NCBI GenBank assembly: GCA_963816345.1 | Contig: CAWFKI010000005.1 | Location: 2,550,053 to 2,614,052 of the forward strand | Source: an uncultured Bacteroidales bacterium | GTDB taxonomy: Bacteria > Bacteroidota > Bacteroidia > Bacteroidales > VadinHA17 | Length of the DNA: 64,000 nt | Direction: 5' to 3' | In this document: piece by piece, positions 1 to 64,000 of the stretch | Numbering within the stretch: position 1 is the stretch's first letter | Layout: each line of letters begins with the position of its first letter | The notes under the pieces: model-generated | Databases searched by the model: none | Told to the model about the DNA's origin: nothing | What the model saw: only the letters and a program-made list of their open reading frames with translations | Translations under genes and position numbers: made by a program

Positions 1-474
1 ATTGAAATTCAAACCCCTTTTGGCCCAGAATGAAACCCTGTATCTTGTATTGTTCTCAAGTTTAATTCCCCAGTATCCTCCGTTCGCAACACCCACACTC
101 CCCGATGAAACCGATGTAACCTCCAGGTTCATGCAATGCTTCTGATATCTGTTCAGTAAACCGGTTTCAAAAGGAGTGCGGGGGCTTATTTTTCCCCCTG
201 AGGAACCTGTCTTTACGATGATCCAGTTAGCTATCGGATTATTCCACTCCTCAAAGGAAGGATTGTTAATTAGTTGAGCATACAACCCTCCTTCAAACTG
301 GTGGTTAAATTCCTCTACCTGTTGTCCCCTGCAAATTGGAGCAACAATTACCCCGGGACTTGATACATTAACCATACAGGCAGAATTTAAATTTTGTGCC
401 TGGACCATGGCTGCTCTGATAAAGAAGATGATTGTTATTGTCAGGACCAACCTGTTCCTATTCAGAATGCTCAT
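1..474 (-). CDS. GH51-type alpha-L-arabinofuranosidase, N-terminal part only (gene runs off the left edge)
   Basis: Minus-strand reading from ATG at 474 gives MSILNRNRLVLTITIIFFIRAAMVQAQ...VNVSSPGVIVAPICRGQQVEEFNHQFEGGLYAQLINNPSFEEWN. This is colinear with the N-termini of the 664-aa paralogs at 2646-4640 and 6146-8140. It is absent from the ORF track because it is truncated by the window edge. Confidence 0.6.
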   Translation of the reverse strand, partial: MSILNRNRLVLTITIIFFIRAAMVQAQNLNSACMVNVSSPGVIVAPICRGQQVEEFNHQFEGGLYAQLINNPSFEEWNNPIANWIIVKTGSSGGKISPRTPFETGLLNRYQKHCMNLEVTSVSSGSVGVANGGYWGIKLENNTRYRVSFWAKRGLNFN

Positions 475-564
475 AATTTTAAATATTTTCAAATAATTAA
501 AAATGACAACCGGATGCCATATTCTGCCGAAAAAAATTGCTCTTTAAGAGGTTCCGTCTCCCTT

Positions 565-2561
565 TTATTTTAAAATTCCAACTCTTAGCACAGTAACCGA
601 ATAAGCCGGAACCTGATATTTGAAGCTGGTACCGGCAGTAAATGTACCTGCTACCGGAGCTACTTTGGTCGGATTCGCAATGGAATTTTCATCATCCGGA
701 GTTCCGGTTAATGTTAAAGAATGACCCAACCGATCAATTTTTTCAGCTCCTTTGAGAATAATATTTACTGTTTCTGCAGTGCCTTTATTGTTAGCTACTT
801 TCACGAGTACATCATTTTTACCGGACCCAGTATCAACAGATGCGGACCAGTAGCAATTTGACGCATTTTGAGTGAAAGGCAAAACACGGGTTCCCAGATT
901 ATCCGAGAACAGCATTTTTTGCATATAATAGGAAGGGGATGCAAAGCAGGAAATTGCATCATTCCATACAATGCAGGGGCCAAAATTACTATGATTCAAA
1001 AGTCCGCCATAATTCCCATATCCCGTCCACCAGATTCTTTCGGAATTCTTTTCACATCCAAGCATAAAAACCGCATCGCCGAGAGCATCGCCAAAATTAC
1101 CGATTACATCTCCCCCGTTTCCGTGGATTGAGGAGGCATACTCGGCAACACAGATTTTTTTACAGGCAGGATCAATGGTGTCATATTTGTTGTATAAAAC
1201 TGACAGATCTTTCAAATAAAAATGTTCATCAACGAAATCAACCGGATTTCCAAAAGTATGCGAAATTACATTGTCCTGACGAAATCCATTATACATAATT
1301 TTTATATCCGGATAGTGAGCCAGTATTGAGTCATGGATCATGGCATACCTTGGTTTATACTCTTCGGCTGTCTCCCATCCGTTTTCATTGCCAATTTCAA
1401 TATATTTGAGATTATATGGTGCAGGGTGACCGTTGGCAGCCCGCTTAGCTCCCCACACTGTAGAAACTGATCCGTTGCAATACTCCACTAAATCCAATAT
1501 ATCTCTGATTATCGGCTGCATTTTATTAAGGGGGCAAATACCAAACAAGCGGATTGTGCGGTGTTTCACTGATTCCTGATGAAGTGACATAAACCGCCTC
1601 AGCTCCCAGATCCTCACATAATTGTAAATACTCATCCATTCCAAAATAGAGGTCGTTTTTATAATCCCAGTTATTTCTCGTGGAACCTGGCCTTTCTTCC
1701 AGCGGACCGATCGAATTCTTCCAGTTCCAGCAAGTGTCCATGCTGCATGATTCAGCTGTACATCCGCCCGGGAATTGAATATATTTTAGTTTCAGAGCAT
1801 GCCAGCTTTTCCCCTAAATCAGGCCGAAGACCATTCGGGCGATCCTTCCAGGTTGGAGGCATTACAGTAACTACGTCAAAGAAAACATCACCTGTCGCAG
1901 ATGCATATATTACAAAACGATTGTTCCCGGTAATATCTGATATGCCGCCTGGGATAAGATCACATGTAAAATGCTGCCAGGCTGTGGCTGGTTTAAAATC
2001 TGCCGATTACGCGTAAACCTTACCGTCATTGCTTTCCAGTTTTGCCTTAAGAGTACCATTGAAATTTGAACCTCTCTTAGCCCAGAAAGAAACTTTGTAG
2101 GTGGTATTGTTCTTCAATCCAATCCCCCAATAACCTCCGTTGGCCAGACCTACATCCCCTGAAGCCACAGAGGTTACTTTAAGGTTAATGCAGTGCTTTT
2201 GAAACTTGTTCAGCATGCCTGTCTCTGCAGAAGTCTGAGAGGACAAATTTCCATTTGAGGATCCTGATTTTACCAGAGACCATTCAGCTATCGGGTTTTT
2301 CAGCTCCTCAAATGAAGGATTGTTTATTAATTGAGCGTAGAGGCCACCTTCAAACTGGTGGTTGAATTCCTCTAGCTGCTGACCTCTGCAAATATCAGCA
2401 ACTAAAGCGCCGGGTCTGGAAAGCTCAACAGTAAATGTCGGCCCGGTATTTTGAGCACATGACATTATAGTTGCAACCAAAATTACAATTGTTGCCGGAA
2501 TCAGCAATTGTCTAAAAATAAATCCGTTAACTTGTTTCATTTTCAATGGTTTTAAAATCAT
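565..2561 (-). pseudogene. Decayed GH51-type alpha-L-arabinofuranosidase paralog (one nonsense codon plus two frame changes)
   Basis: Fragments 2561-2007, 1741-1526 and 1644-565 together align end-to-end with the intact paralog at 6146-8140. TAA at 2007-2009 sits where the paralog has CAA (7589-7591; ...VYA*SAD vs ...VYAQSAD). Frame changes lie near 1795-1803 and 1531-1541. Confidence 0.85.
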
Positions 2562-2645
2562 TAATAATATTTTGATTATTGACGGTAAATTCTTAAAATA
2601 AAAGTCAAAATGGCAACTTTAACCATGAATGATAACTGTTGGTTT

Positions 2646-4640
2646 CTACTTTAATAAACTAATTCTCAGGACTGTCATCGAACGAGCCGGAAAGGTGTAG
2701 GTAAAGTCATTACTTGTCCTGAAGGTTCCTTCCTTTGGGAAAACATTTACAGGATTCGTAATTGAATTGACTGCGTCATTTGCAGCGGTAATCATTATAT
2801 AATGTCCGTCAGAATTGACATTAGATTCACCTTTAAGTATTATATGAACAGCTTCTGAACTGTCAGCTTTATTAACCGCTTTAATCAGGATAACATTTTT
2901 ACCGTCAGATTCGTCAACAGAGGTGGATAAGTAAGTTTTTTTTGCATTGGAAGTAAATGGCAATATCCGGGTTCCATGGTTATTCCCGAATAGAGTTGTA
3001 TGCATATAATATCCTGGATTACCATAACAGGATACCGCATCAAACCAGAGTAAATTACAGCCAAAATCACCATGGCCTACAATTGATCCAAAATTACCAT
3101 AGCCTGTCCACGACATCCTTTCAGAATTTTTCTCACAGCCCAGCATGAAGATACCATCGGCTAGCGCATCGCTGAAGTCAGCGTCTACATTTGCTGCCAT
3201 TCCTTTATGCGATGAACAATACTCCTGTATCATAAACCTGCTTATGCCGGGGTCGCAATTGGCGGAATCATAAAAGTTATACCTTCCTGAATTGTCATTG
3301 CTGAGAAAATGGTCATCAACAGCCCAGAAGGATTGCCCCTCCGGATGTGAAACTTCGCCATAAAAATGACCATTAAAAGCTATCTTCATATCAGGATAGT
3401 ACTTTATTATAGTATCATGAATAATCCGGTAACGCTGAGCATACGCAGCTGAATCATTAGCCCTGTGATTATTTTCAGCTCCTATCTGAACATACCGTAG
3501 ATTATATGGAGCCGGATGACCATTTTTTGCACGGACTGCGCCCCATTTGGTAGAGACAGCTCCATTGCAATACTCTAAAAAATCCAGGCAATCATCTGTT
3601 ACTATCGACATTGAATCGAGAGGAGTATAAATTATCGGTAGTTTTGTACAATCATCACTGAATATTCCGGCTGTAAACACATACATTGGCTCAGCACCCA
3701 AATCGGTAGCCAGCTGAAAAAACTCATCCGTACCAAAATAGAGGTCGTTTTTATAACCCCAGCAGTAAGAGGTGGACCCGCCTCTTTCTTCTAAAGGACC
3801 AATAGATTCTTTCCATCTCCTGCAATAATTATAATTTGCCCAATGAGCATCGAATCCGCCGGGGTATGCCAAAAATGCCAGATGCATACTATCAAGCTTT
3901 TTCGCAATATCAATTCTGCATCCGTGATCCTTCCAGGTAGGCGGCATTACAGTGACCACATCAAAATAAACATCACCTGGTGCGGAGGCATAAATCAAGA
4001 ATCTGTTGTTCCCCGAAACAGATTTAATTCCGCTGGTAACAAGATCACATGTATAATTTGCCCAGCCTGACGTTGGAGTAAAGCTTCGGGAAGCATAGGC
4101 AGTACCATCACTGCTTTCAAGTTTTGTAGTAAGGGTACCGGAGAAGTTTGAACCTTTTTTAGCCCAGAAAGAAACTTTATAAGTTGTGTTATTTTCTAAT
4201 TTCATACCCCAGAATCCATCATTTTTTATTCCGACGCTTCCCGAAGCAACCGAAATGACTGATAACTTGATACAATGAACCTGATGACTGTTCAGCATAG
4301 CTGTATTGACTGAAGTTTGTCCCGATATACTACCCGATGAAGAGCCTGGCGTTACAATACCCCAATACTTGTCGGGAAAGGGAGCACCCCATGCATCGAC
4401 TACCTCTTCAAATGAAGGATTGTTAATCATCTGGGCATATAACCCTCCCTCTATTCCATGATTAAATTCTTCCAGTTCCTGACCTCTGCAAATAGGAGCG
4501 ACTGGAGCTCCCGGCTTCGAAACATTAACAAAGCATCTTGATGTAATAGTTCTTTTACATGCCATAAATGTCACAAGACAAATACCGACTAGTATTACCA
4601 AACCCCATGCGGCTCGTAAAATAATTTTTAGAGTTCTCAT
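2646..4640 (-). CDS. GH51-type alpha-L-arabinofuranosidase with N-terminal CBM4/9-like domain, secreted
   Basis: 664-aa ORF with a signal peptide. Motifs: GGLYAQMINNPSFEE, YVQIGAENN (the GNE acid/base position reads AEN here), IQEYCSS (nucleophile context). C-terminal beta-sandwich region shared with the paralogs. Confidence 0.7.
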   Translation of the reverse strand: MRTLKIILRAAWGLVILVGICLVTFMACKRTITSRCFVNVSKPGAPVAPICRGQELEEFNHGIEGGLYAQMINNPSFEEVVDAWGAPFPDKYWGIVTPGSSSGSISGQTSVNTAMLNSHQVHCIKLSVISVASGSVGIKNDGFWGMKLENNTTYKVSFWAKKGSNFSGTLTTKLESSDGTAYASRSFTPTSGWANYTCDLVTSGIKSVSGNNRFLIYASAPGDVYFDVVTVMPPTWKDHGCRIDIAKKLDSMHLAFLAYPGGFDAHWANYNYCRRWKESIGPLEERGGSTSYCWGYKNDLYFGTDEFFQLATDLGAEPMYVFTAGIFSDDCTKLPIIYTPLDSMSIVTDDCLDFLEYCNGAVSTKWGAVRAKNGHPAPYNLRYVQIGAENNHRANDSAAYAQRYRIIHDTIIKYYPDMKIAFNGHFYGEVSHPEGQSFWAVDDHFLSNDNSGRYNFYDSANCDPGISRFMIQEYCSSHKGMAANVDADFSDALADGIFMLGCEKNSERMSWTGYGNFGSIVGHGDFGCNLLWFDAVSCYGNPGYYMHTTLFGNNHGTRILPFTSNAKKTYLSTSVDESDGKNVILIKAVNKADSSEAVHIILKGESNVNSDGHYIMITAANDAVNSITNPVNVFPKEGTFRTSNDFTYTFPARSMTVLRISLLK

Positions 4641-4775
4641 TTGTATGTTATTCTTTTATGAATAATCTACCCTGTCTGTTTGCCTGTGGTTCAGTGTTAA
4701 TATTATCCTTTCTTTCGAATTCATATTTAAACAGGATGCAGGTTACAATATCTTAGTTTTTTTTAAGACCGCCTA

Positions 4776-6116
4776 TCAATTGTGCTTCATAAATATTTTC
4801 TCCAACTCCTCCAGACTTTTTCCTTTTGTTTCGGGAAGTTTAAAGATTACAAACAGAAGCAATAAAACACACATCACATCAAAAATCAGGAAGGCAACAC
4901 CACCGCCAAGCCTGTTTAAGATGACAGGGAAGGTAAGCGTAACCAGAAAATTTGCAGCCCATAAAGCTACAATAGAGACAGACATAGCCTTGCTTCTTAT
5001 TTTGTTGGGAAAGATCTCTGATACCATCACCCATGTCACAGGTCCTATTGATGCTGCAAACGAAGCCATATAGGTTAGAAAAAAGAAAAGGATGAAGTAA
5101 CCCTGAAGCTTGTTCAGGAAATATGCAATGGCTACCATGGTAAGCGATACTGCCATTCCTATGGTTCCCCAAATCATTAGAGGTTTTCGCCCCCAACGGT
5201 CAATCCATCTTATGGCAACAAGTGTGAACAGAAAGAGTACTCCCCCAAGAATAGCCGTCTGGATGAGTGCAGAATCTATACCATTGCCCAGATTCCTGAA
5301 GATCATAGGTGCATAATACATGATAGCGTTGATACCAGTGACCTGCTGAAAAACGGCCAGCAAGATCCCTACCCAGAGTATATATCTCATTCTCTTTGAA
5401 AATACTTCCCTGTAGCTCGTAGGTTCCTCAGAAGCAATGGAGGCTTCAATAGCTGCAAGTTCAGTGGCTGCTGTCCCGGCACCATTGATTCGCTTTAAAA
5501 TTTTAAATGATTCATCCCTCCGGTTATTCTGCATCAGCCATCGTGGGCTTTCAGGAACAAATATCAGTGAAACAAAGAAAATAAAGGCCGGAACTGCCAT
5601 TACGGCAAGCATCCATCTCCAGTTTTGCTCACCGGTACCGGAAAGAAGATAATTGGAAAAGTAGGCAACCAGATCTCCGGTTACAATAGCAAGCTGGTTG
5701 AGCGAAACCAGCGATCCCCGTTTTTCGGCAGGCGCTATTTCGGAAATGTACATGGGTGACAGCATTGAGGCGGCACCAACTGCTATACCTCCAAAAAAGC
5801 GACATGAGATAAATATTCCAAGATGAGTCGATAGTGCTGACCCGATGGCCGAGATAACAAATAGTAATGCTGATGCCAAGAGCATTTTTCTTCGTCCGAA
5901 TATATCCCCTGGTTTGCCGGACAAAATAACACCGATTATACAGCCAATTAAAAGGCTGCTTACGGTCCATCCCAGAGCGATGTCGTTGAGTTGAAAATAA
6001 GGCTGAATGAAGGGAGTTACCCCTGATATTACAGCCTCATCGAAGCCGAAAAGCAATCCTCCAAGTGTTGCCACTATTGTGACCAAAATTAAAAACCGGG
6101 AATCTTTTTCTTTCAT
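4776..6116 (-). CDS. MFS sugar porter (sugar:H+ symporter, XylE/AraE-like)
   Basis: 446 aa with about 12 hydrophobic segments. Sugar-porter signatures GRRKMLL, PESPRWL and PETKGKSLEELE. Confidence 0.85.
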   Translation of the reverse strand: MKEKDSRFLILVTIVATLGGLLFGFDEAVISGVTPFIQPYFQLNDIALGWTVSSLLIGCIIGVILSGKPGDIFGRRKMLLASALLFVISAIGSALSTHLGIFISCRFFGGIAVGAASMLSPMYISEIAPAEKRGSLVSLNQLAIVTGDLVAYFSNYLLSGTGEQNWRWMLAVMAVPAFIFFVSLIFVPESPRWLMQNNRRDESFKILKRINGAGTAATELAAIEASIASEEPTSYREVFSKRMRYILWVGILLAVFQQVTGINAIMYYAPMIFRNLGNGIDSALIQTAILGGVLFLFTLVAIRWIDRWGRKPLMIWGTIGMAVSLTMVAIAYFLNKLQGYFILFFFLTYMASFAASIGPVTWVMVSEIFPNKIRSKAMSVSIVALWAANFLVTLTFPVILNRLGGGVAFLIFDVMCVLLLLFVIFKLPETKGKSLEELEKIFMKHN

Positions 6117-6145
6117 ATTGAGAGAATTGATAAATGGCTTTGTAT

Positions 6146-8140
6146 TTATTTCGGTATTGAAATCCTGATCCTCAGGACGGTAACCGACCAGGCTTGAAAA
6201 TCGTACTTAAATGTTGTTCCTGAAGTAAAGGTACCAGCTACAGGAACTATTTTAGTTGGATTAGCAATGGAATTTTCGTCTTCAGGGACTCCTGTTATGG
6301 TAGTGGAGTGACCGTCAGGATCAACTGCTTCAGCACCTTTCAGAGTAATATCAACAGATTCGGTGGTAGCTGATTTGTTTACAACCTTAAGGAGAATGTC
6401 GTTTTTACCAGAGGCGTCATCAATTGATGCAGACCAGTAACAATTTGTCGTATTCTGTGTGAATGGCAATATACGGGTTCCCTGATTATCCGTGAATAAC
6501 ATCTTTTGCATATAATATGAAGGTGTTGCAAAACATGATACAGCATCATTCCATACAATACAGGGTCCGAAATTGCTATGATTCACATAACCGGCATAAT
6601 TTCCATATCCGGTCCACCAGAGTCGTTCAGAATTCTTTTCACAGCCAAGCATAAAAGCGGCATCTCCGAGTCCATCTCCAAAATTGCCAATCACGTTTCC
6701 ACCGTTTCCTTTAATGGAGGTCGCAAACTCAGCGACACAAATTTTTTTGCAGGACGGATCGATAGTGTCATATTTGCTGTACAAACCTGAAAGATCTTTC
6801 CTGTAGAAGTGTTCATCGGTGAAATCAACCGGATTCCCGGAAGTCCGCGTTCGTTCATTCCCTGAAGTGCCATTATACATGATCCGGATATCAGGATATT
6901 TCGCTTTTATAGCGTTATAAATCAACGGATAACGGGCATTGTACTCAACAGTTGTTCCATAGTTTTCATTGCCAATTTCGACATACTTGAGATTATAGGG
7001 CGCAGGATGTCCGTTTGCTGTCCGCTTAGCTCCCCATTTTGTCGAAGCTGATCCTTTGCAGTACTCAAGCATATCCAAAATATCATCTATAATTGGTTGC
7101 ATTTTATCGAGCGGGCACAGGGCCCACCAGGCGGGATAATTTGGTCTTTCACTGATTCCGGCCGAAGTGACATAAACAGGCTCGGCGTTCAGATCCTCGC
7201 ACAATTGCAAATATTCATCCAGACCAAAATAGAGCTCGTTATTGTACCACCATCGATTCCTTGTGGACCCTGCTCTTTGTTCCAGGGGTCCGACAGAATT
7301 CTTCCAGTTCCAGCACGTATCCATGCTTGCAGACTCAGAAGTACAGCCACCCGGGAATTGGATAAACTTCATTTTCAATGCTGCCAATTTTTCGGCCAGA
7401 TCGGGTCGTAATCCGTTGGGACGATTCTTCCAGGTCGGAGGCATCACTGTGACTACATCAAAATATACATCACCTGTTGAAGAGGCATATATTACAAAAC
7501 GGTTGTTTCCGGTAATACTTGAAACACCTTTTGTTGAGAGGTCACAGGTAAAATGCTGCCAGCTTGTTGTTGGTTTAAAATCAGCTGATTGAGCGTAAAC
7601 TATTCCTTCATTGCTCTCCAGTTTTGCCTTTATTGTACCGCTGTAATTCGAACCTTTCTTAGCCCAGAAAGAGACTTTATATTTTGTGTTGTTTTCAAGT
7701 TTAATACCCCAGTAACCACCATTGGACAGTCCCACGCTGCCTGAAGCCACAGAGGTAACCTTAAGTTTGATACAATGATTTTGATGGTCGTTCAGCATAC
7801 CTGTTTCCCCGGAAGTCTGACCTAATAAGTTGCCCTTTGATGATCCTGGGTTTATCAGAGCCCAATAAGCAGCAGGGGTACTATTAAACTTGGTGTCAAT
7901 CTCTTCAAATGAGGGATTATTAAGAAGCTGGGCATATAGTCCTCCTTCAATCTGGTGGTTAAACTCCTCTATCTGCTGGCCTCTGCAGATATCTGCAACT
8001 GCAGCTCCAGGTTTTGAAATGTCCACAATACAGTTCGTTTGTGCCTGAACTTGAATAACTACTGTACACAAAAAAAATACTGCCGATAAGCACATCCAAA
8101 GTTGTTTTGGTAATCTGCCTGCATTTTCAATTGTTTTCAT
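6146..8140 (-). CDS. GH51-type alpha-L-arabinofuranosidase with N-terminal CBM4/9-like domain, secreted
   Basis: 664-aa ORF with a signal peptide. Motifs: GGLYAQLLNNPSFEE, YVEIGNEN (GNE acid/base motif), CVAEFATS (nucleophile context). It is the closest intact relative of the pseudogene at 565-2561. Confidence 0.75.
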   Translation of the reverse strand: MKTIENAGRLPKQLWMCLSAVFFLCTVVIQVQAQTNCIVDISKPGAAVADICRGQQIEEFNHQIEGGLYAQLLNNPSFEEIDTKFNSTPAAYWALINPGSSKGNLLGQTSGETGMLNDHQNHCIKLKVTSVASGSVGLSNGGYWGIKLENNTKYKVSFWAKKGSNYSGTIKAKLESNEGIVYAQSADFKPTTSWQHFTCDLSTKGVSSITGNNRFVIYASSTGDVYFDVVTVMPPTWKNRPNGLRPDLAEKLAALKMKFIQFPGGCTSESASMDTCWNWKNSVGPLEQRAGSTRNRWWYNNELYFGLDEYLQLCEDLNAEPVYVTSAGISERPNYPAWWALCPLDKMQPIIDDILDMLEYCKGSASTKWGAKRTANGHPAPYNLKYVEIGNENYGTTVEYNARYPLIYNAIKAKYPDIRIMYNGTSGNERTRTSGNPVDFTDEHFYRKDLSGLYSKYDTIDPSCKKICVAEFATSIKGNGGNVIGNFGDGLGDAAFMLGCEKNSERLWWTGYGNYAGYVNHSNFGPCIVWNDAVSCFATPSYYMQKMLFTDNQGTRILPFTQNTTNCYWSASIDDASGKNDILLKVVNKSATTESVDITLKGAEAVDPDGHSTTITGVPEDENSIANPTKIVPVAGTFTSGTTFKYDFQAWSVTVLRIRISIPK

Positions 8141-8222
8141 AACTTAAAAAGTTTATTGTTACATTTTTTACTTCAAAATTCATTAATTCACCAAAGTCTC
8201 CGATCTGACGGGCAACTATGGA

Positions 8223-9239
8223 TTACATCTTTCGAATCTTAATTTCAAAAGCCCTTTGTGGGTTGACGACTAATAGCTGATTAAGTTCATCATTTGAGAA
8301 TTTCTCCTGTCGTAACATTGGAATAAGCTTCTCAAAAAGTACAGAATAACCTCTGTATTCTCCCCCATTAATTTTTTCAGGGTCGTACCATCCGGCATCG
8401 TGTGATAACAGAACTTTGTTTAACAAACTGTTTTCTCTCATATTCTTAATCAACCTGATATAATCCTGAATATTGTTATTGTTTAATCCATCAAAACCTA
8501 TCCATGCACCTAATCGGGCTGCTTTTATATGGTTTGCCGGATTTTTTTCATTTTGGGCATGAACCCAGATAAAAGCTTCAGGAGATACTCCCTCGTTTTG
8601 AAGAATGGCTATCTGCTCAAATGCAGGAATTGCAGGTCCTGTATGGGAGGCAATTACCAATCCGGTCTTTAAATGTGTCATGGCAGCTGCAGTAATCAGC
8701 TTTCTGTGCATTTCCGATAAGCTACCGCTATCGACTCCAATTTTAATGAATCCTGGCTTTATGCCTGTAGCATCTATTCCATTTTCCCATTCAGTTATCC
8801 ATCTACCGGCAAGTTGCTCAGTGGTTTCATGAAAAGCATAGCCGGGAATGAATTTGTTATTATTGGCACCATAATACCCTGTATTGGTAATAATATTCAG
8901 TCCGGAAGAATCAGAAAGAGTTTTAAGAAGAAGTGGATCCCTTCCAAGAAATGCAGGAGTGCAATCGACCAAAGTCTGACTACCTAAATCCTTTATCTTT
9001 TTCAGGTGGGGCAAAGATTTTTCAATGACCTTTAACCGATCCCATCTATTAGCATTTATCAAATCTGCCCCTATGAAATCGACAAGTATATGCTCATGAA
9101 TTAGTGATATTCCCATTTTTTCAACGGGAATAGGTCCATTCACTGTCATAATAATTCCTGCCTCCCGGTCAGTTTCAGATTGACAGGCCACGATGGAAAC
9201 CGGGAAAAATACAAGTAGCAGTTTAATAAAAATTTTCAC
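8223..9239 (-). CDS. Phosphotriesterase-family (PTE/PLL, amidohydrolase superfamily) lipoprotein, possible lactonase
   Basis: 338 aa with a lipobox-like N-terminus (...PVSIVAC). The metal-ligand pattern of the PTE family looks intact: HEHI, FIKIGVD (Lys), SHTG, WVHAQ, SHDAGW. Confidence 0.75.
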   Translation of the reverse strand: MKIFIKLLLVFFPVSIVACQSETDREAGIIMTVNGPIPVEKMGISLIHEHILVDFIGADLINANRWDRLKVIEKSLPHLKKIKDLGSQTLVDCTPAFLGRDPLLLKTLSDSSGLNIITNTGYYGANNNKFIPGYAFHETTEQLAGRWITEWENGIDATGIKPGFIKIGVDSGSLSEMHRKLITAAAMTHLKTGLVIASHTGPAIPAFEQIAILQNEGVSPEAFIWVHAQNEKNPANHIKAARLGAWIGFDGLNNNNIQDYIRLIKNMRENSLLNKVLLSHDAGWYDPEKINGGEYRGYSVLFEKLIPMLRQEKFSNDELNQLLVVNPQRAFEIKIRKM

Positions 9240-9248
9240 AGGCTCGTT

Positions 9249-10124
9249 TTAATTAAAATATGACTTGTAGATCTCAGGTACGTTATTGATCTTCCTTATC
9301 TCAATGTCTTTATAAAAAACCTCAGCAGCTTCACTTTGTAATTGAATTCTTCCTTTTACGAGAGGTTTAAGAGCATTCCCATCCTTATACACTAATTTTG
9401 AAAGAGCCATAACTACATGGCCATTAACAATGTGGATACTCTTATCTCCAAAGCAAATGAGTTCTAAGCTATTCCACTCACCTGGTTTTTCAAAATCCTC
9501 GCTATGCTGTACAAAACCCGTTCTGGTACCGCCAACACCCATTGGTGTATCTATTCCATCTGGATCATAGACCCCCATATCATTTCTGGCATCAGGATCA
9601 TGCATTTTTACGTGAGCACCTGTGGCTGCACAGCACCAATAATCTCCAAATCCTCCCTCCATAACCTGAAATTCCTGTGATTGCATCCATGAATGCCAAT
9701 AATCTACACCACATTTGCCCTGCGAATGATATAGTATTCCTGAATCCATCGGATCATTTCGTCTTGGTTCCCATTTTTTGGTACCCCATTTCACTTTAAG
9801 TTTAAAATGATAATTCTGAAATTCCTGCTTTGTAAAAACACATCCATATATTTCTCCGCTTATCTTTAAAACAGGTTCATTGTCTTCTATGCTCATTGAT
9901 ATAACATTTGCTTCATTTTTATTATATCCTACAGGTTCAATTTTTTCACCTTTATCATTCACAGGGATCGAACCATCATAACCGTCATGAAATCGATAAC
10001 TCAGGTATATCTCCCATTGATTCAGATTTTTATCCAGTAACATTATCCAGTCATATTCATTGGAAAAAGAAGTGAAAAACAAAAGGAATGTACAAAGAAT
10101 AAAAAACACAATTATTTTTTTCAT
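9249..10124 (-). CDS. DUF1080 (3-keto-disaccharide hydrolase family, PF06439-like) secreted protein
   Basis: Start moved to the internal MKKIIVFFILCTFLLFF signal peptide. The C-terminal motif GRIQLQSEAAEVFYKDIEIRKI is typical of DUF1080 lectin-fold proteins. Confidence 0.65.
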   Translation of the reverse strand: MKKIIVFFILCTFLLFFTSFSNEYDWIMLLDKNLNQWEIYLSYRFHDGYDGSIPVNDKGEKIEPVGYNKNEANVISMSIEDNEPVLKISGEIYGCVFTKQEFQNYHFKLKVKWGTKKWEPRRNDPMDSGILYHSQGKCGVDYWHSWMQSQEFQVMEGGFGDYWCCAATGAHVKMHDPDARNDMGVYDPDGIDTPMGVGGTRTGFVQHSEDFEKPGEWNSLELICFGDKSIHIVNGHVVMALSKLVYKDGNALKPLVKGRIQLQSEAAEVFYKDIEIRKINNVPEIYKSYFN

Positions 10125-10211
10125 CTCAATAAAGCTTTTATTTACAAAATTATTTGGTAGAAAGATCGACGGGAACTTCAATATCTCAACAAAAATTAAT
10201 ATCTGTCTTCA

Positions 10212-11636
10212 TTACTTAAAAGCTGAAGAACGAGTGATCCTCATTTTTGTATTATCAGAATATATCAGAGACTTTATCCCTTCTACCTTTTTAAAATGTA
10301 CATTTTTTAGTTTAACACTTTCAACATTTTCAAAACCCATTGCTGGTCGTTCTTCCACACCTTTAAAATCCAGCTTTACATTCTTAAATTCAATATTCTT
10401 TACATTACGGACATAAAAGCCCCAATAGGGAAGAGGTCTGGATTCAGTTCGTGGACGCTCAATGGTTTTAACTTTTAATAGATTCGGATCCGTTATCTGG
10501 TATGATACGCAAAGGTTTTTAAATTTGATATCCTCATATTTGCTGTCTACGGGCCATGCTTCAACAGAACAGGCGTTATGGGAGATCCCGGTAGCAACAA
10601 CATTTTCGACAAGTATTTCTCTGGCTGTGTTACCTTCATTTAATACAAATGTCAAAGCTGTCTGAACATCTTTAATTAATATATTATGTATAAAAATATT
10701 GTCAAGTTTTCCAGGTCCTTTTGCCCAGGCTCCTGGCTGCATTATAATACCTGTGAGGGTCTTTCTTATCCAGGGGTTGTCGATCGGACCGCGGTAATGA
10801 CCAAATACACCCGGCCCGACTATACAACAATTTCTTATCTCCAGGTTTTTAACCGGCAAAACAATTCTGATGCCATTGCAGGCGCTATTAATGGTACAAT
10901 CAGTAATTAGCGCGTCTACCCAATATCCTCCTGCAATTGCATCGTCACGGCAATACAATTTACAATTCTCAAATACTAATTTTTTACCCTTTCGTACATG
11001 AATACCATCATATCCGTCTGTTACCGTCACATTGCTTACTTTATAATCTTCAACATAAAACCCAACGATACTCCAATTTCCTGACCTGGTAACTGTTATA
11101 TCAGAAATGGCTATATTTTTTGACTCAGTTGCCATAATACCGTGTATTTCCCTGTGGGGTTCAGGTACCAACATCATACCATCAATAGTTCCGGTACCGG
11201 TAATAGTTACATTTTCAACTTTTTCAAGGAGTATTATTGCCCGGGTCCAGTAATTCATATCATTGGTACCTATGCCGATAGGCTCGTTCTCATCCTCAGG
11301 TTTTACATCTGCACCTTTAAATTGGCTTTTGTCATCGGTTGCCATAATGGTTGCATTTTTATCAAGAAATAAAGTAATATTGCTTTTAAGCTTAACAGTT
11401 CCTGTTAAAAATCTCCCGGCAGGTATCAGCACGGTTCCGCCTCCTGCCTCGGAACAGGCGTTAATAGCTTTATTTATTGCCTCAGTATTCAACGAGCGGC
11501 CATCGCCCACAGCCCCATAATCTTTAATGTTAAATGCCTTTACATCTTGATTTAGATGATCACTTGAAGCCACAAGAGCAAAGCCCAAAAAGGAATTTGT
11601 CATGAAAAGTAAAAAAAGTATTCCTGAAGGTTTCAT
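10212..11636 (-). CDS. GH28-like polygalacturonase / pectate-lyase-fold (right-handed beta-helix) glycosidase
   Basis: N-terminal FNIKDYGAVGDGRSLNTEAINKAINACSEAGGGTVLIPAGRFLTG is the classic GH28/pectate_lyase_3 opening. Start moved to MKPSGILFLLFM (signal peptide). Confidence 0.75.
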   Translation of the reverse strand: MKPSGILFLLFMTNSFLGFALVASSDHLNQDVKAFNIKDYGAVGDGRSLNTEAINKAINACSEAGGGTVLIPAGRFLTGTVKLKSNITLFLDKNATIMATDDKSQFKGADVKPEDENEPIGIGTNDMNYWTRAIILLEKVENVTITGTGTIDGMMLVPEPHREIHGIMATESKNIAISDITVTRSGNWSIVGFYVEDYKVSNVTVTDGYDGIHVRKGKKLVFENCKLYCRDDAIAGGYWVDALITDCTINSACNGIRIVLPVKNLEIRNCCIVGPGVFGHYRGPIDNPWIRKTLTGIIMQPGAWAKGPGKLDNIFIHNILIKDVQTALTFVLNEGNTAREILVENVVATGISHNACSVEAWPVDSKYEDIKFKNLCVSYQITDPNLLKVKTIERPRTESRPLPYWGFYVRNVKNIEFKNVKLDFKGVEERPAMGFENVESVKLKNVHFKKVEGIKSLIYSDNTKMRITRSSAFK

Positions 11637-11774
11637 AATATCGGTTCCCCTTATCACTACCAATAAGACTTCACAAAAAAGCATGAATATCAGGGGTGCC
11701 TGAAAAGCAAAAATTATTTATCTTTTCTGACACCCCCATGTAATGTTCTGACTGCTCAAAACATTCAAAGTCAA

Positions 11775-13538
11775 TTAATAATCAGGATTCTCTTTCAGGT
11801 TGGGGTTATTATTGATCCTGGTCTCACCTATCGGAAGGTAATAGTATGCCGGTCTAAATACACGATTAAAGGTTTCAGCATTGGAAACTTCATACTGGTA
11901 CTGGTTTGGTGTCGTGTTGAAATGCCAGTACGCGAAAGCAGCAAGCCTGTTGGTATTCAATTCTGCTTCTGCTGTCCTCCAGCGCCTTAAATCATAGAAT
12001 GCATGTTCTTCAAAAGCCAGCTCGATTCTCCGTTCATGGCGAATCTTGTCCAGGGTAATGGTTGTTAATTCTGCGACACCAGCTCTGTCCCTGATTTGAT
12101 TTATTGCATCTAAATTGTCGGCTGCCGCACCATTAAGTTCAAACGAGGCTTCCGCATAGTTAAGTAAAATTTCCGCATACCTGAACGTCAGCCAGTCCTG
12201 GAAGGAAGAGTTTGTAATAGGAAATTTATGTGTCGGGTCAAGGAATTTTTTCAACAGGAACCCCGTTGACGGACGTTGAAATGTCGTTTCATCAAGTCCG
12301 ACAACATCTCTGCCATTATAGGTAGCATATTCTGTAAGCAGTTTTTCTCCTGTTTCAGTATATACACCTTTCCAGAGGGCTACAGTGTCTCTGGTGCCTA
12401 TCCACGGTGTACCGTTATACATTATGGATGCCTCACATCTAGGATCCTTTTTTAATATGACTGGTCTCAGATAGCCTTTCAGATTCGGCCAGTCGATTTT
12501 ACCATCCGATCCATCAAGATTATCATACATGTCTACCATTTGCATGGAGGGAGAAAATGTACAACCCCAGTAAGTATAATTGCAGTTGGGATTTTCAAAA
12601 TCATCCCAGCTATGGCCATAATTAATATCGAAGAATTTTTTTGCCAGGATGACCTCTATGTTATCCTTCTCCAGAAATATCATCTGGTAATTAAATGCTT
12701 TATCGGGATACTTATTAAACAATGCAAATTTGCCACCGTCTATAATTGCTTTTGAGGCATCGAGTGAGGCTTGCCAGTATTTATTAGCATCTGACGCAGG
12801 AATTCCTACGAGTCCATCAAGCTGAACCGTTCCATATTTTGCGATGCTGGCGGCATAAAGCATGGCCCTGCTTTTTAGCGCCAGAGCACCATATCTGGTA
12901 ACTCTTCCGGGAACATCAGTTTCAGGAAGTATAGTTGCAATCGTATCACATTCCTTCCCTATTAAATCATAAACCTCCTGTTCCTTGTTTCTTGTTACAA
13001 ATAAAGTGGCAGAGTCTGCATCAATGGATTGGGGGGTCAGGATAATTGGGACTCCTCCATACCGTTTCACCATTTCAAAATAAACAAAGGCCCGTAAAAA
13101 TCTTGCTTCTGCGTTGTACTGGGTTTTTAATTCTTCAGCATTTTTTCCACTTTTAAGATTAATGAGAAAAATATTAATATCACGAATGATCGCATAATCA
13201 AAATATTCAAGCTCGCCTCCGGAACCATTTAATAAACCCTGGCCTATGAGTGTCAGATTCCATGGTAAATTGGTGCACCCCTCACCTGAAGCGACTATGG
13301 AAGCGAAAACATTGAAGTCATCATAACCTCCAAATATATTAGTCCCGTATAATCCGGCTAAAGGCGTTATGCGGCCGTATAGGTTGCTCAGGTAAGCGCC
13401 TGTCAAAGCAGGATCATCCCAGACCACTGCATCTGAAATTATATTTAATGGCGCTTTATCAAGCAGTTGCTTCTGGCAGCTCTGCGCAAACAGGAGTACC
13501 GCAAGAAACAATATTAGAGTAATAATGGAATTTTTCAT
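11775..13538 (-). CDS. susD: SusD/RagB-family nutrient-binding outer-membrane lipoprotein
   Basis: 587 aa with a lipobox (...LFAQSC). TPR-like SusD motifs are present (RAFVYFEMVKRYGGVPI, RYAEILLNYAEA, IRHERRIELAFEEHAFYDLRRW). It lies directly downstream of SusC. Confidence 0.9.
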   Translation of the reverse strand: MKNSIITLILFLAVLLFAQSCQKQLLDKAPLNIISDAVVWDDPALTGAYLSNLYGRITPLAGLYGTNIFGGYDDFNVFASIVASGEGCTNLPWNLTLIGQGLLNGSGGELEYFDYAIIRDINIFLINLKSGKNAEELKTQYNAEARFLRAFVYFEMVKRYGGVPIILTPQSIDADSATLFVTRNKEQEVYDLIGKECDTIATILPETDVPGRVTRYGALALKSRAMLYAASIAKYGTVQLDGLVGIPASDANKYWQASLDASKAIIDGGKFALFNKYPDKAFNYQMIFLEKDNIEVILAKKFFDINYGHSWDDFENPNCNYTYWGCTFSPSMQMVDMYDNLDGSDGKIDWPNLKGYLRPVILKKDPRCEASIMYNGTPWIGTRDTVALWKGVYTETGEKLLTEYATYNGRDVVGLDETTFQRPSTGFLLKKFLDPTHKFPITNSSFQDWLTFRYAEILLNYAEASFELNGAAADNLDAINQIRDRAGVAELTTITLDKIRHERRIELAFEEHAFYDLRRWRTAEAELNTNRLAAFAYWHFNTTPNQYQYEVSNAETFNRVFRPAYYYLPIGETRINNNPNLKENPDY

Positions 13539-13634
13539 AACTGATTTTTTTACTTATTTATAATGACTTTTATAAAAACTTCACACAACATGACTTAAGG
13601 ATCTTTGCATGGGTAGTTTAAATAAATAGATACG

Positions 13635-16600
13635 TTAAAAATTAAGATCAATACCTGCCTGAAAGTTTTTCATTAGCGGATAATTGTATGCACCATTGTT
13701 GCCAGTGAAGGAAGGACCTCCCCCTGGATTTAACAAATAAATAGTTGCCTCGGGATCTAATGGGTATACATTATCAAATGTAAGTATATTCAATCCCGTT
13801 ATGAAAATGCGGCATGATCTGATTTTCAGCTTATCAGATAAGCTTTTCGGAATTGTGTAACCAAGTGTAATGTTTTTAAGACGGAGATAAGTGGCATTCA
13901 TCATCCAGAATGATGAAAATTTCTTATTATTTTCGGCTTCGCCGCTCACTAACCTTGGATATCTTGCACCGGTATTCTCTGGTGTCCAGTAATCAGTCAT
14001 GTATGTAAAGGGAACAGTCCCGTTTTCAAACGGATTCTGATGTGCATAAGCATTGAACCCTGAAGCCCCCTGGAATAATGCATTGAAATCGAATCCTTTA
14101 TATTCAAGTGTCAGGTTGAATGAAAACATGATGTCGGGAATATAACCCTTTCCGATTTCATGCTCGTCTTTGAAATCAATTACCCCGTCCTTGTTGAAAT
14201 CTTCATATTTTATATCTCCGGGTTTGATAGTTGCGTTCCCCTGTGTGTCCTGATCGGCCCATTCACTAATTTCGGTCTGCGTCTGGAAGAGCCCCAGGGC
14301 TTTATATCCGATAAGCCTGTTTTTCCATTGGCCGGATAACCCAAGACGTTCTCTTGTTGCAGCGTCAGGATACGTGGGTTCATCATAGTGTATCCATTTC
14401 GACCTGGCATAGGTTACCATACCGCTAATTGAATACCTAAGGTCGCCGATATTATTTTCATGTCTCAAAGTAAGTTCAAATCCTCTATCGTCGAAACTGT
14501 TTATTGGTTCCTGAGGCAAACCGGCTCCAAAAGTTAGTGGAATTGATTTGCTCCTCGTGCCGGCTACATTTTCAACTTTTCGGTAAAACAGATCAAATTC
14601 AAAAGAGAATAAATCTTTCCAGAAACCTCCATCCAGACCGAGATTATAGTTGGTCGATATTTGCCAGGTTAAATTTGGATTAGGAATACCGGTCGATATA
14701 ATACCTTTATTAATTGAAGTCCCAAATACATTACCGAGCCCATATACATAGCCGGCTATATACGAATAAGCTGGCACGTCGGCATCACTTCCGGCTTTTC
14801 CCATCGAAGCTCTTAACTTAAGATTACTTATAGCCGAAATATTTTTTATAAATTGCTCTTCAGACAGGCGCCAACCGAGAGATATGCTTGGAAATGTCCC
14901 CCACCTTTTATTAGAGACGTATCTGGATGAGGCATCATAACGAACAGTTAATTCAGCGAGATATTTACCGGCGTAAGCATAATTTATACGACCGGCATAA
15001 CCTATACGGCCATCCTGATACTGAGTACCTGAAGCATCCTTGTCGGCATCTCCCCCGGCAAAAAGTTGCTCGACAGCGGTACTTAGATAATTTTTTCTGA
15101 ATCCATAGAAGGTATTATTCCCGTAATCAATGTACTCCCCTAGAAGAAGGGCATTTATTGAGTGTAATCCTACAGTCTTATCGTAATTCAGCTGGAATTG
15201 TGAAGTCAATTGAGAATATCTGTACATTGTTTCCCTGTCACTATTTTCTGATTGCTGAGCTGGCATAGGATTTGAATATACGTTGGTTGTTGGGTCATAA
15301 TTCCAATAAAAGAATTGCTTCCCAAATTGTTTGGTATATGAGAATGCATTATTGGTTGCGAAGTTAGCTCTGGCAGATAATCCTTTTAAGAAAGGCGCTT
15401 CGTATTTTAAGTTCAGTTCTCCATCGAGGTATTTCGTATCATCATTGGTATATCCTGAGAAGCTCTTGTTCGATCTGCCAACAGGCTGGGTTGAACCATG
15501 CCCTGTAAAGGCTAACTTTGTCGGATCTGGATAATGGCCCGGGAAAGTTGGTTGGGCGAAATTGGCATCCTGCAAAACCAACCAGAAAAGATTATTAATG
15601 TCATTTGATTGAGATTGCGAAGCTGAGGGAGCTGATATTTTTTCCTGTCTTATGCCAATTTTGACAGAAGCTGTAAAACCCCTGGCTACTTTTGCCTCGA
15701 CATTGGACCGAAAATTAATTCGATTATAGTCAAGATCACCGCTTTTCAACATTCCGCCATTATTAAAATAACCTAACGAAAAGAAATAATTCAACTTATC
15801 AGATCCCCCGATTGAACTGAGATTATACTTCGATATGGGTGCAGTTTTGTTAAAAACTTCGCCATACCAGTCTGTATTGGGATAGGCGGGATCAGTACCA
15901 TTTTTAAATTTATCAATTTGATCCTGAGTCCATGTTGTAAGTCCGGCCTCATTAGACATCCTTGCAAATGTACCAGCGTCGACCGGATGTGGCATTCGTG
16001 TTGGTGACTCCATCCCATAGGAAGCGTTAAAATTAAATGTGGGCGTCTCTGATTTTCCGTGTTTGGTTGTAATAAGCAGCACTCCATTGCCTGCCCTTGC
16101 TCCGTAAATCGATGCAGAAGCATCTTTCAAAACAGAAACACTCTCGATGTCCGTCATATCAATCTGGTCCCAGCCAAATGGGTATTCAACGCCATCGACA
16201 ATTATAAGCATGTTGGCAAAACCTCTAATAGATACAGAAGGCGAATTTTGCCCTGGTACTCCACCCGGGCTGACAGCAATTATGCCGGGTAACCTGCCTA
16301 CCAGTGCTGTACCGACATCCTTTACCGGCAATGATTTTATCTCCGAACCTGAAATTGATGCTACTGATCCGGTAACATTTATTTTCTTTTGCGACCCGTA
16401 ACCAACAACGACAACATCCTGCAAAGCTTGTATATCGGAGACGAGTTTAATATCAAGAACTGTCAATCCATTTATTGGTACCTCCTGTGTTGCATAACCG
16501 ATATAAGAAATTTTTAAATTACCACTTAGGTTCGGCACTGAAATGCTGTATTTGCCACTTATGTCAGTAATTACCCCAGTGGTAGTCCCTAAAAGAACAA

Positions 16601-16862
16601 CATTAACACCAACAAGTGCCTCACCAGTGGTAGCGTCGGTAATAGTACCGGCAACTTTCAACTGCTGAGGTTCTGCTGGTAATGTTAAATTGTCCATAAA
16701 AGCATTAGCCGTACTGGCAATACCAACACCTTTCACATCTTCAAAGGCTGCATGGGCAAGCTGGATTCCGCAAATCATAAAGACGATAGCAATACCTACA
16801 ATTGGAAAAGTTTTTTTCAGAGAATGGTAAAACAATTCTCGTGAAGGTTCATCATTTTTCAT
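13635..16862 (-). CDS. susC: SusC/RagA-family TonB-dependent outer-membrane transporter
   Basis: 1075 aa. It has a carboxypeptidase-regulatory-like domain (GTITDATTGEALVGVNVVLLGTTTGVITDISGKY), a plug (VVVGYGSQKK) and a C-terminal beta-barrel ending in ...GIDLNF. Confidence 0.92.
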   Translation of the reverse strand: MKNDEPSRELFYHSLKKTFPIVGIAIVFMICGIQLAHAAFEDVKGVGIASTANAFMDNLTLPAEPQQLKVAGTITDATTGEALVGVNVVLLGTTTGVITDISGKYSISVPNLSGNLKISYIGYATQEVPINGLTVLDIKLVSDIQALQDVVVVGYGSQKKINVTGSVASISGSEIKSLPVKDVGTALVGRLPGIIAVSPGGVPGQNSPSVSIRGFANMLIIVDGVEYPFGWDQIDMTDIESVSVLKDASASIYGARAGNGVLLITTKHGKSETPTFNFNASYGMESPTRMPHPVDAGTFARMSNEAGLTTWTQDQIDKFKNGTDPAYPNTDWYGEVFNKTAPISKYNLSSIGGSDKLNYFFSLGYFNNGGMLKSGDLDYNRINFRSNVEAKVARGFTASVKIGIRQEKISAPSASQSQSNDINNLFWLVLQDANFAQPTFPGHYPDPTKLAFTGHGSTQPVGRSNKSFSGYTNDDTKYLDGELNLKYEAPFLKGLSARANFATNNAFSYTKQFGKQFFYWNYDPTTNVYSNPMPAQQSENSDRETMYRYSQLTSQFQLNYDKTVGLHSINALLLGEYIDYGNNTFYGFRKNYLSTAVEQLFAGGDADKDASGTQYQDGRIGYAGRINYAYAGKYLAELTVRYDASSRYVSNKRWGTFPSISLGWRLSEEQFIKNISAISNLKLRASMGKAGSDADVPAYSYIAGYVYGLGNVFGTSINKGIISTGIPNPNLTWQISTNYNLGLDGGFWKDLFSFEFDLFYRKVENVAGTRSKSIPLTFGAGLPQEPINSFDDRGFELTLRHENNIGDLRYSISGMVTYARSKWIHYDEPTYPDAATRERLGLSGQWKNRLIGYKALGLFQTQTEISEWADQDTQGNATIKPGDIKYEDFNKDGVIDFKDEHEIGKGYIPDIMFSFNLTLEYKGFDFNALFQGASGFNAYAHQNPFENGTVPFTYMTDYWTPENTGARYPRLVSGEAENNKKFSSFWMMNATYLRLKNITLGYTIPKSLSDKLKIRSCRIFITGLNILTFDNVYPLDPEATIYLLNPGGGPSFTGNNGAYNYPLMKNFQAGIDLNF

Positions 16863-16980
16863 AGATCTGTGAGGTTTAGGTTAAAAAAAACTTTTTCATA
16901 TAAGATCTTAAAAATCTTATATCATAAAATTAGATTACAAGAATTGCTTAAAAAACTACTACATTTTCAATTCACAACAC

Positions 16981-16988
16981 TATTTTTG
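16981..16988 (+). promoter_or_regulatory. Bacteroidetes-type -7 promoter box (TAttTTTG) for the AraC regulator
   Basis: Matches the TAnnTTTG consensus, 41-50 nt upstream of the candidate ATG starts at 17029 and 17038. Confidence 0.45.
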
Positions 16989-17037
16989 CATATATTGCTA
17001 GTTTAATTTGGTTTTCGTCACAATTAATATGTTAATC

Positions 17038-17919
17038 ATGCAAGCCAAACTTGAAAAAGTAATTCCCAACCAATCTTCCTCAATTTTCGTAAAAAGAGAA
17101 ATAGTACCTTATATGGATTACCCATGGCATTATCATCCGGAGGCTGAGATCATATTTGTTGAAAAAAGCTATGGCATACGATTTATGGGAAATCATGTAG
17201 GACCTTTCGGTGATGGAGATTTAATGTTTATAAGTCCGAATCTGCCCCACGTATGGAGAAATGATCAGGATTTTTACAAAGGAAATAAAGACCTATTTGT
17301 TGATGTATATGTGATCCAGTTCCGCGAAGATGCTTTGGGTGAAAGTTTTTTTGATTTTTTTGAATTTGCCCATATTAAAAAGCTGTTTCTTCGCGGGCAG
17401 CAGGGTATATTAATAAAAGGGAAAGAGCATAAGGAAATCTCTGAATTGATTAAGCGGGTTTACAATTCTTCCGGCTTTGACAGGATAGTTTTATTCCTGG
17501 AAACACTTAATTCATTTTCCAATGCTAGGGATTACACTTTACTTTCAAGTTTAGGTTACACAAGTCCTGTTAATGTTCCAGACAAGGAAAGAATCAATAA
17601 GGTAATGAGCTTTTTCATGGATAATTACAGGAAGGAATTTAAACTTGAAGAAATAGCTGATCTTGTTAATCTTAATAAAGCCTCTTTTTGCCGGTACTTC
17701 AAAAGCAGAACTCACAAAACCTGTTCTCAATTTATAAATGAAATAAGAATTGCTCATGCATGCAAAATGCTTATAAACAGCGATATGACAATTACTGAAA
17801 TTTGCTATTCAACAGGCTATAACAATATTTCCCATTTTAACAGGCAGTTTAAGCTGATTACCGGATTTACTGCCAGAGAGTATGCAAAAAATTATCTGAG
17901 GAATGGATCTTTAGAATAA
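17038..17919 (+). CDS. AraC-family transcriptional regulator (N-terminal cupin sensor + C-terminal HTH)
   Basis: Cupin-like WHYHPEAEIIFVEKSYG...GDLMFISPNLPHVW followed by an AraC HTH (FCRYFKSRTHKTCSQFINEIRIAHACKMLINSDMTITEICYSTGYNNISHFNRQFK). Alternative starts at 17029 and 17008. Divergent from susC. Confidence 0.88.
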   Translation: MQAKLEKVIPNQSSSIFVKREIVPYMDYPWHYHPEAEIIFVEKSYGIRFMGNHVGPFGDGDLMFISPNLPHVWRNDQDFYKGNKDLFVDVYVIQFREDALGESFFDFFEFAHIKKLFLRGQQGILIKGKEHKEISELIKRVYNSSGFDRIVLFLETLNSFSNARDYTLLSSLGYTSPVNVPDKERINKVMSFFMDNYRKEFKLEEIADLVNLNKASFCRYFKSRTHKTCSQFINEIRIAHACKMLINSDMTITEICYSTGYNNISHFNRQFKLITGFTAREYAKNYLRNGSLE

Positions 17920-17935
17920 GGAACAGGTTTCCTTT

Positions 17936-19543
17936 TTATTTTTTCAGCCATAATGTATCAATAAGCTCCAGGGTCTTTTCCACAAGCTGCTGTCCTCCTT
18001 CCGGACCTATAAAAGCTTCAACCGGATCACTTCCATATGCCCCACCTGCTTCAGAGCGTTTTGTCGGAAGGTACCCGTCATAGCCGTTGGACAGCTGGAC
18101 TATAAATGTCTGAACTGCAGGGCTGCGTGCCTTAATTCGCATGCCATAATCAAGATAGAGTTCAAAAGGATTAGTTGCCATAACTATATCACCTAAACGT
18201 ATAACATGAATCTCAACCGGCAGCACGGGTTCTCTCTTCTGTAATTCATAACGCTCCATCACACTTTGCTGTGACGTTATCATTGCATAACTTTGTGTAA
18301 TCTCAGTGTACCATCCTGGCTTGCTTTTCAATGCCGGATTTTCTCTTATCTCCCGAAAGAGTCGCTCATAGCTTTTTTCCCATTCGTCAGTTTCTTTGCT
18401 TAAATTTTTAACATTCTGACCACTTATAAGTAGCCTTGGAAGATCAATAGTTTCCATCCTGTTGTAAAATACCGGCTTCCAGTCTATATTTGCTTTCGTA
18501 TATTGTAACACAGCGGTTGCCGCATCTGCAATACTGACTGCAATTTGTTTTCGCTGTCCGATATTTGCGCTGCCGGAATTGGTACTGTCGGGCCACATGA
18601 GACGCTCCATCCGTTCTTCTGCTTTTTTTCCAACCATCAAATGAGGGGACTGATCACCGGCTGCGCTGCATTGGGCTAAAATAAAAACATTCCTGCCAAG
18701 CCTTTTTCGGATCTCTGATCGCGTATCATGCCAGTAATCCGCGCTGATAAAATATTCATTTTCGCTTACCTGTGAAGGACAGGGTATATTTATTATCATA
18801 CCTGTCAGCGTGCTCTTATTATCCCATGTATAGAGCAAATTAACAGAATGGTCCTCATATCCCTCCAGATGACTAAACTCCGGAGTGTTGGTATTCCCGT
18901 ACATTTCCGACTTTCCTGACATATATGCTGCCAAACGGTTATGACCCACTACAGCATGACCTAAACCAAAACTTATGCCTCCCTGTTTGCGGCTTTTCCA
19001 GGCCATTACGGCTGCAGAGGCAATACGACGGCATGAAAATTCCAGATAATCTGCCGGTGGCATAACATTGAGCTCTATTCCAACCAGATCTTTTACGGCT
19101 GCATTTGATCCAAGAGGAGCTGTATGTGTATGTGTTGCATTTATAATAATCTGTTCCGGCCGGAGTTCAGGAAGGGATACTTTTAAAAGTTCCCTTACCT
19201 TCTCCATATAATCATTTTTAAATCCGGATGCTTCTGCTATGCAAACCAAATCACAGCTAATCAGTATTGCCTTTTCTGAAGATGCCCCGGTGCCGGATTC
19301 TATGGCAAGGGCCGTCACTGTTATAGAGTCCATGACACCTTCTGAAATTCTTGCCTGCCATTGCCCGATAAGAAGTACAGGTTTATCAGGGGTTATGTTG
19401 GCAGATGCCCATCCTATCTTCATATTTCCCGGGTCAGCTCCTGCAATAATTGATTTATTCTCAGTCCTGTTAACACATGAATTAAAAAAGAAAATTATTG
19501 TAACAGGCAATAAGAATGACCTTAGAAGTATTAATTTTTTCAT
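17936..19543 (-). CDS. Lipoprotein hydrolase of unknown specificity, neutral/alkaline-ceramidase-like N-terminal region
   Basis: 535 aa with a lipobox (...FFFNSC). GWASANITPDKPV and INATHTHTAP resemble the neutral ceramidase family motifs (G.A..DITP, ATHTHS.P). The family call is tentative. Confidence 0.4.
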   Translation of the reverse strand: MKKLILLRSFLLPVTIIFFFNSCVNRTENKSIIAGADPGNMKIGWASANITPDKPVLLIGQWQARISEGVMDSITVTALAIESGTGASSEKAILISCDLVCIAEASGFKNDYMEKVRELLKVSLPELRPEQIIINATHTHTAPLGSNAAVKDLVGIELNVMPPADYLEFSCRRIASAAVMAWKSRKQGGISFGLGHAVVGHNRLAAYMSGKSEMYGNTNTPEFSHLEGYEDHSVNLLYTWDNKSTLTGMIINIPCPSQVSENEYFISADYWHDTRSEIRKRLGRNVFILAQCSAAGDQSPHLMVGKKAEERMERLMWPDSTNSGSANIGQRKQIAVSIADAATAVLQYTKANIDWKPVFYNRMETIDLPRLLISGQNVKNLSKETDEWEKSYERLFREIRENPALKSKPGWYTEITQSYAMITSQQSVMERYELQKREPVLPVEIHVIRLGDIVMATNPFELYLDYGMRIKARSPAVQTFIVQLSNGYDGYLPTKRSEAGGAYGSDPVEAFIGPEGGQQLVEKTLELIDTLWLKK

Positions 19544-19627
19544 CGTAATTAATTAAAAATCAGAAATGAGCCAGCTGGCAGCCCCGGACCTGGCGACAAG
19601 CCGGTTTCATATAAAGAACATATATTA

Positions 19628-20704
19628 TTATTGAGGCAGCTTATACCACTTTATTGCATTTTTACTATAGATCTTTTCCACAACTTCCTTCGGGAGCTGC
19701 AATCCTTCAAATTCTCCCCTGAAGGAGGCTGAAGTCATTCTTTCATTTGTCGTAAAATACTTCCAGTCATCAAGCCATGTCTCATGTATCCCGGCTGCCA
19801 GTTCCTGAACATCCCCTCTTCCCTCGTCCGAGAGATCAGTGCCATATAATAACCTGTCCTGATATTTTATGCAGAAATCCCTGACCTTTTTGCGGTCCCT
19901 GGCTGACTGATACTGGAGATGGCAGATACGGGCCGCCATATCCACTGCCATATTGGGAAATTTGTCAAGTCGTCTGGCAAGCTCATCTACGCTCCACTCA
20001 AGGCTTCCAAGGTGGCAGCCTATAAAAACCAGATCGGGATGCATCTCAAGCATATGATCCCTTGCATTTATCTGATCTTCATATGAGGGATACTCAGGAT
20101 GCAGGAACATGTGATACTGAGGATTCTCGGCAAAATAGCTGCTGTCGCCGGTTACCGTCATCTCATTAAGCGGCAGCCAGCAGTTGCGGGGCTCTCCAAG
20201 ATGCCCTGTAATAGGCAGATGCCTGCTGATTATATAGTCAATTACAGGTTGCAATCCGGGATCGTCCACCATAATGAACCTGCCACTCCTGTCGCGCTCG
20301 GTCATCCCGATATTTTTCCAGAACTTGACCGATACCGCTCCTCCGGATATGGCCTTTTCCAGGTGTGCAATTACCTTTCTGCTCCAGCTCTCAGTTCCCC
20401 AGCCGGCAGTATCAAAGTAAAAGGTGGCTGCATAATAGACCCTTCCCGGGTACTTCTTCATTGCTTTCAGGGCAATCTCAAGCTGCTGCTCCACGGCAGC
20501 TGAATCAGAATGGTCAACATTGGGGGAGATCAGCCTGAAATTATCCTTAACCGCCTGCTCTTCAAAGAAACCTTTATCAGTGTCTATATGGGCATGCGAG
20601 TCAATCTTTAATACAGACTGGAAATCCTTCTGCGTAAAATAGTTGTTTTTACATCCTCCGATTATAAAAAGCAAATAAATGAGATAAACAATCCTGTTCT
20701 TCAT
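19628..20704 (-). CDS. Amidohydrolase-superfamily (amidohydrolase_2-like TIM barrel) lipoprotein
   Basis: 358 aa with a lipobox (...IIGGC). It has an N-terminal IDSHAHID metal motif, HLG/HxxxxP segments and a late LLYGTDL motif. Confidence 0.6.
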   Translation of the reverse strand: MKNRIVYLIYLLFIIGGCKNNYFTQKDFQSVLKIDSHAHIDTDKGFFEEQAVKDNFRLISPNVDHSDSAAVEQQLEIALKAMKKYPGRVYYAATFYFDTAGWGTESWSRKVIAHLEKAISGGAVSVKFWKNIGMTERDRSGRFIMVDDPGLQPVIDYIISRHLPITGHLGEPRNCWLPLNEMTVTGDSSYFAENPQYHMFLHPEYPSYEDQINARDHMLEMHPDLVFIGCHLGSLEWSVDELARRLDKFPNMAVDMAARICHLQYQSARDRKKVRDFCIKYQDRLLYGTDLSDEGRGDVQELAAGIHETWLDDWKYFTTNERMTSASFRGEFEGLQLPKEVVEKIYSKNAIKWYKLPQ

Positions 20705-20815
20705 CTTTCACAATACGTATTTACAGATTAAAAATAAGAAAACAGGGAAGTCCCGATACTGATCTGTCTCTGCAAACTTCCCCGCTAAAGATAATAACTA
20801 TTCAAATATATGCCA

Positions 20816-21691
20816 TTAATTTTTTGGCATTATGACATAAGGTGCATTATTCAGGAAATCAATGCTTTTCTGGCAACTTGTATATTCGTCGAAATTATAC
20901 TCCTCGACTTCAACAATACCGTATTTCATTCCTGATTTTGCAGCATCTGCCCAGATAGCTTTAAAATCCATCATCCCGCTTGCACCAACCTCTGCTTTGT
21001 CTTTTATATGCCATAGTTCAAAACGACCGGGATATTTATTAAAATAATCAACCGGATTTGCTCCTCCCACAACAGTCCAGTAAAGATCCATCTCAAATAT
21101 GACCTTGGAGGGATCAGTGTTTGCAAGCATAAAGTCATAGACTGTCTGTCCGTCGATCTTTGTAGAGAACTCCTTATCGTGATTATGATACCCGAACTGA
21201 ATACCTTTTGCCTTGCACTTTTCACCTATCGCATTGAAATAATCGCAGTAACGTTTCAGCACATCCAGGCTCTGGTAGGCATCTCCGCCCATAAAAGGTT
21301 GTACCAGATATTTGACCCCCACAGCTGAATGAGCAGCTATACAGGCATCCCACCATTCCATTGTAGCAGCCCAGCCTGCGGAATCAGGTAGCGCCTGCCC
21401 GGCATGAGAACTCAATACGGGCATTCCTTTGGATTCACAAAGAGCCTTAAAAGCTTCCGGCGTCATGTCATAAAATTTACCATCCTTATATCCGGCCGGT
21501 TCAACAAACTTATAACCCATTTCGCTTACTTTGGCTATAGCTCCGGGTACATCCCTCATAATCGAATCGCGGATGGAGTATAACTGTAACCCGATATATT
21601 TTCCGGGCGCCTTGCATGAATTAAAAGTTGAACAAATGAGGCCTGTAACGGCAATCAGCATAAAAATCGCAAATAGACTTCTTTTTTTCAT
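20816..21691 (-). CDS. Xylose-isomerase-like TIM-barrel protein (sugar phosphate isomerase/epimerase family), lipoprotein
   Basis: Start moved to MKKRSLFAIFML...NSC. Family-typical motifs: GLQLYSIRD, FGYHNHDKEF, ELWHIKD. Confidence 0.7.
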   Translation of the reverse strand: MKKRSLFAIFMLIAVTGLICSTFNSCKAPGKYIGLQLYSIRDSIMRDVPGAIAKVSEMGYKFVEPAGYKDGKFYDMTPEAFKALCESKGMPVLSSHAGQALPDSAGWAATMEWWDACIAAHSAVGVKYLVQPFMGGDAYQSLDVLKRYCDYFNAIGEKCKAKGIQFGYHNHDKEFSTKIDGQTVYDFMLANTDPSKVIFEMDLYWTVVGGANPVDYFNKYPGRFELWHIKDKAEVGASGMMDFKAIWADAAKSGMKYGIVEVEEYNFDEYTSCQKSIDFLNNAPYVIMPKN

Positions 21692-21822
21692 TTTGATCAG
21701 GTTTTTAAAATTTGGTCTAAGATAATAATTATTTGCCACCGGGGCACCAGGACATAATTTTACTAATCACAGGTAACTGAAAAGCTGTTAAAAAATAAGT
21801 AACCTTTGATCGATCCTGAAAT

Positions 21823-24421
21823 TCACTCACTTATGAATTTGTATTCTGGTATCAGGATTGGCCGGCCTTTTTCGGCATTGCAGATCATTGCATTTTTCTT
21901 ATCGCCTTCAGAGTTGCCAGGGTAATCTGAAGATGCGACATGAACGTATGGATTCATCTTGGTTATGAAGATAAGAGCCCGCTCCCGTGCCTCTTCCGAG
22001 AATTTTGCAAACTGCGGATAAACCAGTCTGATAATTTCACCCAGTTCCGTTTGTTTTGAGTAGATAACTCCTTTTTGTCCCGCACCGCTATTCTCATCCG
22101 GGACTATAACAACAACCCCGCCGGAAGGGATCCAGTTCAGCCAGTTCATCTCTTCCCCTGCATTTTTTTCACTCCCCCGTCTGATAATCAGGTCGGTATA
22201 GTATCTTCTTAAACTTTCCTTAAATAGCGGAGGCAGCTTTGTTTTTTGTATATATCCTGAAATCAGCCGGCAGTTATTATAATGATCAATATTGAAATTA
22301 TAATCTTCAGCTGAAATCCTGCCTCTGTAATTCACCATCTGATTTGAAAAAAGATCAACCAGGACTTTAAATTCAGTGGATAATGTATCCGGCAAATGAT
22401 TATTTTTCAGGATAAAGCTCCTGATGCCCCTTGAATAGCCTTTTTTATCCGATGCTCCCGAAATGAGATTCTCCGATGTCCGGACAATCTCTTCAGGAAC
22501 CGCATCCAGCCTGTCAGGATTAAGTATTATCCCCGTAACCGGTTTCCTGGTTTCATCGTCTAGCTTCGGTTCGGTTATAACTGAACTGCCGGAATGGATC
22601 TCTTCAGCATCGATTTCAATTGAACCCGAAGCCAATCCGCTCGAAAAAACTGTCACTCTGATCCTGCCGGGTTCCCCCGTCGACCTGATAAGGTTTATCG
22701 CCGGGGTCCCAGTATACCATGAATGATAAGCGCTTCTTTCCATATCCATGGCAGGCTCATAGAAGGCCGGTCCTACCAGCCTGGCGGGCCCGGAGACTTT
22801 CCAGCTGAGTATATTGGGTGCCCCGGCTACATTATTTCCTCCTGAATCAAGGATATCGGCCTTTATTATTACAACTGACCCGCGATCGGCTCCTGTTTTC
22901 CCGTGTGATGCGGAGAGGAGTATCCTTGAAGGTTCTCCGTCCTTTGAAGCTACAGGCCCGGAGGTGTGATTTTTATCTCCGAAATTAAAATATTCCAGCG
23001 ATGAATCTGTCTTTACCGGTAAAGTGCTGACAATCCGTGCCGGATCTTCAGACATGGCAAATTTTACATTTGCCGTGTCATCAGGCTCATAACTCACATT
23101 CCATAACACTATGCTGGCGAAATTGCGGTCGCGGCGGATCATTTCCCTGATCTGCATTCTCTGTTCTTCAGGAGAGAAACCCGACTTTGAGACTGCACTG
23201 AAATCTTCGGCGGCTATTATTCCGTATTTATCAGTAAGCTCAAATACAAGTTTATTTTCAGGAAAATTTTCTGTCCTGATGAAGTTAAATTTCATTGCTC
23301 TCTTCAAATCCGCCAGGTCCATTACAGTCATCCAATCAGGTACCGCTGCTCCCAGCCAGGGGTATTGCTGATGCCTGACAGCACCTTTCAGAGCGATTTG
23401 TTTCCCGTTAAGATAGAGCGTATCGCGCATTTTACTCAGACTGAACCATCTGAAACCAAATGTACCTGACAGGGAATCTGCCAGTTCTCTTTTGTCAAAG
23501 ACTTCAGAATGAACCGTATAGAGATAGGGATCCTTATCTGACCAGAGGTGAGGATCCTTTACGGGCCTGGAGGTCTGATCGAACATAAATAATTTTCCTG
23601 GCTCAATGGTAGCTTCTGTTTTCATTACCTGAACAGTCTGACCTTTCCGGTCGGAGAGAGTGGTCTGAAGCAGGCAGTTTTTTGCAAGGGAATTATCATT
23701 CTTCACCCAGGTAATCACCTTTACAATACCCTCTTTTTCCGAAACAACCGGGGTGGTAATGCAGGTACCTCCTTCATGCACTGCCGATCCCTGCATTGGA
23801 ATATGGAGCTTATTCCTGATGGAAATAGTCACATTCCGGAATATCCCGCAGGAAGTATTATAATTCCCCTCGGAAAGAGGATGAATCCTGAACTCATCTT
23901 TTGGAAGGTCAATTACTGCTACTGCCAGCACATTCGTCCATCCCGGGCTTAAGAGAGGCAGTTATATCAAAATCGAAAGAACCGTACCCTCCTTTGTGAT
24001 CACCAAGGTAGATGCCATTAAGCCATACTTTGCAGTATTTCTGAACACCTTCAAATTCAATGAAAACCTTGCTGTCAGTATACTCGCTGACTGTTGAGAA
24101 ATGTTTGCGGTACCAGCCCCACCCTTTCCACCAGTATGTCTCTCCGGTCTCTCCCGGACACCTTGTAAAGGGACGCACCTCGCCGGTTGTCTCAAAGCTG
24201 TTCCAGGTATGAGGCAGGCTTACAGCAAGCCATTTTGAATCACTGTATACCGGTGATTCGTAGCCTTTATCGGCTGTTGGTAACGGAAAATAGTTAAAGG
24301 TCCATTGAGAGTTGATCACCTGTTGAATTCTGCCGGATATGGCAGCATCAACCTGTTTTTTTTGCGCAACCGAAAATGCGGAACTGAAAAATAATGCAAG
24401 AAACAGTGCGATTACTTTCAT
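21823..24421 (-). pseudogene. GH2-like glycosidase with interrupted frame and a roughly 300-aa C-terminal extension of unknown function
   Basis: N-terminal ORF (24421-23909) ends ...FDFDITASLKPG. The C-terminal ORF (23931-21823) resumes with (N)VLAVAVID, the normal GH2 sugar-binding-domain continuation, so a frame change lies in 23909-23931. The catalytic region reads IRTENFP...IVLWNVSYEP. Confidence 0.75.
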
Positions 24422-24656
24422 TGCCAAAATCTTATAAGAGTGTACAAAATAAGAAAATATTATCATAAAGTATGACCTGTCCATGATTATTTCACAATAA
24501 TTTCCTTTATAATCTCTCTGTGTTAAGCTGGATTAATATCTTAAGCGCATTTCCGATGAATAAACGTATCCGTTCAAATTATATATTTATTTAATATTAA
24601 ATTACATATTTATTAATAAAAAAATACTTTTTGCTTCTATTAATGAATTGAATCTA

Positions 24657-24664
24657 TATATTTG
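24657..24664 (+). promoter_or_regulatory. Bacteroidetes-type -7 box (TAtaTTTG) for asnA
   Basis: TAnnTTTG match ending 19 nt upstream of ATG 24683. It overlaps the TTG start proposed in the ORF track, which argues for the ATG. Confidence 0.5.
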
Positions 24665-24682
24665 CTTCAAAAAGTAAAGAAT

Positions 24683-25720
24683 ATGTTACAGGAAGATATT
24701 CAGATGAGGGTCTCAGTTGTTTCGGGCAGATTGGAGACGGAGGAGGCTATTGGCTTTATCAAGGAAAAATTTTCAAAGAGGCTTGCGAGGAAGCTTAATC
24801 TGGTCTCCGTCTCAGCCCCCATTGCCGTTCTGGACGGGACAGGCATCAATGATGATCTGAACGGGATCGAGAAACCAGTTAGCTTCTCCATAAAAGGTAT
24901 GAACGGACATAAGGCGTCAGTTGTTCAATCTCTTGCAAAATGGAAGAGGCTTCGCTTGAAGGAATTTGAAATTGAACCCGGGATGGGCATCCTTACTGAT
25001 ATGCGGGCTTTAAGGCCTGATGAGGAACTGAGCCGGATACACTCGGTATATGTGGATCAGTGGGACTGGGAAAAACGCATCTTCCCCGAACAAAGGGTTC
25101 TGAATTATCTGAAGTCAACCGTTGAGAATATCTATGAAGCGATCAGGGCCACTGAAAGGGATCTCTTTGAAGCATATCCGGCGTTCGCTCCGGAATTGCC
25201 TGATAAGATATACTTTATACATTCCGAAGAACTTTTAAAGCAATTTCCGGATCTTACTGTCAAACAGAGGGAAAATGAAGTCGCACGTATTTTTGGTGCG
25301 GTATTTATTATCGGGATCGGGGCAAATCTCAGCAATGGTGAGCCTCATGATGGAAGGGCACCGGATTATGATGACTGGAGCTCATTAAATGAAGAAGGTT
25401 ATTCCGGACTCAATGGTGATATTATCCTGTGGAATCCGGTTCTGAACTCTGCTTTTGAGATCTCTTCCATGGGAATACGTGTAGACAGCAAGGCAATGGA
25501 AAGACAGCTTGAGATAAGGGGATGTTCCGAAAGACGGAATCTTCTTTTTCACAGTATGCTTCTGAATGAACAGCTCCCTGCCAGTATCGGCGGAGGCATC
25601 GGACAATCAAGGCTTTGCATGTTCTTTCTGAAGAAGCTGCATATTGGAGAAGTACAGTCAAGTATCTGGCCGGACGGGCTTCTTCAGCAACATGACCGGA
25701 ATGAACTTAAATTACTTTAA
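24683..25720 (+). CDS. asnA: Aspartate--ammonia ligase (asparagine synthetase A)
   Basis: Colinear with E. coli AsnA: LAKWKR, ALRPDE...HSVYVDQWDWE, APDYDDWS, GLNGDI.LWNPVL...FE.SSMGIRVD, GGGIGQSRL. Confidence 0.93.
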   Translation: MLQEDIQMRVSVVSGRLETEEAIGFIKEKFSKRLARKLNLVSVSAPIAVLDGTGINDDLNGIEKPVSFSIKGMNGHKASVVQSLAKWKRLRLKEFEIEPGMGILTDMRALRPDEELSRIHSVYVDQWDWEKRIFPEQRVLNYLKSTVENIYEAIRATERDLFEAYPAFAPELPDKIYFIHSEELLKQFPDLTVKQRENEVARIFGAVFIIGIGANLSNGEPHDGRAPDYDDWSSLNEEGYSGLNGDIILWNPVLNSAFEISSMGIRVDSKAMERQLEIRGCSERRNLLFHSMLLNEQLPASIGGGIGQSRLCMFFLKKLHIGEVQSSIWPDGLLQQHDRNELKLL

Positions 25721-25774
25721 AGGGTTTATATATTTAAAAAATCTATCTTTTGCTTGTATTTTATAAAAAAATAT

Positions 25775-25782
25775 TACATTTG
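25775..25782 (+). promoter_or_regulatory. Bacteroidetes-type -7 box (TAcaTTTG) for the ilv-leu operon leader
   Basis: TAnnTTTG match ending 21 nt upstream of the leader ATG at 25803. Confidence 0.55.
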
Positions 25783-25802
25783 CATTCTGATTTAAAGAGA
25801 TT

Positions 25803-25865
25803 ATGCAGAAACATACAATAATATATATTATTATCCTCGTACTCCTCATTGCTCTGCGCAAATGA
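25803..25865 (+). CDS. ilv-leu leader peptide MQKHTIIYIIILVLLIALRK (attenuator sensor ORF)
   Basis: 20-codon ORF in which 11 of 20 codons are Ile (6), Leu (4) or Val (1). It sits between the -7 box and an intrinsic terminator directly upstream of ilvD. Confidence 0.7.
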   Translation: MQKHTIIYIIILVLLIALRK

Positions 25866-25899
25866 ACCGGGAATAATATGTAGTACTATAAACTTACAG

Positions 25900-25929
25900 A
25901 AGCTTTCCGGGAGACCGGGAAGCTTTTTT
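25900..25929 (+). terminator. Intrinsic terminator of the ilv-leu attenuator
   Basis: 11-bp stem AAGCTTTCCGG/CCGGGAAGCTT (one G-U), loop GAGA, T6 run, ending 17 nt before the ilvD ATG. CCGGGAA at 25867-25873 can alternatively pair with TTTCCGG at 25904-25910. Confidence 0.75.
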
Positions 25930-25945
25930 AATATGAATTCATAAT

Positions 25946-27772
25946 ATGAAAAATCAGCTCAGAAGTTCAAAGACCACCACCGGGAGGAATATGGCAGGGG
26001 CAAGAAGTCTCTGGCGTGCCAACGGTATGAAGCAGGAACAATTCGGAAAGCCTGTCATTGCAATTGTCAACTCATTTACTCAGTTTGTGCCGGGCCATGC
26101 CCATCTTCACGAGATCGGTCAGCTGGTAAAAAAAGAGATAGAAAAGGCAGGATTTTTTGCTGCTGAATTTAATACAATCGCAATTGATGACGGGATTGCC
26201 ATGGGACATGAAGGGATGCTTTATTCCCTTCCGTCCAGGGAACTGATAGCCGACAGCATTGAATATATGTGCAATGCTCACCTTGCGGATGCCATGATAT
26301 GCATAAGCAACTGCGATAAGATTACTCCCGGAATGCTTATGGCAGCAATGAGGCTGAACATTCCTGCGGTATTTGTATCCGGAGGTCCTATGGAAGCAGG
26401 GTTCCGCAATAATAAATATATCGACCTGATAGATGCCATGGTAGCAGCCGCCGATAATTCGGTAAGCGAAAATGACCTGAGCGAAATTGAAAAATTAGCC
26501 TGTCCAACCTGCGGTTCATGCTCCGGCATGTTCACGGCAAACTCCATGAACTGCCTTAATGAGGCGCTTGGCCTGGCCCTTCCCGGAAACGGAACAATAG
26601 TGGCCACACACGCGAACAGGATAAAGCTGTTTGAAAAAGCTGCCGCATTAATTGCCGATATGGCTGACAGATATTATAATAAAGGTGATGCCTCTGTTCT
26701 TCCCAGATCGATAGCCACAAGGGAGGCGTTTATGAATGCAATGTCGCTCGACATAGCGATGGGAGGATCGACAAATACCGTTCTGCATCTTCTGGCCATC
26801 GCAAATGAAGCCGGAGTTGACTTTACAATGAAGGATATCGATGAGCTCTCCAGGAAAATTCCTAATATCTGCAAGGTGGCTCCAAGTTCACAATATCATG
26901 TCCAGGATGTCAACCGTGCGGGAGGCATTCTTGGAATAATGGGAGAACTGGAACGGGCAAACCTTATTAACAGCAAAGTAGGACGAGTGGATTATGCCAC
27001 TCTCCGTGAAGCTGTCTCCGACTGGGATATCATGGGAGGAAAAGCTGTTCAGGAAGCAACAGAAGTATTCCGGAGCGCGCCTGCCATGGAGAAAAACCTG
27101 GTCATGGGATCGCAGAATACAAGTTATAAAGAGCTTGATACCGACAGGGAAAAAGGGTGTATCAGGTCCGTAACCCACGCATATAATCAGGACGGAGGTC
27201 TTGCAGTGCTGTATGGGAATATCGCCAAAAAAGGATGCATTGTCAAAACTGCAGGTATAGAAGAATCATTGTTTAAATTCTCAGGTGGTGCGGTGATTTT
27301 TGAATCACAGGAAGATGCTGTTGAGGGAATTCTTAACGGTACCGTAAAAGCCGGGGATGTTGTTGTAATTAAATACGAAGGTCCCAAAGGTGGTCCCGGA
27401 ATGCAGGAAATGCTATACCCTACCTCCTATCTGAAGTCAATGGGTCTTGACAAGAAATGTGCCCTTATAACTGACGGACGCTTTTCAGGCGGTACATCAG
27501 GCCTTTCTATCGGTCACGTCTCCCCGGAAGCTGCCTCGGGAGGAGAGCTTGCACTGATCAGAACAGGCGACAGGATTGAAATAGATATTACGGGAAGAAA
27601 GATAAATGTTATGTTATCTGAGGATGAACTTGATTCCAGAAGGGCTGCTGAATCATCCAAAGGGAACAGGGCATACAAACCTGAAAAACGTAACCGTATT
27701 ATCTCCTCTGCACTTAAAGCTTATGCAAAATATGTAAGTTCAGCAGACCTGGGAGCTATAAGGATGATATAG
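25946..27772 (+). CDS. ilvD: Dihydroxy-acid dehydratase
   Basis: 608 aa with IlvD/Edd family motifs throughout ([37 protein letters not shown]). Confidence 0.95.
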
Positions 27773-27840
27773 CACGGGGCACAGGGCACAGAGCACAGGG
27801 CACAGAGCACAGAGCAAAGAGCACAGACTAGAGCATAGAG
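27772..27840. repeat. Tandem heptanucleotide array (GCACAGR)n
   Basis: GCACGGG GCACAGG GCACAGA GCACAGG GCACAGA GCACAGA GCAAAGA GCACAGA followed by a degenerate tail. It starts on the last base of the ilvD stop codon. Confidence 0.9.
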
Positions 27841-27885
27841 ATTACTAAGGGATAAAAAACAGGATATTAAGACAAAAATCGAAAT

Positions 27886-29626
27886 ATGAAGAGTGTAAAG
27901 GAAAAAGAACAGGCAACAGCACAAATTAACGGACTGGAGTGTATTACAGGTGCAGATGCCATAATAAGATGCCTCATTGAAGAGGGAGTTGATACTATAT
28001 TTGGTTATCCCGGCGGAGCTATCATGCCTGTATATGATAAGCTTCTTGATTATGAAGGTCAGATAAAGCATTATCTTACCCGTCACGAGCAGGGAGCAGC
28101 TCATGCAGCGCAGGCTTATGCCATGGTAAGCGGGAAACCGGGGATCTGCTTTGCAACATCAGGCCCGGGTGCTACAAATCTGGTAACAGGGATAGCAAAT
28201 GCGTTTCTCGACTCGGTTCCGGTTGTTTTTATTACAGCCCAGGTAGTATCGGGCCTCATAGGAACAGATGCTTTTCAGGAGACTGATATTATAGGTGTAT
28301 CGATGCCTGTGACAAAATGGAACTGCCAGATCAAGAAGCCACAGGATATACCTGAGACACTTGCAAAAGCTTTTTACATAGCAAAAACAGGCCGCCCCGG
28401 CCCCGTACTAATCGATATTACAAAAGATGCACAGATTGAGAAACTTGATTTCAGGTACTCCAAATGTGTCTCACTTGAGAAGCTATAATCCGAATATCCC
28501 CCTGCATACCAAGGCGATAGAATCGGCAGCAATAATCATCAACCATGCCGAAAGGCCTCTTATCCTTGCAGGACACGGAGTGCTTCTTTCCGGTGCAGAG
28601 AAGGAGCTTAAGGCATTTGCTGAGAAAACAGGCATACCTGTTGCGCTTACCCTCCTCGGGTTGTCTGCATTTCCATCCGACCACCGCCTCTTCGCCGGGA
28701 TGCTTGGCATGCACGGAAATTACGGCCCGAATCTGCTGACCAATCAGGCTGACCTCATAATAGCAATCGGAATGCGTTTTGATGACCGTGTTACGGGAAA
28801 TCTTAAAAAGTATGCAAATAATGCAACGATAATCCATATCGAGATTGATGAAGCCGAGATAAATAAAAATGTTGTGGTCGATGTTGAAATAAATAATGAT
28901 GCAAAGGAGGCTTTAACATATCTGACACGAATTGTGAAGGAGAACTCCTTTGAGAAATGGATCAGGGAATTCAGGATATGCGATAAAATCGAATACGATA
29001 AAGTTATCAAGCCTGAAACGAAACCAGAATCGGGTGAGATTAAGATGGGTGAGGTAATAAGACTGGTCTCCGAACATACAAAAGGAGATGCCATTATTGT
29101 AACGGATGTCGGACAACATCAGATGTATACTGCCCGTTACTATAAATTTAATAAACCAAACACACTTGTCACCTCGGGTGGAATGGGAACAATGGGTTTC
29201 GGCCTTCCTGCCGGGATAGGAGCAAAGATCGGAAGCCCGGAAAAGACTGTAATAGCATTCATAGGAGACGGTGGTTTCCAGATGACAATGCAGGAACTGG
29301 GAACAATATTGCAGTATGGCATTGCTCTGAAGATCATCATACTCAATAACAATTTCCTTGGAATGGTGCGCCAGTGGCAGGACATGTTTTTCGATAAGCG
29401 CTATGCCTCAACAGAACTGGTAAATCCGGATTTCGTTATGATAGCCAAAGCTTTCAGTATACCTTCAAAAAAAGTTACTCTGAGAGAAGACCTTAAAGAT
29501 TCCCTTATTGAGATGATAGACGCCGAGGGACCCTATCTTCTCGAAATAAAGGTGGAGAAGCAGGGAAATGTATTCCCAATGGTTGAACCGGGAAAATCAG
29601 TCTCGGAAATAAGATTGACTTATTAA
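27886..29626 (+). pseudogene. ilvB: Acetolactate synthase large subunit with an interrupted reading frame (authentic or sequencing artefact)
   Basis: ORF 27886-28488 (TPP-binding N-domain) ends ...[16 protein letters not shown] 28427-29626 in the +1 frame carries ...LRSYNPNIP...[10 protein letters not shown] and the rest of the enzyme. Removing one nt near 28477 would give a continuous ...[16 protein letters not shown]... protein. Confidence 0.85.
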
Positions 29627-29682
29627 CCCGCATTGCTGACAGCATGAGGGCAGAAAATCTTTAATATCAAAATTATATTACG

Positions 29683-30249
29683 ATGAAACAGGAATATACA
29701 ATATCGCTTTTCACTGAGGACCATATCGGTATCCTTGGACAGATAACAATCATACTTACCAGGAGGCAGATAAATATCGACAGCTTCAGCGCCTCCGAAT
29801 CAGCCGTAAAAGGGGTTCATCTTCTCACAATCGTTGTAAAAACAACAAGCGAGATGATCCAGAAAGTTGCAAGGCAGATGGAAAAGCTTGTAGATGTACT
29901 GAAAGTATTTGTGCATACATCCGACCAGATCATCTACCAGGAGATTGCACTGTTCAAGGTGACAACCAAGGGGCTGATGTCGGGAAACATCATTGACAAT
30001 ATAGTCAGGACTCATCATGCACGTATCCTTGAGGTATCACCCGAATACATTGTAATTGAAAAGACCGGTCACAGGACTGAAATTGCCGAATTGCTCAGCC
30101 AGCTCGAGCCGCACGGAGTGCTGCAGTTCGCCAAATCAGGAAGAATAGCGATAACAAAACAGGTTAAAGAGCTTAATTCATACCTTAAAGAGATGGATGC
30201 CGCTACCAGGCTAAAGCCTGAATCGCTGGACCTGCCACACAAAAATTAA
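29683..30249 (+). CDS. ilvN: Acetolactate synthase small (regulatory, ACT-domain) subunit
   Basis: 188 aa with an N-terminal ACT domain (ISLFTEDHIGILGQITIILTRRQINIDSF). Located between ilvB and ilvC. Confidence 0.88.
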   Translation: MKQEYTISLFTEDHIGILGQITIILTRRQINIDSFSASESAVKGVHLLTIVVKTTSEMIQKVARQMEKLVDVLKVFVHTSDQIIYQEIALFKVTTKGLMSGNIIDNIVRTHHARILEVSPEYIVIEKTGHRTEIAELLSQLEPHGVLQFAKSGRIAITKQVKELNSYLKEMDAATRLKPESLDLPHKN

Positions 30250-30326
30250 CTGCCGGGAAAACCAGTGTAAACTAATGACTATAAGAAAAATACCAGTATT
30301 AATCAAATATTTAATATTTAAAGATC

Positions 30327-31376
30327 ATGGCAAAAATTGATTTTGGCGGAGTAGTTGAGAATGTAGTTACAAGAGATGAGTTTCCACTCTCAAAAGCCCG
30401 TGAAGTGCTTAAGAATGAAATAGTAGCTGTAATTGGTTATGGCGTACAGGGACCTGCCCAGTCTCTTAATATGAGAGATAATGGAATAAATGTAATCATA
30501 GGACAGGCTCCGGAGTTTAAGGCCGACTGGGACAAAGCTGTAGCAGATGGTTTTGTACCGGGGAAAACTCTTTTCCCTGTTGAGGAAGCAGTAAAAAAAG
30601 GCACAATCATTCAGTACCTTGTTTCAGACGCAGCTCAGCGTATTCTCTGGCCAAAAGTCAAGGAATGCCTTAAGAAGGGCGATGCACTCTATTTTTCCCA
30701 TGGTTTTTCAATAACTTATAAAGAGCATACAGGGGTTATTCCTCCTCCTTATGTGGATGTTATACTCTGTGCGCCGAAAGGTTCCGGGACCAGTGTCCGC
30801 AGGAATTTCCTGGCAGGTGCAGGAATTAACTCCAGCTTCTCAGTCTTTCAGGATTATACCGGAAGAGCTGAAGAACGCACCATTGCACTTGGTATAGCAA
30901 TTGGTTCAGGTTACCTCTTCCCGACAACTTTTGAACTTGAGGTTTTCAGCGATCTGACGGGTGAACGGGGAGTTCTGATGGGTGCCCTTGCCGGCATTAT
31001 GGATGCACAGTACAAGGTACTTCGCGAGAATGGTCACAGCCCTTCGGAAGCATTTAACGAAACTGTTGAGGAGCTCACCCAGAGCCTGATACGGCTCGTC
31101 GATGAGAACGGCATGGACTGGATGTATTCCAACTGCAGCGCTACTGCCCAGCGTGGAGCCCTCGACTGGCGTCCGAAATTCATGGCTGCAACACTTCCCG
31201 TTTTCAAGGAGCTCTATAGCAGGGTCAAATCCGGTGAGGAATGTGTCAGAGTGCTCAAATCCACCGGCGCTCCCAACTATAAAGAGATGCTCGACGGAGA
31301 ACTCAGGGAACTTGGCGATTCTGAAATGTGGAGAGCCGGAGCTGCTGTCAGGAAACTCAGGCCGCTGAAAAAATAA
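30327..31376 (+). CDS. ilvC: Ketol-acid reductoisomerase (class I)
   Basis: 349 aa with a Rossmann motif VIGYGVQGPAQSLNMRDNG and a C-terminal knotted-domain region. Confidence 0.93.
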   Translation: MAKIDFGGVVENVVTRDEFPLSKAREVLKNEIVAVIGYGVQGPAQSLNMRDNGINVIIGQAPEFKADWDKAVADGFVPGKTLFPVEEAVKKGTIIQYLVSDAAQRILWPKVKECLKKGDALYFSHGFSITYKEHTGVIPPPYVDVILCAPKGSGTSVRRNFLAGAGINSSFSVFQDYTGRAEERTIALGIAIGSGYLFPTTFELEVFSDLTGERGVLMGALAGIMDAQYKVLRENGHSPSEAFNETVEELTQSLIRLVDENGMDWMYSNCSATAQRGALDWRPKFMAATLPVFKELYSRVKSGEECVRVLKSTGAPNYKEMLDGELRELGDSEMWRAGAAVRKLRPLKK

Positions 31377-31398
31377 ACTGTTATAAACAACTGATAAA

Positions 31399-32892
31399 AT
31401 GAATAATAAGATCATAATTTTTGATACTACCCTCAGGGACGGGGAACAGGTGCCGGGATGCCAGTTGAATACAATTGAAAAGATCGAAGTGGCCCAGGCC
31501 CTTGAAGCGCTTGGAGTGGACGTCATCGAGGCAGGTTTTCCCATTTCAAGTCCGGGAGATTTCAAATCAGTGGTTGAAATTTCCAAAGCCATTACGAATC
31601 CTGTGATCTGTGCCCTTACCCGTGCAATTAAAAAAGATATTGAAGTGGCCGCCGAGGCCCTTCAGTATGCAAAAAGGAAAAGGATACATACCGGGATCGG
31701 CACTTCTCCATTCCATATACAATATAAGATAAAAACAACTCCTGAGGAGATATTGAAAAGAGCTGCCGATGCAGTCAAATACGCCAGGAAATTTGTGGAT
31801 GATGTGGAGTTCTATGCAGAGGATGCAGGCAGAAGCGAAAACGAGTATCTCGCAAGGGTTATCGAAGCTGTTATCAAGGCAGGCGCCACTGTTGTAAATA
31901 TTCCCGATACTACCGGCTATTGCCTTCCGGAGGAGTACGGAGCAAAAATAAAGTATCTTAAGGACAATGTGCCCAATATCGACAAGGCAATAATTTCAAC
32001 CCATTGCCATAACGATCTTGGAATGGCTACCGCCAATACAATGATGGGTGTCATAAACGGCGCCAGACAGGTTGAGGTGACAATAAACGGTATAGGAGAG
32101 AGAGCAGGGAACACCTCCCTGGAAGAGATAGCGATGATCATCAAGAGCCATCACAACCTTAATTTAAAGACTGACATCAATACCAAGCTGATCTACAGCA
32201 CCAGCAGGCTTGTATCAACACTGATGAGCATGCCTGTTCAGGCCAATAAAGCCATTGTCGGAAGAAATGCATTTGCGCACTCATCCGGTATTCACCAGGA
32301 CGGCGTACTGAAAAACAGGGAGAACTATGAGATAATTGATCCTGTAGAGGTGGGCGTTAAGGAGTCATCAATCATACTTACAGCACGTAGCGGAAGAGCC
32401 GCTCTTAATCACAGGCTTGAATTGCTCGGTTTCAAATTCGGTAAAGAAGAGATAGACGATATTTATCACCGTTTCCTGCTTCTTGCCGATAAAAAGAAAG
32501 ATATCAACGATGAAGACATGCGGATCCTGGCAGGTGAGGTATTCCAGGGGGAGAACTCCCTGAAGCTCGATCTGCTTCAGGTATCCTGCGGAAAGTCACT
32601 TATCCCTGTGGCCACGGTAGGTGTGAAAATCAACGGGGAACTTCATTTTTCAACTGCTTCCGGCAACGGGCCCATCGATGCGGCATTCACTGCCGTCAGG
32701 CATCTGATAAGCAAGACCGTTCATCTTGAGGAATTCCTCATCCAGGCGATAACAAAGGGAAGCGATGACCTTGGGAAGGTTCATATCCAGGTTGAGCACG
32801 AAGGAAAGACGTACTACGGGTTCTCTGCCAATACCGATATCATTACTGCTTCTGTTGAAGCCTTTATTGATGCACTGGCGAAGATTGGCTGA
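31399..32892 (+). CDS. leuA: 2-isopropylmalate synthase
   Basis: 497 aa. Motifs: [24 protein letters not shown], and a C-terminal LeuA dimerisation/regulatory domain (GNGPIDA). Confidence 0.92.
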
Positions 32893-33020
32893 CCTCAGGA
32901 CATTACGTCATGAGGGCAAAGGAGGCGGGTTTTACCCCCGGGTAAAGAATAATTGGGGGTTGCGCCGGAAGGGGCGATAAGATCAAAGTAATAGAAGAAT
33001 ATGTATTTAAGAAATAATAA

Positions 33021-34436
33021 ATGAAGCCAAAAACACTTTTTGACAAGATCTGGGACGGACATGTGGTACGATCCATAGAAGAGGGTCCGGATGTTCTGTA
33101 TATCGACAGGCATTATATCCATGAGGTAACCAGCCCTCAGGCATTTAATGGATTGAAGGAGAGAGGAGTATCTGTTTTTCGTCCTGAAAAGACACTGGCA
33201 ACGGCAGACCATAACATACCTACAAAAGACCAGCATCTTCAGATCAGGGATGAGTTATCCAGGAACCAGGTTGAAAGGCTGACTGAAAATTGCAGTAAAT
33301 ACGGGATTCAACTCTTCGGACTGAATCATTCCAAAAACGGGATTGTTCATGTCATAGGCCCTGAACTGGGCTATACCCTTCCCGGAATGACAATAGTCTG
33401 CGGGGACAGTCATACCTCAACGCATGGGGCATTCGGAACAATTGCGTTCGGAATAGGAACCAGTGAGGTCGAGATGGTTCTTGCAACCCAGTGCATCCTT
33501 CAGCCGAAACCGAAGAAGATGCGCATCACAATAAACGGAAAACTGAATAAAGGAGTAACATCGAAGGATATAATAATGTATATCATCTCCGAACTATCCA
33601 CCGGAGGCGCTACCGGTTATTTTGTTGAATATGCCGGTTCAGCCATCACGGGACTCTCTATGGAAGCAAGAATGACTGTGTGCAATATGAGTATAGAGAT
33701 GGGAGCCCGGGGAGGATTGATAGCGCCGGATGAGACCACATTCAGCTACATCAGGAAAATTCCTTCAATACCCGGAATTGAAAATATTGAAGCAGCAATA
33801 AAAAACTGGAAGAATCTTAAGAGCGACCCTGATGCCCTCTTCGACAGGGAACTGACATTTGAAGCAGGTGATATAAAGCCCATGATAACATACGGAACAA
33901 ATCCGGGAATGGGAATGGCAATTGACGCCTCAATACCCTCTGCTCCTGAAAATGGCGGAGCTTCTTACCTGAAATCGCTTGATTATATGGGCCTTAAGCC
34001 CGGGATGAAACTCCTTGGACACCCTGTCAACTATGTATTTATCGGGAGCTGTACAAACGGAAGGATTGAAGACTTCAGGGCATTTGCCCGGGTAATAAAG
34101 GGAAGGAAAAAAGCGCCCGGGATTGAAGCCCTTATAGTTCCAGGATCTAAAAGGGTTGAAGCACAGATGATTGAGGAAGGACTTATCGAAATATATAAAA
34201 ATGCCGGCTTCGAGGTGAGACAACCTGGTTGCTCCTCCTGCCTGGCTATGAATGAGGATAAGATCCCTGCAGGGAAATATGCGGTTTCTACATCAAACAG
34301 GAACTTTGAAGGCAGACAGGGCCCCGGAGCCAGGACTCTTCTTGCGAGCCCGTTCACTGCTGCTGCTGCTGCCATAACCGGAGTGATATCCGATCCCCGC
34401 GAATTTATTTCTGAAGAAACCAACGTCAAAATATAA
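33021..34436 (+). CDS. leuC: 3-isopropylmalate dehydratase large subunit
   Basis: 471 aa aconitase-family protein. Motifs: [39 protein letters not shown]. Confidence 0.95.
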
Positions 34437-34440
34437 ACTC

Positions 34441-35043
34441 ATGGCAAAAGTAAAATTTGATATTCTTGAGTCAACCTGTGTACCATTACCATTGGAAAAT
34501 GTTGATACCGATCAGATTATCCCTGCAAGGTTTCTGAGTGCCACATCCAGGGAGGGGTTTGGGAACAATCTGTTCCGCGACTGGCGATATAAGAAGTCAG
34601 GCGAGCCTGAAACGGACTTCGTTCTCAATAACCCGGTTTTCAGCGGAAAGATTCTTGTTACAGGCAAGAATTTCGGAAGCGGTTCGAGTCGTGAGCATGC
34701 CGTATGGGCAATATTTGATTATGGCTTCAGGGCCGTGGTATCGAGCTTTTTCGCTGATATCTTCACAAATAATTCCCTGAATAACGGACTTCTGCCGATA
34801 GTGATACCGGAAGAACTCCTGAAAAAGCTCCATGCACTGATTCAGAAGGAACCAGCAACAAAAGTTAAAATAGATCTTGAAAACCAGACATTTACAATAG
34901 TCTCAACAGGAGATTCCGTCAGGTTCGCTATAAACCCCTATAAGAAAGAATGCCTCCTGAAGGGACTCGATGATATCGACTTCCTGCTTGGAATGAAAGA
35001 GATGATAACCGGTTTTGAAACAAATAAAAGTGTGATGAGATGA
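34441..35043 (+). CDS. leuD: 3-isopropylmalate dehydratase small subunit
   Basis: 200 aa with the aconitase swivel-domain motif GKNFGSGSSREHA. Starts 5 nt after leuC. Confidence 0.93.
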   Translation: MAKVKFDILESTCVPLPLENVDTDQIIPARFLSATSREGFGNNLFRDWRYKKSGEPETDFVLNNPVFSGKILVTGKNFGSGSSREHAVWAIFDYGFRAVVSSFFADIFTNNSLNNGLLPIVIPEELLKKLHALIQKEPATKVKIDLENQTFTIVSTGDSVRFAINPYKKECLLKGLDDIDFLLGMKEMITGFETNKSVMR

Positions 35044-36584
35044 GAGTTGAAATTATGGATACTACCCTAAGGGATGGTGAACAGACTCAGGGTGTGTCAT
35101 ATTCACCGCTCGAAAAACTGCATATAGCCAAGCTTCTTCTCAAGGATCTGAAGGTAGACAGGATTGAAGTAGCTTCGGCCCGAGTATCTACCGGAGAATT
35201 CGAAGCACTCACTAAAATTACCGAATGGGCCCGCCATAATAACCTTCACAGGAATATTGAGGTACTTGGTTTTGTGGACGGCGATATTTCCCTTAACTGG
35301 ATAAATGATGCAGGAGGCAAAGTTGTGAACCTCCTTTGCAAAGGCTCTCTCAGACATCTTGAAAAGCAGCTTAGAAAAACACCTGAACAGCATGTTAACA
35401 ATATCAGGGAAATCATCCGAAGGGCTGAGACTCTTGATATGGAGGTAAATATCTATCTGGAGGACTGGTCGAACGGAATGATCCACTCCGAAGAGTATGT
35501 GTTTTATATGCTTGATTCATTGAAGGATGATAACATTCAAAGATTCATGCTCCCGGATACCCTTGGAATTCTTAACCAGGAACAGACATATGCCTTCTGC
35601 AAAAAGGTAATCGATAAGTATCCTGACCTGCACTTTGATTTTCATGCACATAATGATTATGATCTTGCTGTTGCCAACGTCTTCTCTGCTGTCAGGGCAG
35701 GGATTAAAGGCATTCATACTACAGTTAACGGGCTTGGCGAGAGAGCCGGTAATGCACCGCTCTCAAGCGTAATAGGCATACTCCGCGACCAGCTTTCTGC
35801 TGAGACAGGCATCAACGAATATGAGATAACAAAAGTCAGCAAAATTGTAGAGACATTCAGCGGTATCCGCATCCCGGTCAATAAGCCGGTGATAGGTGAG
35901 AACGTATTCACCCAGACATCGGGCGTACACGCAGACGGTGACAGTAAGGATAATCTTTATTACAATAATCTGATGCCGGAACGTTTCGGCAGGAAAAGAA
36001 AATATGCCCTGGGAAAACAATCAGGCAAAGCCACAGTAAGAAAAAACCTCGAGGAATTCGGACTCTTTCTTAATCAGGAATCGCTTGCCAGGGTAACCCA
36101 GAGAGTTATTGAACTGGGCGATAAAAAGGAAAATGTGACAACCGAGGATCTGCCATTCATAATTGCTGATGTTCTCGGCAGTGAACAGATAAACTATAAA
36201 ATCTTAATTAAAAATTATTCCCTCTCCCTCTCATACGGTCTTAAACCTTCGGCAAATGTCCAGGTGGAGATTGACGGTAACCTTTACCAGGAGGCATCCT
36301 CGGGCGACGGTCAGTATGATGCGTTTATGAAAGCATTGAGGATTATCTATGACAAGCTGGGAAAGAAATACCCGGCGCTGACAGATTACCAGGTATCGAT
36401 ACCTCCGGGCGGAGCCACCGATGCACTGGTGGAAACAGTGATTACCTGGGATTATAATGGAAAGGAATTCAAAACCAAGGGACTGGATGCCGACCAGACT
36501 GAATCGGCAATAAAGGCAACAGAAAGAATGCTCAATATTGTTGAAGGACTGGTTGAGAAAGAGCTGAGATCACCGGGCCTGTAG
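35040..36584 (+). CDS. cimA: Second IPMS-family enzyme, citramalate-synthase-like
   Basis: 514 aa. Motifs: [24 protein letters not shown]-terminal LeuA_dimer-type domain (SGDGQYDAF). ATGA overlap with the leuD stop. Assignment as citramalate synthase rather than IPMS is inferred from paralogy and length. Confidence 0.6.
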   Translation: MRVEIMDTTLRDGEQTQGVSYSPLEKLHIAKLLLKDLKVDRIEVASARVSTGEFEALTKITEWARHNNLHRNIEVLGFVDGDISLNWINDAGGKVVNLLCKGSLRHLEKQLRKTPEQHVNNIREIIRRAETLDMEVNIYLEDWSNGMIHSEEYVFYMLDSLKDDNIQRFMLPDTLGILNQEQTYAFCKKVIDKYPDLHFDFHAHNDYDLAVANVFSAVRAGIKGIHTTVNGLGERAGNAPLSSVIGILRDQLSAETGINEYEITKVSKIVETFSGIRIPVNKPVIGENVFTQTSGVHADGDSKDNLYYNNLMPERFGRKRKYALGKQSGKATVRKNLEEFGLFLNQESLARVTQRVIELGDKKENVTTEDLPFIIADVLGSEQINYKILIKNYSLSLSYGLKPSANVQVEIDGNLYQEASSGDGQYDAFMKALRIIYDKLGKKYPALTDYQVSIPPGGATDALVETVITWDYNGKEFKTKGLDADQTESAIKATERMLNIVEGLVEKELRSPGL

Positions 36585-36643
36585 ATTTAAAATTACGACA
36601 ATCATTATTAATCAAATAACTAAATATAAAACGTTTAAAACTT

Positions 36644-37705
36644 ATGGGGAAATCATACAATATCGCAGTTATTCCCGGTGATGGCACCGGTCCGGAGGTT
36701 GTAAGGGAAGGTAAAAAAGTGCTTAGCGCCGTTGCCTCAAAATTCGGATTTAAACTGAATTATGAAGAGTTCGATTTCGGAGGAAACAGGTACCTCAAGA
36801 CCGGCGAAGTACTTCCTGATTCTGCATCGGAAGAGCTAAAGAAGTTCGATTCAATATTTCTCGGGGCTATCGGACATCCCGATGTCAAGCCAGGCATCCT
36901 CGAAAAGGGGATCCTTCTGAAGCTTCGGTTTGATCTTGACCAGTATATCAACCTGCGCCCTATCAAACTTTACCCGGGGGTGGCAACACCACTCAAGGAT
37001 AAAGGACCCGAGGATATCGACTATGTTGTTGTCAGGGAAAATTCAGGCGATGTCTATACAGGCAGCGGTGGCACCACTATGAAAGGTACTCCCCATGAGG
37101 TTGCAATACAGAATATGATCTATTCCCGCATGCAGGTGGACCGGTGTCTGCGCTATGCATTTGAATATACCAGGAAGAGAAATAAGAGAAAAACCCTGGC
37201 TCTCTGCGGAAAAACAAATGTGCTTACATATGTTTTTGACCTTTGGGAGAGAGCATTCCATGAGATCGGCAAGGCTGAATATCCTGATATTAAGCGGGAA
37301 TACTACCATGTCGATGCAACATGCATGTGGATGGTTAAAAATCCCGAATGGTTCGATGTTATCGTTACAACAAACATGTTCGGGGATATTATAACGGACC
37401 TCGGGGCTATAACGCAGGGAGGCATGGGAATAGCAGCAGGTGGAAATATAAATCCCCAGGGTGTCTCAATGTTTGAGCCTATCGGCGGATCCGCTCCGAA
37501 ATATACCGGCAAAAATGTAATCAATCCTCTGGCTGCAATAGCCTGCGGCGGAATGATGCTTGAACATCTTGGTGAAGAAAAAGCTGCACACGCACTCGAA
37601 GAGGCAATAATGTTTGTCACTGCCAACAAGCTGAAGGATATGGGCGCCGGGAAAATGGGTTACTCAACAACTGAGGTCGGGGATCTTGTAGCAGAACGGG
37701 TATAA
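36644..37705 (+). CDS. leuB: 3-isopropylmalate dehydrogenase
   Basis: 353 aa. Motifs: [31 protein letters not shown]. Confidence 0.92.
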
Positions 37706-37757
37706 CATGCTGATTTGCCAACCGCCTCCGGGGGTGTGGAAAATGATACTTTCTTCA

Positions 37758-37812
37758 CCTTTGTGTTGTCCTTTGTGATCCTTTGTGTTTAACCTTTGTG
37801 TTTAACCTTTGT
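37758..37812. repeat. Tandem CCTTTGTG-core repeats (periods 10-13 nt)
   Basis: CCTTTGTGTTGT CCTTTGTGAT CCTTTGTGTTTAA CCTTTGTGTTTAA CCTTTGTA. A related block occurs at 44394-44440. Confidence 0.85.
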
Positions 37813-37885
37813 AAATACATTTAGCAGGCAGACAGGTTAATTATCAATTTTATAGCTGAAATTGTATTATTTATTAATTTTCTTC

Positions 37886-37893
37886 TATCTTTG
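37886..37893 (+). promoter_or_regulatory. Bacteroidetes-type -7 box (TAtcTTTG) for the his operon leader
   Basis: TAnnTTTG match ending 19 nt upstream of the leader ATG at 37912. Confidence 0.55.
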
Positions 37894-37911
37894 CATTTAC
37901 AAATTAAAGAA

Positions 37912-37971
37912 ATGAACCACATTACATCACATCATCATTTTTCAGATGCTTGCCTTCAGGCGAGGAGATAA
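37912..37971 (+). CDS. his operon leader peptide MNHITSHHHFSDACLQARR
   Basis: 19-codon ORF with 4 His codons, three of them consecutive (37930-37938). It is followed by an intrinsic terminator and then hisG. Confidence 0.6.
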   Translation: MNHITSHHHFSDACLQARR

Positions 37972-37998
37972 TGATATGTGAATATATTAAGATATCAT

Positions 37999-38030
37999 AA
38001 ACCCGTCTGAACAGATCAGGCGGGTTTTTT
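37999..38030 (+). terminator. Intrinsic terminator of the his attenuator
   Basis: 12-bp stem AAACCCGTCTGA/TCAGGCGGGTTT (one G-U), loop ACAGA, T6 run. TCAGGCG at 37955-37961, inside the leader ORF 3' end, duplicates part of the 3' arm and can pair with CGTCTGA at 38004-38010. Confidence 0.75.
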
Positions 38031-38072
38031 AATTTCCTGCCGGGCCTGTTCAGACACAAAAGCTGATGAAAA

Positions 38073-38930
38073 ATGAGTGTACTGAAAATAGCAATCCAGA
38101 AAAAGGGCCGGCTGAGTGAAAACTCAGAGAAACTTCTTGAAGAATGCGGCATAAAATTCTCTAACGGGCTCTCTGTTCTTAAAACAACCGCCCAAAATTT
38201 CCCTGTTGAATTGCTGTTCCTCCGCGATGATGATATTCCGCAGTATGTTGAACAACAGGTAGCCGACATAGGAATTATCGGTGAAAATATGGTCTATGAA
38301 AAAAACAAGGATGTTGAAATAATTGAAAGCCTCGGCTTCGCAAGCTGCCGGCTCAGCCTGGCAATACCAAAGGAGGAGAGCTATACCGGACCAGAATATT
38401 TTATGAATAAGAAGGTAGCTACAAGCTACCCGAAAATACTAACAGACTTCTTCCGGAAACACAATATAAAAGCAGAGATCGAAGAGATCAGCGGCAGCGT
38501 GGAAATAGCACCGGGTATCGGTCTTGCGGATGCCATTTGCGATCTTGTGAGTTCAGGAAGCACCCTGCTTACCAACGGACTGCATGAAGTTGAGACTATC
38601 CTTAAAAGCCAGGCAGTTATAATAGCCAGCAAGGATCTCAGCAAAGCTAAAAAGGAGATCCTGAAAAGGCTGCTGTTCAGGATCCGGTCAGTGATAAATG
38701 CAAAGGAAAATAAATATATCCTGCTGAATGCACCGCTCTCGGCAGTACAGAAGATATGCTCTATCCTGCCCGGAATGAAAAGTCCCTCTATCATTCCTCT
38801 TGTAAATGAAGGCTGGTGCAGCATGCACTCTGTTGTAAAGGAAGATCAGTTCTGGGAAAGAATTGATCAGCTTAAAGAAGCAGGTGCCGAAGGTATACTG
38901 GTAGTTCCAATTGAAAAAATGATCCTGTGA
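38073..38930 (+). CDS. hisG: ATP phosphoribosyltransferase (long form)
   Basis: 285 aa. Motifs: LKIAIQKKGRL, DIGI.GEN, and a C-terminal regulatory domain. Confidence 0.93.
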   Translation: MSVLKIAIQKKGRLSENSEKLLEECGIKFSNGLSVLKTTAQNFPVELLFLRDDDIPQYVEQQVADIGIIGENMVYEKNKDVEIIESLGFASCRLSLAIPKEESYTGPEYFMNKKVATSYPKILTDFFRKHNIKAEIEEISGSVEIAPGIGLADAICDLVSSGSTLLTNGLHEVETILKSQAVIIASKDLSKAKKEILKRLLFRIRSVINAKENKYILLNAPLSAVQKICSILPGMKSPSIIPLVNEGWCSMHSVVKEDQFWERIDQLKEAGAEGILVVPIEKMIL

Positions 38931-40225
38931 TGAACACAATAATCCTTCCCGGTAAAGAGAGCTGGGACTCGCTATGCAGGCGACCTGCTGTCAAAGACGA
39001 TCTTAAAAATATTGTCAGGGAAATAATCAATGCTGTCAGATCAGAAAAAGACAAAGCCCTTTTCAGGTACTCCGAAAAATTTGACGGGGTGCTTCCCCGC
39101 AATTTAAAAGTCACTCCGGAGGAGATTACGGAGGCAGCAGAACTTATCGGAAGTGATCTTAAGAGGGCAATCATCACCGCAAAAAACAACATTGAGAAGT
39201 TCCACCTGGCACAGCTGAAACCAGAGCCTGCCGTTGAGACCTCTCCCGGTATCAGATGCTGGAGAAAGAGCGTGGCAATAGAAAGAGCAGGGCTGTATAT
39301 ACCAGGCGGAAGCGCTCCCCTCTTCTCCACCGTTCTCATGCTCGGGATCCCGGCAAAGCTTGCAGGATGCAGGGAGATTGCAATTTGTACTCCGCCCGGA
39401 AAGGACGGAAAAATACACCCCCTGATACTTTATACCGCCAGCCTCATCGGAATAACCGAGATTTATAAAACCGGAGGTGCCCAGGCTATTGCTGCGATGG
39501 CCTTTGGCACCGAAACTATTCCCGGAGTCTATAAAATCTTCGGTCCGGGGAATCAGTATGTTACAAAAGCCAAGGAGCTGGTGCAGGAAGAAGGTATAGC
39601 AATAGACCTGCCTGCCGGTCCAAGCGAGGTTCTTGTAATTTCAGATGACGGCGCCGATCCAGAATTCATTGCTTCTGACCTGCTTTCCCAGGCGGAACAC
39701 GGCCCTGACAGCCAGGTTGTCTATCTGACCGACAGCCCCGGTATGATAGAAAAGGTGAAGAGCCGGATTGAGGAGCAACTAAAAATCCTGCCAAGGGAAG
39801 AGATTGCCGGACGGGCTCTTGAGCACAGCAAACTTATCCTTCTGCCCTCACTGGATGATTGTATAGATTTCAGCAACAGATATGCACCTGAACATCTTAT
39901 TATAAATACTGCTGAACCGGCAGAGCTCTCGGAAAAAGTAATAAACGCAGGCTCAGTCTTCCTGGGCCCCTACAGCTGTGAAAGCGCCGGTGACTATGCC
40001 TCCGGAACCAACCATACTCTGCCTACAAACGGATTCGCAAGGAATTACAGCGGAGTCTCTACTGAAAGCTTCATGAAAAAAATAACTTTCCAGGAAATAA
40101 ATGAAGAGGGTATCAGAATTCTTGGACCTGTGATTGAGCTTATGGCCGGAGCAGAGTCCCTGAACGGACATAAAAATGCAGTAAGTATCAGATTAAAAAG
40201 TATTCGAAATGGCAGAAGTAAATAA
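38930..40225 (+). CDS. hisD: Histidinol dehydrogenase
   Basis: About 431 aa. Motifs: QAEHGPDSQ, YAPEHL, GDYASGTNHTLPT. ATG at 38930 overlaps the hisG TGA by one nt; a GTG at 38927 is also in frame. Confidence 0.93.
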   Translation: MNTIILPGKESWDSLCRRPAVKDDLKNIVREIINAVRSEKDKALFRYSEKFDGVLPRNLKVTPEEITEAAELIGSDLKRAIITAKNNIEKFHLAQLKPEPAVETSPGIRCWRKSVAIERAGLYIPGGSAPLFSTVLMLGIPAKLAGCREIAICTPPGKDGKIHPLILYTASLIGITEIYKTGGAQAIAAMAFGTETIPGVYKIFGPGNQYVTKAKELVQEEGIAIDLPAGPSEVLVISDDGADPEFIASDLLSQAEHGPDSQVVYLTDSPGMIEKVKSRIEEQLKILPREEIAGRALEHSKLILLPSLDDCIDFSNRYAPEHLIINTAEPAELSEKVINAGSVFLGPYSCESAGDYASGTNHTLPTNGFARNYSGVSTESFMKKITFQEINEEGIRILGPVIELMAGAESLNGHKNAVSIRLKSIRNGRSK

Positions 40226-41240
40226 ACTGGTGAGGGAAAATGTGATGAAGCTTACCCCCTATTCGTGTGCCAGGGATGATTATCAGGGAAGCACAGGCAT
40301 ATTTATGGATGCAAACGAAAATCCGTTCGGCACACTAAACCGCTACCCCGATCCCTATCAGAGGGAACTGAAAAGCCTGATTTCAGCCTTCAGAGGCACG
40401 GCGGAAGAGAAAATATTTCTTGGCAACGGAAGTGACGAGATAATCGACCTTTGCTTCAGGATATTCTGCAACCCGGGTATTGACAAGGCTATGATATTCA
40501 CTCCTACTTACGGGATGTACGAAGTGTCTGCATCAGTAAATGACATTGAGGTGATTAAAGTGCCGCTGAATGAGAATTTTCAGATCGATATCAAAAAAGC
40601 CGAACCATTCTTCGCTGACAAGAGACTGAAGCTGATATTTATCTGCTCTCCGAATAATCCTACAGGCAACGCCATGAATTTCAAGGATGTGGAACATATA
40701 ATCTCTCACTTCAACGGGATAGTTGTAATTGATGAAGCCTATATTGACTTCAGCGATAAGCCCTCCTTTATGAAACTGACTGACAGGTATAATAACCTTA
40801 TCCTTATGCAGACATTCAGCAAGGCACTGGGACTCGCAGCAGCAAGGATCGGAATGGCTTTCTGCAGCCCGGAGATCGTTCACTATTTTAATAAGTTAAA
40901 GCCTCCCTACAATATAAGTACTATAAATCAGAAGGCCGCCCTCAGCAAACTGAGGAGGTCGGGAGATTATCTGAGCCAGGTCAGGAAAATCAGGGAAGAA
41001 AAAGTAAAGCTTGCAGCAGTTCTTGAAAAAATGAAGATAACTGAAAAGATCTATCCTTCAGACGCCAATTTCCTTCTGGTAAAAGTCACCGATGCCGATT
41101 TCATATATAATTACCTGGTGAACAGGAACATAATTGTAAGGAACCGCAGCAGTGTTGTAAATAACTGCCTCAGGATCACAGTCGGCAAACAGTCAGAAAA
41201 CAGGAAGCTTATAAATGCATTAAATTCTATGTCGATATGA
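40209..41240 (+). CDS. hisC: Histidinol-phosphate aminotransferase
   Basis: 343 aa. Motifs: [25 protein letters not shown]-type motif (SPNNPTGN), [14 protein letters not shown] (PLP lysine). Confidence 0.92.
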
Positions 41241-42325
41241 AGAAAGTTCTCTTTATTGACCGGGACGGAACAATTATTAAAGAACCTGAAGATGAACAGG
41301 TGGACAGTTTTGAAAAGCTGGTCTTTCTGCCTTCGGCCATATCATGCCTGTCACGCATTTCAAGGGAGACCGACTACGAACTGGTGATGGTCACTAACCA
41401 GGATGGAATGGGTACGGAATTATTTCCTGAAGAGACCTTCTGGCCTGTACAAAATAAGATGCTGGAGATACTGAAGGGTGAAGGAGTCGTATTCAGGGAG
41501 ATCTTCATTGACAGGTCGATGCCATCGGAAAATGCTCCCACACGTAAACCCGGTACGGCAATGCTTGTAAAATATCTTTCGCAGGGAATTGACCTGGAAT
41601 CCTCCTATGTCATCGGCGACAGGGTCACTGATTTTGAGCTCGCAAAAAATCTCGGATGTAAATCGATCCTTCTGAGAGACGGGAGTTTCCCTGATGCAGA
41701 CCTTTGTACCTCCGACTGGAACGAGATCTGCAGATACCTTAAACAGGCGCCCCGCCGGGCAGTAACGGAAAGGAATACATCCGAGACAAGGATACGGGTC
41801 GAACTAAACCTCGACGGAACAGGTAAGAGCACAATAAGCACAGGGCTGGGCTTTTTCGATCACATGCTTGAACAGATCGCAAAGCACGGAAACATTGATC
41901 TTCTTATAAAAGTTGACGGGGATCTTCATATTGACGAACACCATACCATTGAAGATGTGGCTATTACGTTGGGAGAAGCAATACTCAGGGCATTGGGAGG
42001 CAAAAAAGGCATTGAGAGATACGGATTCCTCCTTCCTATGGATGACTGCCTTGCACAGGTAGCTCTGGATTTCAGCGGCAGGCCCTGGATTGTGTGGGAT
42101 GCTGAATTCCACAGGGAAAAGATCGGGGAAATGCCTTCCGAACTGTTCTTTCACTTTTTTAAATCATTCAGTGACAGCGCCAGATGCAATCTGAATATTA
42201 AAGCTGAAGGTCAGAACGAACATCACAAGATAGAGGCAATCTTCAAGGCTTTTGCGAAAGCTTTAAAAATGGCTGTCAGACAGACAGATAACTTTAATCT
42301 TCCAAGTACAAAAGGCAAATTATGA
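41237..42325 (+). CDS. hisB: Bifunctional histidinol-phosphatase / imidazoleglycerol-phosphate dehydratase
   Basis: 362 aa with an N-terminal HAD motif (FIDRDGT) and C-terminal IGPD motifs (GFFDHML, DEHHT.ED, NEHH..EA.FKA). Confidence 0.93.
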
Positions 42326-42900
42326 TAGCAATTATCAAATACAATGCAGGTAATATCGGGTCGGTTCAGAATGCCCTCACCCGGCTTGGCTGCGAGAGTA
42401 TTATAACAGACGATCCGGAGGAGCTGGCAAAGGCCTCCAGGGTTATTTTTCCCGGAGTGGGAGAAGCAGGCTCGGCAATGAGTTACCTGAAAGAGAAAGG
42501 ACTGGATAAAACAATAATATCCCTTAAGCAGCCGGTTCTGGGGATCTGCCTTGGATTACAGCTTATGTGCCGGTACTCTGAGGAATCAGATACCGGATGC
42601 CTTGGAATTTTCGATTCTGATGTAAGACGGTTCCCTGAGTCTGATAAGGTTCCGCATATGGGCTGGAACAATTTCCTGAGCCTGGCAGGTGATCTCTTCA
42701 AAGGTGTGGCTCAAAGTGACGATGTCTATTATGTGCACAGCTATTACGCTGAGATCTCGGGCTGTACAACAGCAACCTGTGATTATATCATCCCTTTCAG
42801 CGCAGCGATGAACCGGGGTAATTTTTATGCAACGCAGTTTCATCCTGAAAAGTCGGCAGCTGTCGGCGAAAAGATCCTGCGAAATTTTCTGGAACTATGA
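42322..42900 (+). CDS. hisH: Imidazole glycerol phosphate synthase, glutamine amidotransferase subunit
   Basis: 192 aa. Motifs: GICLGLQL (catalytic Cys), FHPEKS. Confidence 0.93.
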
Positions 42901-43610
42901 GAATAATTGTAGCTCTCGATATAATTGACGGAAAATGTGTCAGGCTTACACGCGGTGACTTCAGTACAAAAAAGGTATATAATGAAGACCCGCTGGAAGT
43001 GGCCAGGCAGATCGAGGATAATGGCCTGCAATATCTGCATCTGGTTGATCTGGACGGAGCAAAAAATAAAAAAATTGAGAACATCGCTGTTCTTGAAAAT
43101 ATCTCCTCAAAGACTTCATTGAAAATTGACTTTGGCGGAGGCATCAGAAATGAAACAGAGCTGAGAAGAGCTTTCAATTCGGGTGCAGGGCAGGTAACAG
43201 CCGGAAGCATTGCACTAACAGATCCTGAACTGTTTATAAGCTGGCTCTCGGTGTTCGGCCGGGAAAAGCTTATTCTCGGAGCTGATTATAAAGAGGGAAA
43301 AGTTGCTACGGGTGGCTGGCTTGACAGTTCTGACAAAGATCTGATAACTTTTCTGGAGGAGTACGTAAAAAAAGGTGTGAGATACGCCATCTGCACGGAT
43401 ATTGCCCGCGATGGCATGCTGAAAGGTCCGGCTACAGAGCTCTATTCGGAGATCCTGGAGAAGATTGAAATCGATCTTATTGCCAGCGGCGGAGTAACAT
43501 CCCTGAAAGATATAGAGGATCTGAGAGCCGCCGGATGCGAAGGAGCGATTATAGGCAAAGCTGTTTATGAAGGCAGAATTACATTAAAAGAGCTGGGAAG
43601 GATATGTTAA
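42897..43610 (+). CDS. hisA: ProFAR isomerase
   Basis: 237 aa HisA/HisF-fold protein. Motifs: [29 protein letters not shown]. Confidence 0.92.
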
Positions 43611-44359
43611 AAAGAAGAATTATACCCTGTCTGGATATCAGGGACGGCAGAACTGTAAAGGGAGTGAATTTTATCAATTTAACTGACGCAGGCGATCCGG
43701 TAGAACTGGCAAAGGAATATATCAGGCAGGGAGCCGATGAGCTTGTTTTTCTTGATATCACCGCAACAATTGAGAAGAGAAAGACTCTTGCAGGACTTGC
43801 CGGGAGAATTGCTGCAGAGATAAATATCCCTTTTACGGTCGGAGGCGGAACTGATACTGTTGATGATGTGGCTCTCCTGTTAAAGGCAGGGGCCGACAAA
43901 GTTACTGTCAATTCATCTGCCGTGAGACGGCCCGCACTGATCACAGAGATTGCCCGGCAGTTCGGCAGTCAATGCGTTGTCGTAGCTATCGATACAAAAT
44001 TTGTCGATGGCGAATGGATAGTATTTGTAAATGGAGGACGCACCCCTGTACCTTTGAAAACAGTCAGCTGGGCACGACAGGCCAGGGAACTGGGAGCAGG
44101 AGAGATACTGCTTACCTCAATGAATAACGACGGGACAAAATCAGGTTTTTCTATTGATATCACTGCTGAAGTGAGCAATAGTGTAAACATCCCTGTAATT
44201 GCATCCGGCGGAGCAGGCTCAATGGAGCATTTCCGTGATGTTTTCAGGAACACCGGCTGCAGCGCTGCTCTTGCAGCCAGCATATTTCACTTCGGTGAAA
44301 TTGATATACGGGATCTGAAAAAATATTTATTAAATGAAAATATCAGTGTCAGATTATGA
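43604..44359 (+). CDS. hisF: Imidazole glycerol phosphate synthase, cyclase subunit
   Basis: 251 aa. Motifs: [38 protein letters not shown]. Confidence 0.94.
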
Positions 44360-44393
44360 TTAACAGGGCAACCGTAGCCATTTGCTTAAGATG

Positions 44394-44440
44394 CTCTTTG
44401 AGTTCCTTTGTGATGCCCTTTGTGACCTTCGTGTTTAACT
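44394..44440. repeat. CTTTGTG-core repeat block (same family as 37758-37812)
   Basis: CTCTTTGAGTTCCTTTGTGATGCCCTTTGTGACCTTCGTGTTTAAC. It lies in the 100-nt gap between hisF and hisIE, inside the operon. Confidence 0.8.
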
Positions 44441-44459
44441 TTTTAAATAATGATATAAA

Positions 44460-45053
44460 ATGGAAATTGATTTTAATAAAGGAAACGGACTTGTACCGGT
44501 AGTCATCCAGGACAGCAGCACCCTGCAGGTTCTGATGGTCGGATATATGAATCAGGAGGCTCTTGAAAAGACCACCGTCGAAAACAGGGTGACTTTCTTC
44601 AGCAGGAGTAAGAACCGCTTATGGACCAAGGGAGAGACTTCCGGAAATTTTCTTTATGTTGAGACGATTCAGCCCGATTGCGATAATGACGCTATCCTGA
44701 TCAAAGTAAGACCCACCGGACCGGTTTGTCATACAGGCAGCACTTCCTGTTTTGCGGAGGAGACTGCAAAGGGATTTATATACCAGCTGGAACAGATTAT
44801 CAACCAGCGCATTGAAGATAACGTTGCTGACTCATACACAAATAAGCTCTACAGGAAAGGCATTAACAAGGTAGCTCAGAAAGTCGGTGAAGAGGCAGTC
44901 GAATTAATTATTGAGGCAAAGGATGATAATATTGAGCTCTTCAGAAATGAATCGGCCGACCTTTTATATCACCTGCTTATATTACTGAAATCCAGGGGCA
45001 CAGATCTTAAGAGCATTGAGGAGGTCCTGAAGGAACGGCACAATGCCCGCTAA
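44460..45053 (+). CDS. hisIE: Bifunctional phosphoribosyl-AMP cyclohydrolase / phosphoribosyl-ATP pyrophosphatase
   Basis: 197 aa. HisI motifs (WTKGETSG, DCDNDA, CHTGS.SCF) followed by the HisE helical domain (EEA.E...A..., ADLLYHLL). Confidence 0.93.
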   Translation: MEIDFNKGNGLVPVVIQDSSTLQVLMVGYMNQEALEKTTVENRVTFFSRSKNRLWTKGETSGNFLYVETIQPDCDNDAILIKVRPTGPVCHTGSTSCFAEETAKGFIYQLEQIINQRIEDNVADSYTNKLYRKGINKVAQKVGEEAVELIIEAKDDNIELFRNESADLLYHLLILLKSRGTDLKSIEEVLKERHNAR

Positions 45054-45153
45054 GCGAAGTCTCCGCTAAGCGAAGTCCCGCTAAGCGAAGTCTCCAGACT
45101 TCGCTTTATCTATTTAATCCTGCCCCGCTAAGCGAAGTCTCCAGACTTCGCTT
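45047..45153. repeat. CCGCTAAGCGAAGTCT direct repeats ending in two copies of the palindrome AAGCGAAGTCTCCAGACTTCGCTT
   Basis: Three tandem 15-16-nt units start inside the last hisIE codons; the gene's TAA is the TAA of the first unit. Perfect palindromes lie at 45083-45106 and 45130-45153. They probably also act as the his operon terminator hairpins. Confidence 0.85.
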
Positions 45154-45233
45154 CATATATATCACAGAATTCATAATTTTAACAGGATCATTAGTTTTTA
45201 AACATTTTTGTTTGTTATTTCAAAAGAAATAAA

Positions 45234-45241
45234 TACTTTTG
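45234..45241 (+). promoter_or_regulatory. Bacteroidetes-type -7 box (TActTTTG) for the aromatic operon leader
   Basis: TAnnTTTG match ending 21 nt upstream of the leader ATG at 45262. Confidence 0.55.
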
Positions 45242-45261
45242 TAACCCAATAAGGCAGTCAA

Positions 45262-45327
45262 ATGAATATTGTGTACAAATATTTTATCTCCTTTTTCTAC
45301 TTCTATTTTTACTTTAAAAACAGATAA
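45262..45327 (+). CDS. Aromatic (Phe/Tyr) leader peptide MNIVYKYFISFFYFYFYFKNR
   Basis: 21-codon ORF in which 6 codons are Phe and 5 are Tyr. It is followed by an intrinsic terminator 13 nt before pheA. Confidence 0.7.
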   Translation: MNIVYKYFISFFYFYFYFKNR

Positions 45328-45367
45328 GGGGATTTTTGTATACAGATATAATTAATTTATATGAAAC

Positions 45368-45400
45368 AAGGGTCCCGCAAAGGGGCCCTTATTTGTTTTT
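45368..45400 (+). terminator. Intrinsic terminator of the Phe/Tyr attenuator
   Basis: 9-bp stem AAGGGTCCC/GGGGCCCTT (one G-U), loop GCAAA, followed by ATTTGTTTTT. Confidence 0.7.
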
Positions 45401-45412
45401 AAAACATTTAAG

Positions 45413-46243
45413 ATGAAGGTATCGATACAGGGAGAAGCTGGAAGTTTTCATGAAGTTGCGGCAAGGCAGTACTTCAGCTATGATGAGGTTGAAATTGTTC
45501 CATGCCCGACATTTGATCTCACTCTGAACACACTCAAAGCCGGAGAATCAGATTTTGCCGTTATGGCAATAGAGAATGCCCGCTCGGGAAGCATTCTTTA
45601 TAACTACACACTCATAAGGGAATCAGGGCTGAAGATCCTCGGAGAACACAATCTCAGGATAAAGCAGAACCTTATGGCGCTTCCCGGACAGCTTATCACC
45701 GATATCAGGGAGATAAGGTCCCACCCGATAGCCCTGGCCCAGTGCATGACATTTCTGAATCAGTTTCCCGGCATGACCCTTATTGAAAGCGACGATACGG
45801 CAGGAAGTGCAAAACAGATCAGCGAGAATCAGCTGAAAGGAGTGGCAGCCATAGCATCCGTTGCATCTGCTGAAATATATGGTCTTGATATACTTGCCGA
45901 AGGCATTGAGACATACAAACAAAATTATACCAGGTTTCACATAATCGGAAGTGAAGATAAGGGGAATACGAAAGGGAACAAGGTATCCATCTGTTTTTCA
46001 ACGGGTCATAAGCCCGGATCACTGGCAAAAGTTCTGGTCAAGCTTGCGGAACTGGAGATAAACCTCTCTAAGATTCAATCGGTTCCAAGGCTCAACGGTG
46101 AGTGGGAATATATGTTCTATCTCGACCTGGAGCTGAACAAGAATACAAAATCAGAGGTAATAAAAAGGGTACTGAATAACCACACAAGCAACCTTGAGAT
46201 ACTTGGTGTATATTTTAAAGGAGACATGCTATATGAAAGTTAA
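45413..46243 (+). CDS. pheA: Prephenate dehydratase (PDT + ACT domains)
   Basis: 276 aa. Motifs: IQGEAGSFHE, an ESDDTAGSA variant of the TRF-region, and a C-terminal ACT domain (KVSICFSTGHKPGSLAKVL). Confidence 0.9.
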   Translation: MKVSIQGEAGSFHEVAARQYFSYDEVEIVPCPTFDLTLNTLKAGESDFAVMAIENARSGSILYNYTLIRESGLKILGEHNLRIKQNLMALPGQLITDIREIRSHPIALAQCMTFLNQFPGMTLIESDDTAGSAKQISENQLKGVAAIASVASAEIYGLDILAEGIETYKQNYTRFHIIGSEDKGNTKGNKVSICFSTGHKPGSLAKVLVKLAELEINLSKIQSVPRLNGEWEYMFYLDLELNKNTKSEVIKRVLNNHTSNLEILGVYFKGDMLYES

Positions 46244-47420
46244 ACCGGCTGACCGTACAGGCAATGTACAGGAATACTATTTTTCGCAAAAACTTGCCCA
46301 GATAGACAGGATGCGGAAAGAAGGAGCTGACGTCATTAATCTGGGAATCGGCAGCCCCGACCAGGCTCCATCGGAAAGCACCATCGCGGCCCTGACTGCT
46401 TATGCAGGAAAACCGACATCACATGGCTATCAGAGTTATACAGGAGTATATGCCCTCAGAAAGGCATTTGCTGAGTGGTATAAGAAATACTTTCATGTTG
46501 ATCTTAACCCCGAGAATGAGATACTACCTTTAATGGGCAGTAAGGAGGGAATAATGCATGTCAGCATGGCGTTTGTAAATCCGGGCGATGAGGTGCTGAT
46601 ACCCGATCCCGGATATCCCACCTACTCATCTGTTACAAATCTTGTCGGGGGTATTCCGAGGAAATACGACCTGACGGAGGAGAATGGCTGGCTTCCCGAT
46701 CTCGAAGCCCTTGAAAACAGCGACCTGAGCAGGGTCAAGGTGATGTGGGTAAACTATCCCAACATGCCTACCGGGACCAAAGGATCAGTGCAGCTCTTCG
46801 AAAAGCTTGTATCATTTTCAATGAAACATGGAATACTACTTTGCAATGACAATCCTTACAGCTTCATTTTAAATAAGGATTATCACAGTATTCTTCAGGT
46901 TGATGGCGCCATGGAAACAGCCCTGGAGATGAATTCGCTTAGTAAATCACAGAATATGGCAGGCTGGCGCATAGGAATGGTGGCAGGCCACAGAGAGTAT
47001 ATAAAGGAGGTGCTGAAAGTAAAAAGCAATATGGACTCAGGCATGTTCCTGCCGATGCAGATGGCTGCTGTTGAAGCGCTTAACAACCCTGACTCATGGT
47101 ATGACCAGGTAAATGAAGTATATATTAAACGGAGGAAGAGAGTTGAAGAAATAATGGACCTGCTTAAATGCAGGTATGACAAAAGCCAGGCCGGATTGTT
47201 TGTCTGGGGGCGAATACCGGATAATATCAGGAGCTGCGAGGATTTCACTTCGGAAATACTTGAAAAATCACATGTATTTATCACACCAGGGTTTATCTTT
47301 GGGAAAAATGGCGAAAGATATATCCGCATCTCACTCTGCGCTACAGAGGAAAGACTGACGGAGGCGCGGGAGAGGATTATATCAATAGATTCCCCTCCCT
47401 GGAGGGGGGGTGGGTTCTAG
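46233..47420 (+). CDS. Class I/II PLP-dependent aminotransferase (probable aromatic/prephenate aminotransferase)
   Basis: Start at ATG 46233 (MKVKPADR), overlapping the pheA 3' end. Motifs: NPNNPTG-like region and SLSKSQNMAGWRIG (PLP lysine). The last roughly 9 codons (SPPWRGGGF*) are encoded by a copy of the intergenic repeat. Confidence 0.85.
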   Translation: MKVKPADRTGNVQEYYFSQKLAQIDRMRKEGADVINLGIGSPDQAPSESTIAALTAYAGKPTSHGYQSYTGVYALRKAFAEWYKKYFHVDLNPENEILPLMGSKEGIMHVSMAFVNPGDEVLIPDPGYPTYSSVTNLVGGIPRKYDLTEENGWLPDLEALENSDLSRVKVMWVNYPNMPTGTKGSVQLFEKLVSFSMKHGILLCNDNPYSFILNKDYHSILQVDGAMETALEMNSLSKSQNMAGWRIGMVAGHREYIKEVLKVKSNMDSGMFLPMQMAAVEALNNPDSWYDQVNEVYIKRRKRVEEIMDLLKCRYDKSQAGLFVWGRIPDNIRSCEDFTSEILEKSHVFITPGFIFGKNGERYIRISLCATEERLTEARERIISIDSPPWRGGGF

Positions 47421-47741
47421 GAAGAAGCACAGGGCTCAGGGCACGGGGCTCAGGCATTGCCAGCCGTAGCTTTCTTCGACCTCCGTAGCTTTAGCGGAGG
47501 AGGTAGCGAAGGCTGGGCACAGAGCAGTAAGCAGTACTTCAGCAGGATCCCCTCCTGGGAGGGGGCAGGGGTGGGTTCCAGGAAGGGGCACAGGGCACAG
47601 AGCACAGAGCACAGGCATTGCCAGCTGTAGCTTTCTTCGACCTCCGTAGCTTTAGCGGAGGAGGTAGCGGAGGCTGGGCACAGAGCAGTAAGCAGTACTT
47701 CAGCAGGATCCCCTCCTGGGAGGGGCAGGGGTGGGTTTAAA
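47391..47741. repeat. Tandem duplication of a roughly 160-bp composite unit (partial + 2 full copies)
   Basis: Units at about 47421-47581 and 47582-47741 are near-identical. Each contains (GCACAGG)4, a nested hairpin region CCAGCC...CCTCCG TAGCTTTAG CGGAGG...GGCTGG, GCAGTAAGCAGTACTTCAGC, and CCCCTCCTGGGAGGGG(G)CAGGGGTGGGTT. The terminal motif also occurs at 47391-47420. Confidence 0.9.
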
Positions 47742-47782
47742 GTAAGAAGAATAGTTATTAAATAAGATTACATATAAAAAAC

Positions 47783-48628
47783 ATGACAATTGCAGTTATT
47801 GGAGTAGGGCTCATAGGCGGATCGCTTGTAGTGGATCTCCGCAAGAGGAAATTTGCAGACAGGATTATCGGAGTGGACAGTAATATCCATCACCAGAATA
47901 TTGCTCTACTCTGCGGACTTGTGGATGAGAATGACACCCTGGAAAACGCTGTTGAAAAAAGCGATCTTATCATTCTTTCAACTCCTGTGAATACAAACTC
48001 TGCGATGTTGCCCGGGATACTCGATATGATTGCCGGCACCTCGAAAGTGGTGACTGATATGGGCTCCACAAAAGCAAGCATTGCCAGGGCTTCGGTTAAC
48101 CATCCTGCAAGAGGTCGCTATGTTGCAGTCCACCCTATGGCCGGAACAGAATATTCCGGACCTCTGGCTGCCATTGGAAAACTTTTTGATTATAAGAACG
48201 CCATTATATGTGACCGGGAGCTCAGCGATCCTGATGCCCTTGAACTTGTCGAGAAAATGCTCGATACTCTTAATATGCATAAAGTGTACATGAGCTCAAG
48301 CGACCACGATGTTCATGTGGCCTATATTTCACATATTTCCCACATTACATCTTTCTCACTCGCCCTCTGTGTTCTGGATAAGGAGAATGAAGAAGGGAAT
48401 ATCCTTACACTTGCCGGTGGTGGTTTCGAAAGTACCGTACGGCTTGCAAAGAGCAACGGAGATACCTGGGCGCCTATCTTCGTGGAAAACTCCGAATTCA
48501 TCCTCGAAGTAATGGATACATATATAGATAAAATGAATTCCTTCAGAAAGATGATAACCGATAAGGATGTCAGCGGTTTGAAATCCCTTATGGAAGAGGC
48601 AAATAAGATAAGGAAGATATTGAATTAA
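47783..48628 (+). CDS. tyrA: Prephenate dehydrogenase
   Basis: 281 aa. Rossmann motif IAVIGVGLIGGS plus HPMAG and SHDVHVAYISHISH motifs. Confidence 0.88.
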   Translation: MTIAVIGVGLIGGSLVVDLRKRKFADRIIGVDSNIHHQNIALLCGLVDENDTLENAVEKSDLIILSTPVNTNSAMLPGILDMIAGTSKVVTDMGSTKASIARASVNHPARGRYVAVHPMAGTEYSGPLAAIGKLFDYKNAIICDRELSDPDALELVEKMLDTLNMHKVYMSSSDHDVHVAYISHISHITSFSLALCVLDKENEEGNILTLAGGGFESTVRLAKSNGDTWAPIFVENSEFILEVMDTYIDKMNSFRKMITDKDVSGLKSLMEEANKIRKILN

Positions 48629-48643
48629 TAATAAATATTAATT

Positions 48644-49759
48644 ATGGAAGTCAAACTTGAGAATCCACTCATAAAAGACTGGAGAGGTTATAAAGGGCGG
48701 CCTTTTTTAATTTCAGGTCCGTGCAGTGCAGAAACAGAGGAGCAGGTAATGGAGACCGCCAGGAAACTGGCTGAGATAAAAGAGGTCAGTGTGTTTCGCT
48801 CCGGGATATGGAAACCAAGGACCCGCCCCAACTCCTTCGAAGGTGTCGGAAGCGAGGGACTGAAATGGCTTCGCAGGGTCAAACAGGAAACAGGGTTGCT
48901 CGTCGGAACAGAGGTAGCCAATGAAAAGCATGTGTATGAAGCGCTTAAATATGGTATCGACCTGCTGTGGATCGGCGCCAGGACCTCCGTTAATCCGTTT
49001 ACAGTACAGGAGATCTCCGATGCCCTTCAGGGCGTGGACGTTATGGTACTGGTGAAAAATCCGATCAACCCTGATATCGAATTATGGATAGGCGCCATAG
49101 AGCGTGTTGCCAGGGCAGGGATAACAAGGATAGGAGCTATTCACCGCGGATTCTCCTCTTACGAAAAAACCCTGTACAGGAACCAGCCTAACTGGCAGCT
49201 GCCTATTGAACTCCGCAGGCGTATCCCCGACCTTCCCATAATCTGCGACCCGAGTCATATTGCCGGTGCAAGGCAATATCTTCATGAGATCTCCCAGAAA
49301 GCCATGGATCTTAACTTCGACGGATTAATGCTTGAGTCGCATATAAATCCTGCAAAAGCCCTGAGCGATGCCGCTCAACAGATTACACCAAACGATCTGA
49401 AAGAGCTTCTGAGCAGGCTTATCCTCCGGAGTCCGGACACTTCCGATCCGAAATTACTGGATGTCCTTGGGGAACTGAGGCAGCAGATCGATGTCTATGA
49501 TGATCATCTTCTTGATCTGATGGAAAAAAGAATGAAGGTGGCCGAAACGATCGGACTCTATAAAAAGGAAAATAATATCACTATATTGCAGAGCCTGCGA
49601 TGGGATGAAATTATAAGCAAAGCAATAATCAAAGGCAAGGCAAAAGGCCTCAGTTCTGAACTTATAGATACCATTTTCAAAGCTATACACCAGGAATCAA
49701 TAAACCATCAGATCAGAGTCATGAATAATGGAGTGAAAGATCCTGAAAAGAAAAAATAA
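48644..49759 (+). CDS. Bifunctional type I-beta DAHP synthase / chorismate mutase (type II, C-terminal)
   Basis: 371 aa. The DAHPS/KDSA-family barrel (GPCS.E, KPRT.P.SFEG, DPSH) is followed by an AroQ-type CM domain (LRQQIDVYDDHLLDLMEKRMKVAETIGLYK). Confidence 0.88.
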   Translation: MEVKLENPLIKDWRGYKGRPFLISGPCSAETEEQVMETARKLAEIKEVSVFRSGIWKPRTRPNSFEGVGSEGLKWLRRVKQETGLLVGTEVANEKHVYEALKYGIDLLWIGARTSVNPFTVQEISDALQGVDVMVLVKNPINPDIELWIGAIERVARAGITRIGAIHRGFSSYEKTLYRNQPNWQLPIELRRRIPDLPIICDPSHIAGARQYLHEISQKAMDLNFDGLMLESHINPAKALSDAAQQITPNDLKELLSRLILRSPDTSDPKLLDVLGELRQQIDVYDDHLLDLMEKRMKVAETIGLYKKENNITILQSLRWDEIISKAIIKGKAKGLSSELIDTIFKAIHQESINHQIRVMNNGVKDPEKKK

Positions 49760-49775
49760 ATTAATCAGCGAATCA

Positions 49776-50990
49776 ATGGAAAGATGTGTAGTACCCTCCG
49801 GACTTAAGGGCCGGATTAAAGCCCCGGCATCAAAGAGTATGACACAGCGAGCCATAGCCGCTGCCCTTCTGGCTGAGGGACAAAGCACTATATACAATCC
49901 CTCCTATTGTGACGATTCGCTGGCTGCAATGAGTGTAGCGTGCGGACTTGGTGCAAGAGTTGAGCCAATGCCGGATGAAATGAAAATTTTTGGCTCAGCC
50001 ATTCTTAAGGAGCCAAAACTGAACTGCGGGGAATCCGGCCTGGCGATAAGGATGTTCTCCCCTATTGCAGCCCTCTACCCGGCTGAGATTACAATGGTTG
50101 GAGCTAACTCTCTTAAAAAAAGGCCCATGGATATGATCGGAAAGGCCCTCGTTCAGCTGGGAGTTAAATTCACAAGCAGCGGAGGTTTTCTTCCGCTTAC
50201 AATCCAGGGACCACTTAAAGGCGGATCATGCGAAATTGACGGCTCTGTGAGCAGCCAGCTGCTGACGGGTCTGCTGATGGCATTGCCTCTGGCACAGGAA
50301 GACTCTGAGATAAAGGTTAAGAACCTGAAGAGCAAGCCTTATATAGACATGACCATCCAGCTGCTCAGGTCGTTCGGGATCTCTGTCAACAGTACAGGTT
50401 ACGACCTGTTTAAAATCCCGGGGAATCAGAAATATAAAGCTCAGGAATACACTGTGGAAAGTGACTGGAGCGGCGGAGCATTCCTGCTTATTGCCGGCGC
50501 CATAAACGGACATTTAGATATAACCGGTCTGCGGAGAGACAGCAGACAGAGCGATAGATCAGTATTGAACGCCCTGGAAAAAGCAGGCGCATCAGTAAAT
50601 ATAAGGGAAGATGGCATTGGGATCTCCGTATCTGAATTAAAAGCCTTTGAATTTGATGCGACCGAATCACCTGACCTCTTCCCTCCTCTTGTGGCACTGG
50701 CGGCCTATTGCAGGGGCACCTCGACAATAAAGGGAGTATCAAGGCTTATTTACAAGGAGAGCGACAGGGCAGCATCACTTCGGGAAGAGTTCGCTAAGAT
50801 GAATATCGGAATAGAGGTCGACGGCGATATCATGAAAGTGACAGGCGGTCGGCCCGGAGGAGCACATGTGGAATCGCACGACGACCATCGTATTGCAATG
50901 GCAGTTGCAGTAGCTGCGCTCGGAGCATCAGGCAATGTCTGTATCAGGGATTCTCAATGTGTTGCAAAATCTTATCCCGGGATTTTTTGA
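49776..50990 (+). CDS. aroA: 3-phosphoshikimate 1-carboxyvinyltransferase (EPSP synthase), C-terminus truncated by a frame change in a T6 run
   Basis: 404 aa with EPSPS motifs (KSMTQRA, SSQLLTGLLMA, DHRIAMA). The ORF ends ...KSYPGIF* at the T6 run 50983-50988. The +1 frame continues DDLRSLGATVIE* to 51027, which is the normal EPSPS ending. Confidence 0.9.
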   Translation: MERCVVPSGLKGRIKAPASKSMTQRAIAAALLAEGQSTIYNPSYCDDSLAAMSVACGLGARVEPMPDEMKIFGSAILKEPKLNCGESGLAIRMFSPIAALYPAEITMVGANSLKKRPMDMIGKALVQLGVKFTSSGGFLPLTIQGPLKGGSCEIDGSVSSQLLTGLLMALPLAQEDSEIKVKNLKSKPYIDMTIQLLRSFGISVNSTGYDLFKIPGNQKYKAQEYTVESDWSGGAFLLIAGAINGHLDITGLRRDSRQSDRSVLNALEKAGASVNIREDGIGISVSELKAFEFDATESPDLFPPLVALAAYCRGTSTIKGVSRLIYKESDRAASLREEFAKMNIGIEVDGDIMKVTGGRPGGAHVESHDDHRIAMAVAVAALGASGNVCIRDSQCVAKSYPGIF

Positions 50991-51073
50991 TGATTTGCGA
51001 TCGCTGGGAGCAACAGTAATCGAGTGAAAAAAGTAAAAAAGTTGATTTTGTGATGATAATTTAAAAATTTAAT

Positions 51074-51081
51074 TATTTTTG
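51074..51081 (+). promoter_or_regulatory. Bacteroidetes-type -7 box (TAttTTTG) for the trp leader / trpB2
   Basis: TAnnTTTG match ending 32 nt upstream of the leader ATG at 51113. Confidence 0.5.
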
Positions 51082-51112
51082 TGTAACGGCTGCAATCAGC
51101 AGAGTAATAATT

Positions 51113-51175
51113 ATGAAAGTAAAAATGTTTAATATCTGGTCCTGGCGCAACTTAAGCGATTATGCTGTGAAATAA
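51113..51175 (+). CDS. Trp leader peptide MKVKMFNIWSWRNLSDYAVK
   Basis: 20-codon ORF with two TGG codons two positions apart (51137-51139 and 51143-51145). Its 3' end is complementary to part of the downstream terminator. Confidence 0.65.
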   Translation: MKVKMFNIWSWRNLSDYAVK

Positions 51176-51209
51176 GCCGTTATATAACATTTAAATGATA
51201 TTTATCTAT

Positions 51210-51239
51210 AAAGGCACGCTTTTCACAGCGTGCCTTTTT
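51210..51239 (+). terminator. Intrinsic terminator of the Trp attenuator
   Basis: 11-bp perfect stem AAAGGCACGCT/AGCGTGCCTTT, loop TTTCAC, T run. GCTGTGAAA at 51164-51172 (end of the leader ORF) is a perfect complement of TTTCACAGC at 51221-51229, giving an antiterminator. Confidence 0.8.
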
Positions 51240-51277
51240 AATTTTGCATTTTCAATCAACCATCAAAACTAAATAAA

Positions 51278-52645
51278 ATGGAAAAACTCAGAAAAATCAT
51301 CCTAAGTGAAAAAGAAATGCCAACGCACTGGTATAATATTATGGCAGATATGCCAAACAAGCCATTGCCTCCGTTACATCCCGGAACAAAAAAGCCTGTA
51401 GGTCCTGAGGATCTTGCAGCTGTTTTCCCCATGGAACTGATCAAACAGGAGGTATCAACAGAAAGATATATCGAGATACCTGATGAGGTCCTTTCTCTTT
51501 ATCATACCTATCGTCCGTCACCGCTCTTCAGGGCTCTGGGTCTCGAGAAGGCTATTGGTACAAAAAGCAAAATATACTACAAGTATGAGGGAGGCAACTA
51601 TTCCGGTTCGCATAAAGCCAATACTGCCATTCCCCAGGCCTATTACAACAAGAAGGAGGGAGTACGCAGGATCACCACTGAGACCGGCGCCGGGCAGTGG
51701 GGAAGTGCGATGAGCTTTGCCTGTAACCATTTCGGTCTCGAACTGCTGGTCTTCATGGTAAGGGTCAGCTACGAACAGAAGCCTGGCCGTAAGCTTCTTA
51801 TGAATGCCTATAATGCAAAGGTGGTTCCATCACCCAGCTCAATGACCGAGGCCGGCAGAAAAGTACTTGAAATGTTTCCTGATTCCCCGGGCAGCCTCGG
51901 GATCGCAATCTCTGAAGCGATGGAGGTGGCAGTTCAGGATCCCTATACCAAATACTCACTCGGAAGCGTTCTCAATCATGTTATCCTGCATCAGACCATT
52001 ATCGGACAGGAAGCCCTTATACAGATGGGAAAGACAGATGATTATCCGGATGTGGTAATCGGTTGTTTCGGTGGCGGTTCCAACTTCTCCGGAATAGCAT
52101 TTCCGTTTCTGAGGGAAAATCTGGTCAATGGTAAGAAGACAAGGCTTCTGACAGTTGAACCAGCTTCATGCCCTAAGCTTACAAAAGGAAAATTCATGTA
52201 TGACTTTGGTGATTCTGCAGGAATGACCCCTCTTCTCCCGATGTACACCCTGGGTCATAATTTCATCCCTGCAAAGATCCATGCAGGCGGCCTTCGCTAT
52301 CATGGCGCCGGTGTTCTGGTAAGCCAGCTTCTGAAGGACGGATTCATCGAGGCCAGGGCCAAGATGCAGAGGGAATGTTTTGAAGCCGGAGTGCTTTTTG
52401 CAAGAACCGAAGGGATCCTGCCGGCACCCGAATCTACATACGCTATTGCTGCAGCTCTTGATGAAGCAAGGACAGCCGATCTCGAGGGAGTATCAAAAAC
52501 AATTCTCTTTAACCTGAGCGGACACGGTCATTTTGATATCTCGGCTTATGAGAAATATTTTGAGGGAAATCTGCCCGACCATGAGATGACAACCGCAGAG
52601 GTCGAGGAGGCTATCTCAAAAATAGATCTGCCGGTATTGATGTAA
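51278..52645 (+). CDS. trpB: TrpB2-type (long, stand-alone) tryptophan synthase beta-like PLP enzyme
   Basis: 455 aa. The N-terminal extension EMPTHWYNIMADMPNKPLPPLHP is typical of TrpB2. Motifs: GSHKANTA (PLP lysine), TETGAGQWGSA, GGGSNF. Confidence 0.88.
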   Translation: MEKLRKIILSEKEMPTHWYNIMADMPNKPLPPLHPGTKKPVGPEDLAAVFPMELIKQEVSTERYIEIPDEVLSLYHTYRPSPLFRALGLEKAIGTKSKIYYKYEGGNYSGSHKANTAIPQAYYNKKEGVRRITTETGAGQWGSAMSFACNHFGLELLVFMVRVSYEQKPGRKLLMNAYNAKVVPSPSSMTEAGRKVLEMFPDSPGSLGIAISEAMEVAVQDPYTKYSLGSVLNHVILHQTIIGQEALIQMGKTDDYPDVVIGCFGGGSNFSGIAFPFLRENLVNGKKTRLLTVEPASCPKLTKGKFMYDFGDSAGMTPLLPMYTLGHNFIPAKIHAGGLRYHGAGVLVSQLLKDGFIEARAKMQRECFEAGVLFARTEGILPAPESTYAIAAALDEARTADLEGVSKTILFNLSGHGHFDISAYEKYFEGNLPDHEMTTAEVEEAISKIDLPVLM

Positions 52646-52684
52646 AATTATTTTCTTCTCTTTTAGTTTAAAACCCATCCCCTT

Positions 52685-52940
52685 CCCCTTCCCTTAAGAG
52701 TAAGGGAAGGGGTAAGAGCCTTATCATAAATGACTTAGTTTTTCCCTCCCCTTATTTTTTAAGGGGAGGGTCAGGGAGGGGTTAAAAATAAAATAAAGAG
52801 GGGCCAGGGGTGGGTTTAAGGGAATGGCCAGGGCTCCGGGTTAGCAGAAAAAACGGCGAAGTCTGGAGACTTCGCCGAGCGTGCCACGATAGCTATCGTT
52901 ATGAGAGTAAGTTTAACGGCGAAGTCTGGAGACTTCGCCG
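52685..52940. repeat. Cluster of perfect hairpins/palindromes downstream of trpB2
   Basis: CCCCTTCCCTTA-AGAG-TAAGGGAAGGGG (52685-52712). CCCTCCCCTTA-TTTTT-TAAGGGGAGGG (52744-52770). CAGGGGTGGGTT motif (52805-52817). CGGCGAAGTCTGGAGACTTCGCCG twice (52854-52877, 52917-52940). ACGATAGCTATCGT sits between the last two. Confidence 0.9.
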
Positions 52941-52963
52941 GGCAGTAAGCCGGTAGCTGTCTC

Positions 52964-53770
52964 CTAGAAATCAGAATATGATGTCGGATGAAGCAGGTAA
53001 ATATTTGCTTTGGAGACTGTGTTCTTATATTCATCCAAAGCAGATAATTTCTTCCATTCAGGTGAACTGCCGAATTCCTTCCAGTGCGCATCGTGCGATT
53101 TCATATCCGCAAAGGTGGTCATGTACATCAGGTTTGGCTTCTGGCTGCCGGCAAGAACTTCTCCGTAAAATACAGCATTGAAATTAAGCTTCTTAAACAG
53201 AGCAATTTCGCCTCCCTTGTTGAACATTTCTATCTTTTTGGCAGCCTTTGCCTCAGTGGCACTTTCATAACTGCGTAATTCATAAATCCTTTCCGAAGCA
53301 GGTGTTGAGTAACTGGGAGCCATGAACTGAGGCATATCAAGGAATGCCTTCAGAAGGATGCTCTGATGCCTCTGATATGGAGGATTGTCGATTGGCGCAT
53401 CAAGGAAGGACTTTCCTGCTGCTTCATAAGTCTTATCCTTCTCCAGGGTAGCAGGCAACAGCAAAAACTGATCAAAGGAGTTATATGGAATAAAAACATA
53501 TATCATCTTCCCGAAGGATGCAGTGTCGCTCTCCACAGGCTTGAATACGCCTACCTTTTGAATACCTGCCCGGTGCAGCGCAGGAATAAAGGCATCTTTC
53601 AGAAAAGCATCAACCTTTCCTGACTGAACACTATTTGCGACCTGGTAGATCCGAATCTCGTAATACTGCTGTTTTACAGGAGCTGTGCCATAGCTTGTGA
53701 ATGAACATGCTATAAATAACAACAATGGAAGAGCCATGAGAGGCCGTCTGATAAATTCTGATTTTTTCAT
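52964..53770 (-). CDS. NIPSNAP-family protein (two NIPSNAP domains), secreted
   Basis: 268 aa with a signal peptide. It has two repeats of the YE(I/L)R.Y... ferredoxin-like NIPSNAP pattern (YYEIRIYQV, IYELRSYES...MFNKGGEIALF). Confidence 0.65.
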   Translation of the reverse strand: MKKSEFIRRPLMALPLLLFIACSFTSYGTAPVKQQYYEIRIYQVANSVQSGKVDAFLKDAFIPALHRAGIQKVGVFKPVESDTASFGKMIYVFIPYNSFDQFLLLPATLEKDKTYEAAGKSFLDAPIDNPPYQRHQSILLKAFLDMPQFMAPSYSTPASERIYELRSYESATEAKAAKKIEMFNKGGEIALFKKLNFNAVFYGEVLAGSQKPNLMYMTTFADMKSHDAHWKEFGSSPEWKKLSALDEYKNTVSKANIYLLHPTSYSDF

Positions 53771-53827
53771 AGATGAGGTTATTAATTTTTAACTACATTA
53801 AAGATAGGCATTTTAACCAGGTCAGGC

Positions 53828-55186
53828 TCATTCATTACTGGTATTCTCAATATGCACGAAATTAAGCGGTTTACGAAACCAGTTTGTCCTGTAGGCTCCG
53901 TATAGTACGCCGGCAGAAAGCCAGCACATTCCAACGATCTTGGCATTGAGTCCCAGGCTTAGCCACAGGAAGAAACAGATTGTAAATCCAAGGAATGGAA
54001 TAAGTAGGTTAATGAATGACTTTTTTTCATTATGTAAAAAATAACGGGTGAAAGAGGAGGCATTTACGCCCATAAAAGCAATAAGGGCTCCGAAATTCAA
54101 TAGCTGGGCTCCAATCGGATAGGTAAGCAAAAATGCGCCTCCGAGAGTTAATGCACCAACAAGTATTATATTATTTGATGGTACCCGTGTGCGGGCATTC
54201 ACAACACCAAAGAATTTCTTTGGAATAGCATTATCGCGTCCCATTCCATAGAGAAGCCTGCCGGCTCCGAGCTGTGCCCCGGCACCTGAACCAATAGTTG
54301 CTACAAGCAGGGCAAGGTTTACCGTATGAAAAAGCCACTGGCCGCCTGCTCTGCCGGCAACGAAACAGAAAGCGGTATCCTGATCAGGGAAAGTTGTTGC
54401 CGGCCATACCATCTGGGCGAAATAGACCTGAACCGAAGCAAGGACCCCGGTAATAATGCAGACAAGAACAGAAGCCAGAAGGATATTGCGTCTTGGATTA
54501 TGTACCTCTTCCGACAGCGTCGATATTCCATCAAATCCGATATACGTCAGTACTGCAAGTGATGCACCCGCAGAAACTCCGGAAAATGAAAAAGTTTTCG
54601 GATCATAAAAGGGCCTTGTCCAGTCAGCTGCTCCGGCGGGTGGGTGAATAAGCAGATACCTTACCGCTGCTCCGAGAAACAACACTATCACTACTCCCAG
54701 CCCTGTTGCAATTACTGCATTTGTCCTTGAACTCGATTCGATGCCACGAAGGTTCATTCCTGTAAAAAGTAATGTGAAAACCACGAGGTAAACCCCCAAC
54801 GGTATCTCAGGAATCAGATTGATTGCAGCTTTGCTGACCCATATCACGCATATTATCGGATTCATTACATAATCGAAGATCATGCCCCAGCCGACAAAGT
54901 AACCCAATGCAGGATGGATCTCCCTGCTGACATACGTATAGGCGGAACCGGCGCTGGGATATGCATTGGCCATCTTTCCGTAACTTATTGCCGTAAAAAG
55001 CATTCCGACCATCCCGATCAGGATCGTAGTGACAACATGCCCTTTGGCCAGGCCGACGGCAGCACCGAAAAGCGGCATCGGAGCAGTAGGCTGAATAAGG
55101 ATTATACCGTACAGCACAAGGGCTGACAAACCCAGAACCCGCTTTAAGCCTGGACCGGAACCGGACGATGATTGGGTATTACTCAT
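53828..55186 (-). CDS. APC-superfamily amino acid/polyamine permease
   Basis: 452 aa with about 12 TM segments. The N-terminal LKRVLGLSALVLYGIILIQPTAP pattern resembles PuuP/amino-acid permeases. Confidence 0.8.
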   Translation of the reverse strand: MSNTQSSSGSGPGLKRVLGLSALVLYGIILIQPTAPMPLFGAAVGLAKGHVVTTILIGMVGMLFTAISYGKMANAYPSAGSAYTYVSREIHPALGYFVGWGMIFDYVMNPIICVIWVSKAAINLIPEIPLGVYLVVFTLLFTGMNLRGIESSSRTNAVIATGLGVVIVLFLGAAVRYLLIHPPAGAADWTRPFYDPKTFSFSGVSAGASLAVLTYIGFDGISTLSEEVHNPRRNILLASVLVCIITGVLASVQVYFAQMVWPATTFPDQDTAFCFVAGRAGGQWLFHTVNLALLVATIGSGAGAQLGAGRLLYGMGRDNAIPKKFFGVVNARTRVPSNNIILVGALTLGGAFLLTYPIGAQLLNFGALIAFMGVNASSFTRYFLHNEKKSFINLLIPFLGFTICFFLWLSLGLNAKIVGMCWLSAGVLYGAYRTNWFRKPLNFVHIENTSNE

Positions 55187-55349
55187 AATTTTAAAGGGAT
55201 TTAAAGATACAATGTCATATATGATTATCTATATTTGGAAACATCTTTCCGGGAATTTCAAATATGCAAAATAAAAGGTAAATAATCCGAAATAGATTAA
55301 TTATTTTAGACAAATTTTGAAACTGAACAATTAACATTTAATTCAAATC

Positions 55350-56474
55350 ATGGAAAACCAAAACAACCCTTCTGTAAAAAGATTACAGTCGCTTGATGCA
55401 CTTCGTGGATTCGATATGTTCTGGATCATGGGCGGAGAAGGAATTTTCGTTGGTCTTGCCACCCTCACCGGCTGGCCGGTATTAACCTGGTGGGCAGGAC
55501 AACTTGACCATGTGCCATGGCACGGTTTCCATTTTTATGATATGATCTTTCCCCTGTTTCTCTTCATAGCCGGAATATCATTTCCGTTTTCCCTGGCCAA
55601 GAGAATCAGGAATAATGACAGCAGGCAATCAATATATAAACACGTAATAGGCCGTGGATTGATACTTGTCCTTTTAGGCATTGTCTATAATAACGGGGTA
55701 AATTTCGATTTTGCCAATATGCGCTACGGAAGCGTCCTTGGACGTATCGGTCTGGCATGGATGTTTGCCGCCATTATTTTCATGAATACAAATCTCACCT
55801 GGCGTATAGTCTGGCTCGTCGGAATACTGGTTGTCTACTGGCTGCTGTTCCTGATCTTTCCTGCCCACGATCTTGGCGCTACCGACCCCTTCTCAATGGA
55901 AGGGAACCTGGCCGGACATATTGACCGCCTCCTGTTACCCGGGAGATTTTGCTGCTACAAATTCGGCGATAGTGAAGGTATCATGAGTACAATACCTGCA
56001 ATCTCAACAGCCCTGCTTGGTATGCTTACCGGAGAGTTTGTAAAGTCACAATACCTGGCCGCTAAACCCGTGCGAAAGGTTCTTTATATGATCCTGGCTG
56101 CAATAGGCTTAATTATCCTTGGCAGGATATGGAATCTCGGTTTTCCTATCAATAAATACCTGTGGTCAAGTTCATTCGTCTGTTTTGTTGGCGGATTGAG
56201 CCTGCTCCTCTTCTCAATCTTCTATCTGATAATAGATGTATGGCAATATAATAAATGGATACTCTTCTTTGTGGTAATAGGCATGAACCCTATAACCATT
56301 TACCTAACAGGCAGAATTGTCAATTTCGGTGCGGCATCCAGGTTCTTCTTCGGCGGAATTACTGCCCTTCTGCCCGAATCATGGGCACCTTTCATGGACG
56401 GATTGGGGATAACCACCGTGGCATGGGTATTCCTTTATATTCTGTACAAAAAGAAGATATTTCTGAAAGTATAA
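55350..56474 (+). CDS. DUF5009/DUF1624 membrane protein (heparan-alpha-glucosaminide N-acetyltransferase-like, NagX-like)
   Basis: 374 aa, polytopic. The N-terminal RLQSLDALRGFDMFWIMG signature is typical of this acyltransferase-like family. Confidence 0.65.
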   Translation: MENQNNPSVKRLQSLDALRGFDMFWIMGGEGIFVGLATLTGWPVLTWWAGQLDHVPWHGFHFYDMIFPLFLFIAGISFPFSLAKRIRNNDSRQSIYKHVIGRGLILVLLGIVYNNGVNFDFANMRYGSVLGRIGLAWMFAAIIFMNTNLTWRIVWLVGILVVYWLLFLIFPAHDLGATDPFSMEGNLAGHIDRLLLPGRFCCYKFGDSEGIMSTIPAISTALLGMLTGEFVKSQYLAAKPVRKVLYMILAAIGLIILGRIWNLGFPINKYLWSSSFVCFVGGLSLLLFSIFYLIIDVWQYNKWILFFVVIGMNPITIYLTGRIVNFGAASRFFFGGITALLPESWAPFMDGLGITTVAWVFLYILYKKKIFLKV

Positions 56475-56477
56475 AAA

Positions 56478-56955
56478 AAGCGAAGTCTGGAGACTTCGCT
56501 TAACAACTTCGCTTAGCAACTTCGCTTAGCGACCCGCTGGCGCCGATTTGTAATTGGTGCCATATCGATTTCCGCTGGCGCCGATTTGTAATCGGTGCCA
56601 TAAACAAAATTACATAAATATTAAATAGGCACGGATTGCAAAGCGCTGCCCGCTGGCAGACCCCCAAACCCCCTAAAGGGGGCTTTTTTATCGTGATCTA
56701 CAAGTTTTCAGTATTACGCGAAGTGTCATACCACGACACCGCTGTGTCAGCCAAGCTCAGCGAAGGCTGATTCTGAATACCGGATACCGGGTTGGCACGG
56801 ATTGCAAATCTGCGCCATAATCGGTGTCATAAATGAAAATTATATTGTAAGTGATGCGGATAACTGCACTGATGCTAATTGGCACGGATTGTAAATCCGC
56901 GCCAGCGCAAGGGAGGAGGGGCCTCCGCTGGCGCCGATTTGCAATCGGTGCCATA
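56478..56955. repeat. Dense repeat/hairpin field
   Basis: Palindrome AAGCGAAGTCTGGAGACTTCGCTT at 56478-56501. AACTTCGCTTAGC x2 at 56505-56530. CCGCTGGCGCCGATTTGYAATYGGTGCCATA x3 at 56534-56564, 56572-56602 and 56925-56955. The inverted relative GGCACGGATTGYAAA...GCC x3 at 56628-56650, 56794-56816 and 56881-56907. Confidence 0.9.
56669..56689 (+). terminator. Candidate intrinsic terminator
   Basis: CCCCC-TAAA-GGGGG followed by C and T6. The short 5-bp GC stem makes this only moderately convincing. Confidence 0.4.
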
Positions 56956-56972
56956 GATAAAATATACCATCT

Positions 56973-58048
56973 TTATTTTTTGACAATGAGTACTATTGCA
57001 TCATTTGCATTGATTGTAAATGATTTTCCGGATGGAATTTTACCATATAAATTTTCAGCTATCTTCCAACCCTCCTTCAGTTTCAGGTCTGCAGTACCAT
57101 CTTCATTATTATAATTGATAAGTACTACCACCCGTTCATTATCACTGATACTATGCTCTGTCACACCGATATAAGGATTGTTCTGAGTTAAGACCCTGTC
57201 CTGGATAACATCTTTTGCAACAAGCTTGTATATATTATAGTAAGCCGGCATTCCCATGTCAAAGGCACCGGGGGTATTCGCCAGGTTGCTCTCCAGCGGG
57301 AAGGTAAGCAGGTAACTTTCCCTTGCCATATTGTGAGACCATCAGCGCCGGATCCCCATCAGGCTCTCTCCCCAGCACTTCAAGATCGACAGGAGTTATG
57401 TTGAGCTTTCGTTCAGAGAATGTCTCAAAATTAAGGCTGTCATTCCCGATCCTGGAATTAAAATGCAAAGCTCCGAATACGCCGGATATTAGTCCGGATC
57501 TCTATCCCCATTGGTTCAGTCAGTGTTGGCAGATATACAAAATCAAGGGAAAGATACAGAGTGGCGCCCTGTTTTACTTTGTCAAGTATCCCATACCAGG
57601 AATCTTTAAAAATGGCATACAATCCCTTTACTGAAGGAAGCATATAAACAGCGGCTTCCCTCAGCTCCTTGCCTGATTTCTGGAACTGAATATCAAATCC
57701 GGTGCTTTGCCAGTATAAAGCTGCTGTAAGCCGCTGCCCAGCTGTCCTGTCCTTCCGTCAGAATGCAAACAGCTTCTGTTTTACGTGGAGGAAGTGTTTT
57801 AAAGGGAAGTTTCTCAAGAAAACCGGAGAAATTTTTAAATTCGGCGAGTACCGGCTTGGGAGTTCTGTCTTCTCTTATTAGTCCAGCTGCTGCTCTACTG
57901 CCGAGTAATTATATGGAGGATAATCAAGCTGAGCGATCAAAACCGCACCACCACAACATCCCTTTGCAATCATGTGCCCAGTTTGAAAAAAGTGCCGTCC
58001 GGGCAAAAGCGGCTTTTTCCTTCTCTCCTGCATCATCGGGCCCATCAT
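56973..58048 (-). pseudogene. Degraded glycoside-hydrolase remnant (clan GH-A barrel end + GH42-like middle/C-terminal domains), N-terminal half missing
   Basis: At least six colinear fragments in different frames: ...GMLWWCGFD / QLDYPPYNYSAVEQQ / GLIREDRTPKPVLAEF...AVCILTEGQDSWAAAY / TGFDIQFQKSGKELREAAVYMLPSVKGLY... / 57468-57259 / 57329-56973. The upstream end abuts the repeat module starting about 58049. Confidence 0.6.
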
Positions 58049-58415
58049 CTTTCTTTTTACGCAAAAAGAAAGTACCAAAGAAAATGCGCCGGAAAAGACA
58101 ACCCCACCCTGTTTGTCCGCCTGCTGCACAAGGCCTTAAAGGCGCCACCAAACAGGGTGCGGTTCGCACCTTTTCCGGTTTGCCCTCGCGCCGCTAAAGA
58201 TGATAATTTTGGAAATGCGAATGGACAGGCCACGCCATGGCGTGGCCCTACGACCTCAAACATACAATAATGTAGGGTCATGCCATGGCATGACCCTTTC
58301 AATCGTAATCCAGGCACTTTAAAATCCTTTCCATTTTATGTCATTAGAATCACAATTACGCGAGCACAATTGAAGTTTTCCTCTGCAGGTTGTGTGCTCC
58401 ATGCTTTCCGCTCTC
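58049..58415. repeat. Composite hairpin module, left copy (inverted relative to 61209-61526)
   Basis: The reverse complement of 58181-58300 matches 61279-61398 with about 4 differences in 120 nt. The ends also match (CTTTCTTTTTACGCAAAAAGAAAG; heptamer/GCATGGAG block). The central hairpin differs, and about 75 nt (58303-58375) are extra. Confidence 0.85.
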
Positions 58416-58513
58416 CGCTCTACGCTCAAATCTCAAATCTCCGATTACCGATTACCGATTACCGAATACCTTTTAACCCTGTACTCGGTGCCCTGTGCCC
58501 TGAGCCCTGCGCC
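58404..58513. repeat. Phase-locked mosaic heptanucleotide array (about 15.5 units, four sequence families)
   Basis: On the plus strand: CTTTCCG CTCTCCG CTCTACG CTCAAAT CTCAAAT CTCCGAT TACCGAT TACCGAT TACCGAA TACCTTT TAACCCT GTACTCG GTGCCCT GTGCCCT GAGCCCT GCGCC. The 7-nt register is unbroken, and it starts 3 nt after the dctA stop. Confidence 0.9.
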
Positions 58514-58516
58514 ATA

Positions 58517-59761
58517 TCACCCCATCTCTTTCCTTGCCACGTCCAGATCAATCTCCTTTTCCCATTTTGCAATGACTACCGTTGCAACGGAATTCCCAAT
58601 AAGGTTTGTGATAGCTCTCGCCTCACTCATGAAGCGGTCAATGCCAAGAATTAAAGCAAGCGAGGCAACAGGGATATTTCCAACTGTCGGAAGAAGGGCC
58701 GCAAGAGTTATAAAGCCACTGCCTGTCACCCCGGCAGCGCCCTTGGATACGAGCAGCAGGACAAGCAGCATCGTCACCTGGTGAGTGAGAGTCAAAGGTG
58801 TATTTGTAGCCTGCGCAAGAAATACTGCTGCCATTGTCAGGTAAATTGAAGTGCCGTCGAGATTAAAGGAATATCCTGTGGGAATTACCAGTCCCACAAC
58901 AGATTCCGATACTCCCCCCTTTTGCAGCTTAGCCATCAGACTAGGCAGTGCAGCCTCTGACGACGAAGTGCCAAGCACGATAAGGATCTCTTCCTTTATA
59001 AATCCGAGCACTCTGAAAATATTAAAGCCAGCGTACTTCAGGATACTTCCTAACACAATAAATATGAATAGAATACAAGTTATATAAAACGACAGCATCA
59101 GCTGTCCCAGTGATGCAAGGGAGCCAACTCCGTATTTGCCTATTGTAAATGCCATTGCTCCAAAAGCTCCGACAGGTGCAACTTTCATGATGATATTAAT
59201 TACGGCAAACAGACCGGCTTCAAGAGATTTGATCCCCCTGAGTACAGGCCTGGCTTTTTCGCCTATCCTCGAGAGAGCGATACCGAAGAGAACTGAAAAA
59301 AACAGTATCTGCAGCAGATCGCCATTCGAAAGGGCATTAATAATATTATCAGGTATTATATGAAGCAGGAAGTTCACCACTCCGGTTGTCTTGCTTTGTG
59401 TGACATATGAAGCAACTGCATCGGCATCAAGGGTTGAGGGGTTTACATTCATGCCCGACCCTGGCTTGAGGATATTTATCACCCCAAGGCCGATAATGAG
59501 CGCCAGTGTTGTGATTACTTCAAAATAGATTATTGCTTTGATACCTACCCTTCCAACCTTTTTTATGTCCTGCATACCCGCAATCCCGTTCACTATTGTA
59601 CAGAAAATTACGGGTGCAATCATCATTTTCACAAGCTTGATGAACCCATCGCCCAGCGGCTTCATTTTGACTGCAATTGCCGGCCAGAAGAAACCAATTG
59701 CAATGCCGATCAATATGGCTGTAATAACCTGGGCATATAGACTTTTAAAGATCTTTGGCAT
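58517..59761 (-). CDS. dctA: C4-dicarboxylate/cation symporter (DAACS family)
   Basis: 414 aa, colinear with E. coli DctA: [38 protein letters not shown]. Confidence 0.88.
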
Positions 59762-59870
59762 AATTTGTTCAAGGAATAATATGCTATAATATTAATGAAA
59801 TAAAATTAAACTGTATTTTTTTTTATCAGGAAGACCTGAAGAAACTAACTAAACAGGCGCGGATGTGATG

Positions 59871-59894
59871 AAGCGAAGTCTGGAGACTTCGCTT
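59871..59894. repeat. Palindrome AAGCGAAGTCTGGAGACTTCGCTT (family copy)
   Basis: Perfect 24-nt palindrome in the divergent dctA / URO-D intergenic region. Identical to 56478-56501. Confidence 0.9.
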
Positions 59895-59985
59895 AGCTCG
59901 GGTTAAAAAATATTAATCTGATATTGCCAAATCGTTAATATCTTTAAAACTATCAAAAAATCTGATAAAACGTTAAAAAAGAATC

Positions 59986-61209
59986 ATGAACTCAAGGGAA
60001 AGAATTCTTTCGGCAATAAACCATAAGCAGCCCGACAGGGTACCCATTGACCTCGGCAGTTCAACAGTTACCGGGATATCTGCCATAGCATATAACAAGC
60101 TGAAGCGTCACCTGAACATTGAAAGCAAAACCAGGGTCTTTGATGTGGTGCAACAGCTGGCAAGTATAGATATGGAAATAGTCGGCATGCTGGGTGTTGA
60201 TGCCCTCGATATTAACAGGGTGTCGACTGAAGGCAACGACTGGTATGATGTTGAACTGGCTGACGGAAGCAAAGCACAGTATCCGGCATGGTTCAGACCC
60301 ATTCGGTCAGAAGATGGCTCATGGTATACAAAAGATAATGATGGCCTGGTTCTCTCAAAGATGGCAGCAGGAGCCACATTCTTCGATCAGATGCAATTCC
60401 CCTGGGAAAACGGATATCCTGAGAGTACCTCCACCCTGAAGGAGGATCTGAAGAAGATAAGCTGGGTTGTTCACTCACACGCCTCGAATCTGAACGAGAC
60501 TGAGCTAAGGGAAAAACTTGTGAAACTGAAGAACTCCACCGGCAAGGCCCTTGTAATGTCCGGCGGAGTGAAGCTTCTCGAGCTTGGATTTTTCATCAGG
60601 CGAATGGATAACTTCCTCATGGATCTGATGACGGATGAACCTAAATTATCCGAACTGCTCGATATGCTTGTGGAGATGCACCTGTCAGGACTGGAGAAAA
60701 AATGCCGCAACCTGGGGGATGTCGTTGATGTGATCAGGTTCGGTGACGATCTGGGTATGACATCCGGGCCGTTCATGGACCTGGAAACTTTCCGGAAATT
60801 CCTCAAGCCCAGATACAGGATCCTATGCGATTATGTAAAGAAACACAGCAACATGAAGATCTTCATGCACTCCTGCGGCAGCATAAAACAATTCATCCCC
60901 GACCTGATTGATGTCGGGATTGATATTCTCAACCCGGTGCAGACCAACTGCTACCAGATGGATCCGGTGACCCTCAAGAATGAATTCGGAAAAGATATAA
61001 CCTTCTGGGGAGGAGGAGTTGATACTGCATCAGTTCTGAACAACGGCACTCCTGAAGAGGTACGCGCTGATGTTCTTAAAAGATGCGAGATCCTGTCGGT
61101 TGATGGAGGATTTGTCTTTGCTCCGATTCACAATATCCTTCCTGATGTATCGCCGGAAAATATAATGGCAGCCTATTCTGCCGTGAGGGAGTTCAATGGG
61201 GAGATATGA
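59986..61209 (+). CDS. Uroporphyrinogen-decarboxylase (URO-D/MtaA-CmuA-like) family protein, function unknown
   Basis: 407 aa. The N-terminal MNSRERILSAINHKQPDRVPIDLG and C-terminal FWGGGVD...GGFVFAPIHNI are typical of URO-D-fold proteins. Confidence 0.7.
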   Translation: MNSRERILSAINHKQPDRVPIDLGSSTVTGISAIAYNKLKRHLNIESKTRVFDVVQQLASIDMEIVGMLGVDALDINRVSTEGNDWYDVELADGSKAQYPAWFRPIRSEDGSWYTKDNDGLVLSKMAAGATFFDQMQFPWENGYPESTSTLKEDLKKISWVVHSHASNLNETELREKLVKLKNSTGKALVMSGGVKLLELGFFIRRMDNFLMDLMTDEPKLSELLDMLVEMHLSGLEKKCRNLGDVVDVIRFGDDLGMTSGPFMDLETFRKFLKPRYRILCDYVKKHSNMKIFMHSCGSIKQFIPDLIDVGIDILNPVQTNCYQMDPVTLKNEFGKDITFWGGGVDTASVLNNGTPEEVRADVLKRCEILSVDGGFVFAPIHNILPDVSPENIMAAYSAVREFNGEI

Positions 61210-61526
61210 GCGTAGAGCGTAGAGCGTAGAGCGTAGAGCGAAGAGCATGGAGAGCACAACCTACAGAGGAGAACGGTTAAAGGGGTCATGCCATGGCATG
61301 ACCCTACATAATCGTATGTTTGAGGTCGTAGGGCCACGCCATGGCGTGGCCTGTCCATTCGCATTTCCAAAATTATCATCTTTAGCGGCGCGAGGGCAAA
61401 CCCCAAAAAGGTGTGAAATTAATGGCTTTGGGCCCTGGTTCGGGAGGGCCCGTGGGCAACAAAGCCATTAATTTTTCTTTTTGGGCGCCTTTTCTTTGGT
61501 ACTTTCTTTTTGCGTAAAAAGAAAGT
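61209..61526. repeat. Composite hairpin module, right copy (inverted relative to 58049-58415)
   Basis: Begins with (AGCGTAG)4 AGCGAAG AGCATGG on the stop codon of the URO-D gene. It then has palindromes GGGTCATGCCATGGCATGACCC (61283-61304) and GGCCACGCCATGGCGTGGCC (61332-61351), a 15-bp-arm hairpin AAATTAATGGCTTTG...CAAAGCCATTAATTT, and ACTTTCTTTTTGCGTAAAAAGAAAGT. Confidence 0.85.
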
Positions 61527-61580
61527 ACAATAAAAAAGTCCCCTTTAGGGGATTTAGGGGTGATAAAAGGGTCTCACATC

Positions 61581-62636
61581 TCACACCCGTCTTCGTATCT
61601 CTTTAACTGCCTCAATCATGGCAAGAAATCCATCGACAGGAATATAACCCGGAATTGAGTTACCGGATCCAAGCCCGTATCCGTTTGCCATCCGGCGATA
61701 AGCTGTTCCCTGCTTTAATACAGTCTGAAATACATCCTCAGGTTTACTCAGTATTAAAAGGTTAAGATCAAAACCGCCGAATAGTCCGATCCTGCCGGAA
61801 TATCTCTCAATCCATTCACTGAAAGGAGCAATCTGATCCTCATTTGAATGCTTTGCATCAATCCCGAGAGCAATGAGATCATCCATCAGCGGGAAGATCC
61901 TCCCGCAGCTGTGAAGGAGGAATTTCTTTCCGGAGGAATGGACAAGGTCAATCACACGACTGTACTGAGGGAAAATATGCTGCCTCACTATATCGGGATC
62001 AAGCATTGTGGAGGTCTTATGACCAAGGTCGTCTCCCATCCTGTAAAAGACAAAAAGATCATCATAATTCTCAATAACCCAGCTCCACAATTCCACCCAC
62101 AGGTCCCCGATCCTTACAAACAGATCCCTGAACAGCTCCGGATCAAGGCACTGCATAATGCATAAAGGTTCAAACCCGACAATATCCTGGCTTGCCTCAA
62201 ATATGCCATAGCCGCACCCTCCGTAAGCCTTCATGCCGGCAGGCAGCGTCTTCCTGATCGCCTCAAAATGAGGGGTATAAGTCTGTTTGAAGATTGCAGG
62301 AATTTCATCCCACGGATATTTCTCAAAATCATCCCTGGTCTGGACCGGTCCTTTCATACCTCCCATTATTGCACCATGACCGGGTAATATATCACATATT
62401 GCAGCCTCAAAATCAAACCCGTCGTATGTCATCTCTTTCCAGAAGCCGATGATCTTCCGGTAGTATCCAATTAATTCATCCGCAGTAAGATTCTCCGGAC
62501 TCAGCTCCTCGCCTGCCGCTTTTGATATAAACGGCGCATCTATATGATGCTCATAAAGCGGAAGACGACCGGGCTTCTGGTTTTGCAGCACCCGGAGAAG
62601 GTTGGTGTAATCGGGTTGGAAAGTAGTCTGTTTCAT
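61581..62636 (-). CDS. Uroporphyrinogen-decarboxylase (URO-D) family protein, function unknown
   Basis: 351 aa, a distant paralog of 59986-61209. Motifs: KPGRLPLYEH, HSCGRIFPLMDDLIALGIDA, GLFGGFD. Confidence 0.65.
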   Translation of the reverse strand: MKQTTFQPDYTNLLRVLQNQKPGRLPLYEHHIDAPFISKAAGEELSPENLTADELIGYYRKIIGFWKEMTYDGFDFEAAICDILPGHGAIMGGMKGPVQTRDDFEKYPWDEIPAIFKQTYTPHFEAIRKTLPAGMKAYGGCGYGIFEASQDIVGFEPLCIMQCLDPELFRDLFVRIGDLWVELWSWVIENYDDLFVFYRMGDDLGHKTSTMLDPDIVRQHIFPQYSRVIDLVHSSGKKFLLHSCGRIFPLMDDLIALGIDAKHSNEDQIAPFSEWIERYSGRIGLFGGFDLNLLILSKPEDVFQTVLKQGTAYRRMANGYGLGSGNSIPGYIPVDGFLAMIEAVKEIRRRV

Positions 62637-62656
62637 TCTGAATTATAAATAATATA

Positions 62657-62772
62657 GGCATCAGGCATCAGGCTTCAGGCTTCAGGTTAAGCACAGGGCA
62701 CAGGGCGCAGGCACGGGCGCAGGATTAAAAGGTATTCGGTATTCGGTATTCGGTATTCGGTGTCCGGTCGTC
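62657..62772. repeat. Concatenated heptanucleotide arrays
   Basis: (GGCATCA)2 (GGCTTCA)2 GG TTAA (GCACAGG)2 GCGCAGG CACGGGCGCAGG ATTAAAA (GGTATTC)4 GGTGTCC GGTCGTC. The GCACAGG-TTAAAA-GGTAWTC order is the same as on the opposite strand at 58446-58513. Confidence 0.9.
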
Positions 62773-62845
62773 TTGATTACTCTTATGTAACTTCTTTTTT
62801 CAATAGTTATTCTTATTTAGGGCCATATTAGCTTGTACTGAGGGA

Positions 62846-62922
62846 CTGATTACTGATTACCGATTACCGATTACCGATTACCGATTACCGATTACCGATT
62901 ACTGATTACCGATTACCGCTCT
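62846..62922. repeat. Tandem heptanucleotide array (CYGATTA)10, = (GGTAATC)n in gene sense
   Basis: CTGATTA x2, CCGATTA x6, CTGATTA, CCGATTA, CCGCTCT. The last units encode the final codons (…SGNR) and the TAA stop (62906-62908) of the GH38 gene. Confidence 0.92.
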
Positions 62923-64000
62923 CCGGTGTAATGCCAATCGTCACAATCTCATTCGGCCTGATCTTCACCTGAAGTGTCCTGCCGTTAACAACAGGAGCAG
63001 CTGCCCCGGTAAGAGGCATTTCCAACAGGTTGAGCCTCCGGGCAGAACTCATACTGACAGGTACGGTAAGATTTATAAGAGTCTCCCTGCCTTCAGTCTC
63101 ACAAAGCCTGATTATCAGTTCATTTCCATCCTCAGACTTTTTGATCCCTGTCATTACAACCCCCGGATTATCGATCGCAATAAATGAATTCTCTTCTGGA
63201 CGCGTTGCATGTTCCTTCCCAAAAGCAAGCGAAGGGGGCTCGGCTGCATACACAGGAATATTGAAATCTTCGCCTTCGGCCCATACACCGTTTTTCCAGT
63301 CACCGCTGTGAGGGAATAATGAATAGCTTATAATGTATTTGCCGAGATTCGGATAGATATCCGGATTACCAGCCGCCCTCATAAGAGTAATCCTGAGCTC
63401 ACCATTATGATATGAGTGCCCGTATTTGGTTTTGTTTAAAAGAGCAATACCAACCTTCCCGTCAGTTACATCGACCCATTTCTGTGCCGGAACCTCCTGT
63501 CCGTCATTAGTTTCACCTGATATCCCGTAAGCACCCTGATGCCTCTGATAAGGAGGCGCCTCTTTACCATTCATCATACCGTCGATTGGTCTCTGAACAA
63601 CATTGAAGGGAACCTGGGAGTAAAATCCCGGATTTTCGAGTGAAAGCGGGAAGACCGCCCTCAACATAGGAGAATCCGTTGAATCGCTTCCCGTTTCAAG
63701 CCAGTGCACCTCCATATCATAATCGATACGCGGATAGGAACGGTAGAGATATGTACGTTCAATAAATCTTGATTTACCCCATGTTTTTACTGTCTCCACA
63801 CAGGCCCTGACCGGTCCGTCCTCCACAACTTTCACACCGGCAACATTTGTAACATCTTCCTGCCCTGTATATTTATTAATGACCCACGACTTCATCTCTC
63901 CCTTTTTATCCTCGAGCGAGATCCGCAGGGTATTAAGCCGGCCTCCCTGCCTTACATACTCTTTACTGGTCCGTTTATCAAAGAGGCTGACAATGCCTCC
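62906..64000 (-). CDS. GH38 alpha-mannosidase, C-terminal part (gene continues beyond the right edge)
   Basis: The frame is open from 64000 (GGIVSLFDKRTSKEYV...). WVDVTDGKVGIALLNKTKYGHSYHNGELRITLMRAAGNPD is the typical GH38 C-terminal-domain pattern. Confidence 0.75.
   Translation of the reverse strand, partial: GGIVSLFDKRTSKEYVRQGGRLNTLRISLEDKKGEMKSWVINKYTGQEDVTNVAGVKVVEDGPVRACVETVKTWGKSRFIERTYLYRSYPRIDYDMEVHWLETGSDSTDSPMLRAVFPLSLENPGFYSQVPFNVVQRPIDGMMNGKEAPPYQRHQGAYGISGETNDGQEVPAQKWVDVTDGKVGIALLNKTKYGHSYHNGELRITLMRAAGNPDIYPNLGKYIISYSLFPHSGDWKNGVWAEGEDFNIPVYAAEPPSLAFGKEHATRPEENSFIAIDNPGVVMTGIKKSEDGNELIIRLCETEGRETLINLTVPVSMSSARRLNLLEMPLTGAAAPVVNGRTLQVKIRPNEIVTIGITPESGNR

Follow-up and report, generated by a model that had tools for sequence, protein, structure and literature searches.

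Candidate ribosome-mediated attenuators of four amino acid biosynthesis units in an uncultured Bacteroidales bacterium, and a putative second layer of control at hisG

Short open reading frames (ORFs) rich in the codons of the pathway product lie in front of amino acid biosynthesis genes in a 64,000-nucleotide stretch of DNA from an uncultured Bacteroidales bacterium (the window), and this raises the question whether they act as attenuator leaders. An earlier note on the window had described positions 24683-52645 as a co-directional biosynthesis supercluster with four leader-peptide switches. All 25 genes of this region are indeed on the plus strand, with identities assigned by NCBIfam matches (Table 1). 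Our main reading, which we give a probability of roughly 0.8, is that ilv/leu, his, phe/tyr/aro and trpB2 are four independently promoted units, each with a ribosome-mediated transcription attenuator. Co-transcription of the genes within the units is presumed from sequence, and the TAnnTTTG boxes are taken as guides to the putative transcription start sites.

The boundaries of these units differ in part from those proposed before. The asnA gene, which had been counted in the cluster, is preceded by its own box but by neither a leader ORF nor an attenuator, and it was found beside ilvD in none of 80 related ilvD loci, so this adjacency is not conserved; asnA is an unregulated neighbour of the four units. 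The nine ilv/leu genes were confirmed, but ilvB is split by a frameshift into two overlapping ORFs (27886-28488 and 28427-29626), and if the frameshift is real, the operon is defective in this sequence. Similarly, the five aromatic genes are present, but the unit is interrupted between aat and tyrA by a repeat-containing spacer of 362 nt, compared to 42-176 nt in relatives, in which no box and no terminator were found. The ATGA overlaps at leuD/cimA, hisC/hisB, hisB/hisH and hisH/hisA were all verified; hisG and hisD overlap by TGATG, and pheA and aat by ATGA at 46240-46243, the true start of aat being the ATG at 46240. The palindrome downstream of hisIE is the probable end of the his operon. 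The genes are contiguous, but the supercluster consists of four or five separate transcription units, and only one Bacteroidales lineage keeps them in this order.

Table 1. Coordinates of genes, promoter boxes and leader elements
Feature	Position	Strand	Remarks
asnA box, TAnnTTTG type	24657..24664	+	TATATTTG
asnA, aspartate-ammonia ligase	24683..25720	+	separate unit; NCBIfam TIGR00669, 390.7 bits
ilv/leu -7 box	25775..25782	+	TACATTTG
ilv/leu leader ORF	25803..25865	+	MQKHTIIYIIILVLLIALRK; I/L/V 12/20 residues
ilv region 1, Ile codons	25825..25836	+	AUAUUAUUAUCC; pairs with 25869-25880 (MFE fold)
ilv region 2, antiterminator strand	25867..25873	+	CCGGGAA, 2-8 nt past stop; pairs with 25904-25910
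ilv attenuator terminator	25898..25929	+	13-bp stem, GAGA loop, T-run; dG -19.5
ilvD, ilvB, ilvN, ilvC, leuA, leuC, leuD, cimA-like, leuB	25946..37705	+	NCBIfam
his -7 box	37886..37893	+	TATCTTTG
his leader ORF	37912..37971	+	MNHITSHHHFSDACLQARR
his region 1, His codons	37928..37939	+	pairs with 37970-37980 (MFE fold)
his antiterminator strand, codons 15-17	37955..37962	+	UUCAGGCG; pairs with 38004-38011
his attenuator terminator, strands 3 + 4 + T-run	37999..38030	+	dG -17.7
his strand 5, post-terminator	38036..38055	+	complementary to 37999-38027 and to hisG start
hisG start region, strand 6	38073..38116	+	predicted partner of strand 5 once terminator hairpin is folded
hisG, hisD, hisC, hisB (bifunctional), hisH, hisA, hisF, hisIE	38073..45053	+	NCBIfam
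terminator-like palindrome 3' of hisIE	45083..45106	+	copy of dispersed repeat
aromatic -7 box	45234..45241	+	TACTTTTG
aromatic leader ORF	45262..45327	+	MNIVYKYFISFFYFYFYFKNR; 11 Phe/Tyr
aro region 1, 5' arm of leader hairpin	45269..45293	+	loop holds Phe/Tyr codon run
aro region 2, overlapping stop codon	45326..45345	+	45329-45339 pairs with terminator 5' arm 45366-45376
aro attenuator terminator	45364..45400	+	dG -18.2
pheA (prephenate dehydratase), aminotransferase aat	45413..47420	+	NCBIfam
aat/tyrA spacer, 362 nt	47421..47782	+	161-bp tandem duplication; interrupts aromatic unit
tyrA (prephenate dehydrogenase), DAHP synthase/chorismate mutase (aroG/CM), aroA	47783..50990	+	NCBIfam
trpB2 -7 box	51074..51081	+	TATTTTTG
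trpB2 leader ORF	51113..51175	+	MKVKMFNIWSWRNLSDYAVK; UGG UCC UGG at 51137-51145
trp region 1	51146..51151	+	CGCAAC, directly 3' of second Trp codon
trp region 2, last leader codons	51164..51171	+	GCUGUGAA; pairs with 51222-51229 (terminator loop + 3' arm)
trp attenuator terminator	51210..51239	+	dG -17.0
trpB2, TrpB-like PLP enzyme	51278..52645	+	NCBIfam NF009057, 703.5 bits

The four units share one layout, as had been described: a TAnnTTTG box, a gap, a cognate-rich ORF of 19-21 codons, an intrinsic terminator and the first gene. Only the gap of 19-32 nt given earlier needs correction, the measured range from box end to leader ATG being 18-31 nt (20 for ilv, 18 for his, 20 for the aromatic unit and 31 for trpB2). 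The ORFs are enriched in Ile, Leu and Val (ilv/leu), His (his), Phe and Tyr (aromatic) or Trp (trpB2) codons. Leader stop and gene start are separated by 80-102 nt, and between them all four units have a strong hairpin with a T-run (dG -17 to -19.5 kcal/mol).

Such ORFs could be chance frames in AT-rich spacers, with the hairpins serving as ordinary terminators or stabilizers and any regulation being exerted by proteins at the promoters. T-rich sequence easily yields peptides rich in I/L/V and F/Y, and the window contains further biased mini-ORFs (6 His-, 10 Trp- and 3 F/Y-flagged). However, when ATG-initiated frames of 10-40 codons on both strands of the window were screened for an upstream box at a distance of 10-48 nt and for a terminator of -10 kcal/mol or lower within 140 nt, only 4 of the 887 had both, and these were the four cognate leaders; none of the other biased mini-ORFs did. 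Each terminator sits between a promoter box and the genes that it would silence, and frame, length and amino acid class of the four ORFs are conserved at levels ranging from species to phylum. The screen and the cross-species conservation bear out the earlier opinion that chance ORFs are unlikely, and we give this explanation next to no weight.

Sequence and comparison establish the ORFs with their codon bias, the terminators, the alternative pairings and the conservation of all these. In other species, all four leaders precede the same genes as here. ILV-run leaders precede ilvD in most of the 80 metagenome loci, including those of human-gut Bacteroides, and TA..TTTG is found at the equivalent position in 7 close relatives; in the closest of the loci the leaders begin with GTG. 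Homologous his leaders (..LHHHHFHTC.QA..) were present in 59 of 59 Bacteroidota loci (Bacteroidales, Flavobacteriales, Sphingobacteriales, Chitinophagales and Balneolaceae), with 4-6 consecutive His codons in the relatives versus 3 here, and with a conserved box some 19-26 nt ahead of the leader ATG. The aromatic leader is kept in all 12 syntenic Bacteroidales MAG species, and in 13 sequences TAC.TTTG is invariant and at a constant distance from its ATG. At trpB2, ..IWSWRSS.. leaders were found in 12/12 syntenic Bacteroidales MAG loci.

Conservation extends to the terminator, antiterminator and anti-antiterminator pairings, and several helices show covariation. In each unit a stretch at the leader stop or shortly past it is the alternative partner of the terminator 5' arm (in trp, of the loop and 3' arm). 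In ilv/leu, the region 1 helix is paired in 86% of cells (8 relatives), whereas in the A4 alignment the values are 98% for the region 2 duplex (-10.5 kcal/mol) and 94% for the terminator; the terminators fall into about 15 unrelated sequence classes, in all of which region 2 is complementary to the 5' arm, with pairing energies of -14.9 for own partners and -10.9 for cross-partners. Among 40 his sequences the antiterminator is 95.6% paired, with compensatory C-G/U-A and G-C/A-U exchanges, and the terminator 95%. The aro region 1 helices are 94% and 79% paired (3 covarying pairs) and the terminator 88% (3 covarying pairs); the antiterminator duplex (-15.2) is 92% paired, with conserved sequence and no covariation among 13 fairly close sequences. 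In the 13 trp sequences, also fairly close to one another, helix 1:2 is 97% paired with a single mismatch, carried by this window; the antiterminator, also 97% paired, hardly varies, the terminator loop included, and shows no compensatory changes, and the terminator is 98.6% paired with 5 covarying pairs.

The following mechanism is proposed. Transcription would start a few bases past the Bacteroidota-type box, and the leader ORF, which has no Shine-Dalgarno sequence, would begin about 12-25 nt from the 5' end of the transcript. Leader translation and stalling, which we infer, would decide the outcome. If the cognate amino acid is plentiful, the ribosome would reach the stop codon and mask region 2, allowing the hairpin and U-tract to form and RNA polymerase to terminate 80-100 nt before the first gene. 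If charged cognate tRNA is scarce, the ribosome would stall on the Ile/Leu/Val, His, Phe/Tyr or Trp codons and release region 2 from region 1; binding of the freed region 2 to the terminator 5' arm (trp: loop and 3' arm) would then let transcription of the operon proceed. The modelled geometry fits such a ribosome-controlled choice between two structures: the terminator 5' arm is predicted to engage 8-11 nt in upstream pairing when the ribosome stalls on the regulatory codons (ilv, his, aro), but only 1-4 nt when the ribosome is at the stop codon. Because most models put the terminator ahead at equilibrium even when the ribosome is stalled, the switch would have to be under kinetic control. 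In the model without a ribosome the terminator 5' arm can still pair upstream; thus, "super-attenuation" is not demonstrated.

Conserved alternative RNA structures taken alone would equally suit a riboswitch or a protein-binding leader. In such a scheme the ORFs would be incidental, and sensing could fall to a metabolite riboswitch, a T-box-like tRNA sensor or an RNA-binding protein. Even the conserved C.QA tail of the his peptide is partly explained by RNA pairing rather than peptide function, because the antiterminator strand encodes codons 15-17. Against such a sensor, an Rfam search of the leaders detected no family at threshold, T-box and riboswitches included; the sole systematic difference among the leaders is the identity of the enriched codon, which matches the operon product; and leader substitutions stay within the amino acid class (CAU/CAC, UUU/UUC/UAU/UAC), with UGG invariant. 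We consider it highly unlikely. The ORFs might also act chiefly in translation, by ribosome delivery or re-initiation, or encode functional hydrophobic or aromatic peptides: the ilv peptide resembles a transmembrane helix, and closely spaced leader genes have been proposed as translation boosters, Bacteroidetes included (PMC4833913). This is very hard to reconcile with the 80-102 nt and the terminator separating leader stop and gene start here, in contrast to 10-14 nt in that proposal (PMC4833913), and with the ilv peptides being conserved in composition rather than position. The attenuation suggested by the earlier note is supported by the conserved cognate leaders, terminators and alternative pairings.

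These switches are not new in kind, and the leader set is less novel than the earlier note implied. The same four types are known from Flavobacterium psychrophilum, a member of the same phylum, in which transcriptomics identified ilvE, trpE, pheA and hisG leaders for the same four pathways (Guerin et al. 2021, PMC9723704, SI D9, Table S7). There, the leaders lie within mapped 5' transcripts whose read-through depends on conditions and whose expression peaks in minimal medium; both the read-through and the transcript ends are experimental observations (PMC9723704 supplement). The F. psychrophilum hisG leader (MSLNQLHHHHFHICSQAKC; RNA ..CAUCAUCAUCAUUUUCAUAUUUGCUCUCAGGCG..AAAACCCGUUUGAGUACAUCAAACGGG) is clearly homologous to the his leader family of the window. 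In contrast, the aromatic leader peptides are unrelated in sequence, the branched-chain leader precedes ilvD here and ilvE there, the Trp leader precedes trpB2 with W-S-W here and trpE with WWW there, and the four units are contiguous only in the window.

With enterobacterial trpL, hisL, pheL and ilvL/ivbL/leuL (RF00513, RF00514, RF01859) the window shares short cognate-codon-rich ORFs, control of the same amino acid pathways, and mutually exclusive helices (1:2, 2:3 antiterminator, 3:4 terminator) between which ribosome position decides. No sequence homology to them was detectable, the covariance models falling far short of their gathering scores (His_leader 27.4 vs 49, Trp_leader 18.3 vs 41, Phe_leader 22.1 vs 55). 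Unlike their enterobacterial counterparts, the leaders described here lie behind promoters with a Bacteroidota -7 box and lack a Shine-Dalgarno sequence; the aromatic one serves a combined pheA-tyrA operon with both Phe and Tyr codons, the Trp one precedes a stand-alone trpB2, and the his one has only 3 consecutive His codons and an extra post-terminator strand. The Bacteroid-trp RNA motif (RF01692; Weinberg et al. 2010, PMC2864571), for which a peptide leader is the accepted reading in that work, is likewise a Bacteroidota Trp-codon leader ahead of tryptophan biosynthesis genes, but it is tied to trpE-type operons, and in a 251-nt search it did not match the trpB2 leader even at E<=10.

The extra his strand (strand 5) lies 6-25 nt downstream of the terminator, and as far as our literature search reached, no earlier report of it was found; the annotated 129-nt hisG 5' transcript of F. 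psychrophilum stops at the terminator, and pairing of a post-terminator strand with the hisG start is not described there (PMC9723704). Its duplex with the terminator region (helix 3:5, -29.9) was significant in 48 of 57 his loci versus 0 of 23 ilv controls, and 7 of 11 pairs covary. Helix 5:6, which spans the hisG AUG and the first three codons, is register-specific and 86% paired with 5 of 10 pairs covarying, in sequences that are phylogenetically related and in a hisG N-terminus that is also constrained as protein. In 39 of the 57 loci the MFE structure of the read-through RNA combines the terminator hairpin with a masked hisG start. Because helices 3:5 and 5:6 both covary across the phylum, the predicted pairing of strand 5 with either the terminator region or the hisG start suggests a second, translational layer. 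Paired with the terminator region, strand 5 would leave the hisG AUG free; with the terminator hairpin already folded, it would pair with the start codon region instead, and transcripts reading through under histidine sufficiency would be poorly translated.

Alternatively, these helices may shield the spacer from Rho or RNases or form an RNase III site, and the complementarity to the hisG start may be a by-product of a terminator loop resembling conserved hisG N-terminal codons. Helix 3:5 is very stable and conserved by itself, hisG codons 1-4 are under protein constraint, and the window masks hisG in a shifted register, its MFE structure (-38.9) keeping the terminator and pairing strand 5 with hisG +4..+43 rather than with the AUG itself. 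A terminator loop mimicking the hisG start, however, has no reason to exist unless selected. Moreover, the covariation is three-way: AAU at hisG codon 2 in one locus (L016) matches changes in both strands 3 and 5, a hisG AGC codon in two others (L009, L046) matches a G in strand 5, and the strand 5 helix ends 12-19 nt upstream of the hisG AUG in 52 of 53 loci, whereas its distance to the terminator varies between 2 and 69 nt. Taken jointly, the non-switch explanations retain a substantial minority chance. The translational layer proposed for strands 3, 5 and 6, which is only predicted, would follow the logic of the Bacillus subtilis trp leader, where, as reviewed in PMC11602163 (citing Du and Babitzke 1998), TRAP causes both termination and repression of trpE translation, the read-through RNA refolding over a long distance to hide the initiation region of the first gene. 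There the sensor is the TRAP protein and the masked element the Shine-Dalgarno sequence, whereas here they would be the translating ribosome and, in a phylum without Shine-Dalgarno pairing, the AUG with the first codons.

Scans with NCBIfam models and the ORF listing upheld the gene identities and the common plus strand that the earlier note had assigned to the biosynthetic genes, and the ATGA overlaps cited there were all found in the window; additional overlaps are present at pheA/aat (ATGA) and hisG/hisD (TGATG). Four long intergenic regions, located 5' of ilvD (ilv/leu operon), hisG, pheA (aromatic operon) and trpB2, carry their elements in one order: a TAnnTTTG box and, 18-31 nt further on, an ATG ORF of 19-21 codons, then a hairpin (-17 to -19.5 kcal/mol) followed by a T-run, beyond which the first gene starts after 12-42 nt. 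The common layout proposed for all four operons was thus confirmed, and only the gap between box and ORF, given as 19-32 nt, had to be corrected. The box matches the Bacteroidota sigma-A -7 element TAnnTTTG and is conserved in relatives; a promoter scan with the sigma-70 consensus was discarded as meaningless for Bacteroidota. The leader peptides are MQKHTIIYIIILVLLIALRK (ilv/leu), MNHITSHHHFSDACLQARR (his), MNIVYKYFISFFYFYFYFKNR (aromatic) and MKVKMFNIWSWRNLSDYAVK (trpB2). Cognate residues make up 12 of 20 positions (Ile, Leu, Val), 4 of 19 (His, three of them consecutive) and 11 of 21 (Phe plus Tyr), and the trpB2 leader has two Trp within three codons; the codon bias is retained in the orthologous leaders. 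The earlier note had argued that four cognate leaders within 26 kb are unlikely to be chance ORFs, and the comparison that it proposed was run within the 64-kb window. Among 887 mini-ORFs (ATG starts, 10-40 codons, both strands), 19 had an upstream box and four also had a strong downstream terminator, and these were exactly the four cognate leaders.

Positions of the features discussed (window positions unless a related locus or hisG-relative numbering is indicated)
Feature	Position	Strand	Basis or remark
SusC/SusD-type locus	8223-16862	-	
AraC-family regulator	17008-17919		
GH2 beta-galactosidase-like gene	21823-24484	-	split: 23909-24484 and 21823-23931
asnA	24683-25720	+	ORF listing, NCBIfam
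ilvD, ilvB, ilvN, ilvC, leuA, leuC, leuD, citramalate-synthase-like leuA paralogue, leuB	25946-37705	+	NCBIfam
ilvB	27886-29626	+	shift near 28455-28490
hisG, D, C, B, H, A, F, IE	38073-45053	+	NCBIfam
Prephenate dehydratase, aminotransferase, prephenate dehydrogenase, DAHP synthase/chorismate mutase, EPSP synthase	45413-50990	+	NCBIfam
trpB2 leader	51113-51175		Trp-codon leader
TrpB2-type enzyme	51278-52645	+	NCBIfam
Last stable structure to AUG	ilv 25929-25946; his 38055-38073; aro 45400-45413		his via strand 5
his antiterminator, inner AU-rich extension	37972-37978 with 37992-37998		tentative
his strand 5 and its complement	38036-38055; 37999-38027		
Strand-5/KKGRL complementarity	38105-38116; L005/L006 hisG +29..+42		window; two related loci
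161-bp tandem copies	47407-47728		
GGGGCAGGGGTGGGTT outside the 161-bp unit	near 52810		
GCGAAGTCTCCAGACTTCGC copies	45085-45104, 45132-45151, 52856-52875, 52919-52938, 56480-56499, 59873-59892		
CCTTTGTG(TT).. repeats	37750-37825		short, degenerate, tandem
GTG-start ILV leaders	L083:207-385, L084:3824-4003, L086:3822-4003, L103:1395-1572		related loci

The description of the region as one contiguous cluster needed correction at three points: ilvB is split, the aromatic unit is interrupted, and the linkage of asnA is not conserved. ilvB consists of two overlapping ORFs, which match profile positions 2-176 and 174-553, and this single-base frameshift is either an assembly error or the mark of a pseudogene; if the latter, the first committed step of the ilv/leu operon would be disabled. 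A GH2 beta-galactosidase-like gene on the minus strand is likewise split, and the occurrence of the two frameshifts less than 7 kb apart suggests indel errors as typical of long-read MAG assemblies. The spacer between aat and tyrA is 362 nt long and carries a 161-bp tandem duplication, whereas the same gap measures 42-176 nt in relatives. The two copies of the 161-bp unit are 92% identical, the insertion is absent in relatives, and the unit includes the motif GGGGCAGGGGTGGGTT, which is seen once more downstream. asnA has its own TAnnTTTG box without a leader and adjoins ilvD in none of 80 related loci; a fifth leader, sought in the aat-tyrA gap and 5' of asnA, was not found.

A hisIE scan with one genome per GTDB species yielded 80 Bacteroidota loci, the closest of which belong to uncultured Bacteroidales MAGs (75-81% identity). 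The order his - aro - trpB2 was found in 12 Bacteroidales MAG species, in nine of them with cimA-leuB directly upstream. The leu-his-aro-trpB2 order is a lineage trait, which some other uncultured Bacteroidales share. A His-run mini-ORF with the consensus M..F.QLHHHHFHTC.QA.. precedes hisG in all 59 loci with sufficient upstream DNA, at about 70-215 nt (mostly 95-145), and its range includes Bacteroidales, Flavobacteriales, Sphingobacteriales, Chitinophagales and Balneolaceae. Both the leader of the aromatic operon (MNIVYKYF.S.FYFYFYFKNR) and that of trpB2 (..IWSWRSS..) are present in 12/12 syntenic loci. In a metagenome scan with ilvD (80 loci), most ilvD-ilvB-ilvN-ilvC loci had an I/L/V-run mini-ORF 75-150 nt 5' of the operon, as in the human-gut Bacteroides example MLHTSINLAVLHIIRVVVVPSRA. 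The four closest ilvD relatives start this leader with GTG, e.g. (V)KISLIHIIVLVLIIAHRT, and scans restricted to ATG therefore miss some leaders. Substitutions preserve the class of the residue (His CAU/CAC, Phe/Tyr swaps, invariant UGG), a hallmark of selection on decoding.

The leaders are outside the curated families. Rfam gave no match at gathering on the whole window. At permissive E-values on each leader the scores stayed below threshold, with 27.4 for His_leader RF00514 (threshold 49), 18.3 for Trp_leader RF00513 (41) and 22.1 for Phe_leader RF01859 (55), and Bacteroid-trp RF01692 did not match. No curated T-box or metabolite riboswitch model reached its threshold on the whole window or on any of the leaders. 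The four peptides had no match at E<=10 in Pfam or NCBIfam, leader families (His_leader, Leader_Trp, IlvB_leader etc.) included, apart from a single 13-bit peptide match to an unrelated small protein, which was dismissed as chance. Since they fall outside Rfam, Pfam and NCBIfam, such leaders are passed over in the annotation of thousands of genomes and MAGs. They share their proposed mechanism with enterobacterial trpL, hisL, pheL and ilvL, whereas their sequences lie outside those Rfam families. Vitreschak (2004) and Lopatovskaya (2010) are said to have predicted attenuators in several non-Proteobacteria phyla, and those comparative predictions could cover some of the present findings.

Leader-peptide attenuation is already documented in Bacteroidota, and the window set adds members. 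The transcriptome of F. psychrophilum gave "strong clues" of it 5' of amino-acid operons (PMC9723704), with the leaders MRKFNIIPSIIIAIVIITTAKGML (ilvE), MNTFLNNTWWWNNLRQTS (trpE), MNTNNTFYSNNSFYFYWNIGRDCYMVI (pheA) and MSLNQLHHHHFHICSQAKC (hisG), which showed condition-dependent read-through, co-expression and peak expression in minimal medium (PMC9723704). A transcriptome paper on B. thetaiotaomicron mentions merely sORFs "reminiscent of leader peptides". The window his leader belongs to the Bacteroidota hisG leader family of F. psychrophilum THC0290_N_0824: all blocks of that family, a His-run ending in C.QA, CUCAGGCG and the terminator AAACCCGUYUGAG..., are present 5' of hisG, the window leader aligns over them with 39 other leaders, and the published F. 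psychrophilum sequence has the same blocks. Apparently new here are the W-S-W leader of trpB2, a Bacteroidales family of aromatic leaders, the contiguous placement of all four units and the his strand-5 helices described below. The literature searched contained no report tying a trpB2 of the present type to a leader.

The attenuation proposed in the earlier note is supported by the conserved ORFs, terminators and alternative pairings. In all four units the terminator lies between the leader ORF and the first gene and is conserved with covariation. Region 2 can pair either with region 1 (anti-antiterminator) or with the terminator region (antiterminator). In each of the four leaders its first base falls in the span from 14 nt upstream to 2 nt downstream of the final base of the stop codon, and region 1 overlaps or adjoins the regulatory codons. 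As judged from sequence and folding models, a ribosome at the stop codon could mask region 2 in this position, and one stalled at the regulatory codons would leave it free. The antiterminators of his, aro and trp were judged by alignment-based counts, since their terminators are too alike between loci for a cross-partner energy test to be informative.

In the trp alignment (A1, 13 sequences) the terminator is 98.6% paired, with compensatory changes at five pairs. Helix 1:2 joins CGCAGC, immediately 3' of the second UGG, to GCUGUG (97% paired), and the antiterminator joins the last leader codons, GCUGUGAA, to UUCACAGC, which lies in the loop and the 3' arm of the terminator; this antiterminator helix is near-invariant (97% paired), with no covariation among the 13 sequences. 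The terminator loop is invariant, which is unusual in itself. The his terminator (A2, 40 sequences) is 95% paired. Its antiterminator, formed by CUCAGGCG (coding for the C.QA tail) and the terminator 5' arm CGUCUGAG, is 95.6% paired and shows exchanges of C-G to U-A and G-C to A-U, the number of double changes being unmatched by any shuffle. An inner AU-rich extension of this helix is tentatively assigned in the window and in Bacteroidales; phylum-wide it was not robust (median z -1.25). In the aro leaders (A3, 13 sequences) a long hairpin holds the Phe/Tyr codon run within its loop and shares bases with the stop codon in its 3' arm, AAGGGGAUUUUUGUAUACAG. Covariation is seen in this hairpin and in the terminator; the antiterminator, GGGAUUUUUGU with the terminator 5' arm ACAAGGGUCCC, pairs in 92% of cells and shows no covariation among the 13 sequences.

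For ilv, all three helices are kept in close relatives, and a wider comparison is more telling, as the terminators diverge strongly from lineage to lineage. In about 15 distinct terminator classes a segment of 7-12 nt, starting a few nt from the leader stop, complements the 5' arm of its own terminator (CCGGGAA/UUUCCGG in the window; elsewhere GAGAAAGG/CCUUUCUC, GGACUGGAA/UUCCAGUCC and GCGUGAAAUCC/GGAUUUCACGC), and the mean antiterminator energy was -14.9 kcal/mol with the own partner versus -10.9 kcal/mol with cross-partners. In models of the window ilv, his and aro RNAs before synthesis of the 3' arm, a ribosome stalled on the regulatory codons left the terminator 5' arm with 8-11 nt paired upstream, and a ribosome at the stop codon left it with only 1-4 nt so paired. 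At equilibrium the terminator mostly wins, thus the switch must be kinetic, as in E. coli. Expression of homologous or analogous leaders in F. psychrophilum lends indirect support to the predicted translation of the leaders and the predicted rise in read-through on cognate starvation.

The his leader contains a further element. Strand 5 (CCUGCCGGGCCUGUUCAGAC), located 3' of the terminator, is a nearly full complement of terminator-region sequence (-29.9 kcal/mol). This helix 3:5 was significant in 48 of 57 his leaders (z < -3 versus dinucleotide shuffles), whereas similar post-terminator complementarity was significant in 0/23 ilv control leaders. Compensatory changes at seven of the outer 11 bp, which show 91% pairing in A2, together with many G-U pairs, suggest that selection acts on the RNA and not on the DNA. 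Strand 5 is transcribed later than the U-tract and so is without influence on termination. At 52 of 53 loci, 12-19 nt (median 14) separate its 3' end from the hisG AUG downstream, and its distance to the terminator ranges from 2 to 69 nt. The element occurs in several orders of Bacteroidota, and no description of the strand-5 helices was found in the searchable literature.

Strand 5 also complements the hisG start (strand 6): GAUUUACUCAA with AUGAGUAAAUUA in Flavobacteria and GGUUUGCUCAG with AUGAGUGAACU in Bacteroidales. The best 5:6 duplex starts precisely at the A of the AUG in 41/53 loci. In alignment A5 (44 sequences, -45..+24 relative to the hisG ATG) helix 5:6 is 86% paired, and five of its ten pairs show double changes, 20 cells in total, a count matched by 0/500 shuffles; when the register was slid, just 24-40% of cells paired. 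Three-way covariation is seen in the related locus L016, with GUCUGAAUAAA in the terminator, UUUAUUCAGAU in strand 5 and AUGAAUAAA in hisG (codon 2 AAU for AGU), and in L009 and L046 an AGC codon is matched by G in strand 5. When the RNA was folded from the terminator through hisG +48, 39 of 57 loci had as their read-through MFE structure the terminator hairpin with a masked start (8 or more of 13 nt paired); pairing of strand 5 with the terminator region was almost iso-energetic with it in some loci. The masking register of the window is shifted, to hisG +4..+14 and +35..+43, with a total of -38.9 kcal/mol. The 5' part of strand 5 (CCGGC/CCCGG) also complements hisG codons 11-14, the coding sequence of the conserved KKGRL motif (GGCCGGCUGAG); such pairing may lengthen the masking helix or be a coincidence.

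Taken together, these pairings could make the Bacteroidota his leader a two-stage attenuator, in which strand 5 would serve as a memory of the choice between terminator and antiterminator. If the terminator folds, strand 5 would pair with the hisG start and first codons, and initiation would be blocked on leaky read-through RNA; on the antiterminator route it would capture the exposed terminator strands and the hisG AUG would be freed. Alternatively, helix 3:5 may serve as a structural or protective element. Both the pairings and the covariation were observed in the alignments, and from them we infer the order of folding and the effect on translation; a second, translational layer is the simplest reading. 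Based on sequence comparison and modeled folds, we give the two-stage attenuator a probability of roughly 0.4. The closest functional analogue is the trp leader of B. subtilis, in which TRAP-dependent refolding sequesters the trpE Shine-Dalgarno sequence (PMC11602163). The his switch, if real, would be a ribosome-sensed, Shine-Dalgarno-independent counterpart, and the extra helices, if functional, a route from the attenuation decision to start-codon accessibility without Shine-Dalgarno sequences.

Leader-peptide attenuation requires tight coupling of transcription and translation, and to our knowledge it has been dissected almost solely in Proteobacteria, which use Shine-Dalgarno pairing. The Bacteroidota leaders are short-UTR ORFs without such a sequence. 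In ilv, aro and, via strand 5, his, the last stable structure ends 12-17 nt 5' of the AUG, a spacing that may reflect a preferred geometry for initiation of this kind. The orthologous leaders gathered (59 his, 12 aro, 12 trpB2 and roughly 45 ilv) indicate that the proposed mechanism occurs widely among Bacteroidota and is well conserved there, for ilv including human-gut Bacteroides. The region is only modestly interesting as a gene cluster; the value of the finding lies in a clean comparative data set and in the regulatory evidence on trpB2, and the his leader, with its possible transcription-plus-translation design, offers the most interesting lead. The 64-kb window contains no trpE or trpA gene. 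The stand-alone TrpB2-type gene with its own Trp-codon leader is kept in 12 species, which implies induction by tryptophan limitation, consistent with a role in indole salvage. As regulatory evidence, the attenuator speaks for a need for this little-understood TrpB paralogue when tryptophan is limiting.

The cluster is flanked by a SusC/SusD polysaccharide-utilisation locus, upstream on the minus strand, and by transporters, and the sign of the GC skew flips at about 24 kb and 54 kb, tracking gene orientation. Six copies of a palindromic element, GCGAAGTCTCCAGACTTCGC, are dispersed over intergenic sites, where none is expected by chance; some are followed by a T-run and probably act as terminators at operon ends, downstream of hisIE and in the gap that separates trpB2 from the convergent gene. 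The spacer between leuB and the predicted his promoter contains short degenerate tandem repeats, CCTTTGTG(TT)...

Follow-up and report, generated by a model that had tools for sequence, protein, structure and literature searches.

The segment directly upstream of ilvD (positions 25775-25945) in a 64,000-nt stretch of DNA from an uncultured Bacteroidales bacterium, hereafter called the window, most probably encodes a classical ribosome-mediated leader-peptide attenuator that would tie the ilvD-ilvBN-ilvC-leuA-leuCD-cimA-leuB genes to charged tRNA-Ile, tRNA-Leu and tRNA-Val. We put the probability of this reading, which derives from sequence analysis, at roughly 0.85. The switch is of a known kind: it carries every sequence hallmark, is well supported and is not surprising. 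The positions that an initial annotation had given for the -7 box, the leader ORF, the terminator and the segments CCGGGAA and TTTCCGG were all correct when the sequence was read again, and the elements are as follows.

25749-25756, plus strand: putative -33-like element, by motif (TTTG at 25749-25752, CTTG at 25753-25756)
25775-25782, plus strand: Bacteroidetes-type -7 box TACATTTG (TAnnTTTG), a motif read from the sequence
25803-25865, plus strand: leader ORF of 20 codons plus TGA, product MQKHTIIYIIILVLLIALRK (ATG at 25803, TGA at 25863-25865)
25818-25856, plus strand: regulatory codon run, codons 6-18, with 11 Ile/Leu/Val codons in 13 positions
25822-25840, plus strand: region 1, Ile/Leu codons forming the 5' arm of the predicted anti-antiterminator or pause hairpin (minimum free energy (MFE) fold)
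25866-25882, plus strand: region 2, the switch segment just past the stop, core CCGGGAA at 25867-25873, predicted to pair with region 1 or region 3
25879-25898, plus strand: small inner hairpin closing the antiterminator loop (constrained fold)
25898-25910, plus strand: region 3, the terminator 5' arm, in which TTTCCGG (25904-25910) doubles as antiterminator partner (sequence and fold)
25915-25929, plus strand: region 4, the terminator 3' arm (25915-25927) with the T6 run (25924-25929) (sequence and fold)
25946-37705, plus strand: putative controlled operon of ilvD, ilvB (two ORFs), ilvN, ilvC, leuA, leuC, leuD, a cimA-like gene and leuB

In the proposed mechanism, transcription would start at about 25789, and the 20-codon leader would be translated as RNA polymerase advances. 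When amino acids are plentiful, the ribosome would reach the UGA at 25863-25865, where its footprint would hide CCGGGAA; the terminator (25898-25927) would then fold, and the transcript would end near 25929, 16 nt before ilvD. When Ile, Leu or Val is scarce, the ribosome would stall within the codon run, best at codons 6-15 (25818-25847), breaking the pairing of region 1 with region 2 (1:2) and freeing region 2, which would pair with TTTCCGG once region 3 has been made. This 2:3 pairing would block the terminator, and polymerase would continue into ilvD. Without translation, region 1 would capture region 2 and the terminator would form. Termination, ribosome stalling and the response of the leader to amino acids are all predicted features of this scheme.

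The earlier identification of a -7 box motif at 25775-25782 is confirmed, and TAnnTTTG is conserved upstream of the leaders of relatives. The box is invariant in an alignment (A1) of clade sequences. Of 32 loci fetched by their ilvD genes, 28 have a perfect TAnnTTTG match in the 90 nt preceding the leader start, versus 3 of 32 on the reverse complement. Further upstream, TTTG is found exactly 18 nt from the -7 box in 89 of 102 clade relatives; in the window it is CTTG (25753-25756) that ends 18 nt before the box, and the window's subclade has (C/A)TTG at this spacing. The -33 and -7 elements would together act as a promoter, with a predicted transcription start at about 25787-25791, a few bases past the -7 box. 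Past the leader stop there is no TAnnTTTG, and the ilvD ATG (25946) follows the end of the T-run (25929) by only 16 nt; ilvD should therefore be transcribable only through the terminator.

The leader ORF had been described as 20 codons of which 11 are Ile, Leu or Val, and this is borne out by MQKHTIIYIIILVLLIALRK, which contains 6 Ile, 4 Leu and 1 Val. By comparison, these residues make up 23.7% of 18 ordinary proteins of the window. The ORF is rare: among 557 ATG ORFs of 15-35 codons on both strands of the window it is the sole one with at least 55% Ile/Leu/Val, and when the 225-nt spacer is shuffled with its dinucleotides preserved, such an ORF arises in only 5 of 5000 cases (approximately 0.1%). 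When a second Ile/Leu/Val leader was sought across the window, GTG and TTG starts included, the other matches were intragenic or lay before minus-strand genes and were dropped. No Shine-Dalgarno sequence precedes the leader start, and a codon-usage check found no rare codons that might sharpen sensing, the leader codons being common ones.

The terminator, previously given as an 11-bp stem with a GAGA loop and T6 run, likewise holds up. As read, it consists of AAGCTTTCCGG (25900-25910), the loop and CCGGGAAGCTT (25915-25925), making 11 pairs including one G-U, and RNAfold lengthens the stem to 13 pairs (25898-25910 with 25915-25927). A simple terminator scanner did not list this hairpin, whereas RNAfold and a separate hairpin scan do; we think that some of the T-run may be taken up into the stem, which would break the scanner's tail rule. 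CCGGGAA begins 2 nt past the leader stop and pairs with TTTCCGG over 7 bp, one of them G-U.

The initial annotation had proposed a two-state switch and suggested folding the leader for mutually exclusive structures. Such folds give predicted energies of -14.2 kcal/mol for 1:2, -12.0 kcal/mol for 2:3 including the inner hairpin and -20.6 kcal/mol for the terminator (3:4), with terminator and antiterminator mutually exclusive. The CCGGGAA/TTTCCGG part of the proposal stands; the limitation to two states does not, since pairing of 25822-25840 with 25866-25882 adds a third, and as modelled this 1:2 hairpin completes the classical three-hairpin attenuator layout. The three energies would fit a kinetic switch; the much greater stability of the terminator, by 8.6 kcal/mol over the antiterminator, counts against the attenuator reading. 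Overall, none of 200 shuffles folds as well as the leader RNA (z = -3.6). In constrained folds of the nascent RNA, the antiterminator appears when the codon run is masked and is lost when masking extends to approximately 25878, as for a ribosome at the stop codon. With no ribosome, the antiterminator is slightly favoured over 1:2, a less than clean thermodynamic picture in which the no-translation state depends on folding order. Taken singly, the 1:2 pairing of the window does not outperform shuffles (z = -0.88), a consequence of the AT-rich region, and given this value the support for 1:2 in the window comes from its conservation.

That the leader is translated is suggested by 101 distinct metagenomic relatives (the clade set), which were fetched with a pattern fixing region 2 and part of region 3. 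The homologous ORF is open in all 101, and begins at one fixed site with ATG in 37, GTG in 50 and TTG in 14 (script count), mostly 20-22 nt past the -7 box and with an in-frame stop codon just upstream. Its stop lies 0-1 nt before CCGGGAA; in 3 sequences a 2-nt deletion shifts the stop to a TAA inside GGGAATAA, as read by hand from the alignment. Mean entropies over codons 4-16 are 0.66, 0.24 and 0.74 bits at positions 1, 2 and 3. The second position of the Ile/Leu/Val codons is an invariant T and the first drifts among Ile, Leu and Val, while third positions are nearly invariant within the 1:2 pairing core. The relatives' leaders contain 55-57% Ile/Leu/Val, with Phe at 0.6-1.7% and Met at 0.6-2.2% (together below 4%) and with Ala, Gly and Trp scarce. 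A leader that is low in Phe and Met but rich in Ile, Leu and Val argues that selection acts on the three amino acids that the operon makes and not on hydrophobicity. The GTG and TTG starts of approximately 63% of the clade are odd for an ORF that needs prompt translation.

Within the clade set, pairing is kept in 95-100% of sequences for the 1:2 core and 98.9% for the terminator helix; the inner hairpin is 84% paired and includes 3 pairs with two-sided changes, with almost no two-sided co-variation in the within-clade helices. Because the fetch pattern fixed region 2 and part of region 3, the clade set is uninformative on the invariance of 2:3 and cannot test the antiterminator. We therefore used the unbiased, ilvD-fetched set of 32 loci, and calculated the duplex energy between the 18 nt from the stop codon and the terminator 5' arm. 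The mean is -10.1 kcal/mol, compared to -5.1 kcal/mol for shuffled controls (standard deviation of set means 0.36), and control windows placed upstream, in the ORF and in the spacer give -2.1, -2.6 and -1.3 kcal/mol. The duplex reaches -7 kcal/mol or lower in 26 of the 32 loci. Matched classes differ by lineage, namely CCGGGAA/TTTCCGG, GAAAGG/CCTTTC, GAGTGG/CCATTC, GAGAATGG/CCGTTCTC and GGAAGGGC/GCCCTTCC. Cognate region 2/region 3 classes pair best, and both sides change together between lineages; outside the helices, the leader RNA is poorly conserved between lineages. As for 1:2, region 2 is paired with the ORF in 30 of the 32 MFE folds, a count without shuffle control, and the 1:2 duplex energy has z < -1.64 versus shuffles in 11.

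The conservation of an Ile/Leu/Val-rich small ORF upstream of ilvD in relatives, raised initially as a check, extends beyond the clade set across Bacteroidales and Marinilabiliales. An ATG ORF of this kind is found in 29 of 54 Bacteroidota loci and in 0 of 22 loci from other phyla; the reverse-complement control gives 1 of 54. With GTG/TTG starts and looser T-runs allowed, a leader is present in approximately 39 of 57 Bacteroidota genomes, and an equivalent ORF was found before ilvD in 0 of 23 non-Bacteroidota genomes. Approximately one third of the Bacteroidota loci are without such a leader directly upstream of ilvD. Among cultured genera, the family has members in Bacteroides, where MNLHTSINLAVLHIIRVVVVASRA is one leader type, in Alistipes and in Odoribacter, including Odoribacter laneus. 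The terminator is present in the 32 loci.

Leaders built in the same way and carrying cognate codons are also found in the window upstream of the his operon (leader MNHITSHHHFSDACLQARR), a pheA-tyrA-aroA operon and a trpB-like gene, the Trp-type leader lying at 51113-51175. This gives four predicted switches, for Ile/Leu/Val, His, Phe/Tyr and Trp, within 26 kb.

Alternative RNA structures alone leave the trigger unspecified, and a real terminator/antiterminator switch could also be set by an RNA-binding protein, a small molecule, uncharged tRNA in a T-box-like manner or Rho. The weak GTG/TTG starts common in the clade, together with coupling being unproven in Bacteroidota, speak for such a trigger. 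However, none of the Rfam matches at E up to 10 in 25600-26100 is a T-box or other riboswitch family, and no such model matches at gathering score in the whole window or in the ilvD leaders of 9 relatives. What is conserved, moreover, is the ORF with its codon class and with a stop right at region 2, a requirement of a ribosome-sensed switch but not of a ligand or protein site, and the four leaders in the window are each enriched in the amino acid that corresponds to the operon behind them. We consider a different trigger unlikely.

Known leader families do not match either. At gathering score, no leader model matches in the whole window or the ilvD leaders of the same 9 relatives, including Leu_leader, His_leader, Thr_leader, Trp_leader, Phe_leader, the Leu/phe leader and Bacteroid-trp. 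The best match in 25600-26100 at E up to 10 is Phe_leader, with 17.7 bits versus a gathering score of 55 (E = 2.4), and is driven by the terminator.

The ORF, together with a promoter and terminator of its own, might instead be a real gene for a small hydrophobic membrane peptide, in which case it would be non-regulatory and ilvD would be independent of it. In hydrophobicity and length the product would suit a short membrane helix, the ORF shows conservation and signs of translation, and promoter, ORF and terminator resemble a self-contained unit. Nevertheless, the 16-nt gap, with no promoter box past the leader, is too short to hold a separate ilvD promoter, and most relatives likewise have their terminator close to the gene. 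The specificity for Ile, Leu and Val, which interchange while Phe, Met, Ala, Gly and Trp are scarce, indicates selection on codon class and not on peptide sequence. A peptide gene would not need the co-variation between post-stop segment and terminator arm, and His, Phe/Tyr and Trp versions precede their cognate operons. Taken together, a membrane peptide is a very improbable explanation.

The operon itself bears on whether the leader still regulates. NCBIfam matches identify ilvD, ilvB, ilvN, ilvC, leuA and leuC; the gene at 34441-35043 is probably leuD, judging from its size and position, and the ilvD-leuB genes are presumably co-transcribed given their common strand and short gaps. In the window, ilvB is present as two overlapping ORFs (27886-28488 and 28427-29626), and this frameshift could mean that the leader is a decayed relic, no longer regulating, of an operon that is being lost. 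All attenuator parts are intact, though, and match the clade consensus, and the other eight operon genes are intact as well. In the clade, 43 contigs have an unbroken ilvB, and the split is confined to the window and one other sequence (L002). Decay is about as improbable as a membrane peptide. The split seems more likely to stem from an error in sequencing or assembly, or from a lesion of very recent date. A conserved programmed frameshift, considered since L002 is split at nearly the same place, was rejected on account of the 43 intact contigs.

The least credible alternative is that the hairpin and T-run merely terminate asnA (24662-25720), the immediate upstream neighbour, which lies on the same strand with no other terminator between it and ilvD, and that the Ile/Leu/Val-rich ORF arose by chance in an AT-rich spacer where Ile and Leu codons are plentiful: such an ORF occurs in approximately 0.1% of shuffles, a conserved -33/-7 promoter motif separates asnA from the ORF, and synteny refutes the idea, as ORF and terminator stay with ilvD while the upstream neighbour varies in size and, in 11 of 30 loci, is encoded on the opposite strand.

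The attenuator reading has a close precedent in design. The leader of Escherichia coli ilvGMEDA (ilvL) is a multivalent Ile/Leu/Val attenuator, and ivbL (ilvBN) and leuL are further examples. Like ilvL, the window leader is a short ORF mixing Ile, Leu and Val codons, one leader for all three, whose stop codon adjoins the switch segment, with a predicted 1:2 hairpin, antiterminator and Rho-independent terminator directly before branched-chain genes. Unlike ilvL, to which it has no detectable sequence or covariance-model similarity, it has a predicted Bacteroidetes -33/-7 promoter, lacks a Shine-Dalgarno sequence, has 20 codons versus approximately 32, and precedes a fused ilv-leu-cimA operon headed by ilvD; GTG/TTG starts are common in its relatives.

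Within and around the phylum, Vitreschak et al. 2004 (FEMS Microbiol Lett 234:357) reportedly described candidate amino-acid attenuators in Bacteroidetes/Chlorobi among other groups, and Lopatovskaya et al. 2010 (Mol Biol 44:128) are said to have predicted attenuators outside Proteobacteria by comparative genomics. Both papers are cited in PMC2864571 and PMC4833913. The breadth, the translation signature and the co-variation described here may go beyond these two studies. In Flavobacterium psychrophilum, transcriptome data led to the proposal of an Ile-rich leader, MRKFNIIPSIIIAIVIITTAKGML, before ilvE-ilvD-ilvB-ilvH (PMC9723704, supplement D9, Table S7); it lies inside a mapped structured 5' region, and the authors read it as leader-peptide attenuation. 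This leader is from the same phylum and is also an Ile-rich short ORF ahead of ilv genes, but it belongs to Flavobacteriia as opposed to Bacteroidia, its first gene is ilvE and not ilvD, and its 5' region is 437 nt versus approximately 140 nt. There is no obvious sequence similarity between the two, both of which are predicted elements. The same species is reported to have a His-rich leader before hisG (PMC9723704), resembling the MNHITSHHHFSDACLQARR leader of the window. Finally, the Bacteroid-trp leader (Rfam RF01692) was found computationally in Bacteroidetes upstream of tryptophan biosynthesis genes (PMC2864571), and the existence of this curated family means that leader control is already accepted for Bacteroidetes. 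It concerns Trp codons and the trp operon. Its model does not match the ilv leader, and does not hit the Trp-type leader of the window at gathering score either.

The literature is consistent with the initial statement that attenuation in Bacteroidetes has been predicted and hardly tested: PMC9723704 and PMC2864571 contain predictions, and no functional study of amino-acid attenuators in Bacteroides or Bacteroidota was found in the literature searched. The supplements of a B. thetaiotaomicron transcriptome study have no entry for 'ilvD' or a small ORF nearby. Nor do they have one for BT_2078, presumably the ilvD locus tag of that species.

Leader-peptide attenuation is a textbook mechanism on which nearly all functional work has been done in Proteobacteria, and our understanding of the mechanism is unchanged by the ilvD leader. 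Bacteroidota are distinct in their promoters and in the near absence of Shine-Dalgarno-led initiation, and these Shine-Dalgarno-poor bacteria are not known to couple transcription and translation, a point against the attenuator reading. It is possible, although we would not count on it, that the ilvD leader belongs to a large uncurated family in Bacteroidales and Marinilabiliales that operates without Shine-Dalgarno sequences, with GUG or UUG starts in approximately 63% of the window's clade; if truly attenuating, such a family would indicate tight ribosome-polymerase coupling in Bacteroidota and would suggest that basal operon expression is itself adjusted through how efficiently translation of the leader begins. 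The practical uses are modest: gut Bacteroidales could be better annotated in their 5' regions and small ORFs, the leader is a candidate for a new curated RNA family, and a natural amino-acid-responsive switch may be of use in engineering. The four leaders within 26 kb would offer a compact system for coupling tests in Bacteroidota, and a widely conserved ilv-leu attenuator would provide a direct handle on coupling-dependent control in this phylum.

The initial annotation's description of the leader upstream of ilvD (-7 box, ORF, CCGGGAA segment, hairpin, T6 run and ilvD ATG) agrees with the sequence throughout.

Leader elements and operon genes, window positions (leader elements and ilvD start read from sequence)
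24662-25720, asnA, 5' neighbour of the leader (NCBIfam match)
25775-25782, -7 box TACATTTG
25803 (ATG) to 25863-25865 (TGA), leader ORF, product MQKHTIIYIIILVLLIALRK
25867-25873, CCGGGAA segment
25900-25925, terminator hairpin AAGCTTTCCGG / GAGA / CCGGGAAGCTT
25924-25929, T6 run
25946, ilvD start ATG
end 37705, genes 3' of the leader: ilvD, ilvB (two overlapping ORFs), ilvN, ilvC, leuA, leuC, cimA-like synthase, leuB (NCBIfam matches)
34441-35043, leuD (inferred from size and position)

The leader peptide contains six Ile, four Leu and one Val, and RNAfold gives the terminator a stem of 13 pairs (25898-25910 with 25915-25927). No promoter motif is present in the 16 nt separating the T-run from the ilvD ATG, so that the operon should be expressible only via terminator read-through; the first terminator downstream of leuB is the hairpin of a his leader. 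It is highly probable (roughly 85%) that the ilvD leader is a three-hairpin leader-peptide attenuator. Its parts, their conservation and their co-variation are shown and support the attenuation proposed in the initial annotation; where transcription starts, that it terminates, that ribosomes stall and that amino acids elicit a response are inferences.

Of the 557 ATG ORFs with 15-35 codons on the two window strands, only the leader has at least 55% Ile/Leu/Val (ILV), and such an ORF arises in 5 of 5,000 dinucleotide-preserving shuffles of the spacer (225 nt, 28% GC); the ILV share of ordinary window proteins is 23.7% (n = 18). The predicted leader RNA (25789-25935) folds at -35.2 kcal/mol, beating 200/200 shuffles (z = -3.6), into two hairpins: the terminator, and one joining Ile/Leu codons (25822-25840, region 1) to the post-stop segment (25866-25882, region 2).

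An IlvD protein scan with one genome per species yielded 80 loci, a set unbiased for the leader, among which the closest IlvD relative (83% identity) is from Bacteroidales metagenome-assembled genomes. ILV-rich mini-ORFs of 18-32 codons, approximately 80-260 nt 5' of ilvD, are found at most Bacteroidales and Marinilabiliales loci, including Bacteroides, Phocaeicola, Alistipes, Odoribacter, Paludibacter, Labilibaculum and Prolixibacteraceae. With ATG starts they occur at 29/54 Bacteroidota loci versus 1/54 when the same regions are read in reverse complement, and at 0/22 loci from other phyla. When GTG/TTG starts and looser T-runs are allowed, approximately 39 of 57 Bacteroidota loci have a leader, confirming, on a point raised in the initial annotation, that the mini-ORF is conserved upstream of ilvD. 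In 28 of 32 loci the 90 nt ahead of the leader start contain an exact TAnnTTTG (3/32 in the reverse-complement control), which mostly begins 19-47 nt before the start codon. In the clade of close metagenomic relatives, TTTG (-33 element) is exactly 18 nt 5' of the -7 box in 89/102. That the hairpin is instead the terminator of the upstream neighbour is ruled out, since this neighbour varies in size among loci and is on the opposite strand in 11/30.

The clade was retrieved with the pattern CCGGGAATAATATG-N(10-30)-AGCTTTCCGG, giving at least 120 contigs, from which 101 distinct leader regions were aligned. Region 2 and part of region 3 (terminator 5' arm, 25898-25910) are prescribed by the pattern, so that this set is uninformative on the antiterminator but informative on the ORF. 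The ORF is open in 101/101 leaders; 3 of the 101, read by hand from the alignment, have a 2-nt deletion that shifts the stop to a TAA within GGGAATAA. The start codon is at one site, mostly 20-22 nt past the -7 box and, in the clade sequences inspected, just 3' of an in-frame stop; the leader stop codon lies 0-1 nt ahead of CCGGGAA. Within the ILV codons, position 2 is an invariant T and positions 1 and 3 are variable (mean entropy over codons 4-16 of 0.66, 0.24 and 0.74 bits at positions 1, 2 and 3), and Phe and Met, which also have a middle T, are nearly missing (F 0.6-1.7%, M 0.6-2.2%). Judged from these alignments, selection is for Ile/Leu/Val codons rather than for a fixed peptide. Approximately 63% of clade leaders start with GTG or TTG instead of ATG, always at the same site (script count: ATG 37, GTG 50, TTG 14), which is odd for an ORF needing prompt translation and may reflect tuning of basal read-through. 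Clade leaders favour Ile (31%) and Leu (20.5%) over Val (5.6%), whereas the three are approximately equal in the broad GTDB set; this composition might track operon content, leu genes and cimA being fused to ilv in the window.

The antiterminator, region 2 with region 3, was assessed at 32 loci having a leader and a strong hairpin with T-run.

Mean duplex energy with the terminator 5' arm
Observed, 18 nt starting at the stop codon: -10.1 kcal/mol
Same 18 nt, shuffled: -5.1 kcal/mol (sd of set means 0.36)
Windows 5' of the leader: -2.1 kcal/mol
Windows within the ORF: -2.6 kcal/mol
Spacer windows: -1.3 kcal/mol

The observed duplex reaches -7 kcal/mol or lower in 26/32 loci, with the stop codon itself inside the pairing strand in many. 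The post-stop segment and terminator arm vary jointly from lineage to lineage, and the best values in a cross-class energy table are those of cognate classes.

Matched classes of post-stop segment and terminator arm
CCGGGAA with TTTCCGG: the window's clade
(U)GAGAAAGG with CCTTTCTC(A): Bacteroides and many others
GAGTGG or GGGTGG with CCATTC: four loci
GAGAATGG with CCGTTCTC: one locus
GGAAGGGC with GCCCTTCC: one locus

These joint changes, together with the difference from shuffled segments, uphold the CCGGGAA/TTTCCGG pairing proposed for the window.

At three loci, L020 and L029 (Ancylomarina, Labilibaculum) and L069 (Odoribacter), the leader ORF extends 8-11 codons beyond the ILV run, and the segment after the stop shows no match to the terminator arm; the complementary GAGAAAGG of L069 is located within the leader ORF. 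A terminator-like hairpin is present directly 5' of the leader in L016 (another relative), L020 and L029.

The initial annotation envisaged a two-state switch. Antiterminator and terminator do alternate on folding, but a third hairpin, 1:2 (25822-25840 with 25866-25882), is present too. At 30/32 loci the minimum free energy fold of the leader-only RNA joins region 2 to the coding run, a count without its own shuffle control; the 1:2 duplex is individually better than shuffles (z < -1.64) in 11/32 loci, with a mean z of -1.15 and -0.88 for the window alone. In the clade, the 1:2 core pairs persist in 95-100% of sequences (terminator, 98.9%), and third positions in this core (CAT ATT) are almost invariant, contrary to those of other Ile/Leu codons. 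Distant lineages share a His codon immediately followed by an Ile-Ile pair (…LIHII…, …VLHIIR…), which is codon 7 (CAT) in the clade and also occurs in Bacteroides-type leaders such as that of locus L040; for the clade, pairing of CAU AUU AUU with AAUAAUAUG of region 2 may be the explanation.

Calculated energies in the window are approximately -14 kcal/mol for the 1:2 hairpin, -12.0 kcal/mol for the antiterminator including its inner hairpin (25879-25898), and -20.6 kcal/mol for the terminator. When the codon run is masked (stalled-ribosome mimic) and the RNA ends at the terminator loop, the best fold is the antiterminator; masking to 25878 (ribosome-at-stop mimic) makes the antiterminator impossible and the terminator forms, in line with the mutually exclusive structures anticipated in the initial annotation. 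The terminator is always the winning fold of full-length RNA, so the switch must be kinetic, as in classical cases. For ribosome-free nascent RNA, a purely thermodynamic fold slightly favours the antiterminator, so that the no-translation state rests on folding order, a weak point.

Quick translation to the stop codon would thus hide region 2 and allow the terminator (region 3 with 25915-25929, region 4) to form. A stall on ILV codons would leave region 2 free to capture the terminator 5' arm, giving read-through, while without translation 1:2 would stay and the terminator would form. In E. coli, the ilvGMEDA leader is sensitive to each of the three branched-chain amino acids, and the window element would, by analogy, work likewise.

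Sister leaders are present downstream in the window.

Elements of the sister leaders (from sequence)
37886-37893, his leader -7 box TATCTTTG
37912-37971, his leader ORF, product MNHITSHHHFSDACLQARR (4 His)
37999-38027, his leader hairpin, then T-run
45234, Phe/Tyr leader -7 box (element 45234-45400)
45262-45327, Phe/Tyr leader ORF, product MNIVYKYFISFFYFYFYFKNR (6 Phe, 5 Tyr)
51074, Trp-type leader -7 box (element 51074-51246)
51113-51175, Trp-type leader ORF, product MKVKMFNIWSWRNLSDYAVK (W-S-W)
approximately 51210-51237, Trp-type leader hairpin, then T-run

The his attenuator (37886-38033), of the same design, precedes hisG (38073), hisD, hisC and hisB, and its peptide is similar to that of the his leader in Flavobacterium psychrophilum, MSLNQLHHHHFHICSQAKC (PMC9723704). 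Immediately after leuB and ahead of the his leader promoter, a CCTTTGTG-type motif (tcctttgtgatcctttgtgtttaacctttgtgtttaacctttgt) is repeated several times in direct orientation (37755-37812). In the Phe/Tyr leader, post-stop UAAGGGGAUUUUUGU is complementary to the terminator 5' arm (-13.6 kcal/mol); the genes behind it encode prephenate dehydratase, an aminotransferase, prephenate dehydrogenase, DAHP synthase and aroA. The Trp-type leader, at which the Rfam Bacteroid-trp model is below its gathering score, has a TrpB-like gene behind it (51278).

Within the operon, a 7-nt tandem repeat (AGCACAG x8, 27771-27827) fills much of the 113-nt ilvD/ilvB gap, and ilvB falls into two overlapping ORFs, 27886-28488 and 28427-29626, that differ in frame. 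In a metagenome-assembled locus, L002 (4994-6674), the gene is interrupted at almost the same position. Programmed frameshifting is disfavoured because 43 clade contigs and all more distant loci examined carry an intact ilvB; an indel error or recent lesion seems likelier.

This kind of attenuator is already on record within Bacteroidota. Bacteroid-trp in Rfam is one case (PMC2864571); Ile-rich and His-rich leaders before ilvE-ilvD-ilvB-ilvH and hisG, respectively, were proposed from transcriptome maps of F. psychrophilum (PMC9723704), and B. thetaiotaomicron has short ORFs "reminiscent of leader peptides" (PMC7366714). None of the Rfam leader families includes the window leader (best, Phe_leader, 17.7 bits vs a gathering score of 55), and Rfam scans of the whole window and nine relatives gave no relevant match. 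Older predictions are reportedly those of Vitreschak 2004 and Lopatovskaya 2010. Our literature search found no functional tests of such attenuators in Bacteroidota. The ilvD leader will not surprise a specialist; its value lies in a wide, uncurated family clearly supported by comparison among genomes, in a Shine-Dalgarno-free setting with frequent GUG/UUG starts, and in one window carrying four cognate leaders (ILV, His, Phe/Tyr and Trp).

Follow-up and report, generated by a model that had tools for sequence, protein, structure and literature searches.

Intergenic mosaics of short motifs and hairpins, dispersed in several orientations at gene 3′ ends, are known from enterobacteria as REP and BIME elements. 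Heterocystous cyanobacteria carry short tandemly repeated repetitive sequences (STRR), which Mazel et al. are said to have described in 1990. Long simple sequence repeats of prokaryotes, with units of 5-11 nt, are dominated by heptamers, an over-representation credited to Mrazek 2007 in the accounts given by two later papers (PMC4679880, PMC4692102). Arrays of the Xanthomonas GGGAATC and Nostoc GGGGAYT heptamers were described near the end of the upstream ORF (Rehm 2015, PMC4692102), and heptamer direct repeats together with 'larger assemblages of heptamer repeats' were reported from intergenic DNA of Gramella, Aequorivita, Elizabethkingia, Flexibacter and Paludibacter (MacGregor 2015, PMC4679880). 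In the intervening sequences (IVS) of 23S rRNA, an S23p gene lies in the loop of a stem, and the IVS is cut out by RNase III (PMC4990558).

The window analysed here (the whole stretch of 64,000 nt) derives from an uncultured member of the Bacteroidota. As the initial annotation had proposed, its arrays resemble STRR in unit length, multiple families, dispersal and location; both consist of head-to-tail heptanucleotides, with several families per genome and many dispersed intergenic copies. The units differ (GGTAWTC, GCRCAGG, GAGCGTA, GAGATTT and GGCATCA, compared with CCCCAGT, TTGGTCA and CAACAGT for STRR1-3), as do the host and the fusion of families into one-register mosaics, and judged by their units the arrays are an analogue of the STRR family and not a member. 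Modular motif/hairpin mosaics at gene 3′ ends, in several dispersed copies and orientations, are shared with REP/BIME, whereas tandem heptamer arrays are among the modules in the window. Shared with the Mrazek-type long repeats, as portrayed in those accounts, is the over-representation of period 7, and shared with both these and the Xanthomonas and Nostoc arrays (PMC4679880, PMC4692102) are an intergenic position far nearer to the upstream ORF end than to the next start, differences in length and sequence among close relatives at conserved sites, and some inverted pairs; here, however, most units are not G-quadruplex formers and none of about six families is singly dominant. The Bacteroidetes assemblages and the TAACTGA repeats of Beggiatoaceae and Cyanobacteria (MacGregor 2015, PMC4679880) are likewise intergenic heptamer direct repeats with families side by side, a unit common to several phyla and presence or absence varying among close relatives. 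TAACTGA was not found in the window, and those repeats lie mostly just upstream of starts, whereas the arrays here lie mostly just past stops. The suggestion that arrays of this type were new for Bacteroidota was overstated, the heptamer assemblages of Bacteroidetes having already been published.

Arrays and hairpin modules in the window

Both Tandem Repeats Finder and a separate lag-7 scan recovered the period-7 arrays of the initial annotation, and their description as noncoding, intergenic heptanucleotide arrays of several families was supported. Between 27.7 and 63 kb, seven strong and several weaker arrays were found across six intergenic regions. The scan yielded seven arrays of period 7 and, for periods 4-6, 8-12 and 14, no array at all; in the shuffled window (20 shuffles) the count was 0-0.05.

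The GCACAGR array (27772-27840, plus strand) lies within an operon between the ilvD stop (27770-27772), the last base of whose TAG is the array start, and the ilvB start at 27886. It comprises about eight good units followed by degenerate ones (detected at 27772-27823, decaying to about 27840), and the gene sense is the G-rich strand. Between the aminotransferase stop at 47420 and the prephenate dehydrogenase start at 47783, a 161-bp unit is repeated 2.1 times with 93% identity (47407-47737, plus strand). The unit contains a GCACAGG/GCTCAGG array (47427-47454 and 47586-47615 by both methods), a 62-nt hairpin module (47455-47516 and 47616-47677) and a CCCCTCCTGGGAGGGG hairpin; in the relative L120, the 62-nt module was found within a GTTCAAG array.

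A mosaic array (58385-58513, minus strand; detected at 58403-58513) follows an SDF/dctA-like gene in the gene's sense, beginning 3 nt past the stop (58517-58519). Its order is GGCRCAG x5, GGTTAAA, GGTAWTC x4, GAGATTT x2 and GAGCGKA x3 in a single 7-nt register; its own RNA structure was not significant (RNA fold z = -0.98). Over 58385-58516, identity was 0.70 at lag 7 and 0.14-0.29 at other lags, and units changed stepwise in one fixed register (GGTAATC, GGAGATT, TGAGATT, TGAGCGT, AGAGCGG), neighbours being alike at 5 or more of 7 bases. The claimed continuity of register across families (58404-58513) was borne out by these values; the GCACAGG/GGTATTC junction is an exception, with agreement at only 3 of 7 bases.

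After the mosaic, a tail AGCATGGAGCACACAACCTGCAGAGGA and the hairpin modules GGGTCATGCCATGGCATGACCC and GGGCCACGCCATGGCGTGGCC form copy A of a dispersed mosaic element (58163-58384, minus strand), which is broken further on by a 1357-nt segment (56692-58048) missing from strain L119. Copy B (61251-61560, plus strand), with tail and hairpin modules as in copy A, follows a GAGCGTA array of 5-6 units (61208-61250, plus strand; detected at 61208-61246) that overlaps the TGA stop of a URO-D-like methyltransferase gene (59986-61209). The two copies are about 97% identical across the distal 145 nt, and copy B terminates in GTACTTTCTTTTTGCGTAAAAAGAAAGTAC and CCCCTTTAGGGG hairpins. The convergent URO-D paralog (61581-62636) has at its stop a two-unit vestige, TGAGATG TGAGACC, read from the sequence (61570-61583, minus strand); the unit family of the vestige is that of a full array at the same site in the relative L121.

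A second mosaic (62656-62772, plus strand) lies antisense to the genes on both sides, with its end 20 nt upstream of a start codon (62636). It is composed of AGGCATC x2 and AGGCTTC x2 (detected at 62656-62686), GCRCAGG x4 with one 1-nt slip (62691-62723), ATTAAAA, and GGTATTC x4, GGTGTCC and GGTCGTC (62731-62768). The recurrent order GCRCAGG-TTAAAA-GGTAWTC was confirmed at 58453-58482 (minus) and 62715-62748 (plus), and a third copy lies just beyond the window, in strain L119. Two loci combine array, tail and hairpins, and three occurrences of the junction sequence were counted in this genome. In GH38 sense, 10-11 GGTAATC/AGTAATC units (62845-62922, minus strand; detected as about ten GATTACC units of the plus strand at 62845-62918) contain the TAA stop (62906-62908) in the second unit. 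RNA folding and a survey of array pairs identified GGTATTC x4 and GATTACC x10, separated by an 83-nt spacer, as an unstranded inverted pair (62731-62918). The 289-nt RNA gave a fold of -73.4 kcal/mol (z = -2.58; 0 of 200 shuffles equal), and in this model the pair could form a long imperfect stem. No family was matched in an Rfam search.

Position, turnover and unit vocabulary

The proposed start of arrays 0-3 nt after a stop, or inclusion of the stop, applied to the ilvD, SDF/dctA-like, URO-D-like and GH38 genes; for the aminotransferase the distance was 6 nt. The statement that a period of 7 cannot be coding was too strong, the last codons and stop of GH38 coming from its array; in L134, L135 and L121, the array likewise provides the final codons and stop of the URO-D-like gene. 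By crude long-ORF calls, and with many loci found via their GATTACC array, 85% of 318 arrays were intergenic, in sequence with a coding share of about 80%. Co-directional gaps had a median of 19 nt from array to upstream stop and 73 nt to downstream start; of 85 arrays, 29 lay no more than 5 nt from a stop and 9 no more than 5 nt from a start. Across phyla, GATTACC arrays showed no orientation preference relative to transcription (24 vs 20). In the clade of the window, gene sense coincided with the G-rich strand in 18 cases and with the opposite strand in 5, with GGTAATC mostly sense, which could mean selection at the RNA level, although the coding strand is G-rich anyway.

In a second assembly, that of the about 98% identical strain L119, the arrays of the window were matched, which argues against an assembly artefact, apart from one 14-nt difference: the mosaic at 62656-62772 has two additional GCGCAGG units. 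The arrays were not confined to the window; they are typical of the lineage, with 10.9-13.6 per 100 kb in window and clade, both exclusively of period 7, and 1.3 per 100 kb in distant relatives. Of 25 genomes with at least 74% amino-acid identity, 13 had arrays at the stop of a particular orthologous gene, built from at least eight different units, and no arrays were found there among relatives at 52-69%. Array turnover was complete between relatives about 10% diverged. The window and L121 share the GGCRTCA family at one orthologous site. In L121, an array is made up of the final 7 nt of the coding sequence repeated in tandem, and identical variant units in runs as well as 14-nt super-units were observed. 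Of 38 arrays ascertained through a protein, 33 belonged to six unit families, and GGTAWTC made up 34% of arrays. The same few units recur between genomes and even between phyla, and 25 of 125 neighbouring array pairs were inverted pairs of the same unit with gaps of 3-83 nt.

Origin of the arrays

We favour, at a probability of roughly 0.55, the reading of the arrays as heptanucleotide simple-sequence ('satellite') repeats of the STRR or long-SSR type in transcribed, untranslated DNA directly after stops, remodelled by slippage and copied in blocks. Period-7 specificity, occurrence typical of the lineage, a small common unit vocabulary and whole-unit differences between strains were all observed. 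Arrays would grow, shrink and homogenise in 7-nt steps via slipped-strand mispairing or unequal exchange, re-amplification of point-mutated units would produce mosaics in one register, and the last 7 nt of a gene could seed a new array. Whole blocks with adjoining hairpin modules would be copied to other intergenic sites as BIME-like mosaic elements and, in relatives, as two inverted arms flanking a small four-helix-bundle gene. Arrays may crowd near stops because the stretch from stop to terminator hairpin is the least constrained DNA, and because units with TAA, TAG or TGA would overwrite gene ends harmlessly. Solitary arrays probably have no sequence-specific role, in line with the balanced GATTACC orientation, the Rfam result and the insignificant fold of the solitary mosaic; inverted pairs would be long imperfect stems, which may serve in RNA processing or as terminators.

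Sequence-specific cis elements in 3′ UTR or intercistronic RNA, serving as a platform for RNA- or DNA-binding proteins in mRNA stability or translation, were proposed for the TAACTGA repeats of Beggiatoaceae (PMC4679880). The limited vocabulary conserved between genomes, the strand bias in the clade, the constant gene-end position and the GGCRTCA family retained at one orthologous site would fit such a role, but it is unlikely here: close relatives replace the unit outright at an orthologous stop, about half have no array there, the orientation bias is absent across phyla, one mosaic is antisense to both neighbours and strains differ in copy number. Action of GCRCAGG arrays via G-quadruplexes, the formation of which was shown for the comparable Xanthomonas and Nostoc heptamers (Rehm 2015, PMC4692102), is highly unlikely. 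GCRCAGG arrays yield GGG runs at 4-nt spacing, with four or more consecutive in L119 and L121, but a G3N1-7 scan found no window array with four GGG runs, and most families (GGTAATC, GAGCGTA, GAGATTT, GGCATCA) are incapable of quadruplex formation. Phase-variation (contingency) repeats, whose unit number switches expression of a neighbouring gene, would account for the two-unit strain difference and for the mosaic 20 nt upstream of a start codon. This is extremely improbable, as nearly all arrays follow stops of housekeeping genes (ilvD, aminotransferase, transporter) and do not lie in promoters or 5′ coding parts, and a 7-nt step in a 3′ UTR leaves the reading frame unaffected. The chance of an assembly or sequencing artefact is practically negligible: the source assembly probably derives from long-read metagenome data, genes such as ilvB and GH38 are split and the L119 assembly is noisy, but this independent assembly from another sample has the same arrays in the same places, and dozens of assemblies from different projects have arrays at orthologous and other sites.

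The alternative given most weight, though still doubtful, regards the arrays as the arms or remains of a mobile cassette resembling 23S rRNA IVS, with a TIGR02436/PF05635 gene in an inverted-array stem loop. Gene-less copies (array hairpins) and half-sites (solitary arrays) would be scattered over gene 3′ ends, and the common vocabulary would reflect cassette lineages and not independent slippage. Reverse-complementary array units were found on both sides of 15 of 21 TIGR02436 four-helix-bundle genes (23S rRNA intervening-sequence protein family), scored when the match of 120 nt upstream to the reverse complement of 120 nt downstream beat all 100 shuffles. These genes came from Bacteroidales, cyanobacterial plasmids and Azospirillum, 12 of them found by protein homology alone, and their flanks are short tandem arrays whose unit varies by locus. 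Array family tracks protein subfamily and not the host-gene tree (GAG-type units in L121, L128 and L083; RGTAWTC-type in L126, L127, L131 and L110), and the AAGCGTA arms of L083 are similar to the window's GAGCGTA array. In relatives, the same site is occupied by array-gene-array, by one array alone (L141, L148) or by an array hairpin without the gene (L137), and the inverted same-unit pairs also fit. As in the IVS of Coxiella and Leptospira, for which stem and RNase III cleavage are documented (PMC4990558), the same protein family lies between complementary flanks, in relatives and plasmids. The IVS, however, have unique inverted repeats as flanks and lie in rRNA, whereas the relatives' cassettes have tandem heptamer arrays and lie between protein-coding genes, and the window has an inverted array pair only, with neither a four-helix-bundle gene nor a convincing remnant. 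Solitary arrays make up about 87% of the total, no such gene lies within about 4 kb at more than 110 GATTACC-array loci, and the arrays are direct in two cassettes and weak or one-sided in four. A mobility function for the protein is not known, and cassettes might simply insert by preference into array hairpins already present.

Slippage with block copying remains our preferred reading, although pure slippage leaves unexplained the preference for 7 nt over 5, 6, 8 or 9, the recurrence of the same few units across genomes and phyla, and the constant matching of two arrays around four-helix-bundle genes. The arrays represent a type of bacterial "satellite" DNA previously known from cyanobacteria, Xanthomonas and a few Bacteroidetes. 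What is new, as a lead, is the presence, in relatives and in other phyla, of complementary heptamer-array arms on either side of a small four-helix-bundle gene.

Heptanucleotide arrays in the window and in a second strain

Tandem Repeats Finder and an independent lag-based scan agreed on period-7 arrays at all of the places listed in the initial annotation, i.e. at 27772-27823 (decaying to about 27840), 47427-47454, 47586-47615, 58403-58513, 61208-61246, 62656-62686, 62691-62723, 62731-62768 and 62845-62918. Above its threshold the lag scan gave seven arrays of period 7 in the window and none of periods 4-6, 8-12 or 14, while shuffled sequences gave essentially none. About six unit families were found across six intergenic regions within 36 kb. 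Over 58385-58516, lag-7 identity was 0.70 versus 0.14-0.29 at other lags, and neighbouring units (GGTAATC, GGAGATT, TGAGATT, TGAGCGT, AGAGCGG) shared at least five of seven bases in one fixed register, indicating that the unit families are connected by stepwise change within one array. The earlier claim that the register is kept across unit families held here for the stepwise units, but the transition from GCACAGG to GGTATTC was abrupt.

Gene context was confirmed by Pfam. An array separated the ilvD stop from ilvB, and the aminotransferase stop was followed by two copies of a 161-bp unit with arrays inside and then by prephenate dehydrogenase. A mosaic array followed the stop of an SDF/dctA-like transporter, and the GAGCGTA array overlapped the TGA stop of a URO-D-like methyltransferase gene. 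The TAA stop of the GH38 gene lay within the GGTAATC array, as had been proposed, while the aminotransferase array began 6 nt past the stop and not at 0-3 nt. Altogether, five of the six array regions were located after stop codons. Immediately before four arrays (27765-27772, 58514-58520, 61203-61209 and 62648-62655) a stretch ATAT(A/G)(G/A) was observed in the forms GATATAG, GATATGG, GATATGA and AATATAG; at three of the four it included the stop of the gene upstream, in differing frames, and relatives have arrays in which GAGATAT is the unit.

In an independent assembly from another sample, representing an approximately 98% identical strain (L119), the arrays of the window recurred at corresponding positions. 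Copy-number variation, for which a comparison of strains had been suggested, was seen in the GCRCAGG array at 62700, where L119 had an insertion of 14 nt (two units) relative to the window; two other arrays showed small indels that may be sequencing noise. The recurrence in a second assembly shows that the arrays are real and that the length of at least one of them changes by entire units, and it argues against an assembly or sequencing artefact, a minor alternative. Some genes of the window were broken: ilvB (27886-29626) consisted of two overlapping ORFs (200 aa; 399 aa), and only the C-terminal domains were encoded by the ORF of GH38 (62906-63895), due either to frameshift errors of long-read assembly or to pseudogene formation. 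Such breaks were far more numerous in L119. Gene orientation and GC skew both flipped at about 24484-24662, an AT-rich gap with a 23-nt tandem repeat; a DnaA-box cluster was not found at this switch, and there is thus no evidence for a replication origin near 24.5 kb.

Position, turnover and dispersal

Gene calls for the position statistics were crude long-ORF approximations, by which 85% of 318 arrays fell between genes in sequence of which about 80% is coding. Array clusters in co-directional gaps lay a median of 19 nt past the upstream stop versus 73 nt before the downstream start; 29 of 85 clusters were within 5 nt of a stop and 9 of 85 within 5 nt of a start. Heptamer arrays of Xanthomonas and Nostoc likewise lie near the end of the upstream ORF (Rehm 2015, PMC4692102). 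With respect to transcription, GATTACC arrays showed no preferred orientation across phyla (24 vs 20). The G-rich strand was in gene sense in 18 vs 5 cases in the clade of the window, a bias to be read against a coding strand that is G-rich anyway in this genome.

The sequence just behind the URO-D-like stop codon was inspected in each relative. The window carries GAGCGTA x5 at this site, L120 (91% amino-acid identity) GTTCAAG/GTTTAAG x15, L121 (84%) GAGATGT x5, L122 a weak GGTSCTK array, L128 GAGGAAT x12 and L148 CTCCTCA x4, and GGTAWTC-type arrays were present in L126, L127, L131, L134, L135 and L137. An array was absent at this site in about half of the close relatives and in all relatives of at most 69% identity, and the array-bearing genomes were dispersed through one clade of the URO-D-like protein tree. 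The unit in L121 is identical to the final seven bases of the coding region, indicating that this array was born in place, and in L134 and L135 the gene terminates within the array. The arrays are thus stable at about 2% divergence and are replaced once it reaches about 10%. At the URO-D-like stop, then, site and period persist and the unit does not.

Arrays also occurred within larger composite elements. The junction CAGGRTTAAAAGGTATTCGGTAWTCGG was present three times in the genome of the window and not in the other fetched loci. One mosaic element was found twice, behind the transporter gene and behind the URO-D-like gene, with a GAGCGKA array leading into a tail AGCATGGAG..CACAACCTnCAGAGGA and the hairpins GGGTCATGCCATGGCATGACCC and GGGCCACGCCATGGCGTGGCC; array-tail-hairpin mosaics thus stood at two window loci, and the two copies were about 97% identical over the distal 145 nt. 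A 62-nt hairpin module lay within arrays both at 47455-47516 of the window and in L120, where GTTCAAG units run on at both sides of it. Because composite intergenic elements are copied, the recurrent order GCACAGG-TTAAAA-GGTAWTC described in the initial annotation, which is indeed repeated, is largely a result of block copying and not a rule of array assembly.

Further intergenic repeats were observed in the same DNA. Hairpin modules occurred at 45085, 45132, 52856, 52919, 56480, 58275 and 61283. The mosaics at 58403-58513 and 62656-62772 (GCRCAGG-TTAAAA-GGTAWTC) are mutually inverted and flank a 4.1-kb segment of three genes, two of them URO-D-like and the third the transporter, which is absent from L120. 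A 1357-nt segment (56692-58048) missing in L119 splits a dispersed mosaic element within its GTACTTTCTTTTT..AAAAAGAAAGTAC hairpin; the one of its ORFs that was scanned (57763-58197) gave no Pfam match. The hairpin GCGAAGTCTCCAGACTTCGC occurred six times (45047-45151, 56478-56535, and also 52856, 52919 and 59873), several of the copies lying just past stops, and one of its arms was tandemly repeated at two sites, every 15-16 nt and every 13 nt, which suggests slippage at hairpins. A REP-like hairpin GGCGCCGATTTGTAATCGGTGCC was present in five copies of both orientations within 420 nt (56539-56952). Motifs CCTTTGTG, spaced every 10-13 nt, were seen in intergenic DNA at 37758-37812 and 44405-44424 and at L120:4950-5000 and 6620-6680; in relatives they were accompanied by inverted copies of CACAAAGG and represent another repeat family. 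About four tandem copies of a unit of about 120 nt with CCCCTCCTTTTGAAGGAGGGG adjoined a DUF559/MTES_1575 endonuclease-like gene at L120:7990-8400.

Distribution and association with four-helix-bundle genes

Exact (GATTACC)x3 was found in at least 118 stretches of a collection of species-representative genomes, the matches listed including many uncultured Bacteroidales, Aequorivita, Saprospiraceae, Chloroflexota/Anaerolineae, Microcoleus, Calothrix, Tolypothrix, Verrucomicrobiota, Elusimicrobiota and Chlorobium. Among the listed loci, which had been ascertained via a GATTACC array, 293 arrays of period 7 were counted vs 38 of period 8 and at most 10 at every other period, and 179 of the 293 had units other than GATTACC. 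Viral contigs gave five matches to the GATTACC repeat vs three and none to two composition-matched controls, all of them small counts. A sample unselected for repeats was available in 80 metagenome loci fetched via the URO-D-like protein, in which array density per 100 kb was 13.6 in relatives of at least 74% amino-acid identity and 1.3 in those of 52-69%, with 10.9 in the window; the arrays are thus typical of the lineage. Six unit families covered 33 of the 38 arrays in this sample, GGTAWTC alone accounting for 34%. The unit vocabulary of the window is shared with Bacteroidales metagenome-assembled genomes, and the Bacteroidales locus L083 contains a 280-nt mosaic composed from it.

Inverted pairs of the same unit made up 25 of 125 neighbouring array pairs, with gaps of 3-83 nt, and one of them is the window pair GGTATTC x4 (62731-62761) and GATTACC x10 (62845-62918). 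The predicted fold of the intergenic RNA containing this pair joins both arrays (-73.4 kcal/mol, z = -2.58), the predicted RNA fold of the solitary mosaic at 58.4 kb was not significant, and an Rfam scan gave no matches. Between two inverted arrays of L121 lies a gene for a 124-aa protein matching PF05635/bAvd and TIGR02436 ('four helix bundle protein'). Homologues in L083, L110, L126, L127, L128 and L131 were each located between inverted arrays, the unit varying by locus (L121:11216-11753; L126:5294-5802; L127:6257-6760; L128:2285-2840; L131:6241-6704; L083:4071-4614; L110:502-1134); five of these Bacteroidales copies represent one genomic site. At the URO-D-like site, an 'empty' array hairpin was seen in L137 and a single array in each of L141 and L148.

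A tblastn search of plasmids with the four-helix-bundle protein yielded 40 records, 39 cyanobacterial and one from Azospirillum, of which 12 (L210-L221), none picked for repeats, were inspected. Inverted short-period arrays were present on both sides in 8 of the 12, with arm units such as GGGTGTA in Calothrix, GGTGACA in Anabaena 90, GGGAAAA in Geminocystis and GGACAGA in Azospirillum; two copies (L215 and L217) had clear direct arrays on either side and L212 weak ones, and one copy had an array on a single side. The upstream flank matched the reverse complement of the downstream flank better than all 100 shuffles in 15 of 21 four-helix-bundle copies. Flanking arrays had units of 7-8 nt, and the unit family followed the subfamily of the protein, not the host-gene tree, GAG-type units being found in L121, L128 and L083 and RGTAWTC-type units in L126, L127, L131 and L110. 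The protein family was first found within intervening sequences (IVS) of 23S rRNA, the complementary flanks of which form a stem cut by RNase III (PMC4990558). No link between this family and heptamer arrays was found in the literature. The window itself contained no TIGR02436/PF05635 gene by jackhmmer with all ORFs of at least 70 aa, and an apparent remnant in its array regions was rejected as noise, the best match (25 aa, 32% identity) overlapping translated repeat.

Origin of the arrays

The window arrays resemble cyanobacterial STRR in the tandem 7-nt unit and in the several unit families with intergenic copies dispersed over 36 kb, but the STRR1-3 units (CCCCAGT, TTGGTCA, CAACAGT) occurred in none of them, and the closest named homologues are from Bacteroidetes/Bacteroidota (P0089), whereas the STRR host is a heterocystous cyanobacterium. 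A tblastn comparison of window proteins with the named genome loci yielded no close relative. TGGTCAA x7 was observed solely in the Chloroflexota locus L118. They are also similar to the class of long 5-11-nt SSRs (Mrazek 2007), which are longer than expected by chance, dominated by heptamers and mostly non-coding, and to REP/BIME in the imperfect palindromes in mosaics at gene 3' ends. CRISPR, with 24-48-nt repeats and unique spacers, was rejected because the window units are 7 nt long and contiguous. An equivalent in Bacteroidota, of which the initial annotation was unaware, has been published as multi-family heptamer assemblages (PMC4679880). Since heptamer arrays, their nearness to the upstream ORF end and their variability between close relatives have all been described (PMC4692102, PMC4679880), the window arrays are a further case of a known kind of repeat. 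What looks new is the array pattern seen at one orthologous stop, the limited set of units and, most of all, the association of four-helix-bundle genes with inverted arrays, which was obtained from loci outside the window.

The best-supported reading, with a probability of roughly 55%, is that the arrays are STRR-like simple-sequence arrays of heptanucleotides remodelled by slippage. They would arise and change in steps of 7 nt, through slippage or unequal exchange, and their diversity would result from mutation followed by re-amplification in register. They would be tolerated mainly in the unconstrained stretch past stops, where stop-bearing units could replace the end of a gene, and would spread among loci within mosaic intergenic elements. 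Slippage alone gives no reason why 7 nt should be preferred, why the shared vocabulary is so small or why the inverted arms around the four-helix-bundle genes match. As the main rival, the arrays could be arms or leftovers of IVS-like cassettes, which we regard as possible but rather unlikely; the window pair at 62731-62761 and 62845-62918 shares with such cassettes complementary flanks and a predicted long stem, but lacks the ORF found in L121, L126, L127, L128, L131, L083 and L110.

Other functions were weighed against the same data. A role as sequence-specific regulatory sites is highly doubtful in view of the replacement of units at orthologous sites and the lack of an orientation bias across phyla. 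Action via G-quadruplex formation, known for the heptamers of Rehm 2015, is a minor possibility; the GCGCAGG versions in L119 and L121 passed the motif scan, but none of the window arrays qualified (at least four G3 runs, loops of 1-7 nt). Phase variation is likewise minor, and a contingency SSR, in which the repeat lies in a promoter or the 5' coding part, was rejected with five of the six window regions lying past stops.

In themselves, the arrays add an uncultured Bacteroidota lineage, in which they are very dense, to the hosts of a kind of bacterial satellite DNA that is known but unexplained. They are of practical weight because they can break assemblies, mark strains and rewrite gene ends, and further weight comes from the stop site with differing units in many relatives and from the small number of unit families, about six, in use across these genomes. 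Four-helix-bundle genes between matching inverted arrays were present in at least three phyla. It is conceivable, though distinctly unlikely, that STRR-type heptamer arrays of Bacteroidales, Cyanobacteria, Chloroflexota and others are arms, gene-less derivatives or footprints of a widespread family of IVS-like selfish cassettes. In these, an Avd-like TIGR02436 four-helix-bundle gene would sit in the loop of a stem of inverted heptamer arrays particular to each locus, with the protein possibly recognising or spreading its arrays and RNase III possibly cleaving the stem. If the association holds genome-wide, it would link heptamer arrays with one particular selfish cassette and with processing of the RNase III type, and the cassette reading, if true, would provide a mechanism for the 35-year-old STRR puzzle.
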